Notes under the pieces: generated by a model
What the model was told of the DNA's origin: nothing
Databases searched by the model: none
Seen by the model: the letters and a program-made list of their open reading frames with translations, nothing else
In this document: positions 1-64,000 of the stretch, piece by piece
Layout: every line of letters starts with the position of its first letter
Numbering within the stretch: position 1 is the stretch's first letter
NCBI GenBank assembly: GCA_963817895.1
Contig: CAWFQB010000006.1
Coordinates: forward strand, 256,001 to 320,000
Length of the DNA stretch: 64,000 nucleotides
Direction: 5' to 3'
DNA from: an uncultured Chthonomonadaceae bacterium
Lineage (GTDB): Bacteria; Armatimonadota; Chthonomonadetes; Chthonomonadales; Chthonomonadaceae
Translations under genes and position numbers: made by a program

Positions 1-73
1 GAGTAAATGAGCGTTGCTGGACACAACGCTTTGTTGAAGTTGTCGCACGTTCCGGCATATACTTTTCTCGGAA

Positions 74-1360
74 CTAACGGCTGTGGCGCATTCTATAGGC
101 GCTGTCATGGCGGACTTTGCGTTCCATGTTGCTGAGTTGACGATTGCGGATCGTCTGTGCCAACGCCTGCAATTCGGCAACGCGCTCTGGAGCCAGCAAT
201 TTCGCATAGTGAGTAACTACCTTGAGCAGTGACTCGGCGGCTTCCTGATATTTACCCTCCTCGGCCATGCGCAAGGCGCGCGTTTCCGCTGTCACGACGC
301 GCAGTTCCGCCGCTCGACGGCGCACAGGCCAATCGCGGGGCGCGGATTTTGCCGCCCTCTCGGATGCGTAAGTAAACGTGACGGCTGCTCTTTCTGTTTG
401 AACAGTTTGGCTTTGATCCATATAAGACAGGTCGGCGTTGAATGTCAGGGTTCCGGTCTTGCCCGTAGGCGTAAGAACTTCTGCGCAAAGGACGCGCTTA
501 CTGCCCGCAAACAGATCACCAAGGGGGATAGTTACTGTCCGTCCCAGCGTCTCATGCGGCAGATCACCGAGCAGATTGAGCGCGGTGCCCGCAGGAATGG
601 TGAATTTCAGTGTCGTCTGGCGCGCGACAATGCTTTGCAGTTCTCCCAATTCCTGTTGAAACAGCAGCGGGATACTGGATGGATGCTCGATGAAGTGATA
701 GTTGCCGCCGCCATGCGTAGCAATGCCTTCCAGAAGGAACTCGTTGTAATCAGGCGCGACGCCAAAGGTAGAGGTAGACACGCCCCGTATCCGCATTTCG
801 CGGGCATGATGTTCCAGAATCTCCCGGTTCGTCTCTCCGTGATTAGCGCAGCCATCCGTGAGCAGCAGGGCGCGATTGATGCCGTGTGGCATCAGATGCG
901 TGGCGACTTCATTGACGCCGTACAGCCAGCCGTCGAACAGATTGGTGCTGCCGCGCGTCTGCAAGGCGCATATTCGCGCTGTCAAAATGGCCTGTTGTTG
1001 GGCGGTAACAGGCGTGGTTGCAAATATGATTTCCACTTCGTGATCGAAGGCGATAATGGCAACCTGATCGCGTTCCGTCAGGCATTTCAGAACATGGCAG
1101 GCGGCCTGTTTGACAAACTCCAGTTTCTGGCCGGACATGGAGCCACTGCGATCAATAATCAGCGCCAGATTCAGCGGCAGGCGATCTATAGAGCGGACAG
1201 CGTCAGGCGCGGTCACGCTGACTTCCATCAGCCGCTTGGTAACGGTTTCCGCGCTGATAAGCGAACAGTCCTGACTCACTTCCAAACGAACGGCATCGGT
1301 ATTCATGGCAGTAGTCCTTTCCGGTTCTGGCATGTTCTTGAGTTGCGCATCAGAAATCAT
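74..1360 (-). CDS. vWA domain protein (YfbK/Ca-activated chloride channel homolog type), no signal peptide
   Basis: LNLALIIDRSGSM (MIDAS DxSxS), GSTNL, LLLTDG and GGGNYHFI motifs; 428 aa ORF. Confidence 0.9.
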   Translation of the reverse strand: MISDAQLKNMPEPERTTAMNTDAVRLEVSQDCSLISAETVTKRLMEVSVTAPDAVRSIDRLPLNLALIIDRSGSMSGQKLEFVKQAACHVLKCLTERDQVAIIAFDHEVEIIFATTPVTAQQQAILTARICALQTRGSTNLFDGWLYGVNEVATHLMPHGINRALLLTDGCANHGETNREILEHHAREMRIRGVSTSTFGVAPDYNEFLLEGIATHGGGNYHFIEHPSSIPLLFQQELGELQSIVARQTTLKFTIPAGTALNLLGDLPHETLGRTVTIPLGDLFAGSKRVLCAEVLTPTGKTGTLTFNADLSYMDQSQTVQTERAAVTFTYASERAAKSAPRDWPVRRRAAELRVVTAETRALRMAEEGKYQEAAESLLKVVTHYAKLLAPERVAELQALAQTIRNRQLSNMERKVRHDSAYRMRHSR

Positions 1361-1366
1361 GCCGGG

Positions 1367-1900
1367 TTAATTGTGGGGTGGGCGCAATGTCTGCGCGTAG
1401 GCCATCAGCGCATCGAAATATGCCTGCGCTTCCGGTGAAAGCGGCTGACGAGCATGGAGTTCTATGCCCGGCGCAAGCGTAATATGGTTCCAGTTCTCTC
1501 CGCGAACATCAGGCGCGGAAGCCTGTGCCGGAGGAACCGCCCTCTGATCAGCGGCAGGCGTTGCCCGCTTTGCTAACAGACGCTGCGTATATTCCGCCGC
1601 AATGTTAGGAGAGGGCAATCGGCTTTGCTCATTGAAACGCGATAACTGCGCGGCGACATCTCCGTCACTGAGCAGAGCAAGCTGCTGTTTGATTTCCGGC
1701 AACGGCGTGAACGCCTTTTTAAGTTGCAAAATCAATTGCAAGCGATCCAGATGAGCCGTTGAAAATTTTCCGCGCTCATCTGGCCGACGCAAAATACCTT
1801 CAGTGATGTAGTAGCGAATGGTGCGTACCGATAGGTCTTCACCAGTGTCATCTTTAATAGTCTGGGCTAGTTCTTCAATCGTAAAGGTTGATGTATTCAA
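1367..1900 (-). CDS. MerR-family HTH transcriptional regulator
   Basis: FTIEELAQ...SVRTIRYYITEGILRRP...HLDRLQLILQLKKAFTPLPEIKQQL. Likely TTG start at 1900 after AGAGG, rather than the ORF-track start at 2023. Confidence 0.8.
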   Translation of the reverse strand: MNTSTFTIEELAQTIKDDTGEDLSVRTIRYYITEGILRRPDERGKFSTAHLDRLQLILQLKKAFTPLPEIKQQLALLSDGDVAAQLSRFNEQSRLPSPNIAAEYTQRLLAKRATPAADQRAVPPAQASAPDVRGENWNHITLAPGIELHARQPLSPEAQAYFDALMAYAQTLRPPHN

Positions 1901-1916
1901 GGGTGCCTCTATTGAT

Positions 1917-1983
1917 TTGCCAGTTGGACTGTAATTACAGTTCAGCTGGCAATATGATACATTAGTATGGATTGGAATGTCAA
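1917..1983 (-). promoter_or_regulatory. Sigma70-type promoter followed by a 36-bp palindromic operator
   Basis: Minus strand TTGACA(1983-1978)-N18-TATCAT(1959-1954). Dyad TTGCCAGTTGGACTGTAA|TTACAGTTCAGCTGGCAA at 1917-1952, 16/18 matched. Confidence 0.7.
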
Positions 1984-2089
1984 GGGATAAAGAAAAAATT
2001 CGTGGTATATTTTCGCTGTGCATGGAATCTGTTATGACAGATATTCAAAAGCAGGAGTGAAAGCCCTCGCTGATACTTGAAAGAACATT

Positions 2090-2404
2090 ATGTATGCCGA
2101 TGAAAAAATTCTATACAACGGTCAACTGATGAGGCGCGACTATGTTGAGTTTATTGAGGAGGCGCAGCAGCTTACTCACTACAGGCTGGAAGACCGCTTG
2201 TATCCGCGCCTGCCCTATGGTTCGGAAACGTTCCGCTTTCCCGCCGAGGCAGCGCATCAACCCTGCCGTCATTGCGACGTGGTTCAGGGCCAATTGCATG
2301 AGCCGCTTTGTGATTATGAGCAATGCCCGATTTGTAGTGGGCAGGTAATGTCGTGTGATTGCGACCTTTTCACCGAAGATGCGGTACGTCCTGATTCAGT
2401 CTGA
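2090..2404 (+). CDS. Small Cys/His-rich putative zinc-binding hypothetical protein
   Basis: CRHC-x7-H-x3-C-x4-CPIC-x6-CDC cluster in a 104 aa ORF. Confidence 0.7.
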   Translation: MYADEKILYNGQLMRRDYVEFIEEAQQLTHYRLEDRLYPRLPYGSETFRFPAEAAHQPCRHCDVVQGQLHEPLCDYEQCPICSGQVMSCDCDLFTEDAVRPDSV

Positions 2405-2462
2405 TGCAGCGAACCGTCAGCGGAACGTCAGAACATCACTGTGGGTTTAAGAACAGTGCCAC

Positions 2463-2822
2463 ATGAACAATGCAACGCAGTACCAACTTCGGGCGATGTG
2501 GGCGCGAGTGGCACAGCATTTGCAGGATGCTCTGCCGGAAATCAGCGCGCTTATGGAAGCGGAATTCGCAGCCGTGGGAACGCCGTTTCCAGACAGTAAA
2601 CTGGATCAAAACGGTTTACGGGATGGGGATGAAATCGCGCGGGAGTACATACAGCATAATGAGTTGGGTCTGGCTCTCGAACATCTCTGCTACATGGTTC
2701 GTGAAGCCGGTTTGCCCATTTCGGAGCAGGCTTATGCTTCCCTGAAAGCCGCCGGAACGGAAATGCGGATGGATGCAAGTTTCTGGCAGTCTCTCAACCC
2801 GATTCTTCGGCAGGCAGAATGA
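2463..2822 (+). CDS. MafI-family immunity-like protein (orphan)
   Basis: C-terminal EYIQHNELGLALEHLCYMVREAGLPISEQAY resembles the MafI pattern; recognised by eye, no HMM run. Confidence 0.55.
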   Translation: MNNATQYQLRAMWARVAQHLQDALPEISALMEAEFAAVGTPFPDSKLDQNGLRDGDEIAREYIQHNELGLALEHLCYMVREAGLPISEQAYASLKAAGTEMRMDASFWQSLNPILRQAE

Positions 2823-2964
2823 GTACGAACCGTTGACGCTTTGCGCGGCGTATAGTATACTGACGACGGGCGCAATGCCGTATTATGCGCCGTCGCCCAA
2901 CGAAGGAGCCGCATGAAGTCTCGACCCAATTCAGGGAACGGGGAAGAGGAAGGGCGTCCACGCA

Positions 2965-5900
2965 GTGGACAGGGAAACAAAATTCCCCAAACCTCACCGC
3001 CCAACACCCGGATACCAATCAACCACCAACCACCGAACCACCAACCACCGTAACCGATGGCTGTCGCTCGGCCTGCTGTTTGGCCTCTTTTTGCTGTACC
3101 ACAACACGCTGCCGCTGTATACCGACTGGCTCTGGTTTCAGGAGGTTGGCTATACCAATGTCTTTACCACAACGGTTATCGCGAAAACGCTGCTGTTTGT
3201 CGTGTCGGGCGGGCTGTTTTTCGCGCTGGTGTTCGGCAATATTGTGGCGGCGCGTCGCCTTGCGCCCGAATATGCCGACCGGATGCTGATGGAGCGGTTC
3301 GGGCCGGAGTGGGGACGCGCGATACAGAAATGGCTTGGCGTGATACTGTGCGGCGTGACCGCGTTTGTCAGTCTTTGGGTCGGGCGCATCATGTCGGAAA
3401 ACTGGTCGCGCTGGCTGGAATTCACGCATGGCGCGGCGTTCAAGATAAGCGACCCGGTTTTCAACAACGACATCGGCTTTTACGTGTTTCGCCTGCCATT
3501 TCTCGCCACTGTTTATTCGTTTCTCATGGGCGCGCTGTTGCTGACGTTCATCGCGGTTGTGGCAATCCACATTGCGGATCGCGCGGTAGAAACGTTTGTC
3601 GGCCTGCCCGACCTGCGCCCCGGCGTTCGCGCCCAACTGCTGATTCTGCTGGCCTGCATTGCCCTTGCGCAGGCGTTCGGAACGCGCCTGAACGCTTATG
3701 ACCTGCTGCTCAACGACAACGGCATTTACACGGGCGCGGGCTACGTAGATGTGCATCAGCGACTGTTCGCTCTGAACGCGCAGATGGCCGCGCTTATCTT
3801 TGCCGCCGTCGCCTGTTTCGCGTCCATTCGCGGGCGCAGTTTCAAACTAATTCTCGCGGGCGCGGGCGCGTGGGCATTCAGCCTGTTTGTATTGGGTGGA
3901 ATCTGGCCCAATGTGGTGCAGAGAACATCCGTCGTCCCCAATCAGTTCAACTATGAGCGCGAGTATATTGCCCGCAACATCCTTTACACGCGGCAGGGAT
4001 TCGGGCTTGCCAATGTGCAGCGCGTGGACAATTTTCCCGCTAACCAGAGTTTAACCGGCGCGCAAATACAGGCCAACCGCGACACGCTCGACAACGTGCG
4101 CCTGTGGGATCATCCCTATCTGGGTAAGGTGTATAGCCAGATTCAGACGATCAAGCAGTATTACAAGTTCGAGACGATTTCCGAGGGCGGGATCGCGCCC
4201 CCAATATTGATATTGACCGCTACGTCATCAACGGGCGAACGCGGCAGGTGATGCTCGCCCCCCGCGAACTCGACAGCGGCGCCCTTCCCGAATCCGCGCA
4301 GACGTGGCAAAACCAGAAACTCGCGTACACGCACGGCTACGGCATCGTCATGTCGCCCGTCAACAAAACCCTGCAAGGCGACCCGGACTACTTCATTGAC
4401 GGCTTCCCGCCCAAAGCCAGCCCGGAAGCTCCCAACCTGACCGTTTCTCAGCCCGAAATCTACTACGGCCAAATCGCTCATGAGCAGGTTTACGTAGACA
4501 CGCAGCAGCCGGAGTTCGATTATCCGTCAAGTCAGGGGATAGGGGACAGGGGACAGGGAACAGGCCAACCAGCCACCACGCAAGACCATTATGCCACCTA
4601 CAAAGGCAAGGGCGGTATCGAAATCGGCGGCTCGTATCTGCGGCGGCTGGCGTTCGCTTCCAAACTTGGCGATTGGAACCTGATGCTGGCGAGCAATCTG
4701 ACGCCGCGCACCCGTATTTTGTACCGGCGCGATATTCGGGATCGGCTGCAAACCGTCGCGCCATTCGTGCAGCAGGACGGCGATCCGTATTTAGTTTTGA
4801 ATCCCGACAACGGCAAACTGATCTGGGTGATAGACTGCTATACGGTTTCCGACCGCTATCCCTATTCCACGACTAATATAATGCCCGTAACGCCCACGCA
4901 GTTCATCGCGACAAACTACATGCGCAACAGCGTGAAAGCGACCATTGACGCTTACGACGGCACGATAAACCTGTACGTCAGCGACCCGAACGATCCCATT
5001 GCGGAAACCTACGGGCGGATTTTCCCCGGCCTGCTCAAGCCGCTTGTCGCGTTGCCTGCCGGACTGCGCGCCCATCTGCGCTACCCGGAAGACCTGTTCC
5101 GCGTCCAGCGTTCTGTCTATGCCACCTACCATGTGGAAGACCCCCATGCGTTTTATTCCAACGAAGACGTGTGGGCGGTTCCCACCGAGCCAAACCCTAC
5201 AGAACCCACAACCCCCGTCTCCGCCAATGCGCCCCCTGCCGGATTGTCGCAAATGGAACCGTATTATGTGATTATGCGCCTGCCCGATGTAGGGAACAGG
5301 GGACAGGGAACAGGGAACAGGGAACAGACGAACCAACCACCAACCACCAACCGCCAACCACCCGAATTCGTCCTCATGTCGCCGCTCTCGCCGGTCAAGA
5401 AAGAGGATCAGAACATACTCGGCTGGATGTGCGCGCGGTGTGACGGCGACAACTACGGGCAACTGGTGCTGTATCGGTTTCCGCAGCAGGTATCGGTGGA
5501 GGGGCCGTCGCAGATCGTGCAGCGCATCAACAGCGACAAGGTGATTTCGCCGCAGTTGGCATTGTTGCGGCAGGGCGGCTCGACCGCTTCTATCGGCAAC
5601 ATGCTGGTGATTCCCATCGAGCAATCGCTGCTCTACATCGCCCCGCTCTACGTCGAATCCAGCACGTCCGCCAACAAACTGCCCAAACTGCAAAAGGTGA
5701 TCGTCGCCTTCGGCAACAGCGTGGCAATGGACGACACGCTGGAAAAGGCATTGGCAACGCTGTTTCAGGGAACAGGGAACAGGGAACAGGGAACAGAAGA
5801 AGTTCCTCCTCCGAACACCGAACACCAAACACCGAATACCCTTCCGCCCGCTGTTCGCGCCCTGATTGATCGGGCGGGGCAGCAGTACGATACGGCGCGG

Positions 5901-5993
5901 CAAAAACTGAAACAGGAAGATTTGGGCGGCTATGCGGAGCAGATGAAGGCTTTGCAGCAGACGCTCGACGAATTGCGTAAGGCAGCAAAATGA
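2965..5993 (+). CDS. UPF0182-family membrane protein, frameshifted near 4200, with in-frame heptamer-repeat inserts
   Basis: YTDWLWFQEVGY, DPVFNNDIGFYVFRLP, NVRLWD, YTHGYG, PEIYYG, NYMRNSVKATIDAYDG and HLRYPEDLF. Two ORFs (2965-4251, 4248-5993) join across DIDRYVING. Confidence 0.9.
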
Positions 5994-6051
5994 AGCATCA
6001 ATTTGGTTCCGGTTTGGCGATTGATAAATACCCATCGCTATATGGCATCCG

Positions 6052-6114
6052 GCCGAGGTGTCCTACGGACGCCAATCTTATAATTCATGGAGTTGCGTCC
6101 GAAGGACACTTGGC
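6052..6114. repeat. REP-like inverted pair (GTCCTACGGAC / GTCCGAAGGAC family)
   Basis: GTGTCCTACGGACGC...GCGTCCGAAGGACAC. Related palindromes at ~9767, ~41461, ~56517 and ~56554. Confidence 0.6.
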
Positions 6115-6147
6115 GGAACGCCAACAGAGACAGGCGTTTTCAACGCG

Positions 6148-8689
6148 TTGCGCCTGAGTAGAGCATTAATTGTATTCACCATACTATTCTCAGCGGCTCA
6201 GGCACACGCCACCTATCGCGCCGACTTTTTCGATACGAGCAAGCGTCCGACTGTGACATTTGATAAGGGCAAAACAACGTGGACGCTGCGCAATCAGGGC
6301 GTGGAGCGGATTGTCCGTTATGACGCCAAAGCGGGCGCATTGGAAACCATTGCCCTGCGCGATCTGAAAACGCATCATACACTGAAACAGGCGCCGGGGG
6401 GCGAGGGCGAAATTTCTTTTGCCTCTCCCCTGCTGGAAACGCCCCAACGCTTGCCGGCTGGAAAGTTACGGACGCGGAACCCGGCAGCGCGTGGACGCAG
6501 CCGAATTACGATGACAGCAAATGGAAGGCTGTCAGCCCGCCGCCGGTTGCGGGACACGCGAATGATCAGCAAAGGGGGATGCCATACTGGTATCGCGCCG
6601 CCATTCCTGCCGGACAGTCTGAAAGCGGGCCACGCCTACGCGCTGTATCTGCCGTCCGGCTCGATACCGGGCGAGGAAATTTTTGTTGACGGCGTATCCG
6701 CTGATAAAGTACGCCGACAATGGGCGCCGCGGAATGGAAAAGCGGAGCAGATTGACCTTCCGCCCAATGCCCGTCAGATTGCCGTCAAAGTCAACGGAGG
6801 AAGCCTCGCCCCTGCCCGCCTACATCGTGGAAGTGGGAACATCGCCGCCCAACCTGAACCTGTCGGGCAACTGGCAATTGATGCAGCATACCGTCAACGC
6901 GGGCGAAGATAACAGCGAGGTACTGAGTATTCAACTATCGGGCTTGAAGCAGTACGAGGGTTTTGAACTCGCGGTCAGTTACCAGATTTATGCGGGCGAG
7001 GAGCCGACAATCGCCAAGTGGTTCTCATTTGTGCATCATCGCAAGTCCAACTTTCTGCTTGAATCCGCGACAATTGACAAATGGATATTGCCGGAAAGCC
7101 ACTCGGACACGCGGCGCGTTGGAAGTGAGACGGGCGTATTGGCCGATGCGTTTGAGAAGACGGGGGATGTGCTGCTGACAGCCGCATTGGAAGCGGGAAA
7201 CGCTGTAGAAATTAATGGCGGCAGCGTAGCCCCGACCGCTTATTTGTACGCCGCGCTCAGATCGGATATGCCGCAGCGCACTCCCCGCGCCCTGACCGCC
7301 TTCTGGCATGGCAATGCGAGTGTTGCCGCGTTTTTGTACCAACTTTACATGGGGCAGTATGTGGCGCGGGGCAAGCCCGATTCTATTCCCCTCGCCTACA
7401 ATACGCGCTTTACGTATCGTGACCAGATAGATGCCGCAACGTGTGAAAAAATTATTCCGCTTGCCGCCGCTCTGGGAGTGCAGGCGTTTGTATTGGACGA
7501 CGGCTGGCAGACCAATCGCGCGGCAGATACGGGACGTTATGGCGACTGGCTGACCGACAAAATCAAATTTCCAATGGGATTATTGCCGATTTCCACCCTT
7601 GCGCGCGTCAGTAAAATGCGGTTTGGACTGTGGACGGACGTTACAACCGTCAGCCCCGGTTCGCAGGCCGCGCTTCTGCACCCGGAGTGGCTGTTCAAAC
7701 CTCTGCCGGATGCGTCGGAAGACCAGCCTCCCATGTGTTTTACGGGAGCATGGGCGCGACAGTACGCGCAATCGTTTCAATCCCTGTGCCGCGAATTGGG
7801 CATAACCTATCTGAAAGTGAATTTTCAGCCGGAAACGAATTGCATGGCAACGGAGCATGAGCATCCGACCGGGCATAGTTTGGCCGCGCAGGGGGAAGCG
7901 TGGGCCATGTTCAACGAAATTCTGCATGGTGGGGATAAAACGCTTGTGGTAGTGAACGCGGGGAACGGCGCGCGGCAGGCCGTCAGCGCGTACTCCGACA
8001 TAAACGAGGGCCGGCTGGATAAGGAGTGGCTGGAGCCATACCAAATTGGGAACCGAAAGCAGGAAATGGGATTCTGGTACAACCTGTCAGACATTTTGCA
8101 GCCCAAAAATCGGGACGCGGAATCCGGCGACGCGCTGTTTCAGCAGCCGTCTTTTACCCTCTGCGGGCAGGCGTTGTGCCATGTGCCGACAACAGAACCG
8201 ATAACGAGGGATCAACTGGATTATCTATGGTCGAGCGTCGCGGGGCGTTACGCGAATTACGAAGCGCAGGGCGATTTGCAGCAGATGACAACCGAAGAGC
8301 GCGAAGCGGCGCACAGGTGGCTGGAATGGAGCCGCGAAAACCGCGAATGGCTTGCGTTTACGCAACCTCTTGCTGTGGAATCTGCCGCAGGCGGCGACAA
8401 GCGCGGAAACACCGCAACCAGCAATGTTCGAGGCGTTCTGCACCTGCGAAATGCGCTGCAAGGCCGCTATGGATACGTCTGTTTGTGGAACATGGATAAC
8501 GCGGAAACAATAGTAACGCCCGCCTTCGACCCGTCCGACTACTTCGTTCGCGTCAAGTCCGGCATGAGCATCGTCAATATAAAAGACAGCAAGCCGGTTC
8601 CTTACGCGACGCATGGCGGAACCATTTCGCTCGGCAAAATCACTCTTCCCGCGCATGGCTGGGTTATTTATGAGGTCAAGAGTAAGTAG
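6148..8689 (+). CDS. Secreted GH36 alpha-galactosidase-like protein, several frameshifts at ~6450-6800
   Basis: Signal peptide (LRLSRALIVFTILFSAAQAHA). GH36-like motifs FVLDDGWQ, YGDW...KFPMGL, FGLW and LLHPEW. Confidence 0.7.
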
Positions 8690-8704
8690 TAAGAGGGCTA
8701 TTTT

Positions 8705-9658
8705 ATGAAACATCAGGGTACGGCGTTTCGGGAAGAGATGGCGCGTTTTCAGGCCGATGTAAACGGCAAGAAATTCCGCCTCGGCATGGGAACCGCCTAT
8801 ATCGGGCAGGGCGCGGACGCGGCGAAGTTGAAACAGTTTCAGCAGACGCTCGACGATGCGTATGCGGCAGGATTGCGCTATGTGGATACGTCCGCGCAGT
8901 ATGGCGGCTCGGAATATCGGGTTGGCGAATTTCTAAGCCGCATTGATCGCGCGAGCGTGTTTGTCGCCACCAAATCGCCTATTCCGCAGCCATTGACAGG
9001 GCGCGAGGCCGCGTTGCACTTGCGGCAGAGTTTGCGCAACAGTCTGGAACGTTTGGGCGTGGAGCAGATAGACCTGTTCCAAATCCATGATGTGGAAACG
9101 TTGGATCAGGTTTTGGAAGCCGGGTATGTGCTGGACGCGCTGAACGAAGCGCGGGAACAGGGCTTGATACGTTATTTCGGATTGGCGACGCGATTTCATC
9201 ATCTGCTGGAAACTACAGTTCGGCATGGCGGTTTCGATACCATTTTGACGTACACGGATTTTACACCCGTTCAGCAGTCGGCGCGCGAATTGATTGCGCT
9301 TGCCGCGCAGCGTGGATTGGGCGTGATCAACGGTTCGCCGCTCGGCTTCGGCCTGCTGACCGGGCCGGACCCGCGTACAAACCCAAACCTTGGCGTGGAA
9401 CAGAAACGCGGCGCGAACATAGCGGGACGATGCTACGACTTCTGCAAGGAACACCGTCTGCCCCTGCTCGCCCTTGCTATGCAGTACCCGCTTCAAAACC
9501 CGAACATCAACATCACGCTGACGGGCGCGGCCCTGCCCGAAGAACTCCGCGCCACGCTCGAAGCCATCCAATTGGAGTTGCCTGCCGACATCTGGCGGCA
9601 ACTGGAAGCCGAAACCGGCATCGCGCCCCCGGTTGCTGAGGGTACGTTTTCAAGGTAG
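8705..9658 (+). CDS. Aldo/keto reductase
   Basis: LGMGTA, YVDTSAQYGGSE, VFVATK, SLERLGVEQIDLFQIHD and GSPLGFGLLTG. Confidence 0.92.
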   Translation: MKHQGTAFREEMARFQADVNGKKFRLGMGTAYIGQGADAAKLKQFQQTLDDAYAAGLRYVDTSAQYGGSEYRVGEFLSRIDRASVFVATKSPIPQPLTGREAALHLRQSLRNSLERLGVEQIDLFQIHDVETLDQVLEAGYVLDALNEAREQGLIRYFGLATRFHHLLETTVRHGGFDTILTYTDFTPVQQSARELIALAAQRGLGVINGSPLGFGLLTGPDPRTNPNLGVEQKRGANIAGRCYDFCKEHRLPLLALAMQYPLQNPNINITLTGAALPEELRATLEAIQLELPADIWRQLEAETGIAPPVAEGTFSR

Positions 9659-9695
9659 GACGCCCATATTGTTCGGCTTCTGCCGACAACGCAAG

Positions 9696-9815
9696 GCCGG
9701 GTATTGAAAATACCCGGCAGGACAAAACAAGCGTTCTGCGAACGCCCCTTTATATAAAGATTTCCGCGTCCGTAGGACGCTTGCACTTTCCTGCCGGGTA
9801 TTTTCAATACCCGGC
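9696..9815. repeat. Inverted pair of REP-like palindromes
   Basis: GCCGGGTATTGAAAATACCCGGC (9696-9718) and its exact reverse complement (9793-9815). Confidence 0.8.
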
Positions 9816-9856
9816 AACTCGCAGCATATCCATACTGGCATCGAAGGGCTACCAAC

Positions 9857-11625
9857 TTGCGACCTTTGCACAATTCAGTAAAAATACGGTTTGCGGCTGT
9901 CATCGGATTGACTCTTGCTTGCTTTGGCACAGGCTTTGCGCTGTCGGCGGATACGCCGCAGCCGGTTGTTCGGCCTGCGCTGCAAGGCAATCGCGGGCCG
10001 TTCAAAGTGGCGTTTACGCCGGACGGCAGGCGGGCGGTTGTCACCGAGTTCGATGAGGGCGCGATTGCCGTTATAGATTGCGCGACGGGAAAGGTGTTGC
10101 AGCACGTACCCACGCGGGGTGAACAGCCTACAGGCGTGGCGGTCACTCCCGATGGCGGCATAGCGGTTGTCACCAACAGCCTGAGCGGTTCCATCGCGTT
10201 TATCAACCTGAATTCTCTCCAAACCGAAATTCTGCCCATGCGCGGAATGCCGTGGGACGCGGTCATTTCGCCGGACGGCAAAAAGGCGTATGTTTCCGTC
10301 AGCCAACTGGATCAGGTTGTCGTGATTGACCTTGCTTCGCGTAAAGTTGTCGGCACAATGCCGACGGGCAGGCGGCCCCGCGCGCTGGCGATCACCCCGG
10401 ATGGCGCAACGGTTGTCGCCGCCAACATGACCGAAGGTTCCGTCAGTTATCTGGATACCGCAACGCAAACCGAAACAGGGAAGGGGCGAACGCCTGCTGT
10501 GAATTTACGCGGCGTGGCCGTGTTTCCCGATGGGCAGCAGGTGTTCGCGGTCGGACAGCGGGCGCAAAACGAGCGGCCCACGGAAACCGCTATCGGTATC
10601 TGGTCCAATCAGGCGTTTTTGCAGGTTCCCAATGGCCCGCGCAACGGCCTGCAAAACCTGTGGCTGGACTTTATGGGCAAGGATGTGGCCGATCCCGATT
10701 CGGTTGTGCTGGATCGGGAGCAAACACGGGCGTTCATTACGTGCAGCGGCGGGCATAGCGTGAATGTGGTTCCGGTTCGGGGGGATGGCGACACGCAGAC
10801 CATTCAGAACATCGGGGCGTTTCCCAGAGGATTGGCGTTTACGCCGGACGGCAAAGAGTTGTGGGTTGCCAACGCGCTCGGCAACGATCTGGCGGTTGTC
10901 AATCCGCAAACCCTGCAAGTGACGCGGCGTATCAGTTTGGGGCCGACTGCGCGTAAAGACCCCGCGCTGGCAGGCCGCTTTCTGTTTACAACGGCTACCT
11001 TTGTCAAGGGCAAGCAGTTCAGTTGTAACTCGTGTCACCCGGACGGCGGCACGGACGGCATTTCGTGGAAGTTCGTGCATGTCAAGGACGCGCTTGGCAA
11101 GGAAATAGACCGCAACGCCAAAGGCTTGCGCGGGCATATCGCCGCCAATGCGCCGTACCGCTGGAGCGGGCATGAGCCGACGCTTGCCGCATTTATCGCC
11201 GAAGAGATACCCGGACTGATGCAGGGGGAAAAGCCCACGCCTGCCGAAGTTCGCGCGCTTGCCGATTATGTGGGCGCGTTGCCCCTGCCGCCCAATCCCT
11301 ACCGTGAAGCGGACGGCTCTTTCACAACGGCGGCGCTGCGCGGCAAAGAGTTGTTTACGGGCAAAGCGGGCTGCGTGGCGTGTCATGTGGGGCCGAAAGC
11401 GGGCGGGTCGCAAAAGGCATGGATCGGCACAACCCCGGAAGGCATGGAACTCCAAATCCCACGACTGGAGGGCGCTTACGACACCTATCCCTACCTGCAC
11501 GACGGCAAGGCGCAGACGCTGGAAGAGATATTCTCGCTACAGATCCCAAACACCTGCACGGCAAAGCGCATGAACTCTCTTCAGCTGAAATGAAAGACCT
11601 ACTTTCCTACGTAAAACAGTTGTAA
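9857..11625 (+). CDS. Secreted YVTN beta-propeller fused to a di-heme cytochrome c (peroxidase/MauG-like) domain, frameshift near 11535
   Basis: Repeated (A/V)xTPDG propeller blades; CNSCH and CVACH heme motifs; PPNPY, RGKELF, PYLHDG. The C-terminus continues as HGKAHELSSAEMKDLLSYVKQL in another frame. Confidence 0.85.
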
Positions 11626-11775
11626 AAGAGTTATAATTAAGTGGAACTCTGGCGCTTTGGCGCGTCTAACGAGTATGGCTTGTTTACGCAAGCCGCCATT
11701 TTCAGCCTGCGCCCTTTTTCATGGGCGCATACGCAACGTCGGCGACAGCCGACAATCGCAAAGGGAGACGACATT

Positions 11776-12306
11776 ATGAAACTGGGACTTTTCATTGCCG
11801 CAGCAAGCACACTGGCCGTGACGGCGTATGCCGCCGTTGAATCGGGCCTGAAACCGGGAACCACGCCGCAGGCGTTTCAGGTGGTGGACGTGACCGGGCC
11901 GAGCAAGGGCAAGCAGCTTTGCTACCGCTGTCAGTACGGCATGGCCCCCGTTCTCGCCGTGTTCGTGAACGGTGACGTTACCAAGTCGGCGGGTTTGGTG
12001 TCCGACGTGCAGAAGATCGTGGACGCTAATAAGAGCAAGGGCCTGCGCAGCTTCGTCGTTTACATGGACGGCCCCGAAGCAAAGGAAGCTATCGAGAAGG
12101 TCGCTTCCGAAAAGAAGACCACCATTCCCCTCGTCCTGCTGCCCAAAGGCACAAAAGAGGACGACATCGCGGCTTATAAGATCAGCCCGACCGCCAAGAA
12201 CACCATCCTGCTGTGGAAGGGTTCATCCGTGAAGAGCAACTTCGTGGACGTGGACACCGCCAAACTGCCGCAGGTGAAAAAGGCCGTAGACGCGATGCTT
12301 CAGTAA
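11776..12306 (+). CDS. Secreted thioredoxin/peroxiredoxin-fold-like protein
   Basis: ATG after AAGGGAG; signal peptide; LKPG..PQAFQVVDVTGP..LCYRC (CxxC). Confidence 0.6.
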   Translation: MKLGLFIAAASTLAVTAYAAVESGLKPGTTPQAFQVVDVTGPSKGKQLCYRCQYGMAPVLAVFVNGDVTKSAGLVSDVQKIVDANKSKGLRSFVVYMDGPEAKEAIEKVASEKKTTIPLVLLPKGTKEDDIAAYKISPTAKNTILLWKGSSVKSNFVDVDTAKLPQVKKAVDAMLQ

Positions 12307-12353
12307 CGCGCAACTGTGTGTGATTCTGGTTTTGGTGTAGTTTGCGGATTGTA

Positions 12354-12389
12354 AAAACCGGCTTATCCCGTAATGGATGAGCCGGTTTT
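12354..12389 (+). terminator. Rho-independent terminator
   Basis: AAAACCGGCT...AGCCGGTTTT hairpin followed by a T-rich tract. Confidence 0.75.
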
Positions 12390-12517
12390 ATTCTTTAGGA
12401 AATCAACCCCATCTTTTCATAAACATTTTATGTTTGGCGGGGATACTGATAGTAGAAAACGTGAAGACGACTGTTTCACGTTAGCCGAATGATTGAAGGA
12501 TGAAGGAGAGAACGTAG

Positions 12518-13543
12518 ATGAACAGCAGCAAAGGCAATTCAAGAAAAAGCGCGCGCCTGATTTCCGCCGTGACCGTGAGCGGCCTGATTTTGAGCGGGGT
12601 GTTTGTCGCCAATCTGACCGGTGCGCAGGCGCAGGGTGGCGGCAGGCAGGGACGGCAGGGCAGGGGCGGCGGACAGGGACAAGCGGGCCAAAACCCCAAC
12701 GGGGTTGGCGCGGGTGGACAGGGACAGGGGCCGGGACAGGGCGGCTTCGGCGGACGTTCGCCGATGATGCAGGGAACCGTTACGGGCGGCGACAGCAGCG
12801 CGGGCACGATTATCATCAGTTCGCCCTTCGGCGGCGGCAACCAGACCTTGAAAGTGACGCAGACCACGCAGTTCGCCACGCAAATGGAAGTATCCGCGTC
12901 CGAGTTGCGCGTGGGGGATCAGGTGCAGGTGCAGGGCGTGCCGACCGGCATTACCGCCAGTTCCATCACGGCGGGACAGATGCCGGACTTTCTGCGTCCC
13001 GGCGGGCAAAACAATCGCCCCGGTCAGAACAACGCGGGCGGCGCGAATGCTCCGGGCGGGCAGGGCGCAGGCGACGCGCAAAACAATACGGGCGTGCTTG
13101 GCCGACTGGCGCAGAGCCAGAATGGTCAGGGCCAGAATGGTCAGGGGCCGCCACCGGCGCAGGCGTTCGCGTCTGCAACCGGCAAAGTGATTTCCACCAG
13201 GCCGCTCACCATCTCTATCGGAGACGGTGTTTCCATCACGCTGAAAATGGGCGCGGACGCCAAAGTGACCAAAATCACCAAAGCGACGTTTGACAGCCTG
13301 AAAGTGGGCGACCGTATCACTGCCGCCGGAGCGACAGGCGCGGACGGCACGTTCACGGCAACCGGAATCGGCATCAACATGGCGCAGGGCGGCGGGCGCG
13401 GCGGCTTCGGCGGTCCCGGCGGTTTCGGGGGGCCTGGTGGTTTCGGTGGACCGGGCGGCTTCGGCGGACGCGGCGGACGCGGGGGCGGTCAGGGAGGTCC
13501 CGGTGGCCCCGGCGGTCCTCCCCCGACCGATGGCGGCAATTAA
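12518..13543 (+). CDS. Secreted Gly/Gln-rich protein with two DUF5666-like OB repeats
   Basis: Signal peptide; SELRVGDQVQVQG and DSLKVGDRITAAG repeats; tandem GGFGGP units at the C-terminus. Confidence 0.65.
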   Translation: MNSSKGNSRKSARLISAVTVSGLILSGVFVANLTGAQAQGGGRQGRQGRGGGQGQAGQNPNGVGAGGQGQGPGQGGFGGRSPMMQGTVTGGDSSAGTIIISSPFGGGNQTLKVTQTTQFATQMEVSASELRVGDQVQVQGVPTGITASSITAGQMPDFLRPGGQNNRPGQNNAGGANAPGGQGAGDAQNNTGVLGRLAQSQNGQGQNGQGPPPAQAFASATGKVISTRPLTISIGDGVSITLKMGADAKVTKITKATFDSLKVGDRITAAGATGADGTFTATGIGINMAQGGGRGGFGGPGGFGGPGGFGGPGGFGGRGGRGGGQGGPGGPGGPPPTDGGN

Positions 13544-13843
13544 GTTAGAAACTGCGACAACGTTCGCGGTTATAAATTCACAGCGCCAATCCGCGCCTTG
13601 CGCCTGAATTATGTTCAGGCGCAGGGCGCATATTTTACGCTTTTTGAGTTCTCCGACAAATGCGGAATGTAAATTTTGCCAATGGCGACGCAACAAAAAA
13701 CGCCGTTTACGGACGTGGCTCCTGCCGGAAATTGTGAATTTGGCGTATAATGCTACAGAGAACACGTTTTCAATTGCAATCGTGTCGGTTGTTAAACGCA
13801 AATACGCGCTCTGATGCTGATAAGAGAGGAACCTCCAACCTTC

Positions 13844-14707
13844 ATGTCGAAACCTTTTGATGCAGCGACCCGGTATCTGGTGGAGATTGACCCGCTGGCA
13901 TGGCTGCAATTTGCCGGTTTGAGTGGAAGCGAGGCGGAACTCATAGACGCCAACCTGTCCACTGTGACGAGCGAAGCCGACCGTATTCTGCATGTTAAGA
14001 CACCGGAGTATATGGCGCATGTCGAGTTGCAGGCTACGTATAAAGACAACCTGCCGTATCGCGTTCTGCGCTACAACGCGCTGACCTTCTGCCGCTATCT
14101 CCTGCCGGTACAAAGCATTCTCGTTCTGCTGCGCAAAGAAGCCGATGGCCCTGCGCTGACGGGCAATCTCGGTTACGTCGTGCCGCAAGGCGCGGGCGGT
14201 TCGCTCACCTTTACGTATCACATCGTTCGAGTATGGGAAAAAGACGTGGAAGACGTGCTTACTGGCGCGTTAGCCACATTGCCGCTCGCGCCCTTAACCA
14301 ATGTTTCTCCTGACGCGCTGCCAGACGTAGTACGCCGCATGGAAGAGCGCATTGATGCCGAAGCGCAGCCTGCCGAAAAGGAGATGCTTTGGACAACAAC
14401 GTACCTGCTCATGGGCTTAAGGTACGAACCGGATGTTACCCGTGAACTGCTGAAAGGAGTCTTAGCCTTGAAAGAATCATCTACCTACATGGAAATCTTT
14501 GAAGAGGGCGAAGCCAGTGGATTGAGCAAGGGCGAAACGAGAGGCGAACGGAACCTTATTCTGCGGATTGGACACAAGCGTTTTGGCACACCGGACGCTG
14601 CTACTGTCGCCGCGCTGGAGGCCATCACGTCTCTGGACACTCTGGAACAACTGGCCGAGCGCCTGCTCGAAGTGGAGACATGGGACGAACTTCTCAACGA
14701 ACAGTAA
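13844..14707 (+). CDS. Rpn/YhgA-like PD-(D/E)XK recombination-promoting nuclease (putative transposase) with a DUF4351-like tail
   Basis: KPFDAATRYL, EADRIL..HVELQ, VRVWE, LPLAPL and ESSTY...EEG...KRFG...ETWDELL. Confidence 0.75.
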   Translation: MSKPFDAATRYLVEIDPLAWLQFAGLSGSEAELIDANLSTVTSEADRILHVKTPEYMAHVELQATYKDNLPYRVLRYNALTFCRYLLPVQSILVLLRKEADGPALTGNLGYVVPQGAGGSLTFTYHIVRVWEKDVEDVLTGALATLPLAPLTNVSPDALPDVVRRMEERIDAEAQPAEKEMLWTTTYLLMGLRYEPDVTRELLKGVLALKESSTYMEIFEEGEASGLSKGETRGERNLILRIGHKRFGTPDAATVAALEAITSLDTLEQLAERLLEVETWDELLNEQ

Positions 14708-14862
14708 CGCTTACGCGCCGGGTGTTGAAATCAGCCCCTGTATACGCTTATCACGGCGAATACAGGGGCTTGTTAGCTGTCCAAACTTGTACGGACTTGC
14801 GCGCGGTTCGCCCCGGATTACAGTTCGGATTGGAACCGCCGCGCTGACTCAGTAGTTGCGCA

Positions 14863-16242
14863 TCACCCGCGCAGGACGCCCCGAAAGTCGGCGGGTGTCC
14901 CCTTGTAGTTGGGGAACACGCGGGGCAGGCTTTGCGCTCCCAAATGTCTGGTAGCGATTTCTCCGAAAACGGCGCGGAAGTCTGTCGTCACGGCAAGGTC
15001 GCGGTTCTCGTAGAGCTGCCCTTCCGCAAGTCCCGGCCATTTGCCCAGCACCTTGCCGCCGCTCACATCGCCGCCAAGCGCGAAGAAGCAGGTGGCGTGG
15101 CCGTGATCCGTGCCGCCCGTTCCGTTTTGGCGCGCGGCGCGGCCAAACTCGCTCATCGTCAAAATCACCACATCCGCCATTTTGTCGCCAAGATCGGCAT
15201 ACAGCGCGGACACGCCCTGCCCGAACTCTCGCAATTGCTGCGTCAGGCGTTGCGTCTGGCTGGTGTGCGTGTCCCATCCGCCCATCTCCGCAAAGGCCAC
15301 TTCCACGCCCACATCGGCTTTCACCAGTTGCGCGATCTGTTGCAGCGACTCTCCAAACCGTCCCGCCGGATACGCGGCCCCATTGGAAGGAACATACGTT
15401 CCCGGCACGGCTTTTTTCAGCAGGGATATAGCCTCGAAACTCTCCTTACCCGGCCCGTGCAGCACATCGCCAACCGCGTGATCGTACAGCGTCTCGAACC
15501 CGCCCGCAGCGGACGCCGACGCCGCCATCATGTCGGGAGTGGCCGCGCTTGCGGTCAGGGCGCGTCCGCCGCCCTTCTTGCCTCTGCGCCCCGCTTCGCC
15601 CGCGCTTGCCACGCCGATGCCGAACGCCCTCAGGTCGGGAATGGCAAGCGCGCCCGCATCCCCCTGCAAACTGCGCGGCAGGCCGTGATCGCCGCCGAGC
15701 GCAACCGCCCGGAACGGACTGCCGGTTCCCGCTGCTGCCGCGAGCTTCGCCCGGTCTTCGGGGCAGGCCAAAACCGCGCGGGACAGCCATCCATCCGCAA
15801 CATGCTTGTCACCCGGCGCGCCCGATTCCATGAAGTCCTGCGCGTCGAAGTGTGAGCGCGTCGCGTCGGGGGAACCGCAGGCGTGAACGGCCGCCAGATG
15901 CCCGGACTTGTAAATCGGCAGGAACGGGGCCAATCCGGGATGCAGGCCGTAAAAGCCGTCCAGATCGAGCAGGGCGTTGTTGCCGGGGCCGCCGGGACGC
16001 TGTAACGCGAGTGTGGGGCGCAGCCGGTACAAATCGCGATCCCCATGCGGCGCGACAATGTTCAGGCCGTCCGCCGCGCCGCGCTGAAAGATGCAGATCA
16101 GGATTTTGCCCTTTTTGCGGGCACTGGTATCAGCCCCGAAAGCCGCCTGCCGCAGAAACATCGGTCCGAACACGGGAGCCAGTCCCACGGACGCCAGCGC
16201 GATGCCCCCGTTTTTCACAAACAAACGACGTGATATTTTCAT
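14863..16242 (-). CDS. DUF1501 family protein (Tat signal)
   Basis: SRRLFVK, FQRGAADGLN, TRSHFDAQ, GGWDTH, MSEFGR and GTDHGH. Confidence 0.92.
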   Translation of the reverse strand: MKISRRLFVKNGGIALASVGLAPVFGPMFLRQAAFGADTSARKKGKILICIFQRGAADGLNIVAPHGDRDLYRLRPTLALQRPGGPGNNALLDLDGFYGLHPGLAPFLPIYKSGHLAAVHACGSPDATRSHFDAQDFMESGAPGDKHVADGWLSRAVLACPEDRAKLAAAAGTGSPFRAVALGGDHGLPRSLQGDAGALAIPDLRAFGIGVASAGEAGRRGKKGGGRALTASAATPDMMAASASAAGGFETLYDHAVGDVLHGPGKESFEAISLLKKAVPGTYVPSNGAAYPAGRFGESLQQIAQLVKADVGVEVAFAEMGGWDTHTSQTQRLTQQLREFGQGVSALYADLGDKMADVVILTMSEFGRAARQNGTGGTDHGHATCFFALGGDVSGGKVLGKWPGLAEGQLYENRDLAVTTDFRAVFGEIATRHLGAQSLPRVFPNYKGTPADFRGVLRG

Positions 16243-16262
16243 GGTGTTAAACTCCTTGAGGA

Positions 16263-16367
16263 AGGTTGTTAGGTTATCAGGTTACAATGTTCGTCTGAAT
16301 CTCTGCTAAACCTGAAAACTTACCAAATTGAATACCTAACAACTAACAACTAACAACCTGACAACCT
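16263..16367. repeat. Short-period tandem-repeat inverted element (AGGTTGTC/ACAACCT family)
   Basis: AGGTTGTTAGGTTATCAGGTT ... AACAACTAACAACTAACAACCTGACAACCT fills the DUF1800-DUF1501 gap. Confidence 0.7.
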
Positions 16368-18445
16368 TATCTCCTCTGAAACTCCGGGGAGCCGAGCAGC
16401 AGGGCGGCGATACGGGGGGCGGTAACGCTGCCCGACGCGGTTGAGACATTGGTAGCCGTGGGCGCGTCACCGTTCATCTGTTTGAGCAGCGTGGCGCGGG
16501 TGGCCGGGGCGATGGGCGTGTGCAGTATTTGCGCGGCAAGCGTGTCCATAAGCTGTCCGGCCTCTTTTGCCGGGACGCTTTTGGCGTCCGTTGGCGCGGT
16601 CGGCAGGTGAACGCCTGTGACATCTCCCAATTTGCCGTCCGTGAGCGCGAGAGCAAAGTTCAGGCGCGAAATCAGCGCGCCCGCCGACACCCACTTGCTG
16701 GAATCTTCCGGGTAGCCGGTGGGAGCCTGATACTGGAACAGGGGCTGGCCCATCGTGCCGACCTGTCCGAACAGGGTGGTTTCGCTGGCGTCCAGATAGC
16801 CGCCGCCTTTGGGCGGCTTGATGAGCGATGTGGCAATTCTGGCCTGACCCTGTCCTCTGCCGCGCCCCATAGCAACTTCCGCATAGGTTCCGCCAAGCGC
16901 GCGAACCGAAGATACGGCGTATTCAAATGGCGATTTGATCTTGCTGCGGTACGCTGTCGGCGCATAAAATTCGGGTGAAGTGACAATGGTTCGTACGATT
17001 TCGCGCAGGTCGCCATCCGTTCGTTTCCATGTCGCCACGCACTTATCCACAAGCGAAGCGGGCGGCGTATCGGCAACAAACCGCTGGCAGAGTTGATAGG
17101 AGACGTGCTTCATGGTGGCGGGATGGGAGGCTAGAATATCCAGCACCTTTTCGCCATCCTGAATGCCGCCGCCTGCCGGAATGGTTTGTCCGAGTACCGT
17201 TTTCGCGCCGTTGTCATGCGCGGCGGGAGCGAAGCGGAACGCCGCCTGCTGCGGCGTACTTGCCCTGACCGGGCCGTTTGTTGCCCTGCGAAGCCACGCC
17301 CCAGCCTGTGAAGCAACGCGCCACTTCATGCACGTCGTTTTGCGTATAGCCGCCGTCCACGCCCAGCGTGTGCAGTTCCATGATTTCGCGGGCGTAGTTT
17401 TCGTTCAGGCCGGTTGGGGCCTTCTTCTTTTGCTGCGCGGCGGCTTTGAGTCTGGCGCGTCGCGCGGGCATAACGGCTGCCGTTTCCGCGCCCGGATCGG
17501 CTGTGGAAAGATAGTTGTCCAGATAAACGAGCATGGCGGGACTGTGTGCGCTGGCTCCGAGCAGATCGCGGAATTTGCCCATAACATGTGGGCGAATCGC
17601 ATCGCGGTCATCGGCGATTTTCAGGATGCCGCAGGGCGCGCGGCGCAGGTCAATATTGAAATGGTTGTTCCAGAAATCAGCCAGCACCTCTTGAAGTTGC
17701 CGTTCCGATTCTACCGCTCGTACCATTTTCGCGGCCATAAACTGCTCATGCGCTTCGGTCACAGGCATAGCGGCCTGCGCCACCTGCTGCCGCAACGCGC
17801 GCATGTCTTGCATCTGTGTCATCGTATCCGCGTCTGCGCTTGCGCCGAGCAGCGACTTTTTGGCTTTGTTGCCCTTTGCCGCTTTCTTGTCGGCAACCGG
17901 CGGCGCGGCTTCCATTTTCTCCGGCATAGCGGGGGGCGTTTGCCCCGCCACAGCCCCGGCAACAGGCGTTTGTCCTGCCGCTGCGTCTGCCGCAGCGGTT
18001 TCGCGCGCCGCCTGCTTTTTGGCGGCTTTGTTGACGCCCTGCGCCTGTTTCGCCACGCCTAAAAACGTGTTGTACTCTTCGGCAAGCTGTTCGCTGCTCA
18101 ACTGTAGCTGCGCGTAGCTCGCCAATTGCCGGTCTACCGCCGAGTCGTCAATGCGTTCGGGATGCAATTGCAGATCAATGTAACGCGACAGTCCCATCGC
18201 TTTTACTTTCTGCGACATCGCCGGGACGCGCCCCGAACCCAAGCCGGTTCAAAACATGAACGATTTTCTGGTCTTCGGTCAAGCGGCGCGGCGGCATTGC
18301 GCTTCATCGCGTCACCGGAAACGGGCGGGGCGGTTTTCTCAACGGGCGCGGCGGAAAGCGTGTTGGCGGTGAGCGTAATTCCCCCTGCGCCAAGCGAAAG
18401 GGCAAGGGCGCTCAGGGCGATTCGGTTCAGTCTGGCGGTTGGCAT
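16367..18445 (-). CDS. DUF1800 family protein, frameshifted (~18270, ~18205, ~17255)
   Basis: QLQEVLADFWNNHFN, SPAMLVYLDN, NENYAREIMELHTLG, KIKSPFEY and LLLGSPEFQRR, spread across three or more ORF pieces. Confidence 0.88.
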
Positions 18446-18573
18446 ATCGCATCCTTCTTTGATATCTAATTGGAACGACTACAAGCGGAAGTCCACGGTT
18501 ACAGACGCAGAAATGTGTCGGGAGTTCACTGCTTTCTCAAACCGACATAAAATTACCGGGAAAAAGAAAACTT

Positions 18574-18701
18574 GTAGGGACACAACTTGTTGTGTCCGCA
18601 TCCTCTGCTTCGGGAGAAAACACAACCCTCGCCGGAGGATTGCGCAAATGTTGGGGAGAGGACACAAATTATGGGGAGGACACAACAAGTTGTGTCCCTA
18701 C
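18574..18701. repeat. GTAG-type REP pair (BIME-like)
   Basis: GTAGGGACACAACTTGTTGTGTCC (18574-18597) and its perfect reverse complement (18678-18701). Related copies at 41417 and 56460. Confidence 0.85.
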
Positions 18702-18756
18702 GAGCATGTTCTTGAGGTGGCAACCGCCTTGTTTGAGCGAAATTGGGTTCGGATAT

Positions 18757-19461
18757 TTACACGCCTGTAAGCAGTTGATCGTAGGCGAAGTCGGTGATTA
18801 TGTCGCCATCGTTGAAAACGCGATTTTGACAGCAGGGGTTGTCCCAAAAATCGTGTTCCACAATGTCAACAACAGGTGGAATATCTTTGCAAACAACCTG
18901 AACAATCCGGTTATCGCTGCGGTGACGCTTGACGGTCAACTCATAAGCAGGAGTAACTTCTTTGTAGCGACCGGGTAATTCGTTGGTTTCAATGGCTTCC
19001 GCTATTTCCGCGGCAGTGGCATCATCCATTGCGGGAACCATGTCTGCATTCATAAGAACTATTTGATTGTTAATAGTTTTGTATCCGGCAAAGGCTCCTA
19101 ATAGGTATGGCCCGCAGAGATGTAATATCGCGCCATTATCCACTTGAAAAAAGAAGCGCAACGCTTCATCATCTCCATAGTTGTCCTCCTCTATCAAAAG
19201 CATTCTGGTGAAATGGTAATTCGTGACAGTTACTAATCCTTGCGCTTCCCATGTGCGCATTTGCTTTTCGTGCTCCTTTGTGGGATCAGAGGAAAATAAA
19301 AACCCGGCGACGATGCACAGTAGCAGAAGAAAAGCAAAGGTTATGATAAATATTACAAAACTGAGTAGCAATTGGGAACGTTCCTGCCTGTTGGCAAGCA
19401 GCATTATCGCCAACAAAATGCTGCCGAACACGAACAAACCTGTCCGCAAAATCCGCATCAT
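18757..19461 (-). CDS. Hypothetical membrane protein (two N-terminal TM helices)
   Basis: 234 aa ORF directly downstream of recO; visibly more AT-rich than its neighbours. Confidence 0.65.
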   Translation of the reverse strand: MMRILRTGLFVFGSILLAIMLLANRQERSQLLLSFVIFIITFAFLLLLCIVAGFLFSSDPTKEHEKQMRTWEAQGLVTVTNYHFTRMLLIEEDNYGDDEALRFFFQVDNGAILHLCGPYLLGAFAGYKTINNQIVLMNADMVPAMDDATAAEIAEAIETNELPGRYKEVTPAYELTVKRHRSDNRIVQVVCKDIPPVVDIVEHDFWDNPCCQNRVFNDGDIITDFAYDQLLTGV

Positions 19462-19471
19462 TTCACCTGTT

Positions 19472-20233
19472 TCACTTTCCTGCCCGGAGTTGATCCAGAA
19501 AGTCGGCGCTTTTGAGGTCGCGGTTGACGCGGAAACGGATGAACCAGCGGAGGGCGCGGGCCACTTCGGCTGCGGTTTTGGGCGCGGGTTCGAGGCTGAG
19601 AACGGCTTCGGGCGGCTCCTGCATCAGGGTTTGCATCGTTTCCACGCTCTCCTGCGATAAACTGACGGCATCATCTGCCTTGTAGCGATCCGCGTTGCAC
19701 AGGGTTCCGCCAAGCGAGGGGCTGAACCCGACCTGACGGCGTTCCAGCGGATTGCCGCATTTCACGCAATGATCCAGCACGGGCGCGTAGCCGATGATTG
19801 CCAGCAGATGCAGTTCATACGCATGGACAATGCCGTCCGGGTAGTGTTCGGCGCGGGCCAGCAGATGCAGGGCGGAAATGGTTAAATCGAATAGCTCGTC
19901 ACTGGCAATGGCGTCCCGTTCCAGCGTCAGGCGATCCAGCAGTTCGCAGAAGTAGGTGGCGCGGGCCAGCCGTTCCAGATCGTAGCGCAAATCGGGAAAC
20001 GAATTCACGATTTCGCACTGCGAAACAATGTCCAGATTCCGGCCTGTTCCGAGCAGAAACCGGGAGTGCGTGAACAAATCCGTCGCGCCGCTCAAACGGC
20101 TTTTGCCCCGCCGCGCTCCCTTGGCGACAGCGGACACTTTGCCGTGTTCGCGGGTGAACAGCGTCAATATACGATCATTTTCGCCCAGGTCAATGCGATG
20201 CGTGACCAGGCCATTGGCTGAATAGGTAGGCAT
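19472..20233 (-). CDS. recO: DNA repair protein RecO
   Basis: DLGENDRILTLFTREHGKVSAVAKGARR; CVKC...GGTLC zinc-site region. Confidence 0.95.
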   Translation of the reverse strand: MPTYSANGLVTHRIDLGENDRILTLFTREHGKVSAVAKGARRGKSRLSGATDLFTHSRFLLGTGRNLDIVSQCEIVNSFPDLRYDLERLARATYFCELLDRLTLERDAIASDELFDLTISALHLLARAEHYPDGIVHAYELHLLAIIGYAPVLDHCVKCGNPLERRQVGFSPSLGGTLCNADRYKADDAVSLSQESVETMQTLMQEPPEAVLSLEPAPKTAAEVARALRWFIRFRVNRDLKSADFLDQLRAGK

Positions 20234-20235
20234 AG

Positions 20236-20336
20236 GATTTTAGGTTGTCAGGTTGTCAGGTTGTCAGGTTGTTCGTTAGAGAAAAGCGCCTGTGGCCTCT
20301 TTGCCTAACAACTAACAACCTAAAACCCTAAAACCC
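20236..20336. repeat. Octamer tandem-repeat inverted element
   Basis: (AGGTTGTC)x3-4 ... TAACAACTAACAACCTAAAACCCTAAAAACC; same family as 16263-16367. Confidence 0.75.
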
Positions 20337-21868
20337 TATCTCTCGAACGTACTCCGATACCGGCGCAGGCGGCGCTGCAATTCCACGAGGGCGAAGTGCG
20401 CGGCGTCGCGAGTCAGGGTTTGATTCGATTGCGGCCTGTTGGCGGCAGCCGGTGATGGGGACGCCATCATGGTGGCAACGGCGCGGTCATGCCATAAGAG
20501 TACGCCATCCTCCACGCGGACGAGAGCGGCGGTGGCTTCCACGCGGGCGGAACGCCCCTGTTCCGCTGTGGATGTGTTGGCGATTACGGGCGTATGCGGT
20601 TCGCTTTCAGACAACTCTACGTCCGTTACGCGGGTAAGCAGCACATATTCTACATGCAGGCTGCGCCCAAGCGTTTGCGCGCGGGCAAGGTCAGGCTGAT
20701 CTTCATTCTTCCACAGCGACGTTTCCCTGATACCCTGCGCGATAAGAGAAGCGCGAACATCGTTTTCAGTGATTACGCGGTCAGGCGCAATAGGCAAGAG
20801 GTCGGGCAGAAACAGGGCGGAAACATCGGCGTGAAGGTTTGCAAGCGGGGCCGGGACTACGCGCCGCCCCACAGCCGTAAAGATCAGTCTGTCCGCGTCG
20901 GAGGGCGTAAGCGTCGGCGTCACGGCAATGTGGTCGCCCGGACGCATGAACGGGGCCGGTTCTCCCACGCGCAGGGCGTGAAGCAGCAGGTTGACGGTTT
21001 GCTGCGCCGCGTCGCGTATCAAATCGCCCTGCGGCTTCTGGTACTGCTTATGAAACAACACGCGATCCGCAAACGCGGTTCCGGCGGCCGCGACATGCGC
21101 GGGCCAGCGTGTTATATGGGGAACGGCAGCAACGGGCATTACATTGGCAATGTGAATGTCGGCGAATACCTCCGCGTCGCGTATCGCGCCCTCATGAATG
21201 GCGCAGGCGGTCACGCGGGGCATGAGAATGGCCTGACTGTTCAGCAGGGCGCACAGCCGCCGCGCATTGTCGGGCAGCATGGCCTGTTCAGATGTCAGAT
21301 GCAGGGTTTGTAACGCCTGCGTCGTCTCATTTTCACCGACCACGACCACCTCAAGACGCTCCTGAAGGCGTTCCGTCAGGGCATCCGTGAGCAGCGCCTG
21401 CGCCAGCATGACACGCTGCTCCGTCGGCACAACATCAATTTTACCGGCAATCGAAGCCGCCGAACCGGGAGACTGTAAAATAGCGGGGGAATTGTTGCCG
21501 GAACCGGGGGCAACGCTTGATACGGGTTTGGTTACTTGATTGTCCGATTTGCCCGCAGGCGCAACGGCTGACAACGCCGGAGCCGCCGCCTTTGCCGGTA
21601 TCGAACGCTTTCGGGACTTGCGGCGTTTTTTGCTGTGGGAAGCGCGTTCCCGGTCAATGCGCCATTGCGTCTGTGGCGTAGTGGCGGAACGGGCAGGCAA
21701 CAGCACGATAACGCGCTTGATTGCGGCTTCGGCTGTTGCCGATTGCGTATTGCCGGTTTTCTCCCGTTGCGCGATAACAGCCTTTTCCGTTTGCGCGGCA
21801 GCGTTAAGGACCAGGCCGAAAATGAACAAGCAAATAATTATTTCGCATCGCCGCAAAATTCCCACCAT
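20336..21868 (-). CDS. Secreted hypothetical protein with two CsgG/LpoB-like alpha/beta repeats
   Basis: Signal peptide and low-complexity linker; AQTLGRSLHVEYVLLTRV...ALVRVEDGVLLW pattern. Confidence 0.5.
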   Translation of the reverse strand: MVGILRRCEIIICLFIFGLVLNAAAQTEKAVIAQREKTGNTQSATAEAAIKRVIVLLPARSATTPQTQWRIDRERASHSKKRRKSRKRSIPAKAAAPALSAVAPAGKSDNQVTKPVSSVAPGSGNNSPAILQSPGSAASIAGKIDVVPTEQRVMLAQALLTDALTERLQERLEVVVVGENETTQALQTLHLTSEQAMLPDNARRLCALLNSQAILMPRVTACAIHEGAIRDAEVFADIHIANVMPVAAVPHITRWPAHVAAAGTAFADRVLFHKQYQKPQGDLIRDAAQQTVNLLLHALRVGEPAPFMRPGDHIAVTPTLTPSDADRLIFTAVGRRVVPAPLANLHADVSALFLPDLLPIAPDRVITENDVRASLIAQGIRETSLWKNEDQPDLARAQTLGRSLHVEYVLLTRVTDVELSESEPHTPVIANTSTAEQGRSARVEATAALVRVEDGVLLWHDRAVATMMASPSPAAANRPQSNQTLTRDAAHFALVELQRRLRRYRSTFER

Positions 21869-21878
21869 TTCTTAATAG

Positions 21879-21964
21879 CCCTCACCCCAACCCCTCTCCC
21901 AAAAAAGCCTGGGAGAGGGGCTTATTTAGAGACAGTCGCTCTTCCCAAAGTTTGGGAGAGGAGC
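21879..21964. repeat. CCCTCACCCC-type REP hairpins
   Basis: CCCTCACCCCAACCCCTCTCCC-AAAAAAGCCT-GGGAGAGGGG followed by CTCTTCCCAAAGTTTGGGAGAG. Confidence 0.75.
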
Positions 21965-22133
21965 TAATTACGGATAAAGAGAAGGGAGTAAGTAGTTACT
22001 AACCAAAAGACCTGCCAACCTGATAACCTACTCATTCCTACGTATGCGGAAGCGGAAACGCGCCCCGCGCTCTGCCGCCGAACATTTTCTGCGAAATCTG
22101 TTGCCGGAATAGAATTAAAACTCCTGCAAGCTA

Positions 22134-22163
22134 TTGACAATACCTGTCGGCATTTTGTATACT
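22134..22163 (+). promoter_or_regulatory. Sigma70-type promoter for the HTH gene
   Basis: TTGACA-N18-TATACT. Confidence 0.7.
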
Positions 22164-22355
22164 CTACCCAATTCGTCTGTAAGACGCGCAATTCCTCTCT
22201 TCTAGCTCCATCTGCTCCATCAGGAGTCTTATTCCAGTTTTTGTCTTGCAACGGTTTTTGGCTGCGGAGAAAAATGTCTGCCGCGCTTCTGCGTCTGCGC
22301 GGATGGCAGCCACCCAATAGCTTGACCGACTACTTACACACAAAGGGACAAATGA

Positions 22356-22580
22356 ATGGACCTGGAAGCCAGGGATTTGCTCACCGTCGAACAGGCGGCA
22401 CAGTATTTGCAAGTAAGTCAGTCCAGTATTCGCTCCTACATCCGGCAGGGCCGCCTACAGGCATTCCGCATCGCGGGTAAGCGCAAAGTGCTTATTCCCC
22501 GCGCCGCCCTGCTGTCCCTGCTCGAACCGGCGCGGCCTGAAGATGTGGATCACGCACCCGTTGAGGAGGAGGAAGAGTAG
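22356..22580 (+). CDS. Excisionase-like HTH_17 DNA-binding protein
   Basis: LLTVEQAAQYLQVSQSSIRSYIRQGRLQAFRIAG. Confidence 0.88.
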   Translation: MDLEARDLLTVEQAAQYLQVSQSSIRSYIRQGRLQAFRIAGKRKVLIPRAALLSLLEPARPEDVDHAPVEEEEE

Positions 22581-22636
22581 GTGATAGTTGATGGTTGATA
22601 GGTCGTGTATCTCTATCAACTACCAATTATCAACTC
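22581..22636. repeat. Heptamer-repeat hairpin (GTTGATA/TATCAAC)
   Basis: GTGATAGTTGATGGTTGATAG ... CTATCAACTACCAATTATCAAC immediately after the stop codon. Confidence 0.7.
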
Positions 22637-22751
22637 TCTTGTCGGGAACCTCTTCCATTTCGCGCCCCGTATCCAGAATACCACAATTCCTCTTTGCAGC
22701 CGCGTCCGTCGCTGCAAGTCTGCGGCAGAAATGTGGGCAAGGAGGGCCAAC

Positions 22752-23636
22752 ATGACCACAACACGCGAGTCGCTGGCGGAACTCTGGCGCTACCGCTATC
22801 TGCTCCAGATGTTCGCGCGGCGCGAACTCAAAGTGCGCTACAAAAATTCCGCGCTCGGCCTTGTCTGGTCTATCATTCCCCCCCTTCTACAGGTCTTAGT
22901 GTACATGTTTTTGTTCAAGGTCGCCCTGCGCATCGAGTACAAGAACTACGCGCCCTATCTGCTTTGCGGCCTGATTCCCTGGACCTTTTTTTCTACCGCT
23001 TTACTGGACGCCAGCCAATGCCTGCTCGCCAACTACGGCATTATTAAAAAAGTTTACATGCCCCGCGAAGTGATTCCCATCGCGACGGTATTGAGCAACA
23101 CGGTACATCTGTTCATCAGTTGGACGGTGTTCTTCGTGATTTTTGTCGTCCTCGCGCCCTTTATCGGCAAGGGAATTCCTCTGCTTCCGTCCCTGATATG
23201 GTTTCCGGTCATCACTCTGATGCTGTTCTTGTTGACAGTGGGATTTGCCCTGTTGCTTTCCGCGCTGAACGTGTTTTTCGAGGACGTGAAATTCATCGTC
23301 ACGACCATTTTGAATCTCATCGTGTTTCTATTGCCGATTCTCTATCCCGCCGATGTTGCCGCCGATTTCGGCATTATGCGCGACTATCCCTGGCTGCTCA
23401 CCATTTATAAACTGAACCCGATCACGGCCATTATTGACGCCTACCGTAAAACTATTCTGGAACCTTTGTCGCCAACAGTTTTCAATCACATGACTCTGCC
23501 TGATGGAAAGGACCTGCCGCCTGTCCCGATGGATTGGGCGACATTCGGCGGCGCGTTTCTTATCACCGTCGTCTTCGCCTGGTTTGGCTACTGGTATTTC
23601 AACCGGCGCAAGTGGCAGTTTGTGGAACGGAGTTAG
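22752..23636 (+). CDS. ABC-2 polysaccharide export permease (Wzm/RfbA-like)
   Basis: ELWRYRYLL, RELKVRYKNSALGLVW, IIKKVYMPRE and LNPITAIIDAYR; GGAGG RBS. Confidence 0.92.
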   Translation: MTTTRESLAELWRYRYLLQMFARRELKVRYKNSALGLVWSIIPPLLQVLVYMFLFKVALRIEYKNYAPYLLCGLIPWTFFSTALLDASQCLLANYGIIKKVYMPREVIPIATVLSNTVHLFISWTVFFVIFVVLAPFIGKGIPLLPSLIWFPVITLMLFLLTVGFALLLSALNVFFEDVKFIVTTILNLIVFLLPILYPADVAADFGIMRDYPWLLTIYKLNPITAIIDAYRKTILEPLSPTVFNHMTLPDGKDLPPVPMDWATFGGAFLITVVFAWFGYWYFNRRKWQFVERS

Positions 23637-23640
23637 CTAA

Positions 23641-23750
23641 TTGGTGGTTGGTAGTTGGTGGTTGGTGATTGGTTGACAGGCGGCGCAAAATGATGCAGAG
23701 TTTGCTACAATTAAACATGACCAACCACCAGTCACCAACCACCAGCCACC
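23641..23750. repeat. Heptamer-repeat inverted element (TGGTTGG/CCAACCA) overlapping the wzt start
   Basis: TTGGTGGTTGGTAGTTGGTGGTTGGTGATTGGT ... ACCAACCACCAGTCACCAACCACCAGCCACC. Confidence 0.8.
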
Positions 23751-24517
23751 CTTCCGCTATTGTGGCGGAAAACCTGACCAAAGTGTTTCGCGTTCGGCAT
23801 GAGGCGCACTCCATCAAACGCGCCGTGCTGGAATGGTCGCGGCGCACACGGGTTGAGCCGTTTACCGCGCTGGAAGACATCAGTTTCCGGGTTCCGCACG
23901 GGCAGACGCTGGCGGTCATCGGGCGTAATGGGTCGGGCAAATCCACCCTGCTCGGACTGCTGGCGCGGGTATACCGGCAAACTTCGGGAACTCTGGAACT
24001 GTTCAATCAGCAGGGCGAACGCCCGCGTATCGCGCCCCTGTTGGAACTGGGGGCCGGACTGCATCCCGAACTGGACGGCTACGACAATATCGCGTTTTAC
24101 GGGGCCATGCTCGGCATGACCGCGCAGCAGGTGCAGGAACGACGCGGGCAGATTATCGAATTTGCCGAACTGGAAAAAAAGGCCGATACCATTGTCCGTA
24201 ACTGGAACGACGGCGCGAAACTGCGGCTCGGTTTTTCCATCGCCGTGCATACCAACCCGGATTTGCTGCTTGTAGATGAGGTGCTGGCAGTCGGGGATGA
24301 GGCGTTTCAGCACAAGTGTTACCGCCGCATCGCCGAACTACAGGCGCAGGGCAAGACCATCGTGTTTGTATCGCATGATCTGGCGGCGGTAGAGCGCGTA
24401 GCCGAGCGCGTCCTCTGGCTGGACAACAGCCACCTGTGTATGGACGGCGACGTAGAAACCGTAATGCGCGAATACCGCCGCGCATCCGCCGAAAAATCCC
24501 TACATGATGCTTCCTGA
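23717..24517 (+). CDS. ABC polysaccharide export ATPase (Wzt/RfbB-like), no C-terminal carbohydrate-binding domain
   Basis: GRNGSGKST, LLELGAG, LLLVDEVLAVGDEAFQHKC and VSHD. Confidence 0.9.
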   Translation: MTNHQSPTTSHPSAIVAENLTKVFRVRHEAHSIKRAVLEWSRRTRVEPFTALEDISFRVPHGQTLAVIGRNGSGKSTLLGLLARVYRQTSGTLELFNQQGERPRIAPLLELGAGLHPELDGYDNIAFYGAMLGMTAQQVQERRGQIIEFAELEKKADTIVRNWNDGAKLRLGFSIAVHTNPDLLLVDEVLAVGDEAFQHKCYRRIAELQAQGKTIVFVSHDLAAVERVAERVLWLDNSHLCMDGDVETVMREYRRASAEKSLHDAS

Positions 24518-24551
24518 ATAACAAGTTGTTGCAGAAAGGCAAACTTGACTT

Positions 24552-25112
24552 ATGGAAGAACTATCTCGTCAGTTGAGGATGCTGCATTATAGTGACGATT
24601 GGCTGGAATATGGCTTTCTGGAAACTGCCCTGCTGCATGAACAAATAGCCTTCTACCAATCCGGTCAGGATAGTAATACGGAGCATTATCGTTATGCCGC
24701 TTTTCGCCATGTGTTGGCATCGCGTTCCCGGTTAAACGACCCTGAACTTACGCATTACATTCGTCTGGCACAGCAGGATGGAGATAAGGCGATGGCGCAA
24801 TCAGCCCTGTATGAATTGCTGCTATGGCCGGGGCTGAAAGCCGACCAATTCGAGGCTCTGACACGACAGCCTTTATTCGCGGAACCTTTGTTTCAGAAAC
24901 TTATTCTCCGCCGCCGTTTGCTTGGTACCCTGGCTGCCTCGCCCATCACGTCGGAAACGTTTGCGCAATGCCTTGCCAGTGGCGATGCTGTCGTACAGCG
25001 CAATCTTGTATCGCTGTCAGAGTTGGCCCCTGAGCAGCTAAACATTCTGGCAGCGCGGGGGGCTACTCGCGCTATTCGGAACATGGCGCAATCGCGAAAA
25101 CGAAGTGGTTGA
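24552..25112 (+). CDS. Hypothetical alpha-helical protein
   Basis: 186 aa ORF in operon context; no motif recognised. Confidence 0.65.
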   Translation: MEELSRQLRMLHYSDDWLEYGFLETALLHEQIAFYQSGQDSNTEHYRYAAFRHVLASRSRLNDPELTHYIRLAQQDGDKAMAQSALYELLLWPGLKADQFEALTRQPLFAEPLFQKLILRRRLLGTLAASPITSETFAQCLASGDAVVQRNLVSLSELAPEQLNILAARGATRAIRNMAQSRKRSG

Positions 25113-25118
25113 CTTTTT

Positions 25119-27827
25119 ATGCCTATGGATCCAACTCATAATCAACGTCTGGAACAATGGCAAGCCTGCCTTATGTTGTTGTGGCTGGCATTGCTGATCT
25201 TTGTCGCGCTGCAATCCATCATGCCGCCCGCCGCGCGTTCGGCAAACGCGCCCGCTGACGAGTTTTCTGCCAATCGCGCTCTTGTTCCCCTGCGCGAAAT
25301 CGCGAAACTGCCCCATCCACAGGGCGCGTCGGAACATACGCGCGTTCGCGAGTATCTGATGGCGCAGTTGCGGCAGTTGGGATTGTCGCCCCGATTGCAA
25401 ACCACTCCGGTTGTGGGAGCGCGTTCCTATCGTCCGTATCGGGCGGGAACCGTTCACAACATTTGGGCAAAGATTCCGGGCAAAACCCCAACCGGAACGC
25501 TGCTGCTGGCCGCGCACTATGACTCGGTGAATACGGGACCGGGCGCAAGCGACGACGGCGCAAGCGTAGCCGCTCTGCTTGAAACCCTCCGCGCCCTTCA
25601 ATCCACCCGAAAAACCTCTCCCGGCAGCCACTTCTCCGCCATCAACACCCCCTCCACGAGTTTTAACTTCCGCAACGACGTCATTGTTCTGCTGACCGAC
25701 GGAGAAGAGACCGGCCTGCTCGGTGCGCGGGCATTTGTAGAAGAGGGGACAGGGGACAGGGGACAGGGGACAGGAGAAGAGGACTCATCCTTCATCCTTC
25801 ATCATTCATCCTTGCCTTTCCTCGTTCTGAACTTCGAGGCGCGGGGAACAAGCGGGCCGTCCCTGATGTTCGAGACGAGTGAGGGGAATGGCTGGCTGGC
25901 GCGGCAGTTCGCGTCAGGCGTACCTCAACCACTTGGCTCGTCGCTATTTTACGCCGTGTACAAACTGCTGCCCAATGATACGGATTTCACCGAATTTCGC
26001 GGGGCAGGCATGATTGGGCTGAACTTCGCTTATCTGGATCGGGTTGCGCATTATCATACCAGTCTGGATAGCGTCAGCCATCTCGATCTGCGCAGTTTGC
26101 AGCATCAGGGCGACAACATGCTCGGACTGGCGCGGCGGTTCGGCAGCGAATCGCTCACGCAGGCGCGGCAGCCGGACGTGATCTATTTCAATGGCGCGCG
26201 AAACTGGCTGTGCGTGTATCCGCAAACGTGGGCCGTGCCCCTTGCCATACTCGCAACCCTGCTCACCTTAGTCGCGCTGGCGCAGCGGTGGCGAAAAAGC
26301 GCGGAACCTGTCTGGCGCAGGGCGGTTGTGGCGTTGAGCGGCGTGGCGTGGGTTGGCGTGGCGGTTGTGGCGACGACGCTTGCAATGGCAGGACTGACGT
26401 ACTGGCTGACATCGGGCGCCGCTTCGCCGCGCATGACGCTGTATCTGGACGATACGACATTCACAGGCGTTCTATTGCTGTGCGTGGGAAGCGTCCTGCT
26501 GCTGCTCGACGCGAAACGCCTGCCGTACCAAAAACGAACAAAGCCTGACAGTGAAGAGGGCACGACGGCAGAAGCACAGAAGACAGGTTCAACGGCAACA
26601 ACGAAGAACAGCCGTGACGAAATAGCAGAACAGAACTCAACGGCGGCAAATCTGCCAATCAGCCTGACATTCGACGCTATGCAGATGGGCGCAATACTCT
26701 GGTGGCTGCTGCTGACATGGCTGACGGCGCTGCTGCTGCCGGACGGGAGTTACCTGTTCGTGTGGCCGTTGCTAGGCGTTCTACTGGCGCGGTGGATTCA
26801 GGGCGCGTATCTGCAAAACAGACCACATAAACTCCGTTCGCCTGAGAGCATGAAAGCAAGCGCCTCCCCTTCTCCCAAAAAAGCCTGGGAGAAGGGGTTG
26901 GGGATAGGTGGAGCCGCGGGGGGCTATTTACAGGATAAGCAGGAAATGGGTACGAACTTCGGCGTCACGCTGCTGTGCCTGCTGTTCGGCGCAACCCCTG
27001 CAATCCTTTTAGTTATCCCCGTGCTGTGCCTGCTGTTTCAAACGCTTTCCATCGGGTCGCTGACGATTATCGGCGTAGTGACAGCATTGACAATCGCTCT
27101 GCTGCGGCCTCAATTGCAGGTTGCGCGGAATATTTTCACCGGGCATTCGCAGGCATTGCCTTTGTTGTTTGCGGCAACCGGGACGGTTCTGCTGTGGGTG
27201 GGCGCGGAGGTTTTGCAGCCGAGCGAAACCAATCCGCGTTCCAACAGCCTTTTCTACGCGCTGAACGCGGATACCCAAACGGCGCTGTGGGCGAGCAATG
27301 ACCGCAAGCCGGATGCCTGGACAATACAGTTTTTGGGTGAGCATCCCCAACGAAGCGCGTTGCCCGATTTTCTGCCCGTCAGCCCGGAAACGTTTCTTCA
27401 CGCGCCCGCGCCGCCTACGCCCTTACCGCCCCCTGTCGCCACATTGCAGGAAGACAGAATTGAAAACGGCGTTCGGACATTGCGCCTGCTGCTCATTTCG
27501 CCACGCCATGCGCCCGTTATGGAAATGGCGGTTTCGTCCGATGTTCGCGTTCTGAACGCTTCCATCGAGGGCAAGCCGGTAGACGGCAGCCGTGACCCCG
27601 GCCATGCCTGGAGTCTGTTGTACTTTGCCGTGCCGGAAAACGGCCTGACGCTGACCCTGCGCGTGTCGCCCGCCGCGCCCGTCACATTACATGTCATTGA
27701 CCGCTCGTATGGCCTGCCCTCCATCCCCGACAAAACATACGCCCCGCGTCCCGCCGATATGATCGCCTCGCCCGCTTCCGGCTGGTATCAGGATACGGCT
27801 CTGATTTCTAAAACGTTTCGGTTCTAG
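25119..27827 (+). CDS. M28-family multi-pass membrane metallopeptidase (ERMP1-like) with in-frame repeat inserts
   Basis: AAHYDSV, GASDDG, TDGEETGLLGA, NFEARG, PNDTDF and HYHT, followed by TM helices. Confidence 0.92.
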   Translation: MPMDPTHNQRLEQWQACLMLLWLALLIFVALQSIMPPAARSANAPADEFSANRALVPLREIAKLPHPQGASEHTRVREYLMAQLRQLGLSPRLQTTPVVGARSYRPYRAGTVHNIWAKIPGKTPTGTLLLAAHYDSVNTGPGASDDGASVAALLETLRALQSTRKTSPGSHFSAINTPSTSFNFRNDVIVLLTDGEETGLLGARAFVEEGTGDRGQGTGEEDSSFILHHSSLPFLVLNFEARGTSGPSLMFETSEGNGWLARQFASGVPQPLGSSLFYAVYKLLPNDTDFTEFRGAGMIGLNFAYLDRVAHYHTSLDSVSHLDLRSLQHQGDNMLGLARRFGSESLTQARQPDVIYFNGARNWLCVYPQTWAVPLAILATLLTLVALAQRWRKSAEPVWRRAVVALSGVAWVGVAVVATTLAMAGLTYWLTSGAASPRMTLYLDDTTFTGVLLLCVGSVLLLLDAKRLPYQKRTKPDSEEGTTAEAQKTGSTATTKNSRDEIAEQNSTAANLPISLTFDAMQMGAILWWLLLTWLTALLLPDGSYLFVWPLLGVLLARWIQGAYLQNRPHKLRSPESMKASASPSPKKAWEKGLGIGGAAGGYLQDKQEMGTNFGVTLLCLLFGATPAILLVIPVLCLLFQTLSIGSLTIIGVVTALTIALLRPQLQVARNIFTGHSQALPLLFAATGTVLLWVGAEVLQPSETNPRSNSLFYALNADTQTALWASNDRKPDAWTIQFLGEHPQRSALPDFLPVSPETFLHAPAPPTPLPPPVATLQEDRIENGVRTLRLLLISPRHAPVMEMAVSSDVRVLNASIEGKPVDGSRDPGHAWSLLYFAVPENGLTLTLRVSPAAPVTLHVIDRSYGLPSIPDKTYAPRPADMIASPASGWYQDTALISKTFRF

Positions 27828-27831
27828 AAAG

Positions 27832-27936
27832 TTGTCTTGAACCATGATTTCACATGATTAGAATGATCAACATGAGGAACACGCCTCCTCAATCATGGTA
27901 ATCATCAAAATCATGTGAAATCATGGTTCAAGACAA
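27832..27936. repeat. Nonamer-periodic inverted-repeat element (copy A)
   Basis: Perfect 28-bp IR TTGTCTTGAACCATGATTTCACATGATT between convergent genes. Confidence 0.9.
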
Positions 27937-27941
27937 AACAA

Positions 27942-29150
27942 TTATTTCCCCAATGCGTTCAGTATGGTTTGAGCCACGCGCTGCTGTCCCTGCAAACTTA
28001 GATGAACTTTATCCTCCACGTAGAGCGCGGCCTTCTCGCTTTGTGGCACGGCTTGAAACGCGCTGTACGTGTCGCACAGTCCCGCGTTCTTTAGCTTTGC
28101 CGCCTGCCGACACGCGACGGCGAGTTCATCAAACGTGGTTCCGTTTTCCAGCGAGGGGCAGGGTGTAAGAATGAGAACGTCCGCTTTGCCGTTTGTGGCG
28201 CGGCGAACGCGGTCAATGGCGTCCTGCTGCGCAGCCTCAAAGTTTTTACCCCGCATCCCGTTGCTCCAATCGTTGAAGCCGAACAGGATGGTGACGAGAT
28301 CGGGCGCGGGCGTTTTGCCTGTCCAGCGCGGCATCACAATAAGATTCTGGCGCAGTTCCGTGCCGCCCATCGCGGGGTTGACAAGCGTGACTTCCGAACC
28401 GTACTTGCGCTTGATTTCGGATTTGAGCAGGAGGGGCCAGTTGTGTTCCCGGTTTGTCCAGTGACTCGCGTCCGTGAGCGAGTCGCCCATCGTAACAACG
28501 GTAATCGGTTTACCGGCTTTCAATTTCGCCAGTGTACGCGCAAGGGGCGCGTTTTGGGGGCGGTACTCGCGCATATCAGCATTGATTGTCGGTTCCAAAC
28601 GAATGTCGTCAATGGCATACGAGTGCGCCGCGTAGTCCTTCCAGTACCACCACTTGCCGAACTGAACCGGGCTGAGTTTCGAGGGCGCGTTGCCAATTTT
28701 CGCATCCACATTCTGTTCCGTTTTGCTCATCTCCGGTATCAGGTCGCGCCAGGGTACGACAATCTTCTTCCACTCCACGCTATTAATGGGGAAGGCATAA
28801 GCGTAGCGCGTGCTGTAATCGCCGTTCCAGATGAATTCGATACCGCCGAGATGTTCCGAACCGTCCCCCTTCACCCAGAACGAGAACCCCGCCGCCTTGT
28901 CCCATTCGGGCGTTCCGCCCCCGCGTCCGACCATCATAACATTCATGCCGTCATTGTCGAACGCGAACTTTAAGGCATTGCCGACCTTGCCCGGAACCGC
29001 TTCGACATGCCCTTTCGGATTCGAGCCGGTAAACGTCAGCGCATCCATTGTGTCAATACTATTGCGCGTGTCCGCGTTGTCGGCGGGAACGGCTGCCGTA
29101 AATTGCAACAACAGGGCCGTAAAACACAGGCTGAAAAGACGCTTGAACAT
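27942..29150 (-). CDS. Secreted SGNH/GDSL esterase with an N-terminal carbohydrate-binding-like domain
   Basis: GDSLT, NPAMGG, FGFND and DKVHL; FSFWVKGDGS CBM-like motif. Confidence 0.85.
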   Translation of the reverse strand: MFKRLFSLCFTALLLQFTAAVPADNADTRNSIDTMDALTFTGSNPKGHVEAVPGKVGNALKFAFDNDGMNVMMVGRGGGTPEWDKAAGFSFWVKGDGSEHLGGIEFIWNGDYSTRYAYAFPINSVEWKKIVVPWRDLIPEMSKTEQNVDAKIGNAPSKLSPVQFGKWWYWKDYAAHSYAIDDIRLEPTINADMREYRPQNAPLARTLAKLKAGKPITVVTMGDSLTDASHWTNREHNWPLLLKSEIKRKYGSEVTLVNPAMGGTELRQNLIVMPRWTGKTPAPDLVTILFGFNDWSNGMRGKNFEAAQQDAIDRVRRATNGKADVLILTPCPSLENGTTFDELAVACRQAAKLKNAGLCDTYSAFQAVPQSEKAALYVEDKVHLSLQGQQRVAQTILNALGK

Positions 29151-29210
29151 GAAAGGAACTCCAAATACAAGGTTGATACACCGCCTCAAACCGGCAAAAC
29201 TCGTTATCTA

Positions 29211-29894
29211 CTACTCAGGCGACAATGCCCGTTTGTCCATGTTCAGGGTGACGACACCGTCGTCTATGGAAGCAATGGAGTCGGCTAAAAACGTGGTGTC
29301 CGCGCCGAAGAAGTGACCCTGACGCACGGTAATGGCAGTTGGCTTGCCGCTTGCGGTGTCTATGGTAACGCTGTGTAATTCCCCGATTTTCTCCCCGTCC
29401 CGACTGTAAACGTCATCCCCTTCGCTCATAATGGCGTTTTCCACGTCCTGCTGATGCAGGTATTCTTCCACCGCCACAGGCTGTTCGCCTCGTTCTTCAT
29501 CGTCCACAACGGGAACAGGCAAGCCCATGCCCGCGCCGAAAGGGAAACCGGAGGGCGCGAAAGCCTGCCCCATTGCCGAACCCGGCCACAGCAGTCCGCC
29601 GACAGGCGCGTTGGCAAACGATTCGTGAAAAGTGGGCGGAGCGGGAGAATACTGCTGTTCATCGAAACGCGGCAATGCGTGTACCTGTTCCGCCGTGTAC
29701 CCGACCGTGACGGGGCCGGTTCCGCTTTCCAGCACGGCGGCAAGGGGTATTTCTATATCATCGGGGAGCAACATCCCCTTTTCCACAACAAGCGTTTTCA
29801 CCGCGCCCGTTGCCGGGTCCAGAATGAGATGCTTAATCGTCCCCAAATCGCGTCCGTCCTGCGAACGCGCGTGATCGCCAAGTTCGATACGCAT
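29211..29894 (-). CDS. Two-PRC-barrel domain protein
   Basis: SQDGRDLGTIKHLILDP and SRDGEKIGELHSVTID repeats; GAGGAG RBS. Confidence 0.85.
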   Translation of the reverse strand: MRIELGDHARSQDGRDLGTIKHLILDPATGAVKTLVVEKGMLLPDDIEIPLAAVLESGTGPVTVGYTAEQVHALPRFDEQQYSPAPPTFHESFANAPVGGLLWPGSAMGQAFAPSGFPFGAGMGLPVPVVDDEERGEQPVAVEEYLHQQDVENAIMSEGDDVYSRDGEKIGELHSVTIDTASGKPTAITVRQGHFFGADTTFLADSIASIDDGVVTLNMDKRALSPE

Positions 29895-29917
29895 GATATA
29901 CTCCTCGCCACCTGAAA

Positions 29918-30044
29918 CAGGTGTTCGGTATTCAGGTGTTCGGTGTTCGGGAAATGCAAGAGTATTCAGGTTTACGTTTATGCGCCAAGAGTATCAGCAC
30001 AATACCTGCACACCAAATGCCAAATACCGAACACCTGAATACCG
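29918..30044. repeat. Heptamer-repeat inverted element (GGTGTTC/GAACACC)
   Basis: CAGGTGTTCGGTATTCAGGTGTTCGGTGTTCGG ... CCAAATACCGAACACCTGAATACCG. A lone left arm of the same family lies at ~45055-45085. Confidence 0.8.
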
Positions 30045-32156
30045 CTACCTTGTCATCGTATACCCGTTGTAGGCGAGGGAGCGGCGCAGGTATTGGCCGA
30101 AATCGCCCTGCGCGAGTTGTTGATGCGCGTTAAGTTGGGAAAGCACGGCTTTATAGCGGTCGAGCAGTCTGCCGTCGCGGTTCAAGTCGCTGTCCTGCCA
30201 CTGCTGCGCGGCGACGCTGACCACGTTGCGGCGCTCTTCTACCTGCGCAATGGCGTCCCCGATGCGTCCCTGCTCGATAGAACGCGCGGCCTGCGTCAGC
30301 GCTTCGCCCGTCTGGAATCCCAACAGGTTCTTTTTCACGCCCCGATTGACCGAGTAGATCATTTCATCCTTGCTTGGCGTGTAGCTGACGCTTGCCGTCG
30401 CCTGCGTTTCGCGGTTCGCCGGATGAATCAAATCTTTGTACTTCACGTACACATTTGCCAGCGTACAGATGTTCGGATTTATGGGCTTGTCGGCAGAGTT
30501 CGCCGCGTTTTTGATCAGATCGGGGTTTTGCGGCGGAGCTTTGATTTCCAGCATCACGATATGGCTGTCACCCCTATAGATGGCGGGAATGAGCATCTTG
30601 ATGCCCGGTTCTTCGGGCGCGTTCTGGCGATTGGGCGCGATACCGAGTTCTTCGGACACCTTGCGGTCAATCTTCTTTTCGTCCTGCTTTACCTGCGCGG
30701 TTTGCTGCGCGTCCAGAGTTTGCGCGCCCAAAACGCGAATCAGGCCGACGCCGGGGGCAAGCTGAATACGCAGTTTGATGTCTTTGGCGACAACGTGCGT
30801 CAGTTCGTTCAGTTCGCGGGCAAATACTTGCTGCGTGTCCGCGCCGTCCTTCAGGAAGTGGTAGTTGCCCTTGCCATCACGGGCGAGCGAGAGCATCAAA
30901 TCCTCGTTGAATTCCACGCCCACGCCCACCGCGCTGGTTTCCACATCTTTATCCACTTCCGTAGCGGCGAGATGATGAAACTGCGTTCGATCCTGTATGC
31001 CGGACGTGACCTGCCCATCCGACAGCAGAATCACGCGGTTGATGCCCTCGCTTGTGGTGTTTTTGTGAACCTGCGCATACGCTTTTTCAAGCCCCTCATA
31101 GATGTTCGTGCCGCCGCCGGGGTACAGGCCCGCGATGAGATTGCGGATACGCGCTTTGTTGGCGACATGCTGCGCGGGAACCAGCAGGTTGGCCGTATCA
31201 TCGAAGGCGACAAGCGAAAATGTGTCATTGGGAGTGAGGCTGTTGACCAGTTGAACGGCTGCGGATTTGGCGTATTCCAGTTTATGTTCATCGGCCATAG
31301 ACCCGCTGCGGTCAATCACAAGCGCGATATTGAGCGGCGGGCGGCGCGGCAGTTCGCTTTTGCTGGCCTGTAACCCGATTTGCAGATAGGTATGCGCCCC
31401 CGACTGGATGATTTTGCTTTGCACGGCGTCGGCGGAAACGTTCAGCGCGGTCTGCTGCGGAATGGGGAACGACTGCGCGTAGTTGTGGGTGAACGCTTCC
31501 AGTTTCACGCGCTTGCCGTCCACGAGTACGCCCGATTGGATCAGTTTTTCCAGCCGGTCTTTTTCGCCGTTGCCGCCGATGTAGGTATCGGCTACATACA
31601 TATTGGGGTTGTACACGGCATGGGGCGCAGGCGCCATCGCGCTTGCCCCGCCCGCCATCATCGGGTGGTTCGGTGTCGTCGCGCTCAGGGAACGGGCATG
31701 GCTTTGCGCCTGAAACCGGACGCCGGGGGCCGAGTTCGCGTACTTATCGGCATCCGAATAGCGCATACGAACGTTGCCGGTAGCAGAAGTGTTTGCCGTC
31801 ACAAAGCCCTGAATCTGACTTGCATCCTTCGCGCCACTGACAGACGCCGCGCCCTTGCTTTGAAAGGCGTTTTGCGGTTCCGGTGGATACGCGGCTGTAT
31901 TCTTCTCCTCATCGCGGACGGACGCCTCCTTTTCCGTACTCGCTGCGCTTTGCGAGGCTGGGGCGGCAGTGGCGGGCGCGGCGGCATCTCCGGCTTTGGC
32001 GGCAGTTTTAGGAGCGGCATGAAGGGACAGGGGAGCCGCCGTCTTCGTGTTTTGAAGGGTGGCAGTTGTCACGTCTTCGTTTTTGCTACAGCCCGTCAGC
32101 AGGGGCAGGGTGGCGGAAAGAGCAAGGGCGGCGCAGGCAGCGCGTTTAGCGTTCAT
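30045..32156 (-). CDS. vWA domain lipoprotein (YfbK-like)
   Basis: Lipobox LTGC; LNIALVIDRSGSM, GGTNI, ILLSDG and GKGNYHF. Confidence 0.9.
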   Translation of the reverse strand: MNAKRAACAALALSATLPLLTGCSKNEDVTTATLQNTKTAAPLSLHAAPKTAAKAGDAAAPATAAPASQSAASTEKEASVRDEEKNTAAYPPEPQNAFQSKGAASVSGAKDASQIQGFVTANTSATGNVRMRYSDADKYANSAPGVRFQAQSHARSLSATTPNHPMMAGGASAMAPAPHAVYNPNMYVADTYIGGNGEKDRLEKLIQSGVLVDGKRVKLEAFTHNYAQSFPIPQQTALNVSADAVQSKIIQSGAHTYLQIGLQASKSELPRRPPLNIALVIDRSGSMADEHKLEYAKSAAVQLVNSLTPNDTFSLVAFDDTANLLVPAQHVANKARIRNLIAGLYPGGGTNIYEGLEKAYAQVHKNTTSEGINRVILLSDGQVTSGIQDRTQFHHLAATEVDKDVETSAVGVGVEFNEDLMLSLARDGKGNYHFLKDGADTQQVFARELNELTHVVAKDIKLRIQLAPGVGLIRVLGAQTLDAQQTAQVKQDEKKIDRKVSEELGIAPNRQNAPEEPGIKMLIPAIYRGDSHIVMLEIKAPPQNPDLIKNAANSADKPINPNICTLANVYVKYKDLIHPANRETQATASVSYTPSKDEMIYSVNRGVKKNLLGFQTGEALTQAARSIEQGRIGDAIAQVEERRNVVSVAAQQWQDSDLNRDGRLLDRYKAVLSQLNAHQQLAQGDFGQYLRRSLAYNGYTMTR

Positions 32157-32306
32157 AAAGCAACCTCCAACAAGAGTTGTGTCGCTATCCGGTATAATTT
32201 AGGACGGCGGCAGGTGATGTGTTGTTGTTTTGTTACGGTTGCGCCCCGGAAGGTTCAGGCGTTTGAAAAATAGTTTGTATCGACTCTGAAAGAGTGTAAG
32301 CAGAGC

Positions 32307-32735
32307 ATGAAAAGAGAGTGCCGCTATGGGGTGTTGAAGTCATCGTGGGGAGTATTTGTGCGCCTGACAGCAGAAGCAATCCCATTGTCAGAGTTCGAGC
32401 GAGAAACAATCTCTCTTACGCCTGACATACATTACCATGCGGAGAGAATTTCTCATGAGGAGCGTGAGGCTGTCGAGAAGGGCTTGCTGCTCATCGCGGC
32501 AAGCATACGCGCCACGATTTCAGCGCCCATTATGATCTGCCTTGTTGACATAGATTACAATCCATGTGATTACCAGCCGGAAGGAATTACCTGCGCAATG
32601 ATGGAATGGTCTGCTCAAGAGTTCGGCTTCACGCCACCGACAATTCCTGTCTTCTATGATAAGGCAAGCAATTGCTACCATTTCAACTTTGAAGAAGCGA
32701 AGCAGGCCGGGAACGCAGGTGGGAAATTTGAATGA
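32307..32735 (+). CDS. Hypothetical protein, possible orphan immunity protein
   Basis: 142 aa; lower GC; stop overlaps the next start (ATGA); upstream of an RHS remnant. Confidence 0.55.
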   Translation: MKRECRYGVLKSSWGVFVRLTAEAIPLSEFERETISLTPDIHYHAERISHEEREAVEKGLLLIAASIRATISAPIMICLVDIDYNPCDYQPEGITCAMMEWSAQEFGFTPPTIPVFYDKASNCYHFNFEEAKQAGNAGGKFE

Positions 32736-33100
32736 AGCAAGGTTACTACATTGTCGTTCCAAATTTTGTGTCGTACATGTACCCGGATTATGATGTGGTA
32801 TGCAGATGCTTATCGTGGCTCATTAAGAACTTTGAGCCAATCCTTAATTTGTGTGAGCAGGACTTTATGTTCAGTGTCATTCCTATCTGCTATATGGGCT
32901 GCTACCCCGGTATTGGTTTTAATACCGAACAACCGCAGCAAAATGCCTCTGACCTCACTATATTGTCATTCGGTCTTGAAAGAGCCATCAACGCCTTCCT
33001 TTCTAAAGACGCATTGACGAGAATTGTAGAAGCCTCGAAAGACGGTCCGATTACCTGGCAAGAAGTATGTAGACAGCACAACATAGACCCTGATAATTGA
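32732..33100 (+). CDS. Hypothetical protein, possible orphan immunity protein
   Basis: 122 aa; AT-rich; abuts the RHS-core remnant. Confidence 0.5.
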   Translation: MKQGYYIVVPNFVSYMYPDYDVVCRCLSWLIKNFEPILNLCEQDFMFSVIPICYMGCYPGIGFNTEQPQQNASDLTILSFGLERAINAFLSKDALTRIVEASKDGPITWQEVCRQHNIDPDN

Positions 33101-33105
33101 TGTAA

Positions 33106-33204
33106 GTGGGAACGGGAAGGTTCGTCAACCGCGACCCGATAGGACAGGCGGGCGGCCTGAACGTGTACGCCTACTGCCAGAACAATCCCGTCAACCACTT
33201 CTAA
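33106..33204 (+). pseudogene. RHS repeat-associated core remnant
   Basis: Manual translation VGTGRFVNRDPIGQAGGLNVYAYCQNNPVNHF*; matches the RHS core motif GRF-xx-DPIG-xx-GG-N-Y-Y-xx-NNP. Confidence 0.85.
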
Positions 33205-33257
33205 ATGCGAAGATTCTCCCTGCTATGAAGAAGAAAACTTAAAAACGTAGAAAAGGT

Positions 33258-33295
33258 TTGACCGGAATTTGCCGTGTAGTGTATAATGACTACAC
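33258..33295 (+). promoter_or_regulatory. Sigma70-type promoter with a dyad straddling the -10
   Basis: TTGACC-N18-TATAAT; GTGTAGT(33274-80)...ACTACAC(33289-95). Confidence 0.7.
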
Positions 33296-33392
33296 CTTAC
33301 ACTTTATATGCGCTTGCTTCGCCTTCCTTACCTATGGATTCCTGCCTCTCAGGTGGCGCGCATTGTGTCAGGCACGTACAAGTTTACAAATG

Positions 33393-33526
33393 AGGGATTA
33401 GATATTAGGCATCAGGCATTAGAGGCTGAAACTAAGATTCGCAGACGTTTGCCAATCACGCGCGACGCGCGATAAACAATCACAACCAAATACCCCCTAA
33501 TGCCTGATGCCTAATATCTAATCCCT
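33393..33526. repeat. Heptamer-repeat inverted element in a 5' leader
   Basis: Perfect 30-bp IR AGGGATTAGATATTAGGCATCAGGCATTAG. Confidence 0.9.
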
Positions 33527-33545
33527 ACTTCAAGGAGACCACCGC

Positions 33546-36500
33546 ATGAGTTTTGACGAACTCCCGTCGGACGCGCCTTTGCCCGCTTCACCAGCCGGCG
33601 AGAACGCCGCATCCGACCGGGAAGCGTCGGACAGGGATGCGCCGCCTTCCGCGCCCGCGCGCCGTCGCCGCGCGCCACGGACAGGGGCAGACGCAGCATC
33701 CCCCGAACCTGACACGACCAACGAACCCGCCGCGCGCGCAACCCGCCGCAGCCGACAACCCGCCGAAGAGGGGATAACAGAAGGGAAAAGGGAAAAGGGA
33801 AAAGGGAAAAGGGAAGAATCAAAGGCGGAAGACAGCCAACCGTCAGGCGAAAATACGAATGTCAATCCTGCGTCAACATCCCGGCGTCGGGCGGCAAAGC
33901 CTGCGCCGGTGAATGGCGTTGCCGATGCCGCGCCTGTTCTTCCAGCCGAGAGTGAGACAGCAAAGACGGATGCGCCTGCGCCCGCTTCACGCCGCCGTTC
34001 GCGGCGCAAGGATGGGGAACCTGCTGTTGTCGCAACGCCGGAATCTGCCCCTGTCGCAGAAGCCGCGCCGGAAACTGAAAACGCTTCCGCTGCTCCCGCC
34101 GATATTACGGACGACGCGCCTTCCGCGCCACCTGCCCGAACATCACGCCGGACTCGCGCCAGCGCGGGAGAGCAGGGGGCAGAAGAGGAAAAAGGGAAAA
34201 GGGAAAAGGGAAAAGGGAAGAGAAGACAGCAGACGCGCAGCCAGAAATCGAAAATCGAAAATCGAAAATCGAAAATCCCACACCGGGGCGGACGCGACGC
34301 AGGCGGGGCGGGGATGCGGATACTGCCGCGCCGAATGGTGAGGTTGTTTCTGCGCCCGACCTTGTGGCGGAGGTGGGCGGGGAACAGAACGGTACGGCCC
34401 CGGACGCGCTTTTGATTGATGTAGAGGGCGATCAAATAGTAACGTCTGCCGCCGACGCGCCGGATACGACAGCGCAGGCAGAGGATAGCGCGGCGGATTT
34501 GCAGGCGGCGCTGCCCGGAACTGTGGAAACCGAAGAGGAAGCGGACGATGCGGAAGTAGGCGAGGTCAGTGGCGACACAGCGGAAACGCGTAGCCGCAAA
34601 CGCCGCAATCGCCGCAACAACAAAGGACGCCGCGAACCCCGGAACGGAGAAGCGCAGGATACGCCCGCGCCGATTGCGAACGCGGCAGTGGCCGAACCCG
34701 AGACGGTTGCGGCTGACAGTTCCCGTAGCGGTTCCCGTTGTTGTGGAGGAGGAGGCGGAACCCATTGATTTGAGCGTGGGTACGCATCTGGTTGTACGTA
34801 ACGGCCTGCCGCGAATTCATATCAATGGCGCTCCGGTTCCGCCCGTGCTGTTTTTCGGCAACATGGAGGGCGCGAAGAACGCGCAGCGCGTCCTTTCGGA
34901 AGTGCGCCGCGCCGCCAAAGCGGGCGTACACCTGCATTCCACCCTCATCGAACTGCCCTGCCCGCTGACCGAAGCGCACTACGTTCTGGACGAGATAGAC
35001 GTTCGGCTTCGCGCCCTGCTGGATGCCGACCCGGACGGGTTTGTGATGCCGCGCCTCGTGTTTGTGCCTGCGCGTGGCTGGAAGCGCGAGTACGCGAGCG
35101 AAATCAGCGTGTATAACGACGGCACGAACGGCGACCCATCCCTGACAAGCGAACGGTTCTGGCAGGAGTGCGAACGCGCCCTGCACATGCTCATTGAACA
35201 TCTTCAGGGGCAGACATACGGCGAGCGCGTGTTCGCGTACCATCTGGAGCGAGGCGAATGGTTTCAGCCCGCCGATCAGGGGTATGACCGAAGCACGGCG
35301 AATCGCGACGCCTTCCGCGACTGGCTGCGCGAGAAATACCAGAACAGCCTGATTCTGCTTCGCGCCGCCTGGTACAATGGCGATGTGCAGTTCCACACCG
35401 CCGAGATTCCGCCCGATCTGGGCAAGCCCAATCCGCAACGCGCCTTTTACGAAACCCGGCGCGAACGCGGCATCATTGACTTCAACGAGTTCACGTCCGA
35501 AACAACGGCCAACCGGCTGGCGCAATTGGCGCGGACGGTGAAAAAAGCCTGCCACAACAATGCGCTTGTGTCCGTCTGCTACGGGTATACGCTGGAATTC
35601 GGACACGGATTCAGCGGGCATCTCGCCCTGAATCGCCTGCTTGCCAGTCCGCACGTAGATTTGATCTCCGGCCCGCCCTCCTATCTCGACCGCAAGCCGA
35701 CAGGGGCGGCTTCCCTTCCGGCTCCCGTCGACTCGCTGCGGCTGCACGGCAAACTATGGTTGTCCGAAGACGACACCAAAACCTATCTCGCGCCCGCGCA
35801 GCAGGACGCGGACGACTTTAACCCGCGCCTTGCGGACCGTTTCTCGACCGAGCAGGCGCAGGCGCGAGCCATAGGCCGCGCGCTTGCCACCAATACCGGC
35901 GTCGGCTGGATGGATTTATGGGGCGAAGGCTGGCTTGACGACGAGGGGTTCTGGGAGCGTATCGGCGGCTTTGCCAACCGCATGGCGCAGCAGGACAGGG
36001 CGACAACCGCAACCACAAGCCCCGATGTGGTTGTTCTCATAGATGAAAAAAGCCTGCTGCATGTTCAAAAGGGCGAACCGTTCTTCCGCAAGTTGACAAA
36101 CGGCCTGCGCGATATTTTGCAGCGGACGGGCATCAACTACGGACTATATCTGCAAAGCGATCTGCTGGACCCGGCTTTCCCCACGGATGCGCGTATGTAT
36201 CTGTTCCTCACGCCCTTTCGCCTGCCCGTCGAACAGCGGACGGCGATTCGCGAGAAATTACAGCGCGACAACAAAACGCTCGTCTGGCTGTACGCGCCGG
36301 GAGCCTGCGAGGAGCGGCCTTCGGGCGGAACCGGCATGGAGGATGTCGCAACCGCAACGGTCGGCCTTATTTTGCGGCAGCAGGCGTGGAATTCGGAAGT
36401 GGGTTCGCGCATTCTCGATCCCAACCATCTGCTGACGGAGCGGCTTGGCGGGCGCGACATCGGGGCGCGGGAACGGCTCAATCCGTCCTATTACGTGGAC

Positions 36501-37601
36501 GATCCGGGCGCGACGGTGGTTGCCGAGTATCACGCTTCGGGATTGCCGTCCATTGCCGCGCGCTCGTTCGGCAACTGGAAATCCGTGTTCGTGGGCGATC
36601 CCATTTTGCCGCTCGAACTGCTGCGCGGAATCTGCCGTTATGCGGGCGTTCCTGTCTATGTCACGGGCGGCGAGGATGTTGTTTCCATTGGCAACGGCTG
36701 GATAACCGTTCATGCCAGCCGGGACGGACAGCGAACCTTGCGCCTGCCGACCTCGCAATCCATCTATGACCTGCACGAGGGGCGAATCGTTGCCGAAAAC
36801 ACGCGCGACTATCGCTACTTTCTGCGCATGGGCATGACACGGACGTTTTGCATAGGGACGCGCGAACGCTTTGCCGCGCTTGGTCTGCCCAACCTCGAAA
36901 GCCCCGCGCGCGCCCGTCCCAACAATGAACGCCCGGAGCGAACCGAACGCGGGGAGCGTGGCGAGCGCGTTGAGCGCGCGGATACCGACATTGCGGAAAC
37001 GGTAAACAGCAGGGACAAGGCTGCGCAACAGGAACCGACCTCGGGCAACGGCAGAAATCTGCCTTTTGCCCGCATCTACCCGGCTCCTGAAGCAGCGGGA
37101 CGGGAAAATGCCCGCGAAATCGTGGAAACGCCGCCCGCGCCTGCCCCTGTTTTCAGCACGATAAAACCCAGCCTGACACCGGTAGAACCGCTTGGCAATC
37201 GCGCCGAACCGGATTTGCCCGCGCCGCAGGAGGAACCCCATCTGCTCCCGCCGCCCGAAGATGAAGACGACCTGCCCTCCTTTGAGCCGTTTCCCGCTCC
37301 CCGGACAGAGCCGCGTTCATCCGGGCTGACTTCAGCGCCTCCTTCCCTGCGGGATGATCTGGCGACGCTGAAGGCCGTTCTGGAGATGGAGATGCCCGAA
37401 CTGGAGGGCGATGACTCGCCTGCGCCGATGGCTCCCACGCTGTCGCTTCCCCGTGAGGGACTGCCGGGACTGGAAGCCGTACTCGGCCCGGACCTGCTCG
37501 CTAATCGCCGCCGCCGTCGCCGGGGCGGACGAGGACGCGGCCGCAAAGCGAATGGCGAGCTGGATACGGATACAGATGAGGATGGAACTGAAGAAAATTA
37601 G
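33546..37601 (+). CDS. Large cytoplasmic protein: GH42/beta-galactosidase-like core with long disordered Arg-rich termini; frameshifted at ~34.3-34.75 kb
   Basis: AAGGAG RBS. Core motifs HLERGEWF, GHLAL..LLASPHVD..SGPPSY, LHGKLWLSEDDT and LVWLYAPG; the N-terminal pieces lie in three frames. Confidence 0.7.
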
Positions 37602-37755
37602 ACAGGATTAACAGGATTTTCAGGATTAACAGGATTGAAAATGATGGAGTAGTCTTCGGAAACCTACTCCATCAGGTTCAGCAAAAGAATCCCATTCGCC
37701 AATGTTTCTCGAAAATAATCCTGTTTAATCCTGAAAATCCTGTTAATCCTGTCTA
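37599..37755. repeat. Nonamer-repeat inverted element (ACAGGATTA)
   Basis: Perfect 31-bp IR TAGACAGGATTAACAGGATTTTCAGGATTAA, beginning at the upstream stop codon; internal hairpin TGATGGAGTAG..CTACTCCATCA. Confidence 0.9.
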
Positions 37756-38000
37756 TGAATGAGAAATTTATTATGGCAAGGCAGACACCGGGCAGCAAGC
37801 AGATGATCGCGTTTAAGATCGGGGCGCGGGCGCGTAAATTCGCGGTCGAGGGCTGCCCGATTGAGGGCTACGATTATCTGTACGGCTGCCTTGCCGACGC
37901 TAAAAAACGCGACGCGGAGTTGTACGCGCTGCTGCAAGCCGAGTCGGAGAAATTCGACCGGCGCATGGCCGCGCTGGATGCGGAAGAGGATGGGGAATAA
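37755..38000 (+). CDS. Small hypothetical protein
   Basis: 81 aa ORF with typical codon usage; the start may be 37773. Confidence 0.6.
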   Translation: MNEKFIMARQTPGSKQMIAFKIGARARKFAVEGCPIEGYDYLYGCLADAKKRDAELYALLQAESEKFDRRMAALDAEEDGE

Positions 38001-38053
38001 AATCGGTGTGTGGCGCGTAGAATGGTTTATCATGAATTGTAAGGAGAGAAGGG

Positions 38054-38953
38054 ATGCGTATTAGCCCCGGTGTCGCCCGAAGCGCGATTCTGCTCGCGTT
38101 GGTAACGGGAATTGCCTTACCCGCCGTTCGCGCCGATGCGCGACTGCACAGTGTCACATCCGCGCGGCAGACTCCCGAAGAGACGGCTTCGGGTACGGAA
38201 AACGCCACTATCAAGCCGGAAGTCGCCGCTCTGTTGAAAACGTCTACGGCTGTCTACGCGGCCATGAAATCGTATCGGCACAACTCTGAATACTTCAGCA
38301 AAACGCAGGACGCCGATAACGAAGTCCATAAAACCATCGTGTTCACCCTTGCGCTGGAACGCCCGAACAAATTCTGCTACAAGGCCGATGTGCCTGCGTT
38401 CGGCGCGGCGATTTGCGACGGCAAAACGTTCCTCAACTACCACCTTGATGGCGCTATAAGTGAGCGCGAACACACGTATTATACGAAAACCACCGCGCCT
38501 GTGAATTACAAGGGCATCAACATCGTGGATGATGTCACGTTTACGCACGGCAGTTACATGATCGCGTTGATGCTGCAAGGCAATGTGATGGCGGATAAGG
38601 ACGTGGAAGCGGGGCTGAAAAAAGCCACGCTCCACGCGAATGTAGAAGAAAACGGCAAAAAGTACGATGTGTTGAGCGTTCCGTTTCCGGGGCATATCGG
38701 GCCGGAATTCAAAACTCACAGTCTGCATTTCTATTTTGATACCGCTACGCATCTGCTGCATAAGGCGGTTGAGGACGTGCCTGCCGAGGAGAGCGATACC
38801 CACGCGCCCTACAAAATGCTGGAGATTATCGAGAACGTGCTGATTGACAAGCCAATGCCGCCCAATACTTTCGAGTACAAACTACCCAAAAATGCCCGTC
38901 AGGTAGTAGGGCTGCCGGTAAACGCTTCCCATTCCATCGCGGCGGGGCGTTAG
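38054..38953 (+). CDS. Secreted LolA-like/DUF2092-like protein (paralog 1)
   Basis: Signal peptide; YAAMKSY, FTLALERPNKF, ICDGKT and IDKPMPPNTFEYKLPKNA. Confidence 0.7.
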   Translation: MRISPGVARSAILLALVTGIALPAVRADARLHSVTSARQTPEETASGTENATIKPEVAALLKTSTAVYAAMKSYRHNSEYFSKTQDADNEVHKTIVFTLALERPNKFCYKADVPAFGAAICDGKTFLNYHLDGAISEREHTYYTKTTAPVNYKGINIVDDVTFTHGSYMIALMLQGNVMADKDVEAGLKKATLHANVEENGKKYDVLSVPFPGHIGPEFKTHSLHFYFDTATHLLHKAVEDVPAEESDTHAPYKMLEIIENVLIDKPMPPNTFEYKLPKNARQVVGLPVNASHSIAAGR

Positions 38954-38969
38954 CAGTGTGGAGAATACT

Positions 38970-39776
38970 ATGCGAATGAAATTTGCGTTTACGGCAGGTA
39001 TGCTGCTGGCATCAACTGCGCTTGCGGGAAGTTTTGCCAGTCGTATCAGCTTCGCGCAGGACGCTCCCCCCGCGCAAACCACCGCGCCCGCCAAACCGGA
39101 TGACAAACTCAAAATGGACGCGGAAGTGGCGGCTTTCTATAAGCAGATAACCGCCGCGTATCAGAATGTGAAGTCGTACCAGCATCTTGCCGTGTATACG
39201 CGGCAGAGGGCGACGCCGCAAGGCGACGAAAAGCTGGTACAGAAATTCACCCTCGCGCTGGAACGCCCCAACAAGTTTATCTTCAAAGCGGATAAGAGCG
39301 GCCTTGCCGCCGTTGCCAGTGACGGCAAGACCCTCCTCAACTATCGGCAGGGCGAAACCACGAGCGAGTACACCAAATCCGACGCTCCCGCGACAATCAA
39401 AGGCATCCGTCTGGTCGAAGACGTTCTTTTTGAGCCGCAGGCAACGTATCTGATCGCGCTTGCCCTACAGGGAGATGTTCTGGCCGACAAGGATATGGAT
39501 ACGATTCTCGCGCAGGCGAAAATGGGAGCGAAAACGCAGGAGAACGGCAAAGCGTGTCAAACCGTCGTCATTACCAACCCCAACGCGATTATGACCATTT
39601 ACGCGGATGCCGCCACGCGCCGGATCGTCAAAATCACGCAAAAGGCGACGCAAGTGGATGCTTCCGTGACGGAAGAGATTCAGGACGCGCAAATCAACAA
39701 GCCGGTAGACGCCGCTGTGTTCAAGTACACCCCTCCTGCTGAGGCAAAACTTGTCACCAAACTCACCGCCCCTTAA
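38970..39776 (+). CDS. Secreted LolA-like/DUF2092-like protein (paralog 2)
   Basis: YQNVKSY, FTLALERPNKF, ASDGKT and INKPVDAAVFKYTPPAEA. Confidence 0.7.
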   Translation: MRMKFAFTAGMLLASTALAGSFASRISFAQDAPPAQTTAPAKPDDKLKMDAEVAAFYKQITAAYQNVKSYQHLAVYTRQRATPQGDEKLVQKFTLALERPNKFIFKADKSGLAAVASDGKTLLNYRQGETTSEYTKSDAPATIKGIRLVEDVLFEPQATYLIALALQGDVLADKDMDTILAQAKMGAKTQENGKACQTVVITNPNAIMTIYADAATRRIVKITQKATQVDASVTEEIQDAQINKPVDAAVFKYTPPAEAKLVTKLTAP

Positions 39777-39815
39777 CCGGTGAACCAACAAAATAATCGC
39801 AACTCTGAGCGACAA

Positions 39816-39857
39816 AAAACTACCCGATGCCATGTAAAACAGGCGTCGGGCAGTTTT
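39816..39857. terminator. Probable bidirectional intrinsic terminator
   Basis: AAAACTACCCGATGCC...GGCGTCGGGCAGTTTT between convergent genes. Confidence 0.65.
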
Positions 39858-39895
39858 AGTTGTTGCCGTCTTTTATTTTACCGTGTTGTTTTCCG

Positions 39896-41284
39896 TTACT
39901 CGTGATGCAGGCGCGCGTGAGCAAGCTGCCATTGCTGCCGAACGGCATTGGGGGCGGTTCCGCCCTGTGAGCAGCGGACGGCCACGCTCGATTCAACCGT
40001 CAGCGCGGCAAGGGCATCTCCGGCGTTGGATTGCAGCAGGGGGGAGAAGCGGGCAAGGGCGGGCGCGTCCAACTGTTCCAGCGTGGTGTTATGCGATGTG
40101 CAGTAGCGCACCACTTCGCCGACAATATCGTGCGCGTCCCGAAACGGCAGACCCTGCCGTACCAGATAATCGGCCAAATCCGTTGCCGTCGAGAAATCGC
40201 CCTGCGTCGCCTGCCGCATCCGTTCGGTACGGAACTTCGCGGTTGCCAGTGTCTTCCGCATGGCGGGAATGACGAGGCGCAGCGTGTCAATGCCGTCGAA
40301 AAGCGGTTCTTTATCCTCCTGCATGTCCTTGTTGTAGGCGAGAGGCAGGCCCTTCATCAGCGTCAGCAGGGCCAGCAAATCGCCGTACACGCGCCCGGTC
40401 TTGCCCCGCGCCAGTTCTGCTACATCCGGGTTCTTCTTTTGCGGCATGATGCTGCTGCCTGTTGTCACGGCATCGTCGAGGGTGACAAAGCCGAATTCCG
40501 GGCTGTTCCATAGGATAATCTCTTCCGCCAGTCGCGACAGGTGCATCATCAGGATAGACGCGAATGCCAGAAATTCAATCGCGAAATCACGATCCGAAAC
40601 CGCGTCCAGACTGTTGGGAATGACGGACGCGAAATCCAACAGGTCGGTGGTTTGTTCGCGGTCAATGGGAAACCCGGTTCCCGCTAAAGCTCCGGCTCCG
40701 AGAGGACTGCGGTTGACGCGCCCCGCCAGATCGCTCAAGCGTTCGCGGTCCCGATCCAGCATCCAGAAATAGGCCAGCAGATGATGGGCGAGAACGATGG
40801 GCTGCGCGTGCTGCAAATGGGTATAGCCGGGCAGAACCGTGTCGAAATGCCGCTCGGACAGTTCCAACAACGTTTGCTGCAAATCGCGCAGTTCGTTTTC
40901 AATTTCGCCGCACTCGCCGCGCAGATACAAGCGCACATCCGTTGCTACCTGATCGTTGCGGCTGCGAGCCGTGTGCAGTTTGCCCGCCACGCTTCCAATC
41001 CGTTCGCGTAACAAGCCCTCCACAGCCGTATGCACGTCTTCTGCGTCGGGAGGCAATTCCACGCTTCCGCTTTCCAGCGCCTCGCGCAGAGATTTCAGTC
41101 CGATTACAATCTGTTCCGCTTCCGGTTGTTCGATAATGCCCGTTTCGCCGAGCATCTGCGCGTGGGCGATACTGCCCTGTATGTCGTGCCGCCACAATCG
41201 GGCGTCAAAAATCAGTGAATTGTTCAGACGCTCGATAAGTTCATCCGTCTTGCCCTCGAAACGCCCACCCCATAGTTTCCGCAT
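39896..41284 (-). CDS. argH: Argininosuccinate lyase
   Basis: KLWGGRF, HTARSRNDQ, PGYTHLQHAQP, GSSIMPQKKNPD and YNKDMQEDKE. Confidence 0.98.
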   Translation of the reverse strand: MRKLWGGRFEGKTDELIERLNNSLIFDARLWRHDIQGSIAHAQMLGETGIIEQPEAEQIVIGLKSLREALESGSVELPPDAEDVHTAVEGLLRERIGSVAGKLHTARSRNDQVATDVRLYLRGECGEIENELRDLQQTLLELSERHFDTVLPGYTHLQHAQPIVLAHHLLAYFWMLDRDRERLSDLAGRVNRSPLGAGALAGTGFPIDREQTTDLLDFASVIPNSLDAVSDRDFAIEFLAFASILMMHLSRLAEEIILWNSPEFGFVTLDDAVTTGSSIMPQKKNPDVAELARGKTGRVYGDLLALLTLMKGLPLAYNKDMQEDKEPLFDGIDTLRLVIPAMRKTLATAKFRTERMRQATQGDFSTATDLADYLVRQGLPFRDAHDIVGEVVRYCTSHNTTLEQLDAPALARFSPLLQSNAGDALAALTVESSVAVRCSQGGTAPNAVRQQWQLAHARLHHE

Positions 41285-41360
41285 AGCTTGTTTGCTTTCT
41301 CGTTTCCGGTGTTGCTGTGTCCGTTATGGTTCTTGTGCCGCGTTGTAGGCGCGGGCATAA

Positions 41361-41500
41361 GAGCCTATCCCATTAGGCCGGGTACAAAGAACGTACCCGT
41401 CTGAGTGGCCTTCGGCGTAGGGACATAACTTGTTATGTCCTCATACGAACTGTTATGTCCTCCTTCGGACGCAAATGCAATCGCCTGTTGGGATAGGCTC
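41361..41500. mobile_element. 140-bp MITE-like element with IS5/IS1031-like ends
   Basis: TIR GAGCCTATCCCA(TT/AC)AGGC, 16/18 matched; flanked by TAA direct repeats (41358-60, 41501-03). Confidence 0.7.
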
Positions 41501-41813
41501 TAAGCAGGGAATATACGCGCTATTATACCGTAAGACAGGCATCCGGCTGTGCAGGCGATAGAACAAAACTCTGTCCCTCCAGCGCAGCAGAAATACGGAA
41601 CATGGAGAGGGACTAATTCCGAGAGAGGGTCTGGTTCCAAATCGCGTGAATGACAAAATAGCTGTCGGAGGCATTGTTGTTTGAAATTTTTGTGAAGGTT
41701 GGAACGCGATGCCCGACAATATAGAACAGCAAATAACGCCTGTTTGCGCCTTTACCCTCTGAATTCAGCAATACCCGCGCTTTCAGTATTCTGCACAATA
41801 TCCTTTTTCAACA

Positions 41814-42668
41814 ATGGTGAGCGTTATGCCTTCGGAATCTGTACTCTATCTGCTGGAACCGGATACTGCGCGGCAGCAACGCTTGCAAAGCATCGGGCAG
41901 GCATGTCACTGCCGCGTACACGCCTCCGGTAATGCTGTCGGAGTCTTCGACCTGCTGCGCCGCGCCGGCCCGGATGTGGTCATTATAGGAAGCACACCTC
42001 CCTATGAGGACATTGCCGTCCTGTGCCGACAGATACGCGCGGATATTTATCTGCGGGCAAGCCAAATCCTGCTGTTGGGGGATGCCGCCGTACCCGCCAC
42101 GCTTTACCGTCTCGTGGATGATCTGATGCGGCCTGACGCGCCGGAAAGTGAGGTTGTGTTCCGGCTGCAAAACGGGATACGGCAGTCGCAATTACGCCAA
42201 CAGGCGATTGCCATTCAACAGGAACTGGAAAACTTTCGCGGACAGCAGGAGCAGGCGGGCGATTATATGACCGAAGCCACCACGCAGCTTGTGGAAATCG
42301 CCGCGCAATTGCAATCCGAAGTGGTTCACAGCGTGGAGCGGGAGGAGGAGAGCGTTCGCGCGGCGCAGGCGGATACGATTGCGCAGGCCGCCGCCGCGTT
42401 GCGCCACGAAATCAACAATCCTCTGTTTGCCATTGTGGGCAGCGCGGAAAGCGCGTTAAAACGACTGGAATCTATTAAGAACACGCCACAGCCGGACCTG
42501 ACGCCGATTGTCAGCGGTTGCGAACGTATACTGCGCGGCGCGGATCGAATTCAAAAAGTTGTTGAAGCGATTTCGGCAATGCTGACGCCGGCCACAACAG
42601 ACTACGTGCCGGGAGTTGCTATGCTGGACCTGACTAAAAATGCAAGCCCAGCTTCGCCTCCGTCTTGA
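41814..42668 (+). CDS. Degenerate receiver + coiled coil + HisKA-type dimerisation domain, no ATPase domain
   Basis: Receiver-like N-terminus (LYLLEPD, PDVVIIG); H-box LRHEINNPL; ends ~75 aa after the H-box His. Confidence 0.75.
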   Translation: MVSVMPSESVLYLLEPDTARQQRLQSIGQACHCRVHASGNAVGVFDLLRRAGPDVVIIGSTPPYEDIAVLCRQIRADIYLRASQILLLGDAAVPATLYRLVDDLMRPDAPESEVVFRLQNGIRQSQLRQQAIAIQQELENFRGQQEQAGDYMTEATTQLVEIAAQLQSEVVHSVEREEESVRAAQADTIAQAAAALRHEINNPLFAIVGSAESALKRLESIKNTPQPDLTPIVSGCERILRGADRIQKVVEAISAMLTPATTDYVPGVAMLDLTKNASPASPPS

Positions 42669-44389
42669 TCTCCGTTTTGGAAGCGTCGCCGCCGAGCAGG
42701 GGGCGCGTCAGTTCGCCGTTGAGCATCAGGTCGAAGGCGGAACCGAGTTTGTGCTTGAAGCCGAGCAGATAGGTTCCCGTGCCGGCATTGGCGGCATCGA
42801 ACAAGCCCCTGCCCGCGAAATCCCGTGCTGAATATATCGTATCTGGTAAAATGCAGGTCTACGCCCACTTCCGATGTGCCGGACGAGCGGGACTTGTCGA
42901 AATCCTGATCCACGCCGATCTGCCCCCGCATCGTGAGAAATCCCCAGTCCGATTCCAGATTGAGCGTGTTGCGCTGCCCGTTCAGGATGCCGCCATTGGC
43001 TTCCGGGTTGAAGATAGTTCCGCCGCCGAGTTTCAGCCGTTTGGAGGGCGCGAAGTTGATTTTCAGGCCGTAGGTGTTACGCGCGTTCGGGTCGGGAGCA
43101 TCGTCGGCAAGCTGGTTGGCGCGGAACCGGGCGTCGCCATTCACTTCCAGATACCGCTGCGGTTTGGACGCGACGGAAAACAAGCCGACGGTTCGTTCCT
43201 GTTTGGCGTCGGCGGTGACCTGAACCCCGCCGGAAAGCTGCGTTTGCGCAAGGGGCAGACGCGGCAATTGAACGTTGGTTTCCGAATTCAGGTGGGCGCC
43301 ATCTTTGTCGAAGCGGTCTTCGATATGGGAGGTCACTTTGGTTTTCGCCAGCGCGGACAGTTCCAGCGCCACGTCGCCGTTTGCCAGCAAGGTTTGCGTC
43401 GGCGCGATTTTGGAGCCATTCGCGGGAACCGAAGTGGTTTGCTGAACGCCACTGGAAACCGTCACGCCCTTTGCGGGAGTGGTTCCCAATTTCGCGCCCA
43501 ATGTCTCCTGACCTGCGGCAATGCCGCTTTCATCGGATTGGGTAAACTGCGCCCCGGCGCGGGCATACGCCACGCTTAACTCCGTTTTGCCCATTTTCGC
43601 TTGCTGCGCGAGGGATATGCCGCCCCTGTCCATCCAATCGCCGCCCTGCAAATCCATGAACAGGCGGCTGTCGAGTTGTGAGACGAGGAAAGAGGTTCGC
43701 AGAAGCGGCGTACTCCCCGTCCATTGCAGCGCGTTGATGCCGAACTGCGAACTCGCGGCAGAGGTGGCAGGCGGCGCGTTGACGTTTGCCGCCTCATCCC
43801 GCAACTGCGTTCGCAAACGCAGGCGGTTTTTCCCTTTGTTGAGCAAATCCCAGTGCATCAGATGGGTTTCGGGCGCGCTGCGAACGGCATCCGGCGTGTT
43901 TGCGGAGTAGGCGATGCGAACGGTCGTTGCGGCAGACAGGGGAAACGCGAATCGGATGATTCCCGCCGCGCTGTCCATCACATAATCAATGTCGCGCTGC
44001 AAGGCGCGTCCATCGCAGTCTACGGTTTCGGTGTTGGCCCGCGATTTTTTCCATGAGAGCGTATACGGCCCCTCCGATTTCCGTCCGAAAAGCACGTCCG
44101 TCTGGATGCCGCCAATCGCGTCGAAATGCGACAACGTACCCGTCTGGTTCAGTTCTCCGAGGGGCGTGGAGGGCAGCGGGGAAGCCACATTGAAAACGGA
44201 AAATAGTGGGCTGTTGGAAACCGCCTGCGCGTGGCCTGCCGCATCTGCCAGACACAAAACTGTTACTGGCAGCGCGAGGCGCAACAGGCGCGGCAGGATA
44301 CGCCGCGCTGAATTCAAAAAGACGCGATAAGGGTGTAAATAGGGCATGGGTGGGATGGCAACGGATTTGCCTGCCGCAATCAGAGTCAT
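42634..44389 (-). CDS. Putative outer-membrane beta-barrel protein, frameshift near 42805
   Basis: Signal-like N-terminus and amphipathic strands; the corrected frame ends ...TEAKLGLHF* at 42634 (C-terminal Phe). Confidence 0.6.
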
Positions 44390-44613
44390 GACGGCGTGTT
44401 CTCCTGCGCGAAGCGCGAGCAGGGCGGGATATGCCACTGCTGTATCATTTGCTACTACGTTGGTTAGACAACTCTGTGACTCGCGTGTTACCAAAAATTT
44501 ATGGCAGCCGCAAATGGTATCCCAATCCTCATAATGCCTTCATAATCGTGGGAACATTCCTGACCTCCGACTCATCCTACGCCAAAGAACACGCCGGTAT
44601 TTCCTCCGACCTC

Positions 44614-44800
44614 TCACGAAGCGGACAACACGCGCCGATAATCCAGACACGTTACGCGCAGGCAGTCCATTCTTCCTGCGAAAAACGAAATTATCGGCGG
44701 TCAGCGGTTGCAGGGGCGTAGGCGCGACACGAGCGGGCTTCGTGAATTGCCGCGTTTTGCGCAGGGCGGATGAAGAAGTATTCGCGCATTGCGGACTGCC
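44614..44800 (+). ncRNA. Candidate structured RNA (family unassigned, strand uncertain)
   Basis: Nested perfect helices 44614-22/44737-45, 44633-42/44690-99 and 44657-62/44675-80, plus 44661-68/44793-800. Confidence 0.4.
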
Positions 44801-44842
44801 ATTCAAACTTAATCTACTATCCACCATTTTGGGGTTAAACTA

Positions 44843-45046
44843 ATGAAAAATGAAGATACCAAATTGCGCATTGTCCGCCTGCTGGAGCCGTCTTTGTGTC
44901 TCTCCTGCCGCCATGCCGCCATTGCAACTGTAGAAATGGCGAACGGCAACAGCCGCCGGATGCTGCATTGCAAGCGCCTCGACTGCGACAACTGGCAGAC
45001 CGAAGAGTCCGAGGAGACGCCGAGCCACATTTACGACGGCAGTTAG
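44843..45046 (+). CDS. Small Cys-rich (CxxC...CxxxxC) putative zinc-binding protein
   Basis: LCLSCRHA...HCKRLDCDNW; 67 aa. Confidence 0.7.
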   Translation: MKNEDTKLRIVRLLEPSLCLSCRHAAIATVEMANGNSRRMLHCKRLDCDNWQTEESEETPSHIYDGS

Positions 45047-45169
45047 TTGGCAAGGGTGTTCGGTGTTGGGTATTCGGTGTTCGGCGGATTCGTATTTGTA
45101 TTGGGGGCGGCGCGTACATTCTCAATCAACAGAATATTTCTAAAATCTTGCGCGTTATTTGTAAAGATG

Positions 45170-45209
45170 AACGCGGGCAGCCTGAATGTGGGCTGCCCGC
45201 GTTTGCTTT
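45170..45209 (+). terminator. Intrinsic terminator
   Basis: AACGCGGGCAGCC-loop-GGCTGCCCGCGTT followed by TGCTTT. Confidence 0.7.
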
Positions 45210-45314
45210 GGGTGTTGTTCGCGTGTTGAAAGTGGGAAGGGAAAAGCGTTGCAGATGTCGAATAGCAGGGCAGTCAACGAAATCAAGTCTAATTCTTAGC
45301 GAGTGAGGTTTGCA

Positions 45315-46130
45315 ATGCGCGTTCAACTCTGGTGCGATATGGAGGGCGTGGCCGGCATTTCCGTATGGGAGCAGGTCAACGGGGGTGGAGTGTTGTACGA
45401 GGAGGGGCGACGCCTGTACACACAGGAGATCAATGCGGCGGTGCGCGGCTGCAAGCGGGCGGGCGCGACAGAAATTATCGTCGTAGATGGACATGGCGCG
45501 GGCGGGGCGTGGAGTTTCAAAAGCCTCATCCCCGAACTGCTCGAATCGGGCGCGGAGTACGTGCTTGGCTATGCGTGGGCGCGTTACATCGAACCTTTGA
45601 AATCGGGATGTGACGCCGCGCTGTTTGTCGGGGCGCACGCGATGGCGGGAACGCCGGACGGCATTTTGTGCCACACGGTTTCCTCACAGGCATGGTACAA
45701 CGCCTATATCAACGAAACACTGGTTGGCGAATCGGGCATTATAGCGGCGATTTGCGGCGACTTTGATTGCCCGTGCGTATTTGTATCGGGAGACACGGCA
45801 ACGTGTAAAGAAGTTCAGGCGCTGCTCGGCCCGCAAGTCGTGACCGCGCCCGTGAAAGTCGGATTGACCCGCTTCAGTGCGCGCCACAAACCCGCCAATG
45901 ACGCCTGCAGCCTGATTGAAGGCCGCGTATACAGCGCTCTGACCATGCGCAACTGGCCCAAACCGCTCAAATTCACCGGCCCCGTCGAGTTCAAGGTAGA
46001 ACTCGCGTCGCCGGATCGCGCGTCGGAATGGGCAGGCAAACCCGGCGTGGAGATTGTCAACCCGCGCCTCGTCGTGTCGCGCGGCGAAACCTTCTGGCAG
46101 GCATGGGATCAATTTTGGGTCAAAGCGTAA
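45315..46130 (+). CDS. M55-family D-aminopeptidase (DppA-like)
   Basis: DMEG, VDGHG, VGAHA, LCHT and VGE motifs. Confidence 0.92.
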   Translation: MRVQLWCDMEGVAGISVWEQVNGGGVLYEEGRRLYTQEINAAVRGCKRAGATEIIVVDGHGAGGAWSFKSLIPELLESGAEYVLGYAWARYIEPLKSGCDAALFVGAHAMAGTPDGILCHTVSSQAWYNAYINETLVGESGIIAAICGDFDCPCVFVSGDTATCKEVQALLGPQVVTAPVKVGLTRFSARHKPANDACSLIEGRVYSALTMRNWPKPLKFTGPVEFKVELASPDRASEWAGKPGVEIVNPRLVVSRGETFWQAWDQFWVKA

Positions 46131-46199
46131 GCGTACTTCCATACGCGCGCAACTTCATACCGTAGAAGGGCGTCTTTTCAACCGAAAGGCAGGTCAAAA

Positions 46200-46928
46200 A
46201 TGACACAAGACAATCGCATCATCGTTGCGCTGGATGTGGATACGGCGGAAAAAGCCGTTCAGTTGGTGACGCAATTGAAAGACCATGTGGGCGTGTTCAA
46301 GGTGGGGCTGGAACTGGTCAATGCGGCGGGATTGGGCATTTTCGACGCGTTGCGGCAGGCGGGCGCGGAACGCTTCTTTTATGACGCCAAACTGCACGAC
46401 ATTCCCAACACGGTTGCGGGAGCCATGCGGGGCATCGGCAATATGGGCGTGTGGTGCGTCACGGTACATGCGAGTGGCGGCTCGGCGATGCTGAAGGCGG
46501 CGGTGGAAGCGTCGCGCGCGACGGCGGAACACAGCGGGCAGCCTGCGCCCAAAATTTTAGCGGTGACAGTGCTGACCAGTATCAGCGCAACCGTATTGAG
46601 GTGCGAACTGGAAGTCGGTACACCCCTGCAAGAACATGTAGCGCATCTGGCGCAGATGGCGTATGCGGCAGGCTGCGATGGCGTGATTGCCGCGCCGCAG
46701 GAGATTGAAACCATTCGTGACGAAGTTGACGACCCCAATTTTCTGATTGTCACTCCGGGCGTTCGCCCGGCAGGTTCGGCAGTGGGTGATCAGGCGCGCG
46801 TAATGACGCCGGGAGAAGCCATCCGGCGCGGCGCGAATTACCTTGTTATCGGGCGGCCCATCGTGGCGGCGGATGATCCTGTGGAAGCCGCGCAACGCAT
46901 CAATGCGGAGATTGCGGCGGCATTGTAA
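46200..46928 (+). CDS. pyrF: Orotidine-5'-phosphate decarboxylase
   Basis: IVALD, FKVG, DAKLHDIPNT, VTVLTS, TPGVR and VIGRPI. Confidence 0.97.
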   Translation: MTQDNRIIVALDVDTAEKAVQLVTQLKDHVGVFKVGLELVNAAGLGIFDALRQAGAERFFYDAKLHDIPNTVAGAMRGIGNMGVWCVTVHASGGSAMLKAAVEASRATAEHSGQPAPKILAVTVLTSISATVLRCELEVGTPLQEHVAHLAQMAYAAGCDGVIAAPQEIETIRDEVDDPNFLIVTPGVRPAGSAVGDQARVMTPGEAIRRGANYLVIGRPIVAADDPVEAAQRINAEIAAAL

Positions 46929-46929
46929 C

Positions 46930-47076
46930 TGTCTTGAACCATGATCAGGCATGATTTAGATGATTAACATGATTGAGGAGGCGCGTTTCTCAAACGCTTC
47001 CTCTAATCACACGGATAAGACTTCTGGTGGCGCATCATCATGGCAATCATCTAAATCATGCCTGATCATGGTTCAA
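46930..47076. repeat. Nonamer-periodic inverted-repeat element (copy B, inverted relative to copy A)
   Basis: Perfect 32-bp IR TTGAACCATGATCAGGCATGATTTAGATGATT. Confidence 0.9.
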
Positions 47077-47097
47077 ACAATCCTGAAACTTAAAACT

Positions 47098-49938
47098 ATG
47101 GTCAAATCTTATCTACGTTTGTTGATCGGCTGCCTTGCTGCTGTTGGCGTGTTGGGAATTGCCCGCGCGCAGGCGAAGAAGGAAGAGGTCAAGGCGGTTC
47201 CCGGCCCCGGCTCTACGTATTCGCTGAACCCGGTGACGCCGGTTCCCGGCGCGGTTCCGCTGCCTTATGGCTTGCAGCTAATGGCGCGTTTCGATCTGCT
47301 GCCTGTGTTACGCGATACCCGTTGCTTTCAGGATTCGAGTTATGATCCGGGTGGAGGCAATGGCGATGCCGACCATTACTTTAAGAAGGAAGGCAACAAA
47401 GCGATACTGGCCGACATCAAAGGGCCGGGGTGCATTTATCGCTTCTGGTCCGCCAATGCCGCCGGACATTTGAAAATTTTCTTCGATGGCGAGGACACGC
47501 CGCGTATTGACTGCCCGATGCAGGATTTGTTTACGGGCAAAGTGGCTCCGTTTGTGGAACCCGTTGTCGGGCATCGAAGCGGCGGGTGGTACTGCTTCTT
47601 CCCCATGCCGTTCCAGAAAGCCTGCCGCGTGGAAGTAACCGATCCGGGCGGATTGTACTACCATGTCCAGTATCAGCGGTTTCCCGACAATCAAACCGTT
47701 CGCACATTTACCCGCGAACTCACGAATGAAGACAAAGACGCCCTGCAAGTGGTGCTGGCGCAGTGGCGGAATTTAGGCGGGAACCCGTACACGGCGCAAC
47801 TGACCAATTATCGGGACGTGAAGGCCAGAACGCAATCCGTGTCGGGAATTACGCGGGTGGAAGCGGGACAAACGAAAGTTCTCACGACCCTGAACGGCGC
47901 GGGCGAAGTGACCGGCCTGCATCTCGCGGTTGTGCCTGCGGATCGGCAAAGCCTGCGGCAAACGCTGCTGCGCGTGTATTGGGACGGAGCGACAAAACCC
48001 GCCATTGAATCGCCTGTCGGAGATTTTTTCGGCGTGGGATTTGGCGATCACCGCATCAATTCCCTGCCTACCGCGATGCGCGATTCGGGCTATTCCTGTT
48101 ACTGGCCCATGCCGTTTGCGCGATCCGCGCGGTTTGAACTGGTCAACACGGGCAAAACGGCTTTAAGTCTGGTCTCTTACCGCATTGAATCGGAAAAATT
48201 AAGCAAATTGCCGGAAGGGTTGGGCTATTTCCATGCGCAGTGGCATCGGCAGACAACCGTTGCGGGCGAGTATTTCCATATTCTGGAAGTAAAAGGGCGT
48301 GGGCATTACGTCGGGGAGCATACCGACATGCAGGGGGACAGGGGCATCGGGTATCTGGAGGGCGACGAAAAGGTGTACGTGGATGGCGAAACCTTCCCCT
48401 CTATCTATGGAACTGGCACGGAAGACTTTTATACGGGCGGCTGGTACTTCGATCAGGGCGTGTTCAATGTGGCGTATCATGGCGCGACCATCAAGGAAGA
48501 CAATATTTCCCGCGTATCCGCGTACCGATTCCAGATTCAGGACTGCGTACCCTTCCGGCATGATTTCAAAATAGATATTGAACACGGCGGCATGAACGAT
48601 TATCCGGGGGCCGTATACAGTTGCGTGGCGTACTGGTATCAGGAGGAGACCACGCACGATTGGTCGCCCGTAGACATAAAGCAGTTGACGCCCACTTCTC
48701 TTATGGCCGAAAACGCGCAGGAGGCCGAGAACCTGACGTGGACGGGCGGCAGTACGCGCGTCATTTCGGACGACGCGCTTACGGTGGAAGCGAGTGGCGG
48801 CAAAGTGGCGGTTGTCAGTGGCGATCATCCCACAGCCGTATTCAGCGCGAAAAAAGATGACAACTATACTGTTCGGCTTTCCACCCTGAACCTGCCGGAT
48901 GCCGCCCGAACCGTCAATATGAGCGTGGACGGCAGCCCCGCCAAAACGCTTACGCTCCCCGTTGCGGCAATGGGCGCGGGTGGCGGACGCGCGGAAGTTT
49001 CTACGTTTGTGCGCTTGAAACCGGGAACGCACCAGTTGGTATTGGACATGCCGAACGGCGGGCGAACGTATGTTGATTATCTGCGTCTTGACCCTAGCCA
49101 CAAGGAGAACGGCGTTGTGGAGGGCGAGTCGCTGCTGGAAAAACTGACGGGGCATGACAAAGTAAGCGTCAGTTTGATAGACGCGCGTTCGGAATACAGC
49201 GGCGGAAGCGCGATGCGCTGGCTGCCCGCAAACGAGAAAGAGTTCCTCGCCCTGCCCGTTCAGGTGACGCAGGAAGCGGATTATACCGTCGAATTGGCGG
49301 TAGACGCAACGGATTCTACGCCAACATGGGTTTTGCAGGGCGACGATAAACAGGCGCAAACGGCAACCCTTCTCCCCAACGCGAAAGGTGTGGAGAAGTT
49401 GCGTTTTTCAGCCCCGATGCACTTGAAACCGGGGCAGCATAATCTGGTGCTGACGGGTATGGGCGCGAAGCCAACCCTGACGCTGGATTATCTGCGCCTT
49501 GTCCGCCAAAAATACCGCAACGCTGTGGACGCCGAAAGTCTGAAAGTGGTGGAGTCCAAAGACGGCAACACGGACACGCAGGATATGAAAGGTTTCGGCC
49601 CGAATTGGAGCGGTGACACGCAACTCTGGTTTCACGGCCAGAAACCGGGTTCGCAGGTGACGCTGGAATTGCCCGTCACTTCTGATGGCAAAGTGAACTT
49701 CGTCGTTTACCTGACGACGGCCAAAGATTACGGCATCGTGCAGACGTTGGTAGACGGCAAAGAAATCGGCAGCCCGGTTGACTGCTACTCAACAGAAGTA
49801 AAAGCCAAAGGCCGTCTGGAACTGGGAATGTTGGATTTGACGGCGGGTACGCACAAAGTCACTTTCCGCGTCACAGGCAAAAACGCGGCAGGTTCCGGCT
49901 ATCTGGTCGGTATAGACGCGATTGGCTTGGAGAAGTGA
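47098..49938 (+). CDS. DUF2961/GH172-like secreted glycosidase with C-terminal CBM-like beta-sandwich repeats
   Basis: SSYD..GGNGD, GPGCIYRFW, YWPMPF, LEGDE, GTGTEDF and HGG. Three EAE/EGE/DAE...DYLRL-type repeats. Confidence 0.85.
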   Translation: MVKSYLRLLIGCLAAVGVLGIARAQAKKEEVKAVPGPGSTYSLNPVTPVPGAVPLPYGLQLMARFDLLPVLRDTRCFQDSSYDPGGGNGDADHYFKKEGNKAILADIKGPGCIYRFWSANAAGHLKIFFDGEDTPRIDCPMQDLFTGKVAPFVEPVVGHRSGGWYCFFPMPFQKACRVEVTDPGGLYYHVQYQRFPDNQTVRTFTRELTNEDKDALQVVLAQWRNLGGNPYTAQLTNYRDVKARTQSVSGITRVEAGQTKVLTTLNGAGEVTGLHLAVVPADRQSLRQTLLRVYWDGATKPAIESPVGDFFGVGFGDHRINSLPTAMRDSGYSCYWPMPFARSARFELVNTGKTALSLVSYRIESEKLSKLPEGLGYFHAQWHRQTTVAGEYFHILEVKGRGHYVGEHTDMQGDRGIGYLEGDEKVYVDGETFPSIYGTGTEDFYTGGWYFDQGVFNVAYHGATIKEDNISRVSAYRFQIQDCVPFRHDFKIDIEHGGMNDYPGAVYSCVAYWYQEETTHDWSPVDIKQLTPTSLMAENAQEAENLTWTGGSTRVISDDALTVEASGGKVAVVSGDHPTAVFSAKKDDNYTVRLSTLNLPDAARTVNMSVDGSPAKTLTLPVAAMGAGGGRAEVSTFVRLKPGTHQLVLDMPNGGRTYVDYLRLDPSHKENGVVEGESLLEKLTGHDKVSVSLIDARSEYSGGSAMRWLPANEKEFLALPVQVTQEADYTVELAVDATDSTPTWVLQGDDKQAQTATLLPNAKGVEKLRFSAPMHLKPGQHNLVLTGMGAKPTLTLDYLRLVRQKYRNAVDAESLKVVESKDGNTDTQDMKGFGPNWSGDTQLWFHGQKPGSQVTLELPVTSDGKVNFVVYLTTAKDYGIVQTLVDGKEIGSPVDCYSTEVKAKGRLELGMLDLTAGTHKVTFRVTGKNAAGSGYLVGIDAIGLEK

Positions 49939-50002
49939 AAGTGAAGAGTGAGAGTGAGAGAAAATGCGTAGTTACTCTCGCTCTCCACTCTCACTCTCAC
50001 TT
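49934..50002. repeat. Heptamer-repeat hairpin (GAGTGAG/CTCACTC)
   Basis: AGTGAAAGTGAAGAGTGAGAGTGAGAG ... CTCTCGCTCTCCACTCTCACTCTCACT, starting at the stop codon. Confidence 0.75.
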
Positions 50003-50020
50003 AAAAAAGGAGTTGTTTCG

Positions 50021-50503
50021 TTGAGCGTATTGTTGAAAACACGCGAGGATACGCTGGCGTTCGGCAAGGCATTGGGAAGTCTGCTGCGTTCAGGAGATGT
50101 GGTTGCGCTGATTGGCGATCTGGGCGCGGGCAAGACCACGTTGACGCAGGGAATCGCGCAGGGCATGGGCATTGTGGAGCGGGTGACAAGTCCGACATTT
50201 ACGCTCGTGCAGGAGTATGGACGCGCCACGCCCCTGTTTCATTTCGACCCGTACCGTCTGGAACGCCCGGAAGATATGACCGACTTCGGTTTTGAGGAGT
50301 ATCTGGAACGGGGCGGAATTGTGGTTGTGGAATGGGCGGACAAGATTGCCGCGCTGCTGCCGGAGGAACGGCTGACGCTTACATTAGAAGAAGCGGGAGA
50401 GAGTGACCCTGACGCGGACGCGGATTCTATTCCGCGCTTGTTGAGAATGGAAGCAATGGGATTGCGGTACGAAGAATTGATGAATTGTTTGCCTTTGGCT
50501 TGA
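50021..50503 (+). CDS. tsaE: tRNA t6A biosynthesis ATPase TsaE
   Basis: GDLGAGKTT, VTSPTF, HFDPYRL and VVEWA; TTG start after AAGGAG. Confidence 0.95.
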   Translation: MSVLLKTREDTLAFGKALGSLLRSGDVVALIGDLGAGKTTLTQGIAQGMGIVERVTSPTFTLVQEYGRATPLFHFDPYRLERPEDMTDFGFEEYLERGGIVVVEWADKIAALLPEERLTLTLEEAGESDPDADADSIPRLLRMEAMGLRYEELMNCLPLA

Positions 50504-50512
50504 TAAAAATCT

Positions 50513-51277
50513 GTGCAGAATAAATCAGACAGAAATTTGATACTGGCGATGGAAACATCCGGCGACGTGTGCAGCGTGGCCGCGCAGCGTGACGGGCAGT
50601 TGGCAGCGGAACATACTTTTCGGCACAACATGCGTCTGTCGGAGCGATTGTTCGGGGAGATTGAGGGCGTCTTAAACGATGCGGACGCGAAATTGGAAGA
50701 CGTGACGGCGTTTGCCGTTGGCATCGGGCCGGGTTCGTTTACGGGTACGCGCATCGGCGTGATGACGATGAAAACGCTGGCGGAAGCGCGACGCAAACCG
50801 CTGTATGGCATCAACAGTTTGGAAGCCATTGCCGCCGCGTATCAGGGTTTGGAAGTGGTATTGGTTGTGCCGCTGCTGCCATGTCGAACGGGCGTCGTGT
50901 TTACGGGCGGGTACAACGTGGATGAAGCCGCGCCCCTTGCCGTGATTGCCCCTGCCGCGTTGACGCCGGAAGAGATGGCCGCGCGGCTTGCGGAACTGGA
51001 TCGCAGGCATATCGTGTTATGCGGTCCGGCTATGCCGAAGCATCGGGACGAGTTGTTTACACGGCTGTCGGAACAGGGCAAACGCGCTTCCTGTGGATTG
51101 GCTTCTATTCCGCAGTCGGCGCAGCTAGCGCGATTGGCAGGTCTACGAATAGCGGACGGGGATACCGGCGACGATCCGGTTGAACTTGTGCCGCTGTATA
51201 TCGCGCCCCCGCCCATCAGCCAGCCCAAACCGGAAAATCGTTCGCCCGTTCAAAACAGGGAAACAGAGCAAAGATAG
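50513..51277 (+). CDS. tsaB: tRNA t6A biosynthesis protein TsaB
   Basis: ILAMETS, GIGPGSFTGTRIG and LVPLY. Confidence 0.95.
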   Translation: MQNKSDRNLILAMETSGDVCSVAAQRDGQLAAEHTFRHNMRLSERLFGEIEGVLNDADAKLEDVTAFAVGIGPGSFTGTRIGVMTMKTLAEARRKPLYGINSLEAIAAAYQGLEVVLVVPLLPCRTGVVFTGGYNVDEAAPLAVIAPAALTPEEMAARLAELDRRHIVLCGPAMPKHRDELFTRLSEQGKRASCGLASIPQSAQLARLAGLRIADGDTGDDPVELVPLYIAPPPISQPKPENRSPVQNRETEQR

Positions 51278-51304
51278 CAAGTTACGTCTTTGCAGGAGCG
51301 TGTT

Positions 51305-52509
51305 ATGCAGTTTGCTGCCGCATTGAGCCGACGGAGGGATACGGACGAGGCCACGCAGGAAGTGATTGCCTCGCTGCGTCGGCAATTGTCCGGTTCCATA
51401 GATTTATTGACCGTTTTCTTTACGGGCGAGCATCAGGAACGGGCCGCGCAAATCGCGCAGCAAATCCGTCAGGCGCTTAATCCGCGCGTGTTGATTGGGT
51501 GCAGCGCGGAGGGCGTGATTGGCGGTGACCGGGAAGTGGAGCGCGAACCGGGGTTGAGCGCGTTGGCAGGAAATTTGCCGGGCGTGATTTTGACGCCGTT
51601 TCAGATCAATTATGTGGAGTGGGATTACGTGTTGGAGGAGTCGGGGCGAACCCTGCGCCGTCGCGTGGGCGTTCGGCGCGACACGGTTCCCGGTGATGAG
51701 GACGAAACTCGCGCGTATCTGCTGTTTGGCGACCCGTTTACCACGCCCATTATCGAACTGATGCAGGCTCTGGATTCTATGGGGGAGCGCGAACCGTTGG
51801 CGGCATGGCGAGCAGCGGCGACCAACCCGGTCAAAATGTGCTGCTGCTCAACGACCAGACGTTTGACGATGGCGTTGTGGGCGTTCGGATTGCCGGGAAT
51901 GTGCGCGTGGATTCGGTTGTCAGTCAGGGCTGCCGCCCGCTTGGCGAAACCCTGCTGGTGACAAAGGCCGAGGAGCAGGTGATTCACACGCTGGGTGGCA
52001 AGCCCGCGCTGGAAGCCGCGCAGAATACATTCAGTGAATTGTCGGACGAAGAGCAGGAACAGGTTCAGAACGGTTCGCTGTTTTTAGGCATTGTCACCAA
52101 CGAATATCAGGACCGCTTCGACCGGGGCGACTTTTTGATACGGGGCGTATTCGGCGTTGACCCCGATTCAGGTTCGCTCGTCATTGGCGAAGAGGTGCAG
52201 GCGGGACAGACGGTGCAGTTCCACATTCAGGATGCCCAAACCGCCGACGAAGACCTGCGCCTGCTGATGCGCCGTTCCGCAACCCACGACTCGCCCCCGA
52301 TGGGCGGGCTGGTATTCAGTTGTAACGGCAGGGGCGCGCGGATGTTCGACCTGCCCAACCATGACGTGCGCGGCGTCCTCGAAGTCGTCCCCGAAACGCC
52401 GCTTGCCGGATTTTTCGCAGCCGGTGAACTTGGCCCCATTGGCGGCAAAAGTTTTCTGCACGGTCAAACCGCAAGCATTGTCCTCTTCCGTTCCAGCCTC
52501 AAAGCGTGA
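51305..52509 (+). CDS. FIST-domain signal transduction protein, frameshift near 51795
   Basis: IGCSAEGVIG, GGMAS, VSQGCRP, FSCNGRG and GFFAAGELGP. Confidence 0.9.
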
Positions 52510-52621
52510 AACAGATGAACACGGATCAGCAGACCCTTCAAGACGGCAACCCAAAATCACATCGTTATCCATTCGGACGGCGCTATTCCGGCCTACCTGA
52601 TTGCTCGTATAAGGAAACATT

Positions 52622-53914
52622 ATGACTTTGATAGATGTGCAGGCGGAACGACGGAAATTTTCTTCTTTGTCGCAAACATGGGAGGGGCAGCCCGCCGTTT
52701 TCTTTGACAATCCGGGCGGAACGCAGGTTCCTGACAGCGTAATTGACGCGACCGCGCGCTATTACCGCGAACAAAACGCCAATGTCGGGGGCGCGTTCCC
52801 GACGAGTAAGCGGACGGATGATGTTGTCACGCGGGCGCGGCAGGACATGGCAGACCTGCTCAACGCCGCAAGCCCGCATGAAATCGTGTTCGGCGCGAAC
52901 ATGACCACGCTGACGTTTCATCTGGCGCGTTCGATTGCGGATACCATTCAGGCGGGGGATGAGATTGTCGTCACTAATCTGGATCACGACGCCAATGTCG
53001 CGCCCTGGACGGACTTAAAGGCGCAGGGCGCGGTCGTGAAAATCGTGGATATTGACACCAATGATTGTACGCTTCCACTTGCAAACGTACAAAGCGCCTT
53101 ATCGGAACGGACGAAACTGGTGGCGATTACTCACGCTTCCAATGCGGTCGGCACGGTTCCCGACGTGGCGGCGATTATCCGCATGGCGCATGAAGCGGGC
53201 GCGCTCGTGTTTGTGGATGCGGTTCAGTTCGCGCCGCACGGCCCCATTGATGTGCAGGCGCTGGACTGTGATTTTCTCGCCTGCTCCGCATACAAGTTCT
53301 TCGGCCCGCATGTGGGTATCTTGTACGGCAAATCCGAACATCTGGAACGGCTGACGCCGCATAAGGTGCGCCCCTCCAAAAACGCCATTCCGTACCGTTG
53401 GGAAACGGGTACGCTCAATCACGAAGGATTGGCGGGCGTTTCGGGAGCCGTGCAGTATCTTTCCACCCTGACGCAGACGGCGAATGAAAACGCCGACAAC
53501 GAAGATATGAAGAACATTGCTGTCGGGGAACCGCATCACAAACATCGTCGGCACGAGACACTGGGCAAAGCGATGCAGATGGTGAAGGCGTATGAGGAGA
53601 CGCTTTCCGGCTACCTGTTGGAACGCCTGAAAACGCTGGACGACATCACGCTGTACGGCATTGCGGACCCGAACCGGCTTGCGGAGCGCGTGCCGACATT
53701 CGCCTTTACCTGGCCGCGCCTGTCGCCACGATCTACCGTAGAGCATCTGGCGCGGCACGGAATAGCCGCCTGGTCGGGCAACTACTATGCCCTGCGCCTG
53801 ATGGAAAAATTGGGGCTGGAAGCGGAGGGCGGCGCGGTTCGCATCGGTTTGGCGCACTACAACACAACCGAAGAGATTGACCGCTTGATTGTCGCGCTGC
53901 ATGAAGTTTCGTAG
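52622..53914 (+). CDS. Cysteine desulfurase-like PLP enzyme (VC1184 subfamily)
   Basis: FDNPGGTQVP, LDHDANV, SAYKFFGPH, ETGT and WSGNYYA. Confidence 0.9.
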   Translation: MTLIDVQAERRKFSSLSQTWEGQPAVFFDNPGGTQVPDSVIDATARYYREQNANVGGAFPTSKRTDDVVTRARQDMADLLNAASPHEIVFGANMTTLTFHLARSIADTIQAGDEIVVTNLDHDANVAPWTDLKAQGAVVKIVDIDTNDCTLPLANVQSALSERTKLVAITHASNAVGTVPDVAAIIRMAHEAGALVFVDAVQFAPHGPIDVQALDCDFLACSAYKFFGPHVGILYGKSEHLERLTPHKVRPSKNAIPYRWETGTLNHEGLAGVSGAVQYLSTLTQTANENADNEDMKNIAVGEPHHKHRRHETLGKAMQMVKAYEETLSGYLLERLKTLDDITLYGIADPNRLAERVPTFAFTWPRLSPRSTVEHLARHGIAAWSGNYYALRLMEKLGLEAEGGAVRIGLAHYNTTEEIDRLIVALHEVS

Positions 53915-53945
53915 CGTATCGTGAACAGGCGTAAAGGACACAATA

Positions 53946-54393
53946 TGAAGGTGAACGGCAATAAACCGACGCGCATCGTCACAAATGGCGAATTTGTGCG
54001 AGAACACAGCAAACGCGCGGGCCTGCGCGGATGGGGATTATTGTTGTTTACATTGGGTTCTCTTTTGTGGTGTTTGCTATACTTGTGATAATCGCGGCGG
54101 TCATGGACGAACACCGCGTTATATACGAAGCATTCCTGGGCATTTGCTTTAACGCCACGATGGCGTATCTTTTGTTTCGACAGAGCAATGTTAATATGCG
54201 ACAGGCGGAACAGATTTAGCCTGGCATTCCCCTTTCGCGCGTGAACACCGCGCATTTGCCGGCTGTGGGCAGCCTGGTACGCGCTTCGCAGGAAACTGCG
54301 GATGTGCAGAAGACTGTACTTCTGCGTGGGGCAATGGAAGAGCAGAATACGCCTAAAGAACAGCTTGTCAGGCCGTCAGGAATACAGGAGTGA
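53946..54393 (+). pseudogene. Membrane hypothetical protein disrupted by a frameshift (~54030-54060) and an in-frame TAG (54217)
   Basis: MKVNGNKPTRIVT..., then TM helices, then after the TAG PGIPLSRVNTAHLPAVGSLVRASQE...LLRGA...TPKEQLVRPSGIQE*. Confidence 0.55.
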
Positions 54394-54516
54394 CTTATGA
54401 ATGGCTGGCTTTGGCTTATCGTTGACCTTGCCATAACGCTGCTGTTAAGCGAATTGTACAACTGGTTTTTCAAAGATTAATTTTCGGGTGAAGTACGCCG
54501 GAGAATTGGGGCTGAA

Positions 54517-56463
54517 ATGAGATTTGCGATTCTTATGATCTGTATGCTGTTAGCGCTGGCGGGGAACGCGCGGGCGGCGGAACAGAAAATTGTGCTAACG
54601 CCCGAAATGGTTATCAATGAGACGGGGCTTGGCGACGCGGCTTTGCTGGTGGATGAGCAGGCGCAAGTGGGCGACCCGGCGAACGGCAAGGGGCAGGCTC
54701 CGGGCAAGCCGTTCTTTCCGGGTTGGACGGCCTGGTACTATCCCGCGCATGTTGTGATTGATCTTGGCGTAAAGCATCATGTTACGCGCGTGTTTCTGTA
54801 CAACGAAACGGGACAGAACGAACTTGTAATTTCATCGGGAACCCCCGTCGCGTGGAAACCGCAGAATGTTACCCTTGACGGCTATCGCAATTGGAAGCCG
54901 TTCATGATAGGAGCGGATACGCGCTATTTGCGGATTACGCTGCTGCGTCCCACGTCCCTGCCAGAAATCGTTGTTTATGGCGAACGGCTGCCGGGGCAGA
55001 ATACAGTCGCCTCGCCGTTGCCGCGCAGTGTTCGGACGGCCCCGCTCATGGAAAAGTTTATCGGCGCGAATGTGTTTATTGACGATCCGTTAGACAAAAT
55101 CGCCACGCCTATCGGATTTGCGCGGGAGTACCATTCGTGGGGCTGGGATGTGGAAAACGCCGACCATCTCACGCGCTTTCAGCCGAGCGCGGCGGCAGGG
55201 GGCAATTCGTGGTTTTTTGATGATTATTACGCGAAACTGAGGGCGCGAAGCGTGGATGTATGCCCCGCGATGCAGGGATTGGCGACGGCCTTTTATCCCG
55301 GCGCGGACGTGGACCACAAGCCCGTAGACAAGGGCAAGAATACTGAAGACCCTGCCTCGTATACCCGTCATGCCGCGCATATGTTTCAGATGGCGGCTCG
55401 TTACGGCCATCACGCCGTTGGGGATAATAAACTCACGCTCGCGCCCGGTCAACCCCGCAAAAGCGGGCTGGGCGCATTGGATTACCTTGAAAACTGGAAC
55501 GAGCCGGACAAAACGTGGCGGGGACGAGAGGGACTGTTCACGCCGTATGAACTGGCGGCGATGTCGAGCGCGGACTACGACGGCGATCAGGGCAGGATGG
55601 GCGCGAATGTGGGCGTTAAGCAGGCCGACCCGAAGATGCAGCTTGTGTTGGGCGGACTGGCGGGTTTGAATCTCGACTATATACGCGCCATGAAATTGTG
55701 GGCCGACACGCGCAGGGGCGGCAGTTTCCCCGCCGACGCGCTGAATTTGCACCACTATTCCAGTACGGGAAATGAGCAGGGATTTCAGCCCAATGGAAGC
55801 GGCATCAGCCCGGAAGCCGATCATCTCAAAGAGAAGATGGCGCAAATCGCTGCCTGGCGTGACCGCAACTTGCCGGATAAGCAGTTATGGGTGACGGAAT
55901 TCGGTTATGACACCAACCCGAAATCTCCTCTTCACGCTCCCGCTATTGGAACCCTCTCCGCCGAGCAGGTGCAGGGCGCGTGGCTGATTCGCAGTTATCT
56001 CGCGCTTGCGGCGGCAGGCGTAGATCGAGCGGCAATGTTCATGCTGCGGGATGTGAAGTCGGATGGGGGCGGCGTGTTCGAGACGTGCGGGCTGGTGACG
56101 GAAAAGGGCAAATGGGAGCCGAAGCCCTCGTGGTACTATATTGCGACATTAAAGCATCATCTGACGGGGATGCGTTATACGGGCGAAGTGGCTTCAGGCA
56201 GGCCGGATGTGCTGATTTACCGGTTTCAGGGCGCGAAAAAAGGAACAAGCGTATGCGCCGTCTGGTGTCCGACCAGTGAAGACAAGCATGTGGCAAACTA
56301 TCGTTTCCCGCAAAAGGTTGACAATGCAACACAAGTCACGCTCATCAACGGCAAAACGGAAGGAAGCAGCCAACCCGTGCAGAGCGCGAACGGCGCACTA
56401 TCCCTTACCGTCAGCGAAACGCCGATCTTGCTGCGCGTCACGGAAGCCAGGCGCGGTTTGTAG
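54517..56463 (+). CDS. Secreted clan GH-A glycoside hydrolase with an N-terminal discoidin/F5-8-like domain
   Basis: Signal peptide; VVIDLG...TRYLRI; catalytic-type ENWNEPD and WVTEFGY. Confidence 0.8.
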   Translation: MRFAILMICMLLALAGNARAAEQKIVLTPEMVINETGLGDAALLVDEQAQVGDPANGKGQAPGKPFFPGWTAWYYPAHVVIDLGVKHHVTRVFLYNETGQNELVISSGTPVAWKPQNVTLDGYRNWKPFMIGADTRYLRITLLRPTSLPEIVVYGERLPGQNTVASPLPRSVRTAPLMEKFIGANVFIDDPLDKIATPIGFAREYHSWGWDVENADHLTRFQPSAAAGGNSWFFDDYYAKLRARSVDVCPAMQGLATAFYPGADVDHKPVDKGKNTEDPASYTRHAAHMFQMAARYGHHAVGDNKLTLAPGQPRKSGLGALDYLENWNEPDKTWRGREGLFTPYELAAMSSADYDGDQGRMGANVGVKQADPKMQLVLGGLAGLNLDYIRAMKLWADTRRGGSFPADALNLHHYSSTGNEQGFQPNGSGISPEADHLKEKMAQIAAWRDRNLPDKQLWVTEFGYDTNPKSPLHAPAIGTLSAEQVQGAWLIRSYLALAAAGVDRAAMFMLRDVKSDGGGVFETCGLVTEKGKWEPKPSWYYIATLKHHLTGMRYTGEVASGRPDVLIYRFQGAKKGTSVCAVWCPTSEDKHVANYRFPQKVDNATQVTLINGKTEGSSQPVQSANGALSLTVSETPILLRVTEARRGL

Positions 56464-56655
56464 GGACACAACTTGCCAGGGGTTGAAAACCTCTGTCTAC
56501 ATGGCCTACGGCCAAGCGTCCTTCGGATGCGAATTTATCTTTAACAAGGTTTTGCGTCCGAAGGACGCTTGGCCGTAGGCCACTCAGACGGGTACGTTCT
56601 CTGTACCCGGCCTATTGGGACGCCACTCAGACGGGTTAGGCAATACCCGGCAACA
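56460..56655. repeat. Composite REP cluster between convergent genes
   Basis: GTAGGGACACAACTTG; TGGCCTACGGCCAAGCGTCCTTCGGA...TCCGAAGGACGCTTGGCCGTAGGCCA; GCCACTCAGACGGG twice. Confidence 0.8.
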
Positions 56656-56709
56656 ATGTGTCCGGTAGTGAAGGTTTTATTTATACCAATATTAAGGGAG
56701 TTGCTGCTG

Positions 56710-59700
56710 TCAGGGCAGGCGTTCTAATGGGATGCCGCCCTGCGCGGGGTATTTGCCGCGCCAGCGGGGTGTGCCATCGGGCAGAGGAATGGTTTGAAAA
56801 CCGTCGGGCAGGCGAAGCGATTTCAGGCCGCTGCCCTGAAGCGTCACCTGCTTATCAATAAGAATCGAATAATATGTCAATGCTTGCTTCCGGCGTTGGT
56901 TGCGCATCTCCTGCCGACCTTGCTGCCGGTACATGAAGGTTCATTACGCCGACTGCGCCGGACAGGGGCGCAAGCAGGGAAAAACCGTCGCCGATTATGC
57001 CGTTGTGCCATAACGCGCCATCCAGTACTTGTGCCGCGCCGAATACCGAGGGCATTACGCCGGTCGGGACGGGCGGAAAATTTTGGAGGTAGTTTTCCGA
57101 GAACTCTCCGGCAAGAGTGGTATCGCGCAGGGCGGCTTCAGCCATCAGCGCGGCCTCGTCCGGTGTGCCGTACTGCCAGATACCGCGCTGCGTAAAGTTG
57201 TACTTGGGAAACCCGGCCAACTGCCCGATGAGAAACGGCGTATCGCGATTTACGGACGCGCGGAACAGGCGCAAAAACGTGTCGCGTTCGCCAACGGTCA
57301 GCAGGGCAGGCGGCAGAACCAGTCCCTGCAAGTTCCACGAGCGATCCGGCTCCTCGCGCTTGCCGGTAGATGAACGAAACAGGCGGTACGTATGTTCGCT
57401 GACCGCGTCGTTGCGTGTCCAAAACCATGCGTGGTAATTGGAAGCAAGCGCGTTGAGTTGCGTTTGCCAGAAGGCGGCTTCATCGGGCAGGTTCAGCGCG
57501 TTCGTGATACGTTGCGCATACTGCATGTCCATCAGGGCGTGAACCACGAATTCGGAATCTTTTTCATCCGGGGGCGTCGCGCCTTTGTACAGCCAGCGGG
57601 GATTGGTGGCTTTCCACAGGAGCAGGCGCTTCAGGGCGGGGTAGATTTTGCGCCAGCCGCGCTTTGTCGCCCGTTTCCGAATAAAGAACCCAGGCGGTTT
57701 GGGCATGGCGCGACGGCAGGCCCTCTCCTCCCAACGAACCATCCGACGCGACGAAAGACAGCAATCCCTCATACGCTTGCCAGGCTGTTTCGGGCGCGAC
57801 GCGGGCCATGAACTGCATGGCAATAAAACTTTCCCACTGCGAAGAGGGGCGGGCATGAACCGCGCCCTCGTCCCACAAAGAGGCTTTGCCGCACGGCATC
57901 TGCGGGTACGCGAACCCATTTTCCGGTTGCGGGGGCAGGATATTGGCGAACAGGAAAACCCACGCCCTGTAGTACGTTCGACGTATCGCTTCAGCCGTCG
58001 CGCCCCGCGCGTCCAGCGTATGCAGGGTAAAGTCAAGCGGGTGGGGTACGCGGTTCAGGCGTTGGTTCCACGCTGTGGCCTGCGCGTCCAGGGCGGAAGT
58101 AACCCCCTGCGGCGTTGTAAATGGCGATACAGATGTCATCAATTCCGCGATTTGCGCGGGCGCGTTTTCAGATGTGGGCGCGAACCGCGCCGCAACAATG
58201 ATGTCATCACCCGTTTGCGCGTTATCAAATGTCAGCGCCCACGAACCATTTGCGGGTACGGTCGGCAAGCCGTTCCGCCCCACCAGACGCTCAATTTCGG
58301 ACGCGAATCTGCCAAGCCAACGCGCTACGCGGCTAACAGCAATTACGGCGCGATAGCCTTCCCCCTCCACAATCAACATTCGGCGCGTGTCGTCCCACCG
58401 CGCCGTTCCCGCCCCTATTTGCCCGGATAAAACCAATGATTGCGCGTTGGCCCGACGAACATGCAGTTTCTGAACGACCGTCTGCGCATCGGCAAGCCCA
58501 ACAACACTCTCTACCTGCATATCGCCATCGGCTGTACGCGCCTGCGTCGTAATTTGGTGTGGGAACCAGAGGGTTTCCTGTGGCGTCAGGGCGGGAATGG
58601 TATCGCGGGTTCCGGCAAAGCGCAGGCCGCTCACGGTGACGGAACTGTTGTTGATGCCGATAGCAAAGAGAATGAGTTTGAACGCGCGCTTCCCGCGCCA
58701 GCCGGTAAGCGTACGTAGATCGTAGCAGAAGTTGCCCGTCTGCGATGTATCGGCCTGAATGTAGGTGTCTGCGGCCTGCTGTCCCGAATTCACTTTCAGC
58801 GCCCATTGTCCTGCGCAGCGTGGAACCTGTACCAGCAGAAAGGGTGTTTTATCCAGGTCTACGGTCGTGTCTGTTGTCAGCGACCCGAAAGAACCACTCA
58901 GGACTGAAAACCGCATTTGTCCGTTCACGAATCGCGCTGCCGCCCGCTCTGCTGTCCAGCGCGTTGACGCGGCGGGCGTAAAGTCGGCGGCAGGGCCGCT
59001 TGTAACCGAAACGGGCGGCGCGTTCTGCGCGTTTGTTTGCCATGCCCAGAAGCGCGGCAGGCGAACAGGCGTTTCCCCGACATAATAAGCAATATTGAGA
59101 GGAAGCGAGGGGGCGAGAGCAGGCGGTACGGCAGGCGCGGACGACATCGTAGGATTGATAACAAGGCGGCTGTCGGGCAGACTGAGCCAGCGTGGAGTCG
59201 TAATACGCTCCCGAAGCGTGTCGCAGGTGACAATCTGCGCCTCGAAGCCGGTTGTGGGTACGAATTGCTGCGAACGTCCAAACACGGCCTGCATGCCCTG
59301 TACGCCGACTGCAGGCCAGCCGACATGAAGCAGAGCAGGGTCTTCCAGAGAATACGCGATGTGCCACACCGCCGCCCCAGTGGAGTTAAATACGTCGGCG
59401 GAAATGCGATTTTGCGCAAGCGTGACGCGCAGGCGGTACTCGGTATTCCACTTCCAATCGAGCGGCTGCCCGGAATGTTCGAGAACATGCAGGGTTTGCT
59501 CGCCGACGCCCTGCCCATCCCGTAACAGCGTGAGTTCCGCATAGCGATGGGCATTGTCGGGGCTTTCCACGAGCGCAAGTCGCCAGTAGTTTGCCAGATC
59601 GCGGTACAGGCACAGCCCGCCCGCGCTCCAGCTTGCGCCAATACATTTTGTCGGCGTGAGCGTGGTTTCCAGTGTTTGCAGTTGGGCGAACCGCGCATCT

Positions 59701-59915
59701 TCTGCAACGGCAAACCCGCGCGCGGTTTCCGACACTTCGCCAATCAGGTTATCCTGCGCTCCTTCAGGTTTGACGCGCCAGATTCCGCCCGCCGAACGCC
59801 ACTGCTTCAGAACAGGATGAAAGTCAAGCACCGGAATGGCTTTCTCCTGCGCCCCTGCCGCCAGAGACATGCCTCCCATCCAGAGCATCAGACAAGCGTA
59901 TAGATATACGCGCAC
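56710..59915 (-). CDS. Secreted multidomain protein with a six-hairpin glycosidase-like C-terminus; frameshifts ~57650 and ~56865
   Basis: Signal peptide after GGGAGG; lectin-like N-domain; YYRAW..LFANILP, SQWES, LGGEGLPSR and GEFSENY. Confidence 0.6.
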
Positions 59916-59957
59916 ATTCAGCCTCCCTTTCCACATCAGCGTGAACACTATCCGCGT

Positions 59958-60765
59958 TTATTCGCGTTCATTCGCGGCTAAAAACCGCAGGGGGTGAAGA
60001 GCGGAAACCAGGCCGTGTTCAAAGCATTTCTGCTGATAGGTTCTCAGTCCCTCCATCTGATCGGGAGTCAGGTCGTAGTTCATGACGTGGATGAGGTAGT
60101 CAAGGCAGCGGTCGAGCGGCAGGTTCATGCGATCCGCCCATTTCGCGGCCAGTTCTTCCAGACGGGCTAATCCCCATATTTTCGCAGTGGTAAGAACGCC
60201 GCGTCATCTCTTTGGAAGCGCGATCCTCGCGGGCAAGCCAGCAGGCGTACACAAACGGCAGGCCGGTCAGGTCATGCCAGCCCTGTCCGAGATCGTAAAC
60301 GACGGTTCCCGGCATCAAATCGAACAGTTTCAAATCCCCGATAATCAGTCCCGCGTCGTATTCCGAAAGCATGGCTTCCAAATCCGGCGCATGATGAACG
60401 TACCGGGGCGACAGGCCGAACGACTCGCTTAGTAGAATTTGCAGCAGGGCGTTGGAGGTCAGGCTGCTGGTATCCAGCGCGACGGTTTGAATTTGCGCAA
60501 GGGGTACGCGGGAAAACAGCCGGACGCTTTTCACGGCGCTATAGGCGGAAATGCTGATGCCGGGAATAATGACCAATTCGGGGTTTTGCAACGCCTCAAA
60601 AATGCTGACATTCGCCACATCCAGTTCGTCCGCTCGCAACTGTTCCGCAAGGCGGGAGGGGACAGCATAGGTGAGCGCGGCATTGGAGTCACATTCGGGA
60701 CTGTGAAACCAGTCTACCTGCGGCTTTGCATTCAAATAAGGCACACTGCCGATTCGCATCATCAC
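59958..60765 (-). CDS. mqnA: Chorismate dehydratase MqnA, frameshift near 60200
   Basis: IGSVPYLNAKP, AVKSV, SSLTS, LIIGD and TGLPFVYA. The corrected frame continues DYLIHVMNYDL...NERE* to 59958. Confidence 0.9.
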
Positions 60766-61643
60766 CGCCCATTATGGAACAAAACATCCAACAGCACAAA
60801 TACAAACAGACTGACGCTGACCCAGCCGTTCAGGGTGAAAAAGGCCAGATTGATACGGGAAAGATCGTTGGGTTTGACAAGGCTTTGTTCCCATGCGATA
60901 AGAGCGGCGGCGATCCCGATGCCGATGAAAGCAAGCAGATGCAGGCCGGAAAGAACGGCAACCACAATCAGCAGGCTGATGGCGGCAAGGTGCATCAGGC
61001 GCGAGACTAGCAGGGCATTGGCTTTGCCTAACCGCTTGGGAAGCGAAAACAGGGAAGAGTTGCAGTCGTAATCGTAATCCTGAAGCGCGTAAATGATGTC
61101 GAAGCCGCCAATCCACAGCATCACGGTTGCGCCGAGCAGAAGCGGAACCGTGTCGAGCCGTCCCATGACGGCAATCCACGCGCCGATAGGGGCAATGCCG
61201 ATGGCGAAGCCGAGAAACAGGTGACACAGACTGGTAAAGCGTTTGGTGTAGGAGTAGCCAAGCACGGCGAAAAGGGCAATCGGTGACAGCAGCAGGCAAA
61301 GCGGATTCAGTTTCCACGCGGCGAATTCAAAAAGGCCGATGCTGATAGCCAGAAACGCCCACACCTGCCCGGGTGACAGGAGGCCGGCGGGAATATGGCG
61401 CGTAGCGGTGCGCGGATTGGCGCGGTCAATCTCTGCATCGGCAAGACGATTGAAGGCCATCGCCGCGCTCCGCGCCCCGACCATAGCCACAATAATCCAC
61501 AGCAGCGTACCGGCCTGCAAGCCGTTCAGGGCATGTCGCGCCGCCAGCAAAGCCGCAATCAGCGCGAACGGCATGGCGAATATCGTATGCTCGAACTTCA
61601 CCATGTCCAGAACCATGCGGGTTTTTTTCCAGACGCCGACCAT
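60762..61643 (-). CDS. UbiA-family polyprenyltransferase (MqnP type)
   Basis: VKFEHTIFAMPF, ARSAAMAFNRLAD..ID..NPRT, YSYTKRF and GFDIIYALQD. Confidence 0.92.
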   Translation of the reverse strand: MVGVWKKTRMVLDMVKFEHTIFAMPFALIAALLAARHALNGLQAGTLLWIIVAMVGARSAAMAFNRLADAEIDRANPRTATRHIPAGLLSPGQVWAFLAISIGLFEFAAWKLNPLCLLLSPIALFAVLGYSYTKRFTSLCHLFLGFAIGIAPIGAWIAVMGRLDTVPLLLGATVMLWIGGFDIIYALQDYDYDCNSSLFSLPKRLGKANALLVSRLMHLAAISLLIVVAVLSGLHLLAFIGIGIAAALIAWEQSLVKPNDLSRINLAFFTLNGWVSVSLFVFVLLDVLFHNGR

Positions 61644-62269
61644 TACCGCTCCTCATCATATTGCCATTGTGGAGTAAGCTGTTGTTCGATGCCCAACTGC
61701 TGCAAGATGCGAGCCACGAGAAAATCTACAAGGTCGTCAATGGTTTGCGGCTTGTGGTAGAAACCGGGCGCGGCGGGCAGAATGGTGGCTCCGGCTTCGG
61801 CAAGCTGCGTCATGTTGCGCAAATGCACCAGGTTCCAGGGCGTTTCGCGCGGAACCAGAATCAGCGGGCGGCGTTCCTTCAGGCACACATCAGCAGAACG
61901 GGTAATCAGGTCGTCGCTGATGCCGTGCGCGATACGGGCGGCGGTTCCCATCGAACACGGCACAATCACCATGCCATCATGCCGAAACGACCCGCTGGCG
62001 GGCGGCGAAAAGTAGTCTTTCTTATTCACAATCCGAATCACGTCACTGTCAAAGCCGAGCAAGGATTTCGCCGTTACGCTTTGCGCCGTAATGCCGCGTC
62101 CCGTTTCCACGCCGATCACCTGATACGCCTGATCCGAAAGCGCGACATAAATTTCCGAATAGTGACGAACGGCTTCCTGCAAAAAGCGCAGCGCATACGG
62201 CGCTCCACTCGCCCCCGTAATGGCAACCACCAATCTTCCGGTACTCGCTCTATTTGTCGCAACAGGCAT
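61643..62269 (-). CDS. ubiX: Flavin prenyltransferase UbiX
   Basis: AITGASG, ASGS, VPCSMGT, RSADVCLKE, PRETP and PGFY. Confidence 0.95.
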   Translation of the reverse strand: MPVATNRASTGRLVVAITGASGAPYALRFLQEAVRHYSEIYVALSDQAYQVIGVETGRGITAQSVTAKSLLGFDSDVIRIVNKKDYFSPPASGSFRHDGMVIVPCSMGTAARIAHGISDDLITRSADVCLKERRPLILVPRETPWNLVHLRNMTQLAEAGATILPAAPGFYHKPQTIDDLVDFLVARILQQLGIEQQLTPQWQYDEER

Positions 62270-62293
62270 AAAGTTAAAACCAATCACCAACCA

Positions 62294-62992
62294 CTAACCA
62301 CCAGCCACCAAGTTCGTCGCTGTCCAGAAGCGGGCGCAGGGCGGGCAGCAGCAGAAGTAGGGGCCGCGCGTTCGCGTGGGCAGGGTTTGCGCCTGACAGC
62401 CTAAGAACTGTCGAACCACGCGCATACCGTTGGGCTGCATCATCAGGGCTTCCAGCCCTTCGCGCAATAAAATGGTATCGTGCGGTTGCAGGTTGCGCTC
62501 ACAGTCCTGCCGCGTAAACAGGGCGCGGCTTAATATGATACCTGCCGGGTCGCGGCGTATCGGGTCGAGAGCGCGAACGGCTCCCGCGTACATCGCCATA
62601 TAGGTGTGCGGGTGCGGATAGTGGCGACCGGGCAACTGCGCCGTGCATTGAATTTTCATTGCGGCGAACAGGGTATAGTTCGGTTGCATATATGCGCAGG
62701 CTTCTTCGTACACTTCGCGGGCAAGGGCTTCGTCTCGCGTCTCCCCGGCTTCCAGACGCCCGCCCGGAAAGCCGAAGATGCCTTTGCGGTCACACACGAC
62801 AAGAACCCGCCCACCGTGAAAGGCGACGATATGCACAGATGTTGTCGGCGCGTCGTCCGGCAACTCGGCGCAACGAAAGGCCGTCAGGCGGACAGGTTGC
62901 GCGCCCCAGTGCATGGCGACATCGAACAATAGATTGCCGCAAATGTCGAAAAATGCGGTATGCGGTTGTTGCGTTGGATCATCCTCTCCCAC
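62294..62992 (-). CDS. Nudix hydrolase
   Basis: Nudix box GRLEAGETRDEALAREVYEEAC. Start and extreme C-terminus uncertain. Confidence 0.85.
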   Translation of the reverse strand: MGEDDPTQQPHTAFFDICGNLLFDVAMHWGAQPVRLTAFRCAELPDDAPTTSVHIVAFHGGRVLVVCDRKGIFGFPGGRLEAGETRDEALAREVYEEACAYMQPNYTLFAAMKIQCTAQLPGRHYPHPHTYMAMYAGAVRALDPIRRDPAGIILSRALFTRQDCERNLQPHDTILLREGLEALMMQPNGMRVVRQFLGCQAQTLPTRTRGPYFCCCPPCARFWTATNLVAGG

Positions 62993-63046
62993 GATGTTGC
63001 TCCAGACTACGCGAGGATCGTATACTGTTTAGATAGGTTCTCTTCT

Positions 63047-63055
63047 ATTGTACCA
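63047..63055 (-). promoter_or_regulatory. Possible extended -10 promoter for Nudix-ubiX-mqnP-mqnA
   Basis: Minus strand TGGTACAAT (TGn-TACAAT) ~55 nt upstream of the Nudix ORF. Confidence 0.4.
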
Positions 63056-63114
63056 AACAAAACTCCATCCGGCAAACGGTCGCTACATCGCGCAATTCTG
63101 CCGCAAACATGTAG

Positions 63115-63255
63115 AACTATTCACCACCAAGTCACCAGGAACACCAAGTAAAGAATAACAGGAAAGATAGCCGCAAATCTACAATGCAAAAACACAAACT
63201 CCGCATCTGACAATTTCTCTTCTTGGTGTTCCTGGCGTCTTGGTGGTGAATAGTT
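63115..63255. repeat. Nonamer-repeat inverted element (CACCAAG family)
   Basis: 34-bp IR AACTATTCACCACCAAG...GAACACCAAG, 32/34 matched, adjacent to the ubiD-like stop. Confidence 0.85.
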
Positions 63256-64000
63256 TAGATTCCTAATTTACTCCACATGGCATCAACCCGCGCTTTTACT
63301 TCGGGGGTCATGGTGATGACGTCGGGCCACTCGCGGTCGAAACCTTCGGCGGGCAGTTTGCGGGTGCAGTCGAAGCCGATTTTAGAGCCGAAACCGAGGG
63401 AACGGCTGGCGTGGTCGAGAACGTCAACCGGGCCGCGCACAAGCTGCATGTCGCGTTCGGGGTCAATGTTGTTGCCCAATCGCCATAAACACTCCTTTAC
63501 GTTCTGTACATCTACATCGGCATCAAACACAAAAATCATTTTCGTAAACATTGCCTGTCCCAATCCCCACAGGGCATGCATCACTTTGAAGGCGTGGCCG
63601 GGATAGCGCTTTTTAATGGAAATCAGAGCGATGTTGTGGAAAATTCCCTCGACGGGCAGGTTCATATCTACCACTTCCGGCAGGGTCAGGCGCAGCAGGG
63701 GCAGGAACAGTCGCTCTGTCGCTTTGCCTAACCAGCCGTCCTCCATCGGTGGGGGACCGACAATGGTGCAGGGATAAACCGGATTGCGCCTGTGCGTAAT
63801 CGCCGTGACATGAACAACCGGGTACATGTCGGCAAGGGAGTAGTAGCCCGTATGGTCGCCGAATGGCCCTTCCATGCGGCGCTCGGTCGGGTCAATCTGT
63901 CCTTCAATCACGAACTCGGCGTCTTCGGGAACTTCGAGGTCTACGGTTTTGGCTTTTACCAGATGCACGGGACTTTTACGCAGAAAGCCCGCGAACAGCA
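63255..64000 (-). CDS. UbiD-family prFMN-dependent decarboxylase (menaquinone type), 5' end outside the window
   Basis: AEFVIEG, EGPFGDHTGYY, GPPPMED and LDHAS...GSKIGFDCT. Confidence 0.93.
   Translation of the reverse strand, partial: LFAGFLRKSPVHLVKAKTVDLEVPEDAEFVIEGQIDPTERRMEGPFGDHTGYYSLADMYPVVHVTAITHRRNPVYPCTIVGPPPMEDGWLGKATERLFLPLLRLTLPEVVDMNLPVEGIFHNIALISIKKRYPGHAFKVMHALWGLGQAMFTKMIFVFDADVDVQNVKECLWRLGNNIDPERDMQLVRGPVDVLDHASRSLGFGSKIGFDCTRKLPAEGFDREWPDVITMTPEVKARVDAMWSKLGI

Follow-up and report, generated by a model that had tools for sequence, protein, structure and literature searches.

Tandem-repeat arm pairs in an uncultured Chthonomonadaceae genome: self-complementary between genes, mostly mismatched inside genes, and different at shared sites of a congener

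In the genome of an uncultured Chthonomonadaceae bacterium, small elements made of two tandem-repeat arms are mostly self-complementary between genes and mostly mismatched inside genes. Which arm is kept in a gene follows stop codons and hydropathy, and a translation filter fits better than selection on hairpins: in-gene arms are likely mismatched in most cases because only stop-free, hydrophilic arms survive translation. Moreover, the same sites hold different arms in a sister species, which suggests, from sequence comparison, a process that overwrites the elements in place. We describe a window (the whole stretch of 64,000 nucleotides) and the 7.5-Mb genome studied (G000), together with a congener (G002; orthologues 83% identical to those of G000) and a further relative (G001).

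Results

Arm layout and complementarity

The genome-wide catalogue holds 2,046 arms, which are tandem arrays of 7-10-nt units, in a genome that is 81% complete and with an arm finder that misses irregular arms. Period-7 (n = 890) and period-8 (n = 403) arrays have mostly 3-5 copies, array length is uniform at about four units, and shuffled DNA gave none (on contig C4, 230 arms against 0 in the same contig shuffled). There are 207 unit types, 58 units have at least three arrays, and so no single unit dominates. The arms form 1,310 small elements, with a left-then-right layout in 585. Genome-wide, the polarity was G-rich left and C-rich right in 575 cases against 5 opposite, and in every unit family the G-rich left form and the C-rich right form are fixed.

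Coding sequence holds 160 of the elements, and 147 genes carry in-gene arms, with coding status taken from a purpose-made gene caller, which marked 76% as coding and gave 6,632 pieces, 285 of them lacking a start codon. The spacer has a median of 12-13 nt in genes against about 50 nt between genes, a feature that the preliminary description of the window had missed. In co-directional gaps, the intergenic G-rich arm lies a median of 1 nt from the stop codon.

At a complementarity score threshold of 0.6, 236 of 268 intergenic elements were self-complementary against 15 of 107 in-gene elements (Fisher p 2e-43); those overlapping a gene end were so in 96 of 109 cases. We excluded ambiguous elements from these counts (self-complementary in 1 of 16 C-terminal, 21 of 49 N-terminal and 7 of 36 weak-ORF cases). 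The congener shows the same contrast (125 of 153 intergenic against 4 of 39 in-gene). The preliminary description had drawn it from the window, and the genome-wide counts bear it out: complementarity is not independent of coding status, and arm order is not random with respect to strand. Its idea of a grammar of layout and polarity without a common sequence also stands, with 207 unit types and polarity kept at 124 of 127 orthologous sites.

In the window (Table 1), we found the four mismatched in-gene modules and the two hairpins that had been cited, with the right-arm units CCAACCA and CCGAACA closing the hairpins at 23641-23750 and 29918-30044, respectively. The four modules (-6 to -16 kcal/mol) had no folding advantage over their dinucleotide shuffles (z +2.1, -0.7, +0.9 and +0.1); the two-arm intergenic elements folded in the window (n = 9) gave z from -4.3 to -13.2.

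Table 1. Arms, elements and host genes in the window (positions count from its first letter), with the state of the same site in relatives
Feature	Positions	Strand	Evidence	Remarks
UPF0182 membrane protein, host gene	2965..5993	+	Pfam PF03699 on both pieces	Split into two frames near 4200 in this assembly, an uninterrupted 927-1058 aa frame in most relatives; holds an N-terminal arm and three in-gene modules
C-rich right-type arm CAACCAC, N-terminal part of UPF0182	3020..3055	+		
In-gene module, GGGGACA left arm and short CCAACCA-type remnant (QGIGDRGQGTGQPATT)	4532..4582	+		Variable-length loop in the UPF0182 orthologue alignment
Mismatched module GGGAACA + CCAACCA (GNRGQGTGNREQTNQPPTTNRQPP), UPF0182 frame	5290..5362	+		G002: GGGGTCA + CAATCGG + CCCAACA; G001: other arms
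Mismatched module GGGAACA + CCGAACA, UPF0182 frame	5766..5840	+		G002: GGGAACA + CAATCGG + CCCAACA
Intergenic hairpin, AGGTTGTT / CTAACAA arms	16263..16367	.	z -4.3	
Intergenic hairpin, AGGTTGTC left; right CTAACAA then CTAAAAC	20242..20338	.	z -4.6	
Intergenic hairpin, TAGTTGA / TATCAAC	22575..22636	.	z -5.5	Run X3 contig: 65 other letters in its place
Intergenic hairpin, TTGGTGG / CCAACCA	23641..23750	.	z -5.5	Begins 4 nt past ABC2 permease stop; site empty in G002 and in run X3 contig
Membrane peptidase M28, host gene	25119..27827	+	Pfam PF04389, translation	
Mismatched module GGGGACA + TCATCCT (GTGDRGQGTGEEDSSFILHHSS), peptidase M28 frame	25744..25813	+		Directly follows GEETGLLGARAFV motif; G002: different cassette; run X3: 40-nt different arm, frame kept; G001: no arm
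Intergenic hairpin, irregular 9-nt units (CATGATT core)	27838..27935	.	z -9.5	
Intergenic hairpin, GGTGTTC / CCGAACA	29918..30044	.	z -7.2	
Intergenic hairpin, AGGCATC/AGGCATT arms	33393..33527	.	z -11.7	G002: same AGGCATC/AGGCATT family
In-gene left arm GGGAAAA (EGKREKGKGKREE), gene starting at 33546	33781..33815	+		G002: three-arm module
Mismatched module GGGAAAA + AAAATCG, gene starting at 33546	34182..34277	+		Frame breaks about at the left arm in this assembly; G002: GGGAACA + AAAATCG, read through in frame
Intergenic hairpin, ACAGGATTA family	37597..37752	.	z -13.2	Same arms flank the GxxExxY gene at C1:43927
Left-type arm GGTGTTC, no partner detected	45055..45084	.		
Hairpin AGTGAGA / ACTCTC(A)	49934..50001	.	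z -5.5	Begins at DUF2961 gene stop
Right-type 10-nt arm ATTCGCGTTT, no partner detected	59949..59976	.		
Right-type arm CCAACCA at gene boundary, no partner detected	62279..62311	.		

Shared sites with changed content

At orthologous coding sites, arms were also present in G002 at 40 of 42, and orthologous sites were frame-preserving in 39 of 42 coding and 62 of 180 intergenic cases. Gaps with arms in G000 were occupied in G002 in 118 of 137 cases, and gaps lacking them in 58 of 189. Both arms of intergenic orthologous hairpins had changed family together at 51 of 70 sites, and 31 of 32 orthologous sites of the GAGATAC family were filled by other arms in G002. At coding sites, differences in one arm (14 of 24) were not above a site shuffle (10.4, p 0.07), and at 83% identity of orthologues arm-by-arm and whole-cassette replacement look alike. 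The earlier proposal that arms are exchangeable modules gained support as regards re-assortment (the 107 in-gene elements use 19 left and 27 right units in 65 pairings), and none as regards single-arm exchange.

The inner arm was the more lineage-specific one on 53 of 83 multi-arm sides in G000 and 32 of 47 in G002, a count that leans on the GAGATAC family (29 sides) and on non-independent copies. Degeneracy was not significantly lower in inner than in outer arms (p 0.16).

An alternative is that nothing is copied between sites, and that each site evolves by slippage and point mutation under selection for pairing (between genes) or for a benign peptide (in genes), with units that are convergent. 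The sites are old and conserved, and some switches link related units (GGTAGATG and GGTAGAC). Unit families also correspond across the two species above chance (mutual information p 2e-4), as GAGATAC does with AGGCATT/C at 9 of 15 orthologous sites, which random overwriting does not predict. However, one family with 25 arms per Mb in G000 was not found in 2.38 Mb of G002 (for GAGATAC, the triple unit was absent from the 2.38 Mb searched), and many unrelated genes carry the same two-base variant, codon placement and junction. In the GGATGAA families, a stop-free two-base variant (GGC GGA) occurs in 10 of 11 in-gene left arms and in only 2 of 99 intergenic or boundary arms. As a point against copying, only 14 of 80 loci of this variant in other genomes have an open frame to either side, so it is not coding-born and is picked from a wider pool. 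A single codon placement is used by 38 of 43 SSFILHPSS arms and 22 of 24 IRDTRYEIR arms, the GAGATAC/TCATCCT junction is near-identical in 20 elements, and different sites have spacers in common, since close matches at another place exist for 33 of 177 intergenic spacers (0 when shuffled). We consider independent evolution of each site unlikely.

Within hairpins, an odd unit was common to both arms in 75 of 92 cases, where shuffles gave 42 (at most 58 in 5,000 shuffles), although selection on pairing could also be the cause. We found no copying enzyme, intermediate or target duplication, and the empty sites of relatives are too diverged to show boundaries.

Translation of in-gene arms

The inserts are predicted to be translated, judging by their open frames. 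The consensus contained a stop in 15 of 304 in-gene arms, where the intergenic arms would predict 40%; a 7-nt array puts its unit's stop codon in frame within three units. Among families that are stop-free both ways, the hydrophilic side was commoner in 28 of 35 (5 against, 2 ties), and their in-gene arms were 183:24 in favour of the hydrophilic orientation. In G002, this side was commoner in 17 of 18 families (arms 82:5). Solo arms in untranslated co-directional gaps had no hydrophilic bias (22:21). As counter-evidence, two common families oppose the hydropathy rule, and SSFILHP, the right arm most frequent in genes, is mildly hydrophobic.

In a self-complementary element, the coding strand has to carry the same unit in both orientations, and in most families one orientation gives a stop codon or a hydrophobic peptide (for example, EKRRKGE against the hydrophobic SPFLLFS). 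In-gene elements therefore join a tolerated left arm and a tolerated right arm of different families, and they form hairpins where a single family has two tolerated arms.

The preliminary description had instead suggested that strong hairpins may be selected against in coding mRNA; ribosome stalling or RNase III cleavage would be the grounds. In line with this, 92 of 107 in-gene elements are unpaired (median -18.7 kcal/mol), the 15 that pair do so less strongly (-41.5) than those between genes (-51.9), and the stem of the related intervening sequence (IVS) of Coxiella is cut by RNase III (PMC4990558). However, the weaker in-gene folding accompanies shorter spacers, and in-gene elements pair more often than random re-pairing of their own arms would give (13 against 5.4 +/- 1.8, n = 77). 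When both arms were codable, 7 of 9 in-gene cases were hairpins, against 41 of 107 overall (p 0.026). Complementary arm pairs were present in 8 of 39 in-gene elements of G002, and 10 of 14 in-frame loci of other genomes were hairpins. Hairpin selection does not predict which arm is lost; stop codons and hydropathy do. As the main cause of mismatched arms it is thus not supported, and we consider it improbable.

Linked genes

The preliminary description had also pointed to linked genes, of which the four-helix-bundle and GxxExxY genes were borne out, and the HUH nucleases and reverse transcriptase were not. Matched arms flank 6 of 6 four-helix-bundle and GxxExxY genes (three read by eye). Both PF05635 genes (2 of 2) lie between complementary ends, with flanks that, judged by eye, are not rRNA-like, and a xisH-xisI pair sits between matched arms. 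None of the three PF01797 (HUH Y1) genes found in this 81%-complete genome was enclosed by matched arms within 1.2 kb (0/3).

Another possibility is de novo synthesis of the arms: at a break, an enzyme would lengthen the two DNA ends by a short unit copied from a template, and the families would reflect the template then in use. As in telomeres, each G-rich strand points 5' to 3' at the element centre. In favour, the polarity is strict (575 against 5), the length is uniform at about four units, lineage-specific units take inner positions, and intergenic arms switch together. Against this, the single reverse transcriptase found in the 81%-complete genome had no enclosing arms, and the fixed stop-free variants and shared junctions indicate copying of existing blocks. 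We hold such end extension to be a poor prospect as well. Finally, despite the many frame breaks in the assembly, an assembly or sequencing artefact is refuted by independent assemblies, since G001, G002 and run X3 contigs have arms at the same sites with the frame kept, and other genomes contain the same 27-nt arm at no fewer than 121 positions.

Discussion

We think it rather probable that all these arms belong to one two-armed element family, whose sites are fixed, whose content is likely overwritten by copying between elements, and whose in-gene mismatch likely reflects translation tolerating only the stop-free, hydrophilic orientation. Copying would take two routes. Between sites, a new arm or cassette would enter at the element centre, using the shared outer arms (about 30 nt) as homology, and the older outer arms would erode through slippage. 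Within an element, the right arm would be remade by fold-back copying as a mirror image of the left one. Both routes would run unchecked between genes, so hairpins would switch family pairwise; inside genes, translation would remove most copying products. The GxxExxY nuclease and four-helix-bundle genes, to judge from co-location, would be full-length members and may start the process.

More tentatively, and with less than even probability in our view, there may be a dedicated overwriting system. The GxxExxY nuclease, the four-helix-bundle protein or both would recognise the two-arm layout rather than sequence and insert a new family centrally, so that 7-8-nt families would sweep fixed sites by the hundred, among them sites in the surface loops of some 150 proteins, within the divergence time of congeners.

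Rickettsia palindromic elements are palindromes of conserved sequence. Like the elements described here, they are dispersed repeats tolerated in frame within proteins (526 in total, 53 in protein genes; PMC1458961). The arms here differ in being tandem arrays, in-gene copies are mostly non-palindromic, and site content varies between species.

The heptamer repeats of Xanthomonas (GGGAATC) and Nostoc (GGGGA(C/T)T) described by Rehm et al. 2015 (PMC4692102) also come in arrays of about four units, form convergent inverted pairs and have the G-rich strand directly after stop codons, and their positions are retained between two congeners (83%). However, each genome there has one unit, unchanged at shared positions, whereas here there are dozens of families, shared sites have their family replaced, and a large class of mismatched in-gene arms exists. 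The TAACTGA direct repeats of Beggiatoaceae, Cyanobacteria and Bacteroidetes (MacGregor 2015, PMC4679880) have stops in one orientation, which probably controls their distribution in coding DNA, and are co-distributed with XisH/XisI, recalling the xisH-xisI pair here. They differ as one-unit direct repeats near start codons, and we found no description of paired arms, re-assortment or turnover in the available part of that paper.

The 23S rRNA IVS of Coxiella burnetii with an S23p/four-helix-bundle ORF (PMC4990558) shares the PF05635 gene between complementary ends and has tandem heptamers (GACAGAT) at the IVS 5' end. Unlike it, the PF05635 flanks here do not look like rRNA, most elements are gene-less, and 160 lie in protein genes. 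REPINs with RAYT transposases (Bertels and Rainey 2011, PMC3116915) are likewise inverted two-arm hairpins with a spacer, in hundreds of copies, with a single-copy-type gene flanked by the same repeats; they are extragenic, with conserved palindromic REPs and an HUH transposase, whereas 160 of 1,310 elements here are in coding sequence.

Bacterial heptamer repeats have long been puzzling: in the available parts of the papers on them (PMC4692102, PMC4679880), single units are treated and no mechanism is offered. Our literature search, which covered few subscription journals, found nothing on mismatched in-gene arms or on family turnover at fixed sites. If the dedicated system exists, it would explain the origin of bacterial heptamer repeats and of rRNA intervening sequences, and it would be a natural engine shuffling 10-residue peptide modules in proteins.

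Two rules emerge for these elements. Arm choice in genes follows translation, not RNA folding; and across species the repeat is replaced at a retained site, with intergenic arms replaced jointly, which argues against spread through ordinary insertion into new sites. The genome also points to a route for the continual rewriting of loop peptides, in at least 147 proteins of one soil-type bacterium.

Arm complementarity inside and between genes

The two-arm layout of the repeat elements (a G-rich left arm, a spacer and a C-rich right arm, each arm a tandem array of 7-10-nt units) and the mismatch of the arms inside genes are both real. In the source genome (7.48 Mb, 14 contigs, 81% complete), 15 of 107 elements inside coding sequence were self-complementary at a score of 0.6, against 236 of 268 intergenic ones (p 2e-43); for elements overlapping a gene end it was 96 of 109, and the ambiguous classes (1/16, 21/49 and 7/36) were excluded from the contrast. 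The identical pipeline on 2.38 of ~8 Mb of a congener genome gave 4/39 in-gene and 125/153 intergenic, with 8/39 in-gene when counting any complementary arm pair. Thus, the contrast proposed in the preliminary description, mismatched arms in coding sequence and self-complementary ones between genes, was upheld genome-wide.

The catalogue came from a period scan (890 period-7 and 403 period-8 arrays, mostly of 3-5 copies, with 207 unit types) and a more sensitive pass that retrieved 2,046 arms; contig C4 contained 230 arms and its shuffled version none. The arm finder is blind to irregular arms (e.g., window 3020-3055 and 37716-37752), so single-arm counts are inflated. The left-then-right layout was present in 585 of 1,310 elements. 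Arm order was not random with respect to polarity: among 736 neighbouring pairs, 575 ran from G-rich to C-rich, 5 in reverse, and 156 were of other kinds.

Genes were called with our own dicodon model with the arms masked (6,632 pieces, 76% coding, 285 of them lacking a start codon). Orthologue lengths validated the coding class of the elements: the difference was divisible by three at 39 of the 42 coding sites, compared with 62 of the 180 sites in intergenic or boundary positions. Spacers measured 12-13 nt in genes vs. ~50 nt between them. Intergenic hairpins lay in 235 co-directional, 46 convergent and only 8 divergent gaps, although 435 of all 3,285 gaps are divergent, and they begin at the upstream stop codon (median distance of 1 nt). 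Intergenic spacers are AT-rich (43% GC vs. 57%), and AATGC is often found at their start and its complement at their end, possibly an inner inverted repeat.

Within the window, which spans 256001-320000 of contig C6, the four in-gene modules and two hairpins were found as first described. On RNA folding, the four modules were no better than shuffled sequences (z from -0.7 to +2.1), and the nine two-arm intergenic elements reached z from -4.3 to -13.2. The host genes are listed in the table. Frame breaks split the UPF0182, DUF1800, FIST and 33546 genes (window 4188-4251, 17214-17329, 51805-51961 and 33546-34800), and these are probably long-read indel errors. The N-terminal region encoded by the 33546 gene is long and rich in Ala, Pro and Glu; its R-rich motifs (RRRRA, RKRRNRR) recur in the congener and in a further relative, G001, and a conserved domain with no Pfam match follows it. 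The M28 gene carries a second type of in-gene insert, a 117-nt stretch that holds a short palindrome (CTCCCCTTCTCCC ... GGGAGAAGGGG). From orthologue alignments, the in-gene inserts would be located in loops; the M28 host structure predicted without an alignment (mean pLDDT 39) was not relied on, and a PDB search aligned the insert site below significance only.

Features discussed in the text, with positions in the window unless a contig is given (G000, source genome; G002, congener; X3, sequencing run)
Feature	Position	Remarks
UPF0182 membrane protein gene		Host of three in-gene modules and one N-terminal arm
Membrane peptidase M28 gene		Host of an in-gene module
117-nt stretch of the M28 gene	26823-26939	In frame; missing in a related contig of X3
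33546 gene	from 33546	Host of an in-gene module; frame broken at about the left arm in the present assembly, uninterrupted in G002
GxxExxY gene	G000:C6:254500-254850	~1.2 kb ahead of the window, between matched CACGGGGAA arms; full-length cassette nearest to the window
xisH-xisI pair (L172)	G000:C1:1582300-1583500	Between matched CACAGAGA/CTCTGTGT arms
Insertion sequence (L173)	G000:C2:121300-122700	In a hairpin loop
Insertion sequence (L174)	G000:C3:363950-365450	In a hairpin loop
Nested elements of G002	orthologous to G000 C14:314919, C2:420390, C5:659071	Long; at least three left arms and mirror right arms around a single loop
NDERGMMNDE...HSSLITHHSS cassette of G002	orthologues of e.g. G000 C4:367326, C5:327233, C6:281743	In-gene near-hairpin, recurrent; stop-free left-arm variant; not seen in G000

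Cause of the mismatch inside genes

The best-supported cause of the mismatch is a filter at translation, which we consider very probable. What is skewed in genes is which orientation of each unit occurs. A stop-bearing consensus was seen in 15 of 304 in-gene arms, against 40% expected, and 784 of 1,243 intergenic arms come from families in which one or both directions contain a stop, making an unchanged in-frame hairpin impossible. In families with no stops either way, the hydrophilic side was commoner in 28 of 35, rarer in 5 and tied in 2 (183:24 arms); in the congener it was commoner in 17 of 18 (82:5 arms). Solo arms in untranslated co-directional gaps were unbiased (hydrophilic to other, 22:21), so the effect follows translation and not the transcribed strand. 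When both arms were translatable (a stop-free left-arm variant encoding DEGGRMKDE, with a right arm encoding SSFILHPSS), seven of nine elements were hairpins, and 41 of 107 elements with an SSFILHPSS right arm were hairpins overall. Moreover, among 80 loci with the stop-free variant in other genomes, 14 lay in a reading frame that stays open on either side, and 10 of these 14 were hairpins. The mild hydrophobicity of the right arm seen most often in genes argues against hydropathy as the sole rule, as does the opposite preference shown by two common families. That stops in one orientation shape heptamer placement was argued earlier by MacGregor (PMC4679880).

The preliminary description had instead proposed that hairpins are selected against in coding mRNA. 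As the principal cause this is unsupported: 13 of 77 were hairpins, against 5.4 ± 1.8 under random re-pairing of in-gene arms, so in-gene hairpins are in excess rather than in deficit. They fold weaker than intergenic ones (-41.5 vs. -51.9 kcal/mol) but are shorter too, and hairpins may carry an additional, secondary cost in genes. A reading of in-gene arms as merely T-poor failed on the T-rich TCATCCT, their commonest right arm, and was replaced by stops and hydropathy.

Blocks common to different sites

In-gene elements combined 19 left with 27 right units in 65 combinations, and codon placement was single in 38 of 43 SSFILHPSS arms and 22 of 24 IRDTRYEIR arms. The GAGATAC/TCATCCT junction was near-identical across 20 elements, and 33 of 177 intergenic spacers had a close match at a different site (shuffled, 0). 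These likenesses suggest that blocks are copied between sites. Of the 11 GGATGAA-type left arms inside genes, 10 carried the two-base stop-free variant GGC GGA, which occurred in 2 of the 99 arms in intergenic or boundary positions. In other genomes its exact 27-mer turned up at 121 or more sites, from about ten phyla as judged from record titles; genomes of Planctomycetota, Acidobacteriota and Chloroflexota share the GGATGAA arm. An origin in coding DNA was ruled out by the few foreign loci in an open frame, and the variant is drawn from a common pool, not arising separately in each gene.

The proposal of exchangeable arms is supported by these combinations and not by one-arm differences at orthologous coding sites. 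A Fisher test for arm-by-arm exchange (14/24 vs. 5/70, p 7e-7) was dropped after a site shuffle, in which the one-arm differences were not above chance (14 vs. 10.4, p 0.07); at a stricter threshold, these sites presented none.

Persistence of sites and turnover of content

Orthologous sites of the source and congener genomes were compared at 83% flank identity. The congener presented arms in 118 of 137 gaps with arms in the source genome vs. 58 of 189 gaps without them, and at 40 of 42 coding sites; polarity was retained at 124 of 127 sites. Hairpins were present in both species at 70 intergenic sites; 51 of these had both arms switched, 14 had both kept, and 5 had a one-sided difference. GAGATAC, the largest family of the source genome at 25 arms per Mb, did not turn up in the 2.38 Mb of the congener searched, where other arms occupied 31 of 32 of its orthologous sites. 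The M28 site had four states: GGGGACA+TCATCCT in the source genome, a three-arm cassette in the congener, a different 40-nt right arm with the frame retained in an X3 contig, and no arm in G001. Contigs of runs X1-X3 included one relative with sites replaced or empty; G001 gave 33 arms in 0.4 of 6.6 Mb, too few for statistics.

In multi-arm elements, the inner arm was the more lineage-specific on 53 of 83 sides in the source genome and 32 of 47 in the congener, the copies being non-independent, which fits entry at the element centre; the outer arms were not significantly more decayed than the inner ones. Odd units were common to both arms of intergenic hairpins in 75 of 92 cases vs. 42 in within-family shuffles, which is consistent with fold-back copying or selection on pairing. 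Spacers at orthologous sites were no more similar than others, even with the family unchanged, and at this divergence they carry no information on spacer retention at switched sites. At orthologous intergenic sites, unit families corresponded between the two genomes above chance (p 2e-4); GAGATAC corresponded to AGGCATT, and GGTAGAT(G) types to GGTAGAC/AGTAGTC.

Under the whole model, the repeat family would be overwritten at fixed sites, and the translation filter would then act on the in-gene products. We regard this combination as somewhat favoured; its overwriting part is limited by the one-arm null result and the above-chance family correspondence.

Genes between matched arms

Among the linked genes named in the preliminary description, the two four-helix-bundle genes (PF05635) and the four GxxExxY genes (PF13366) of the source genome were all flanked by matched arms, a different family for each gene (three of the six checked by eye), and no arms enclosed the single reverse transcriptase or the three HUH Y1 genes. 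An xisH-xisI pair was also enclosed; XisH/XisI co-distribute with heptamer repeats, as noted in MacGregor 2015 (PMC4679880). Two insertion sequences, a DDE_3 with HTH and an ISAzo13-type DDE, were located in loops of hairpin elements. By their positions, the proteins of these genes may have a role in the repeat process. M42 peptidase, dnaK, MFS and HEAT genes lay within wide left/right pairs, but these pairs were read as adjacent elements whose partners escaped detection and were not accepted as carrying cargo.

Relation to known systems

From the portions of the literature consulted, the elements resemble heptamer repeats described in Xanthomonas and Nostoc (PMC4692102) and rRNA intervening sequences (PMC4990558). 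They also resemble REPINs (PMC3116915) and Rickettsia elements (PMC1458961) but fail one defining test of each. What is new here is a genome-wide test of the cause of the in-gene mismatch, together with a measured turnover of content at the sites.
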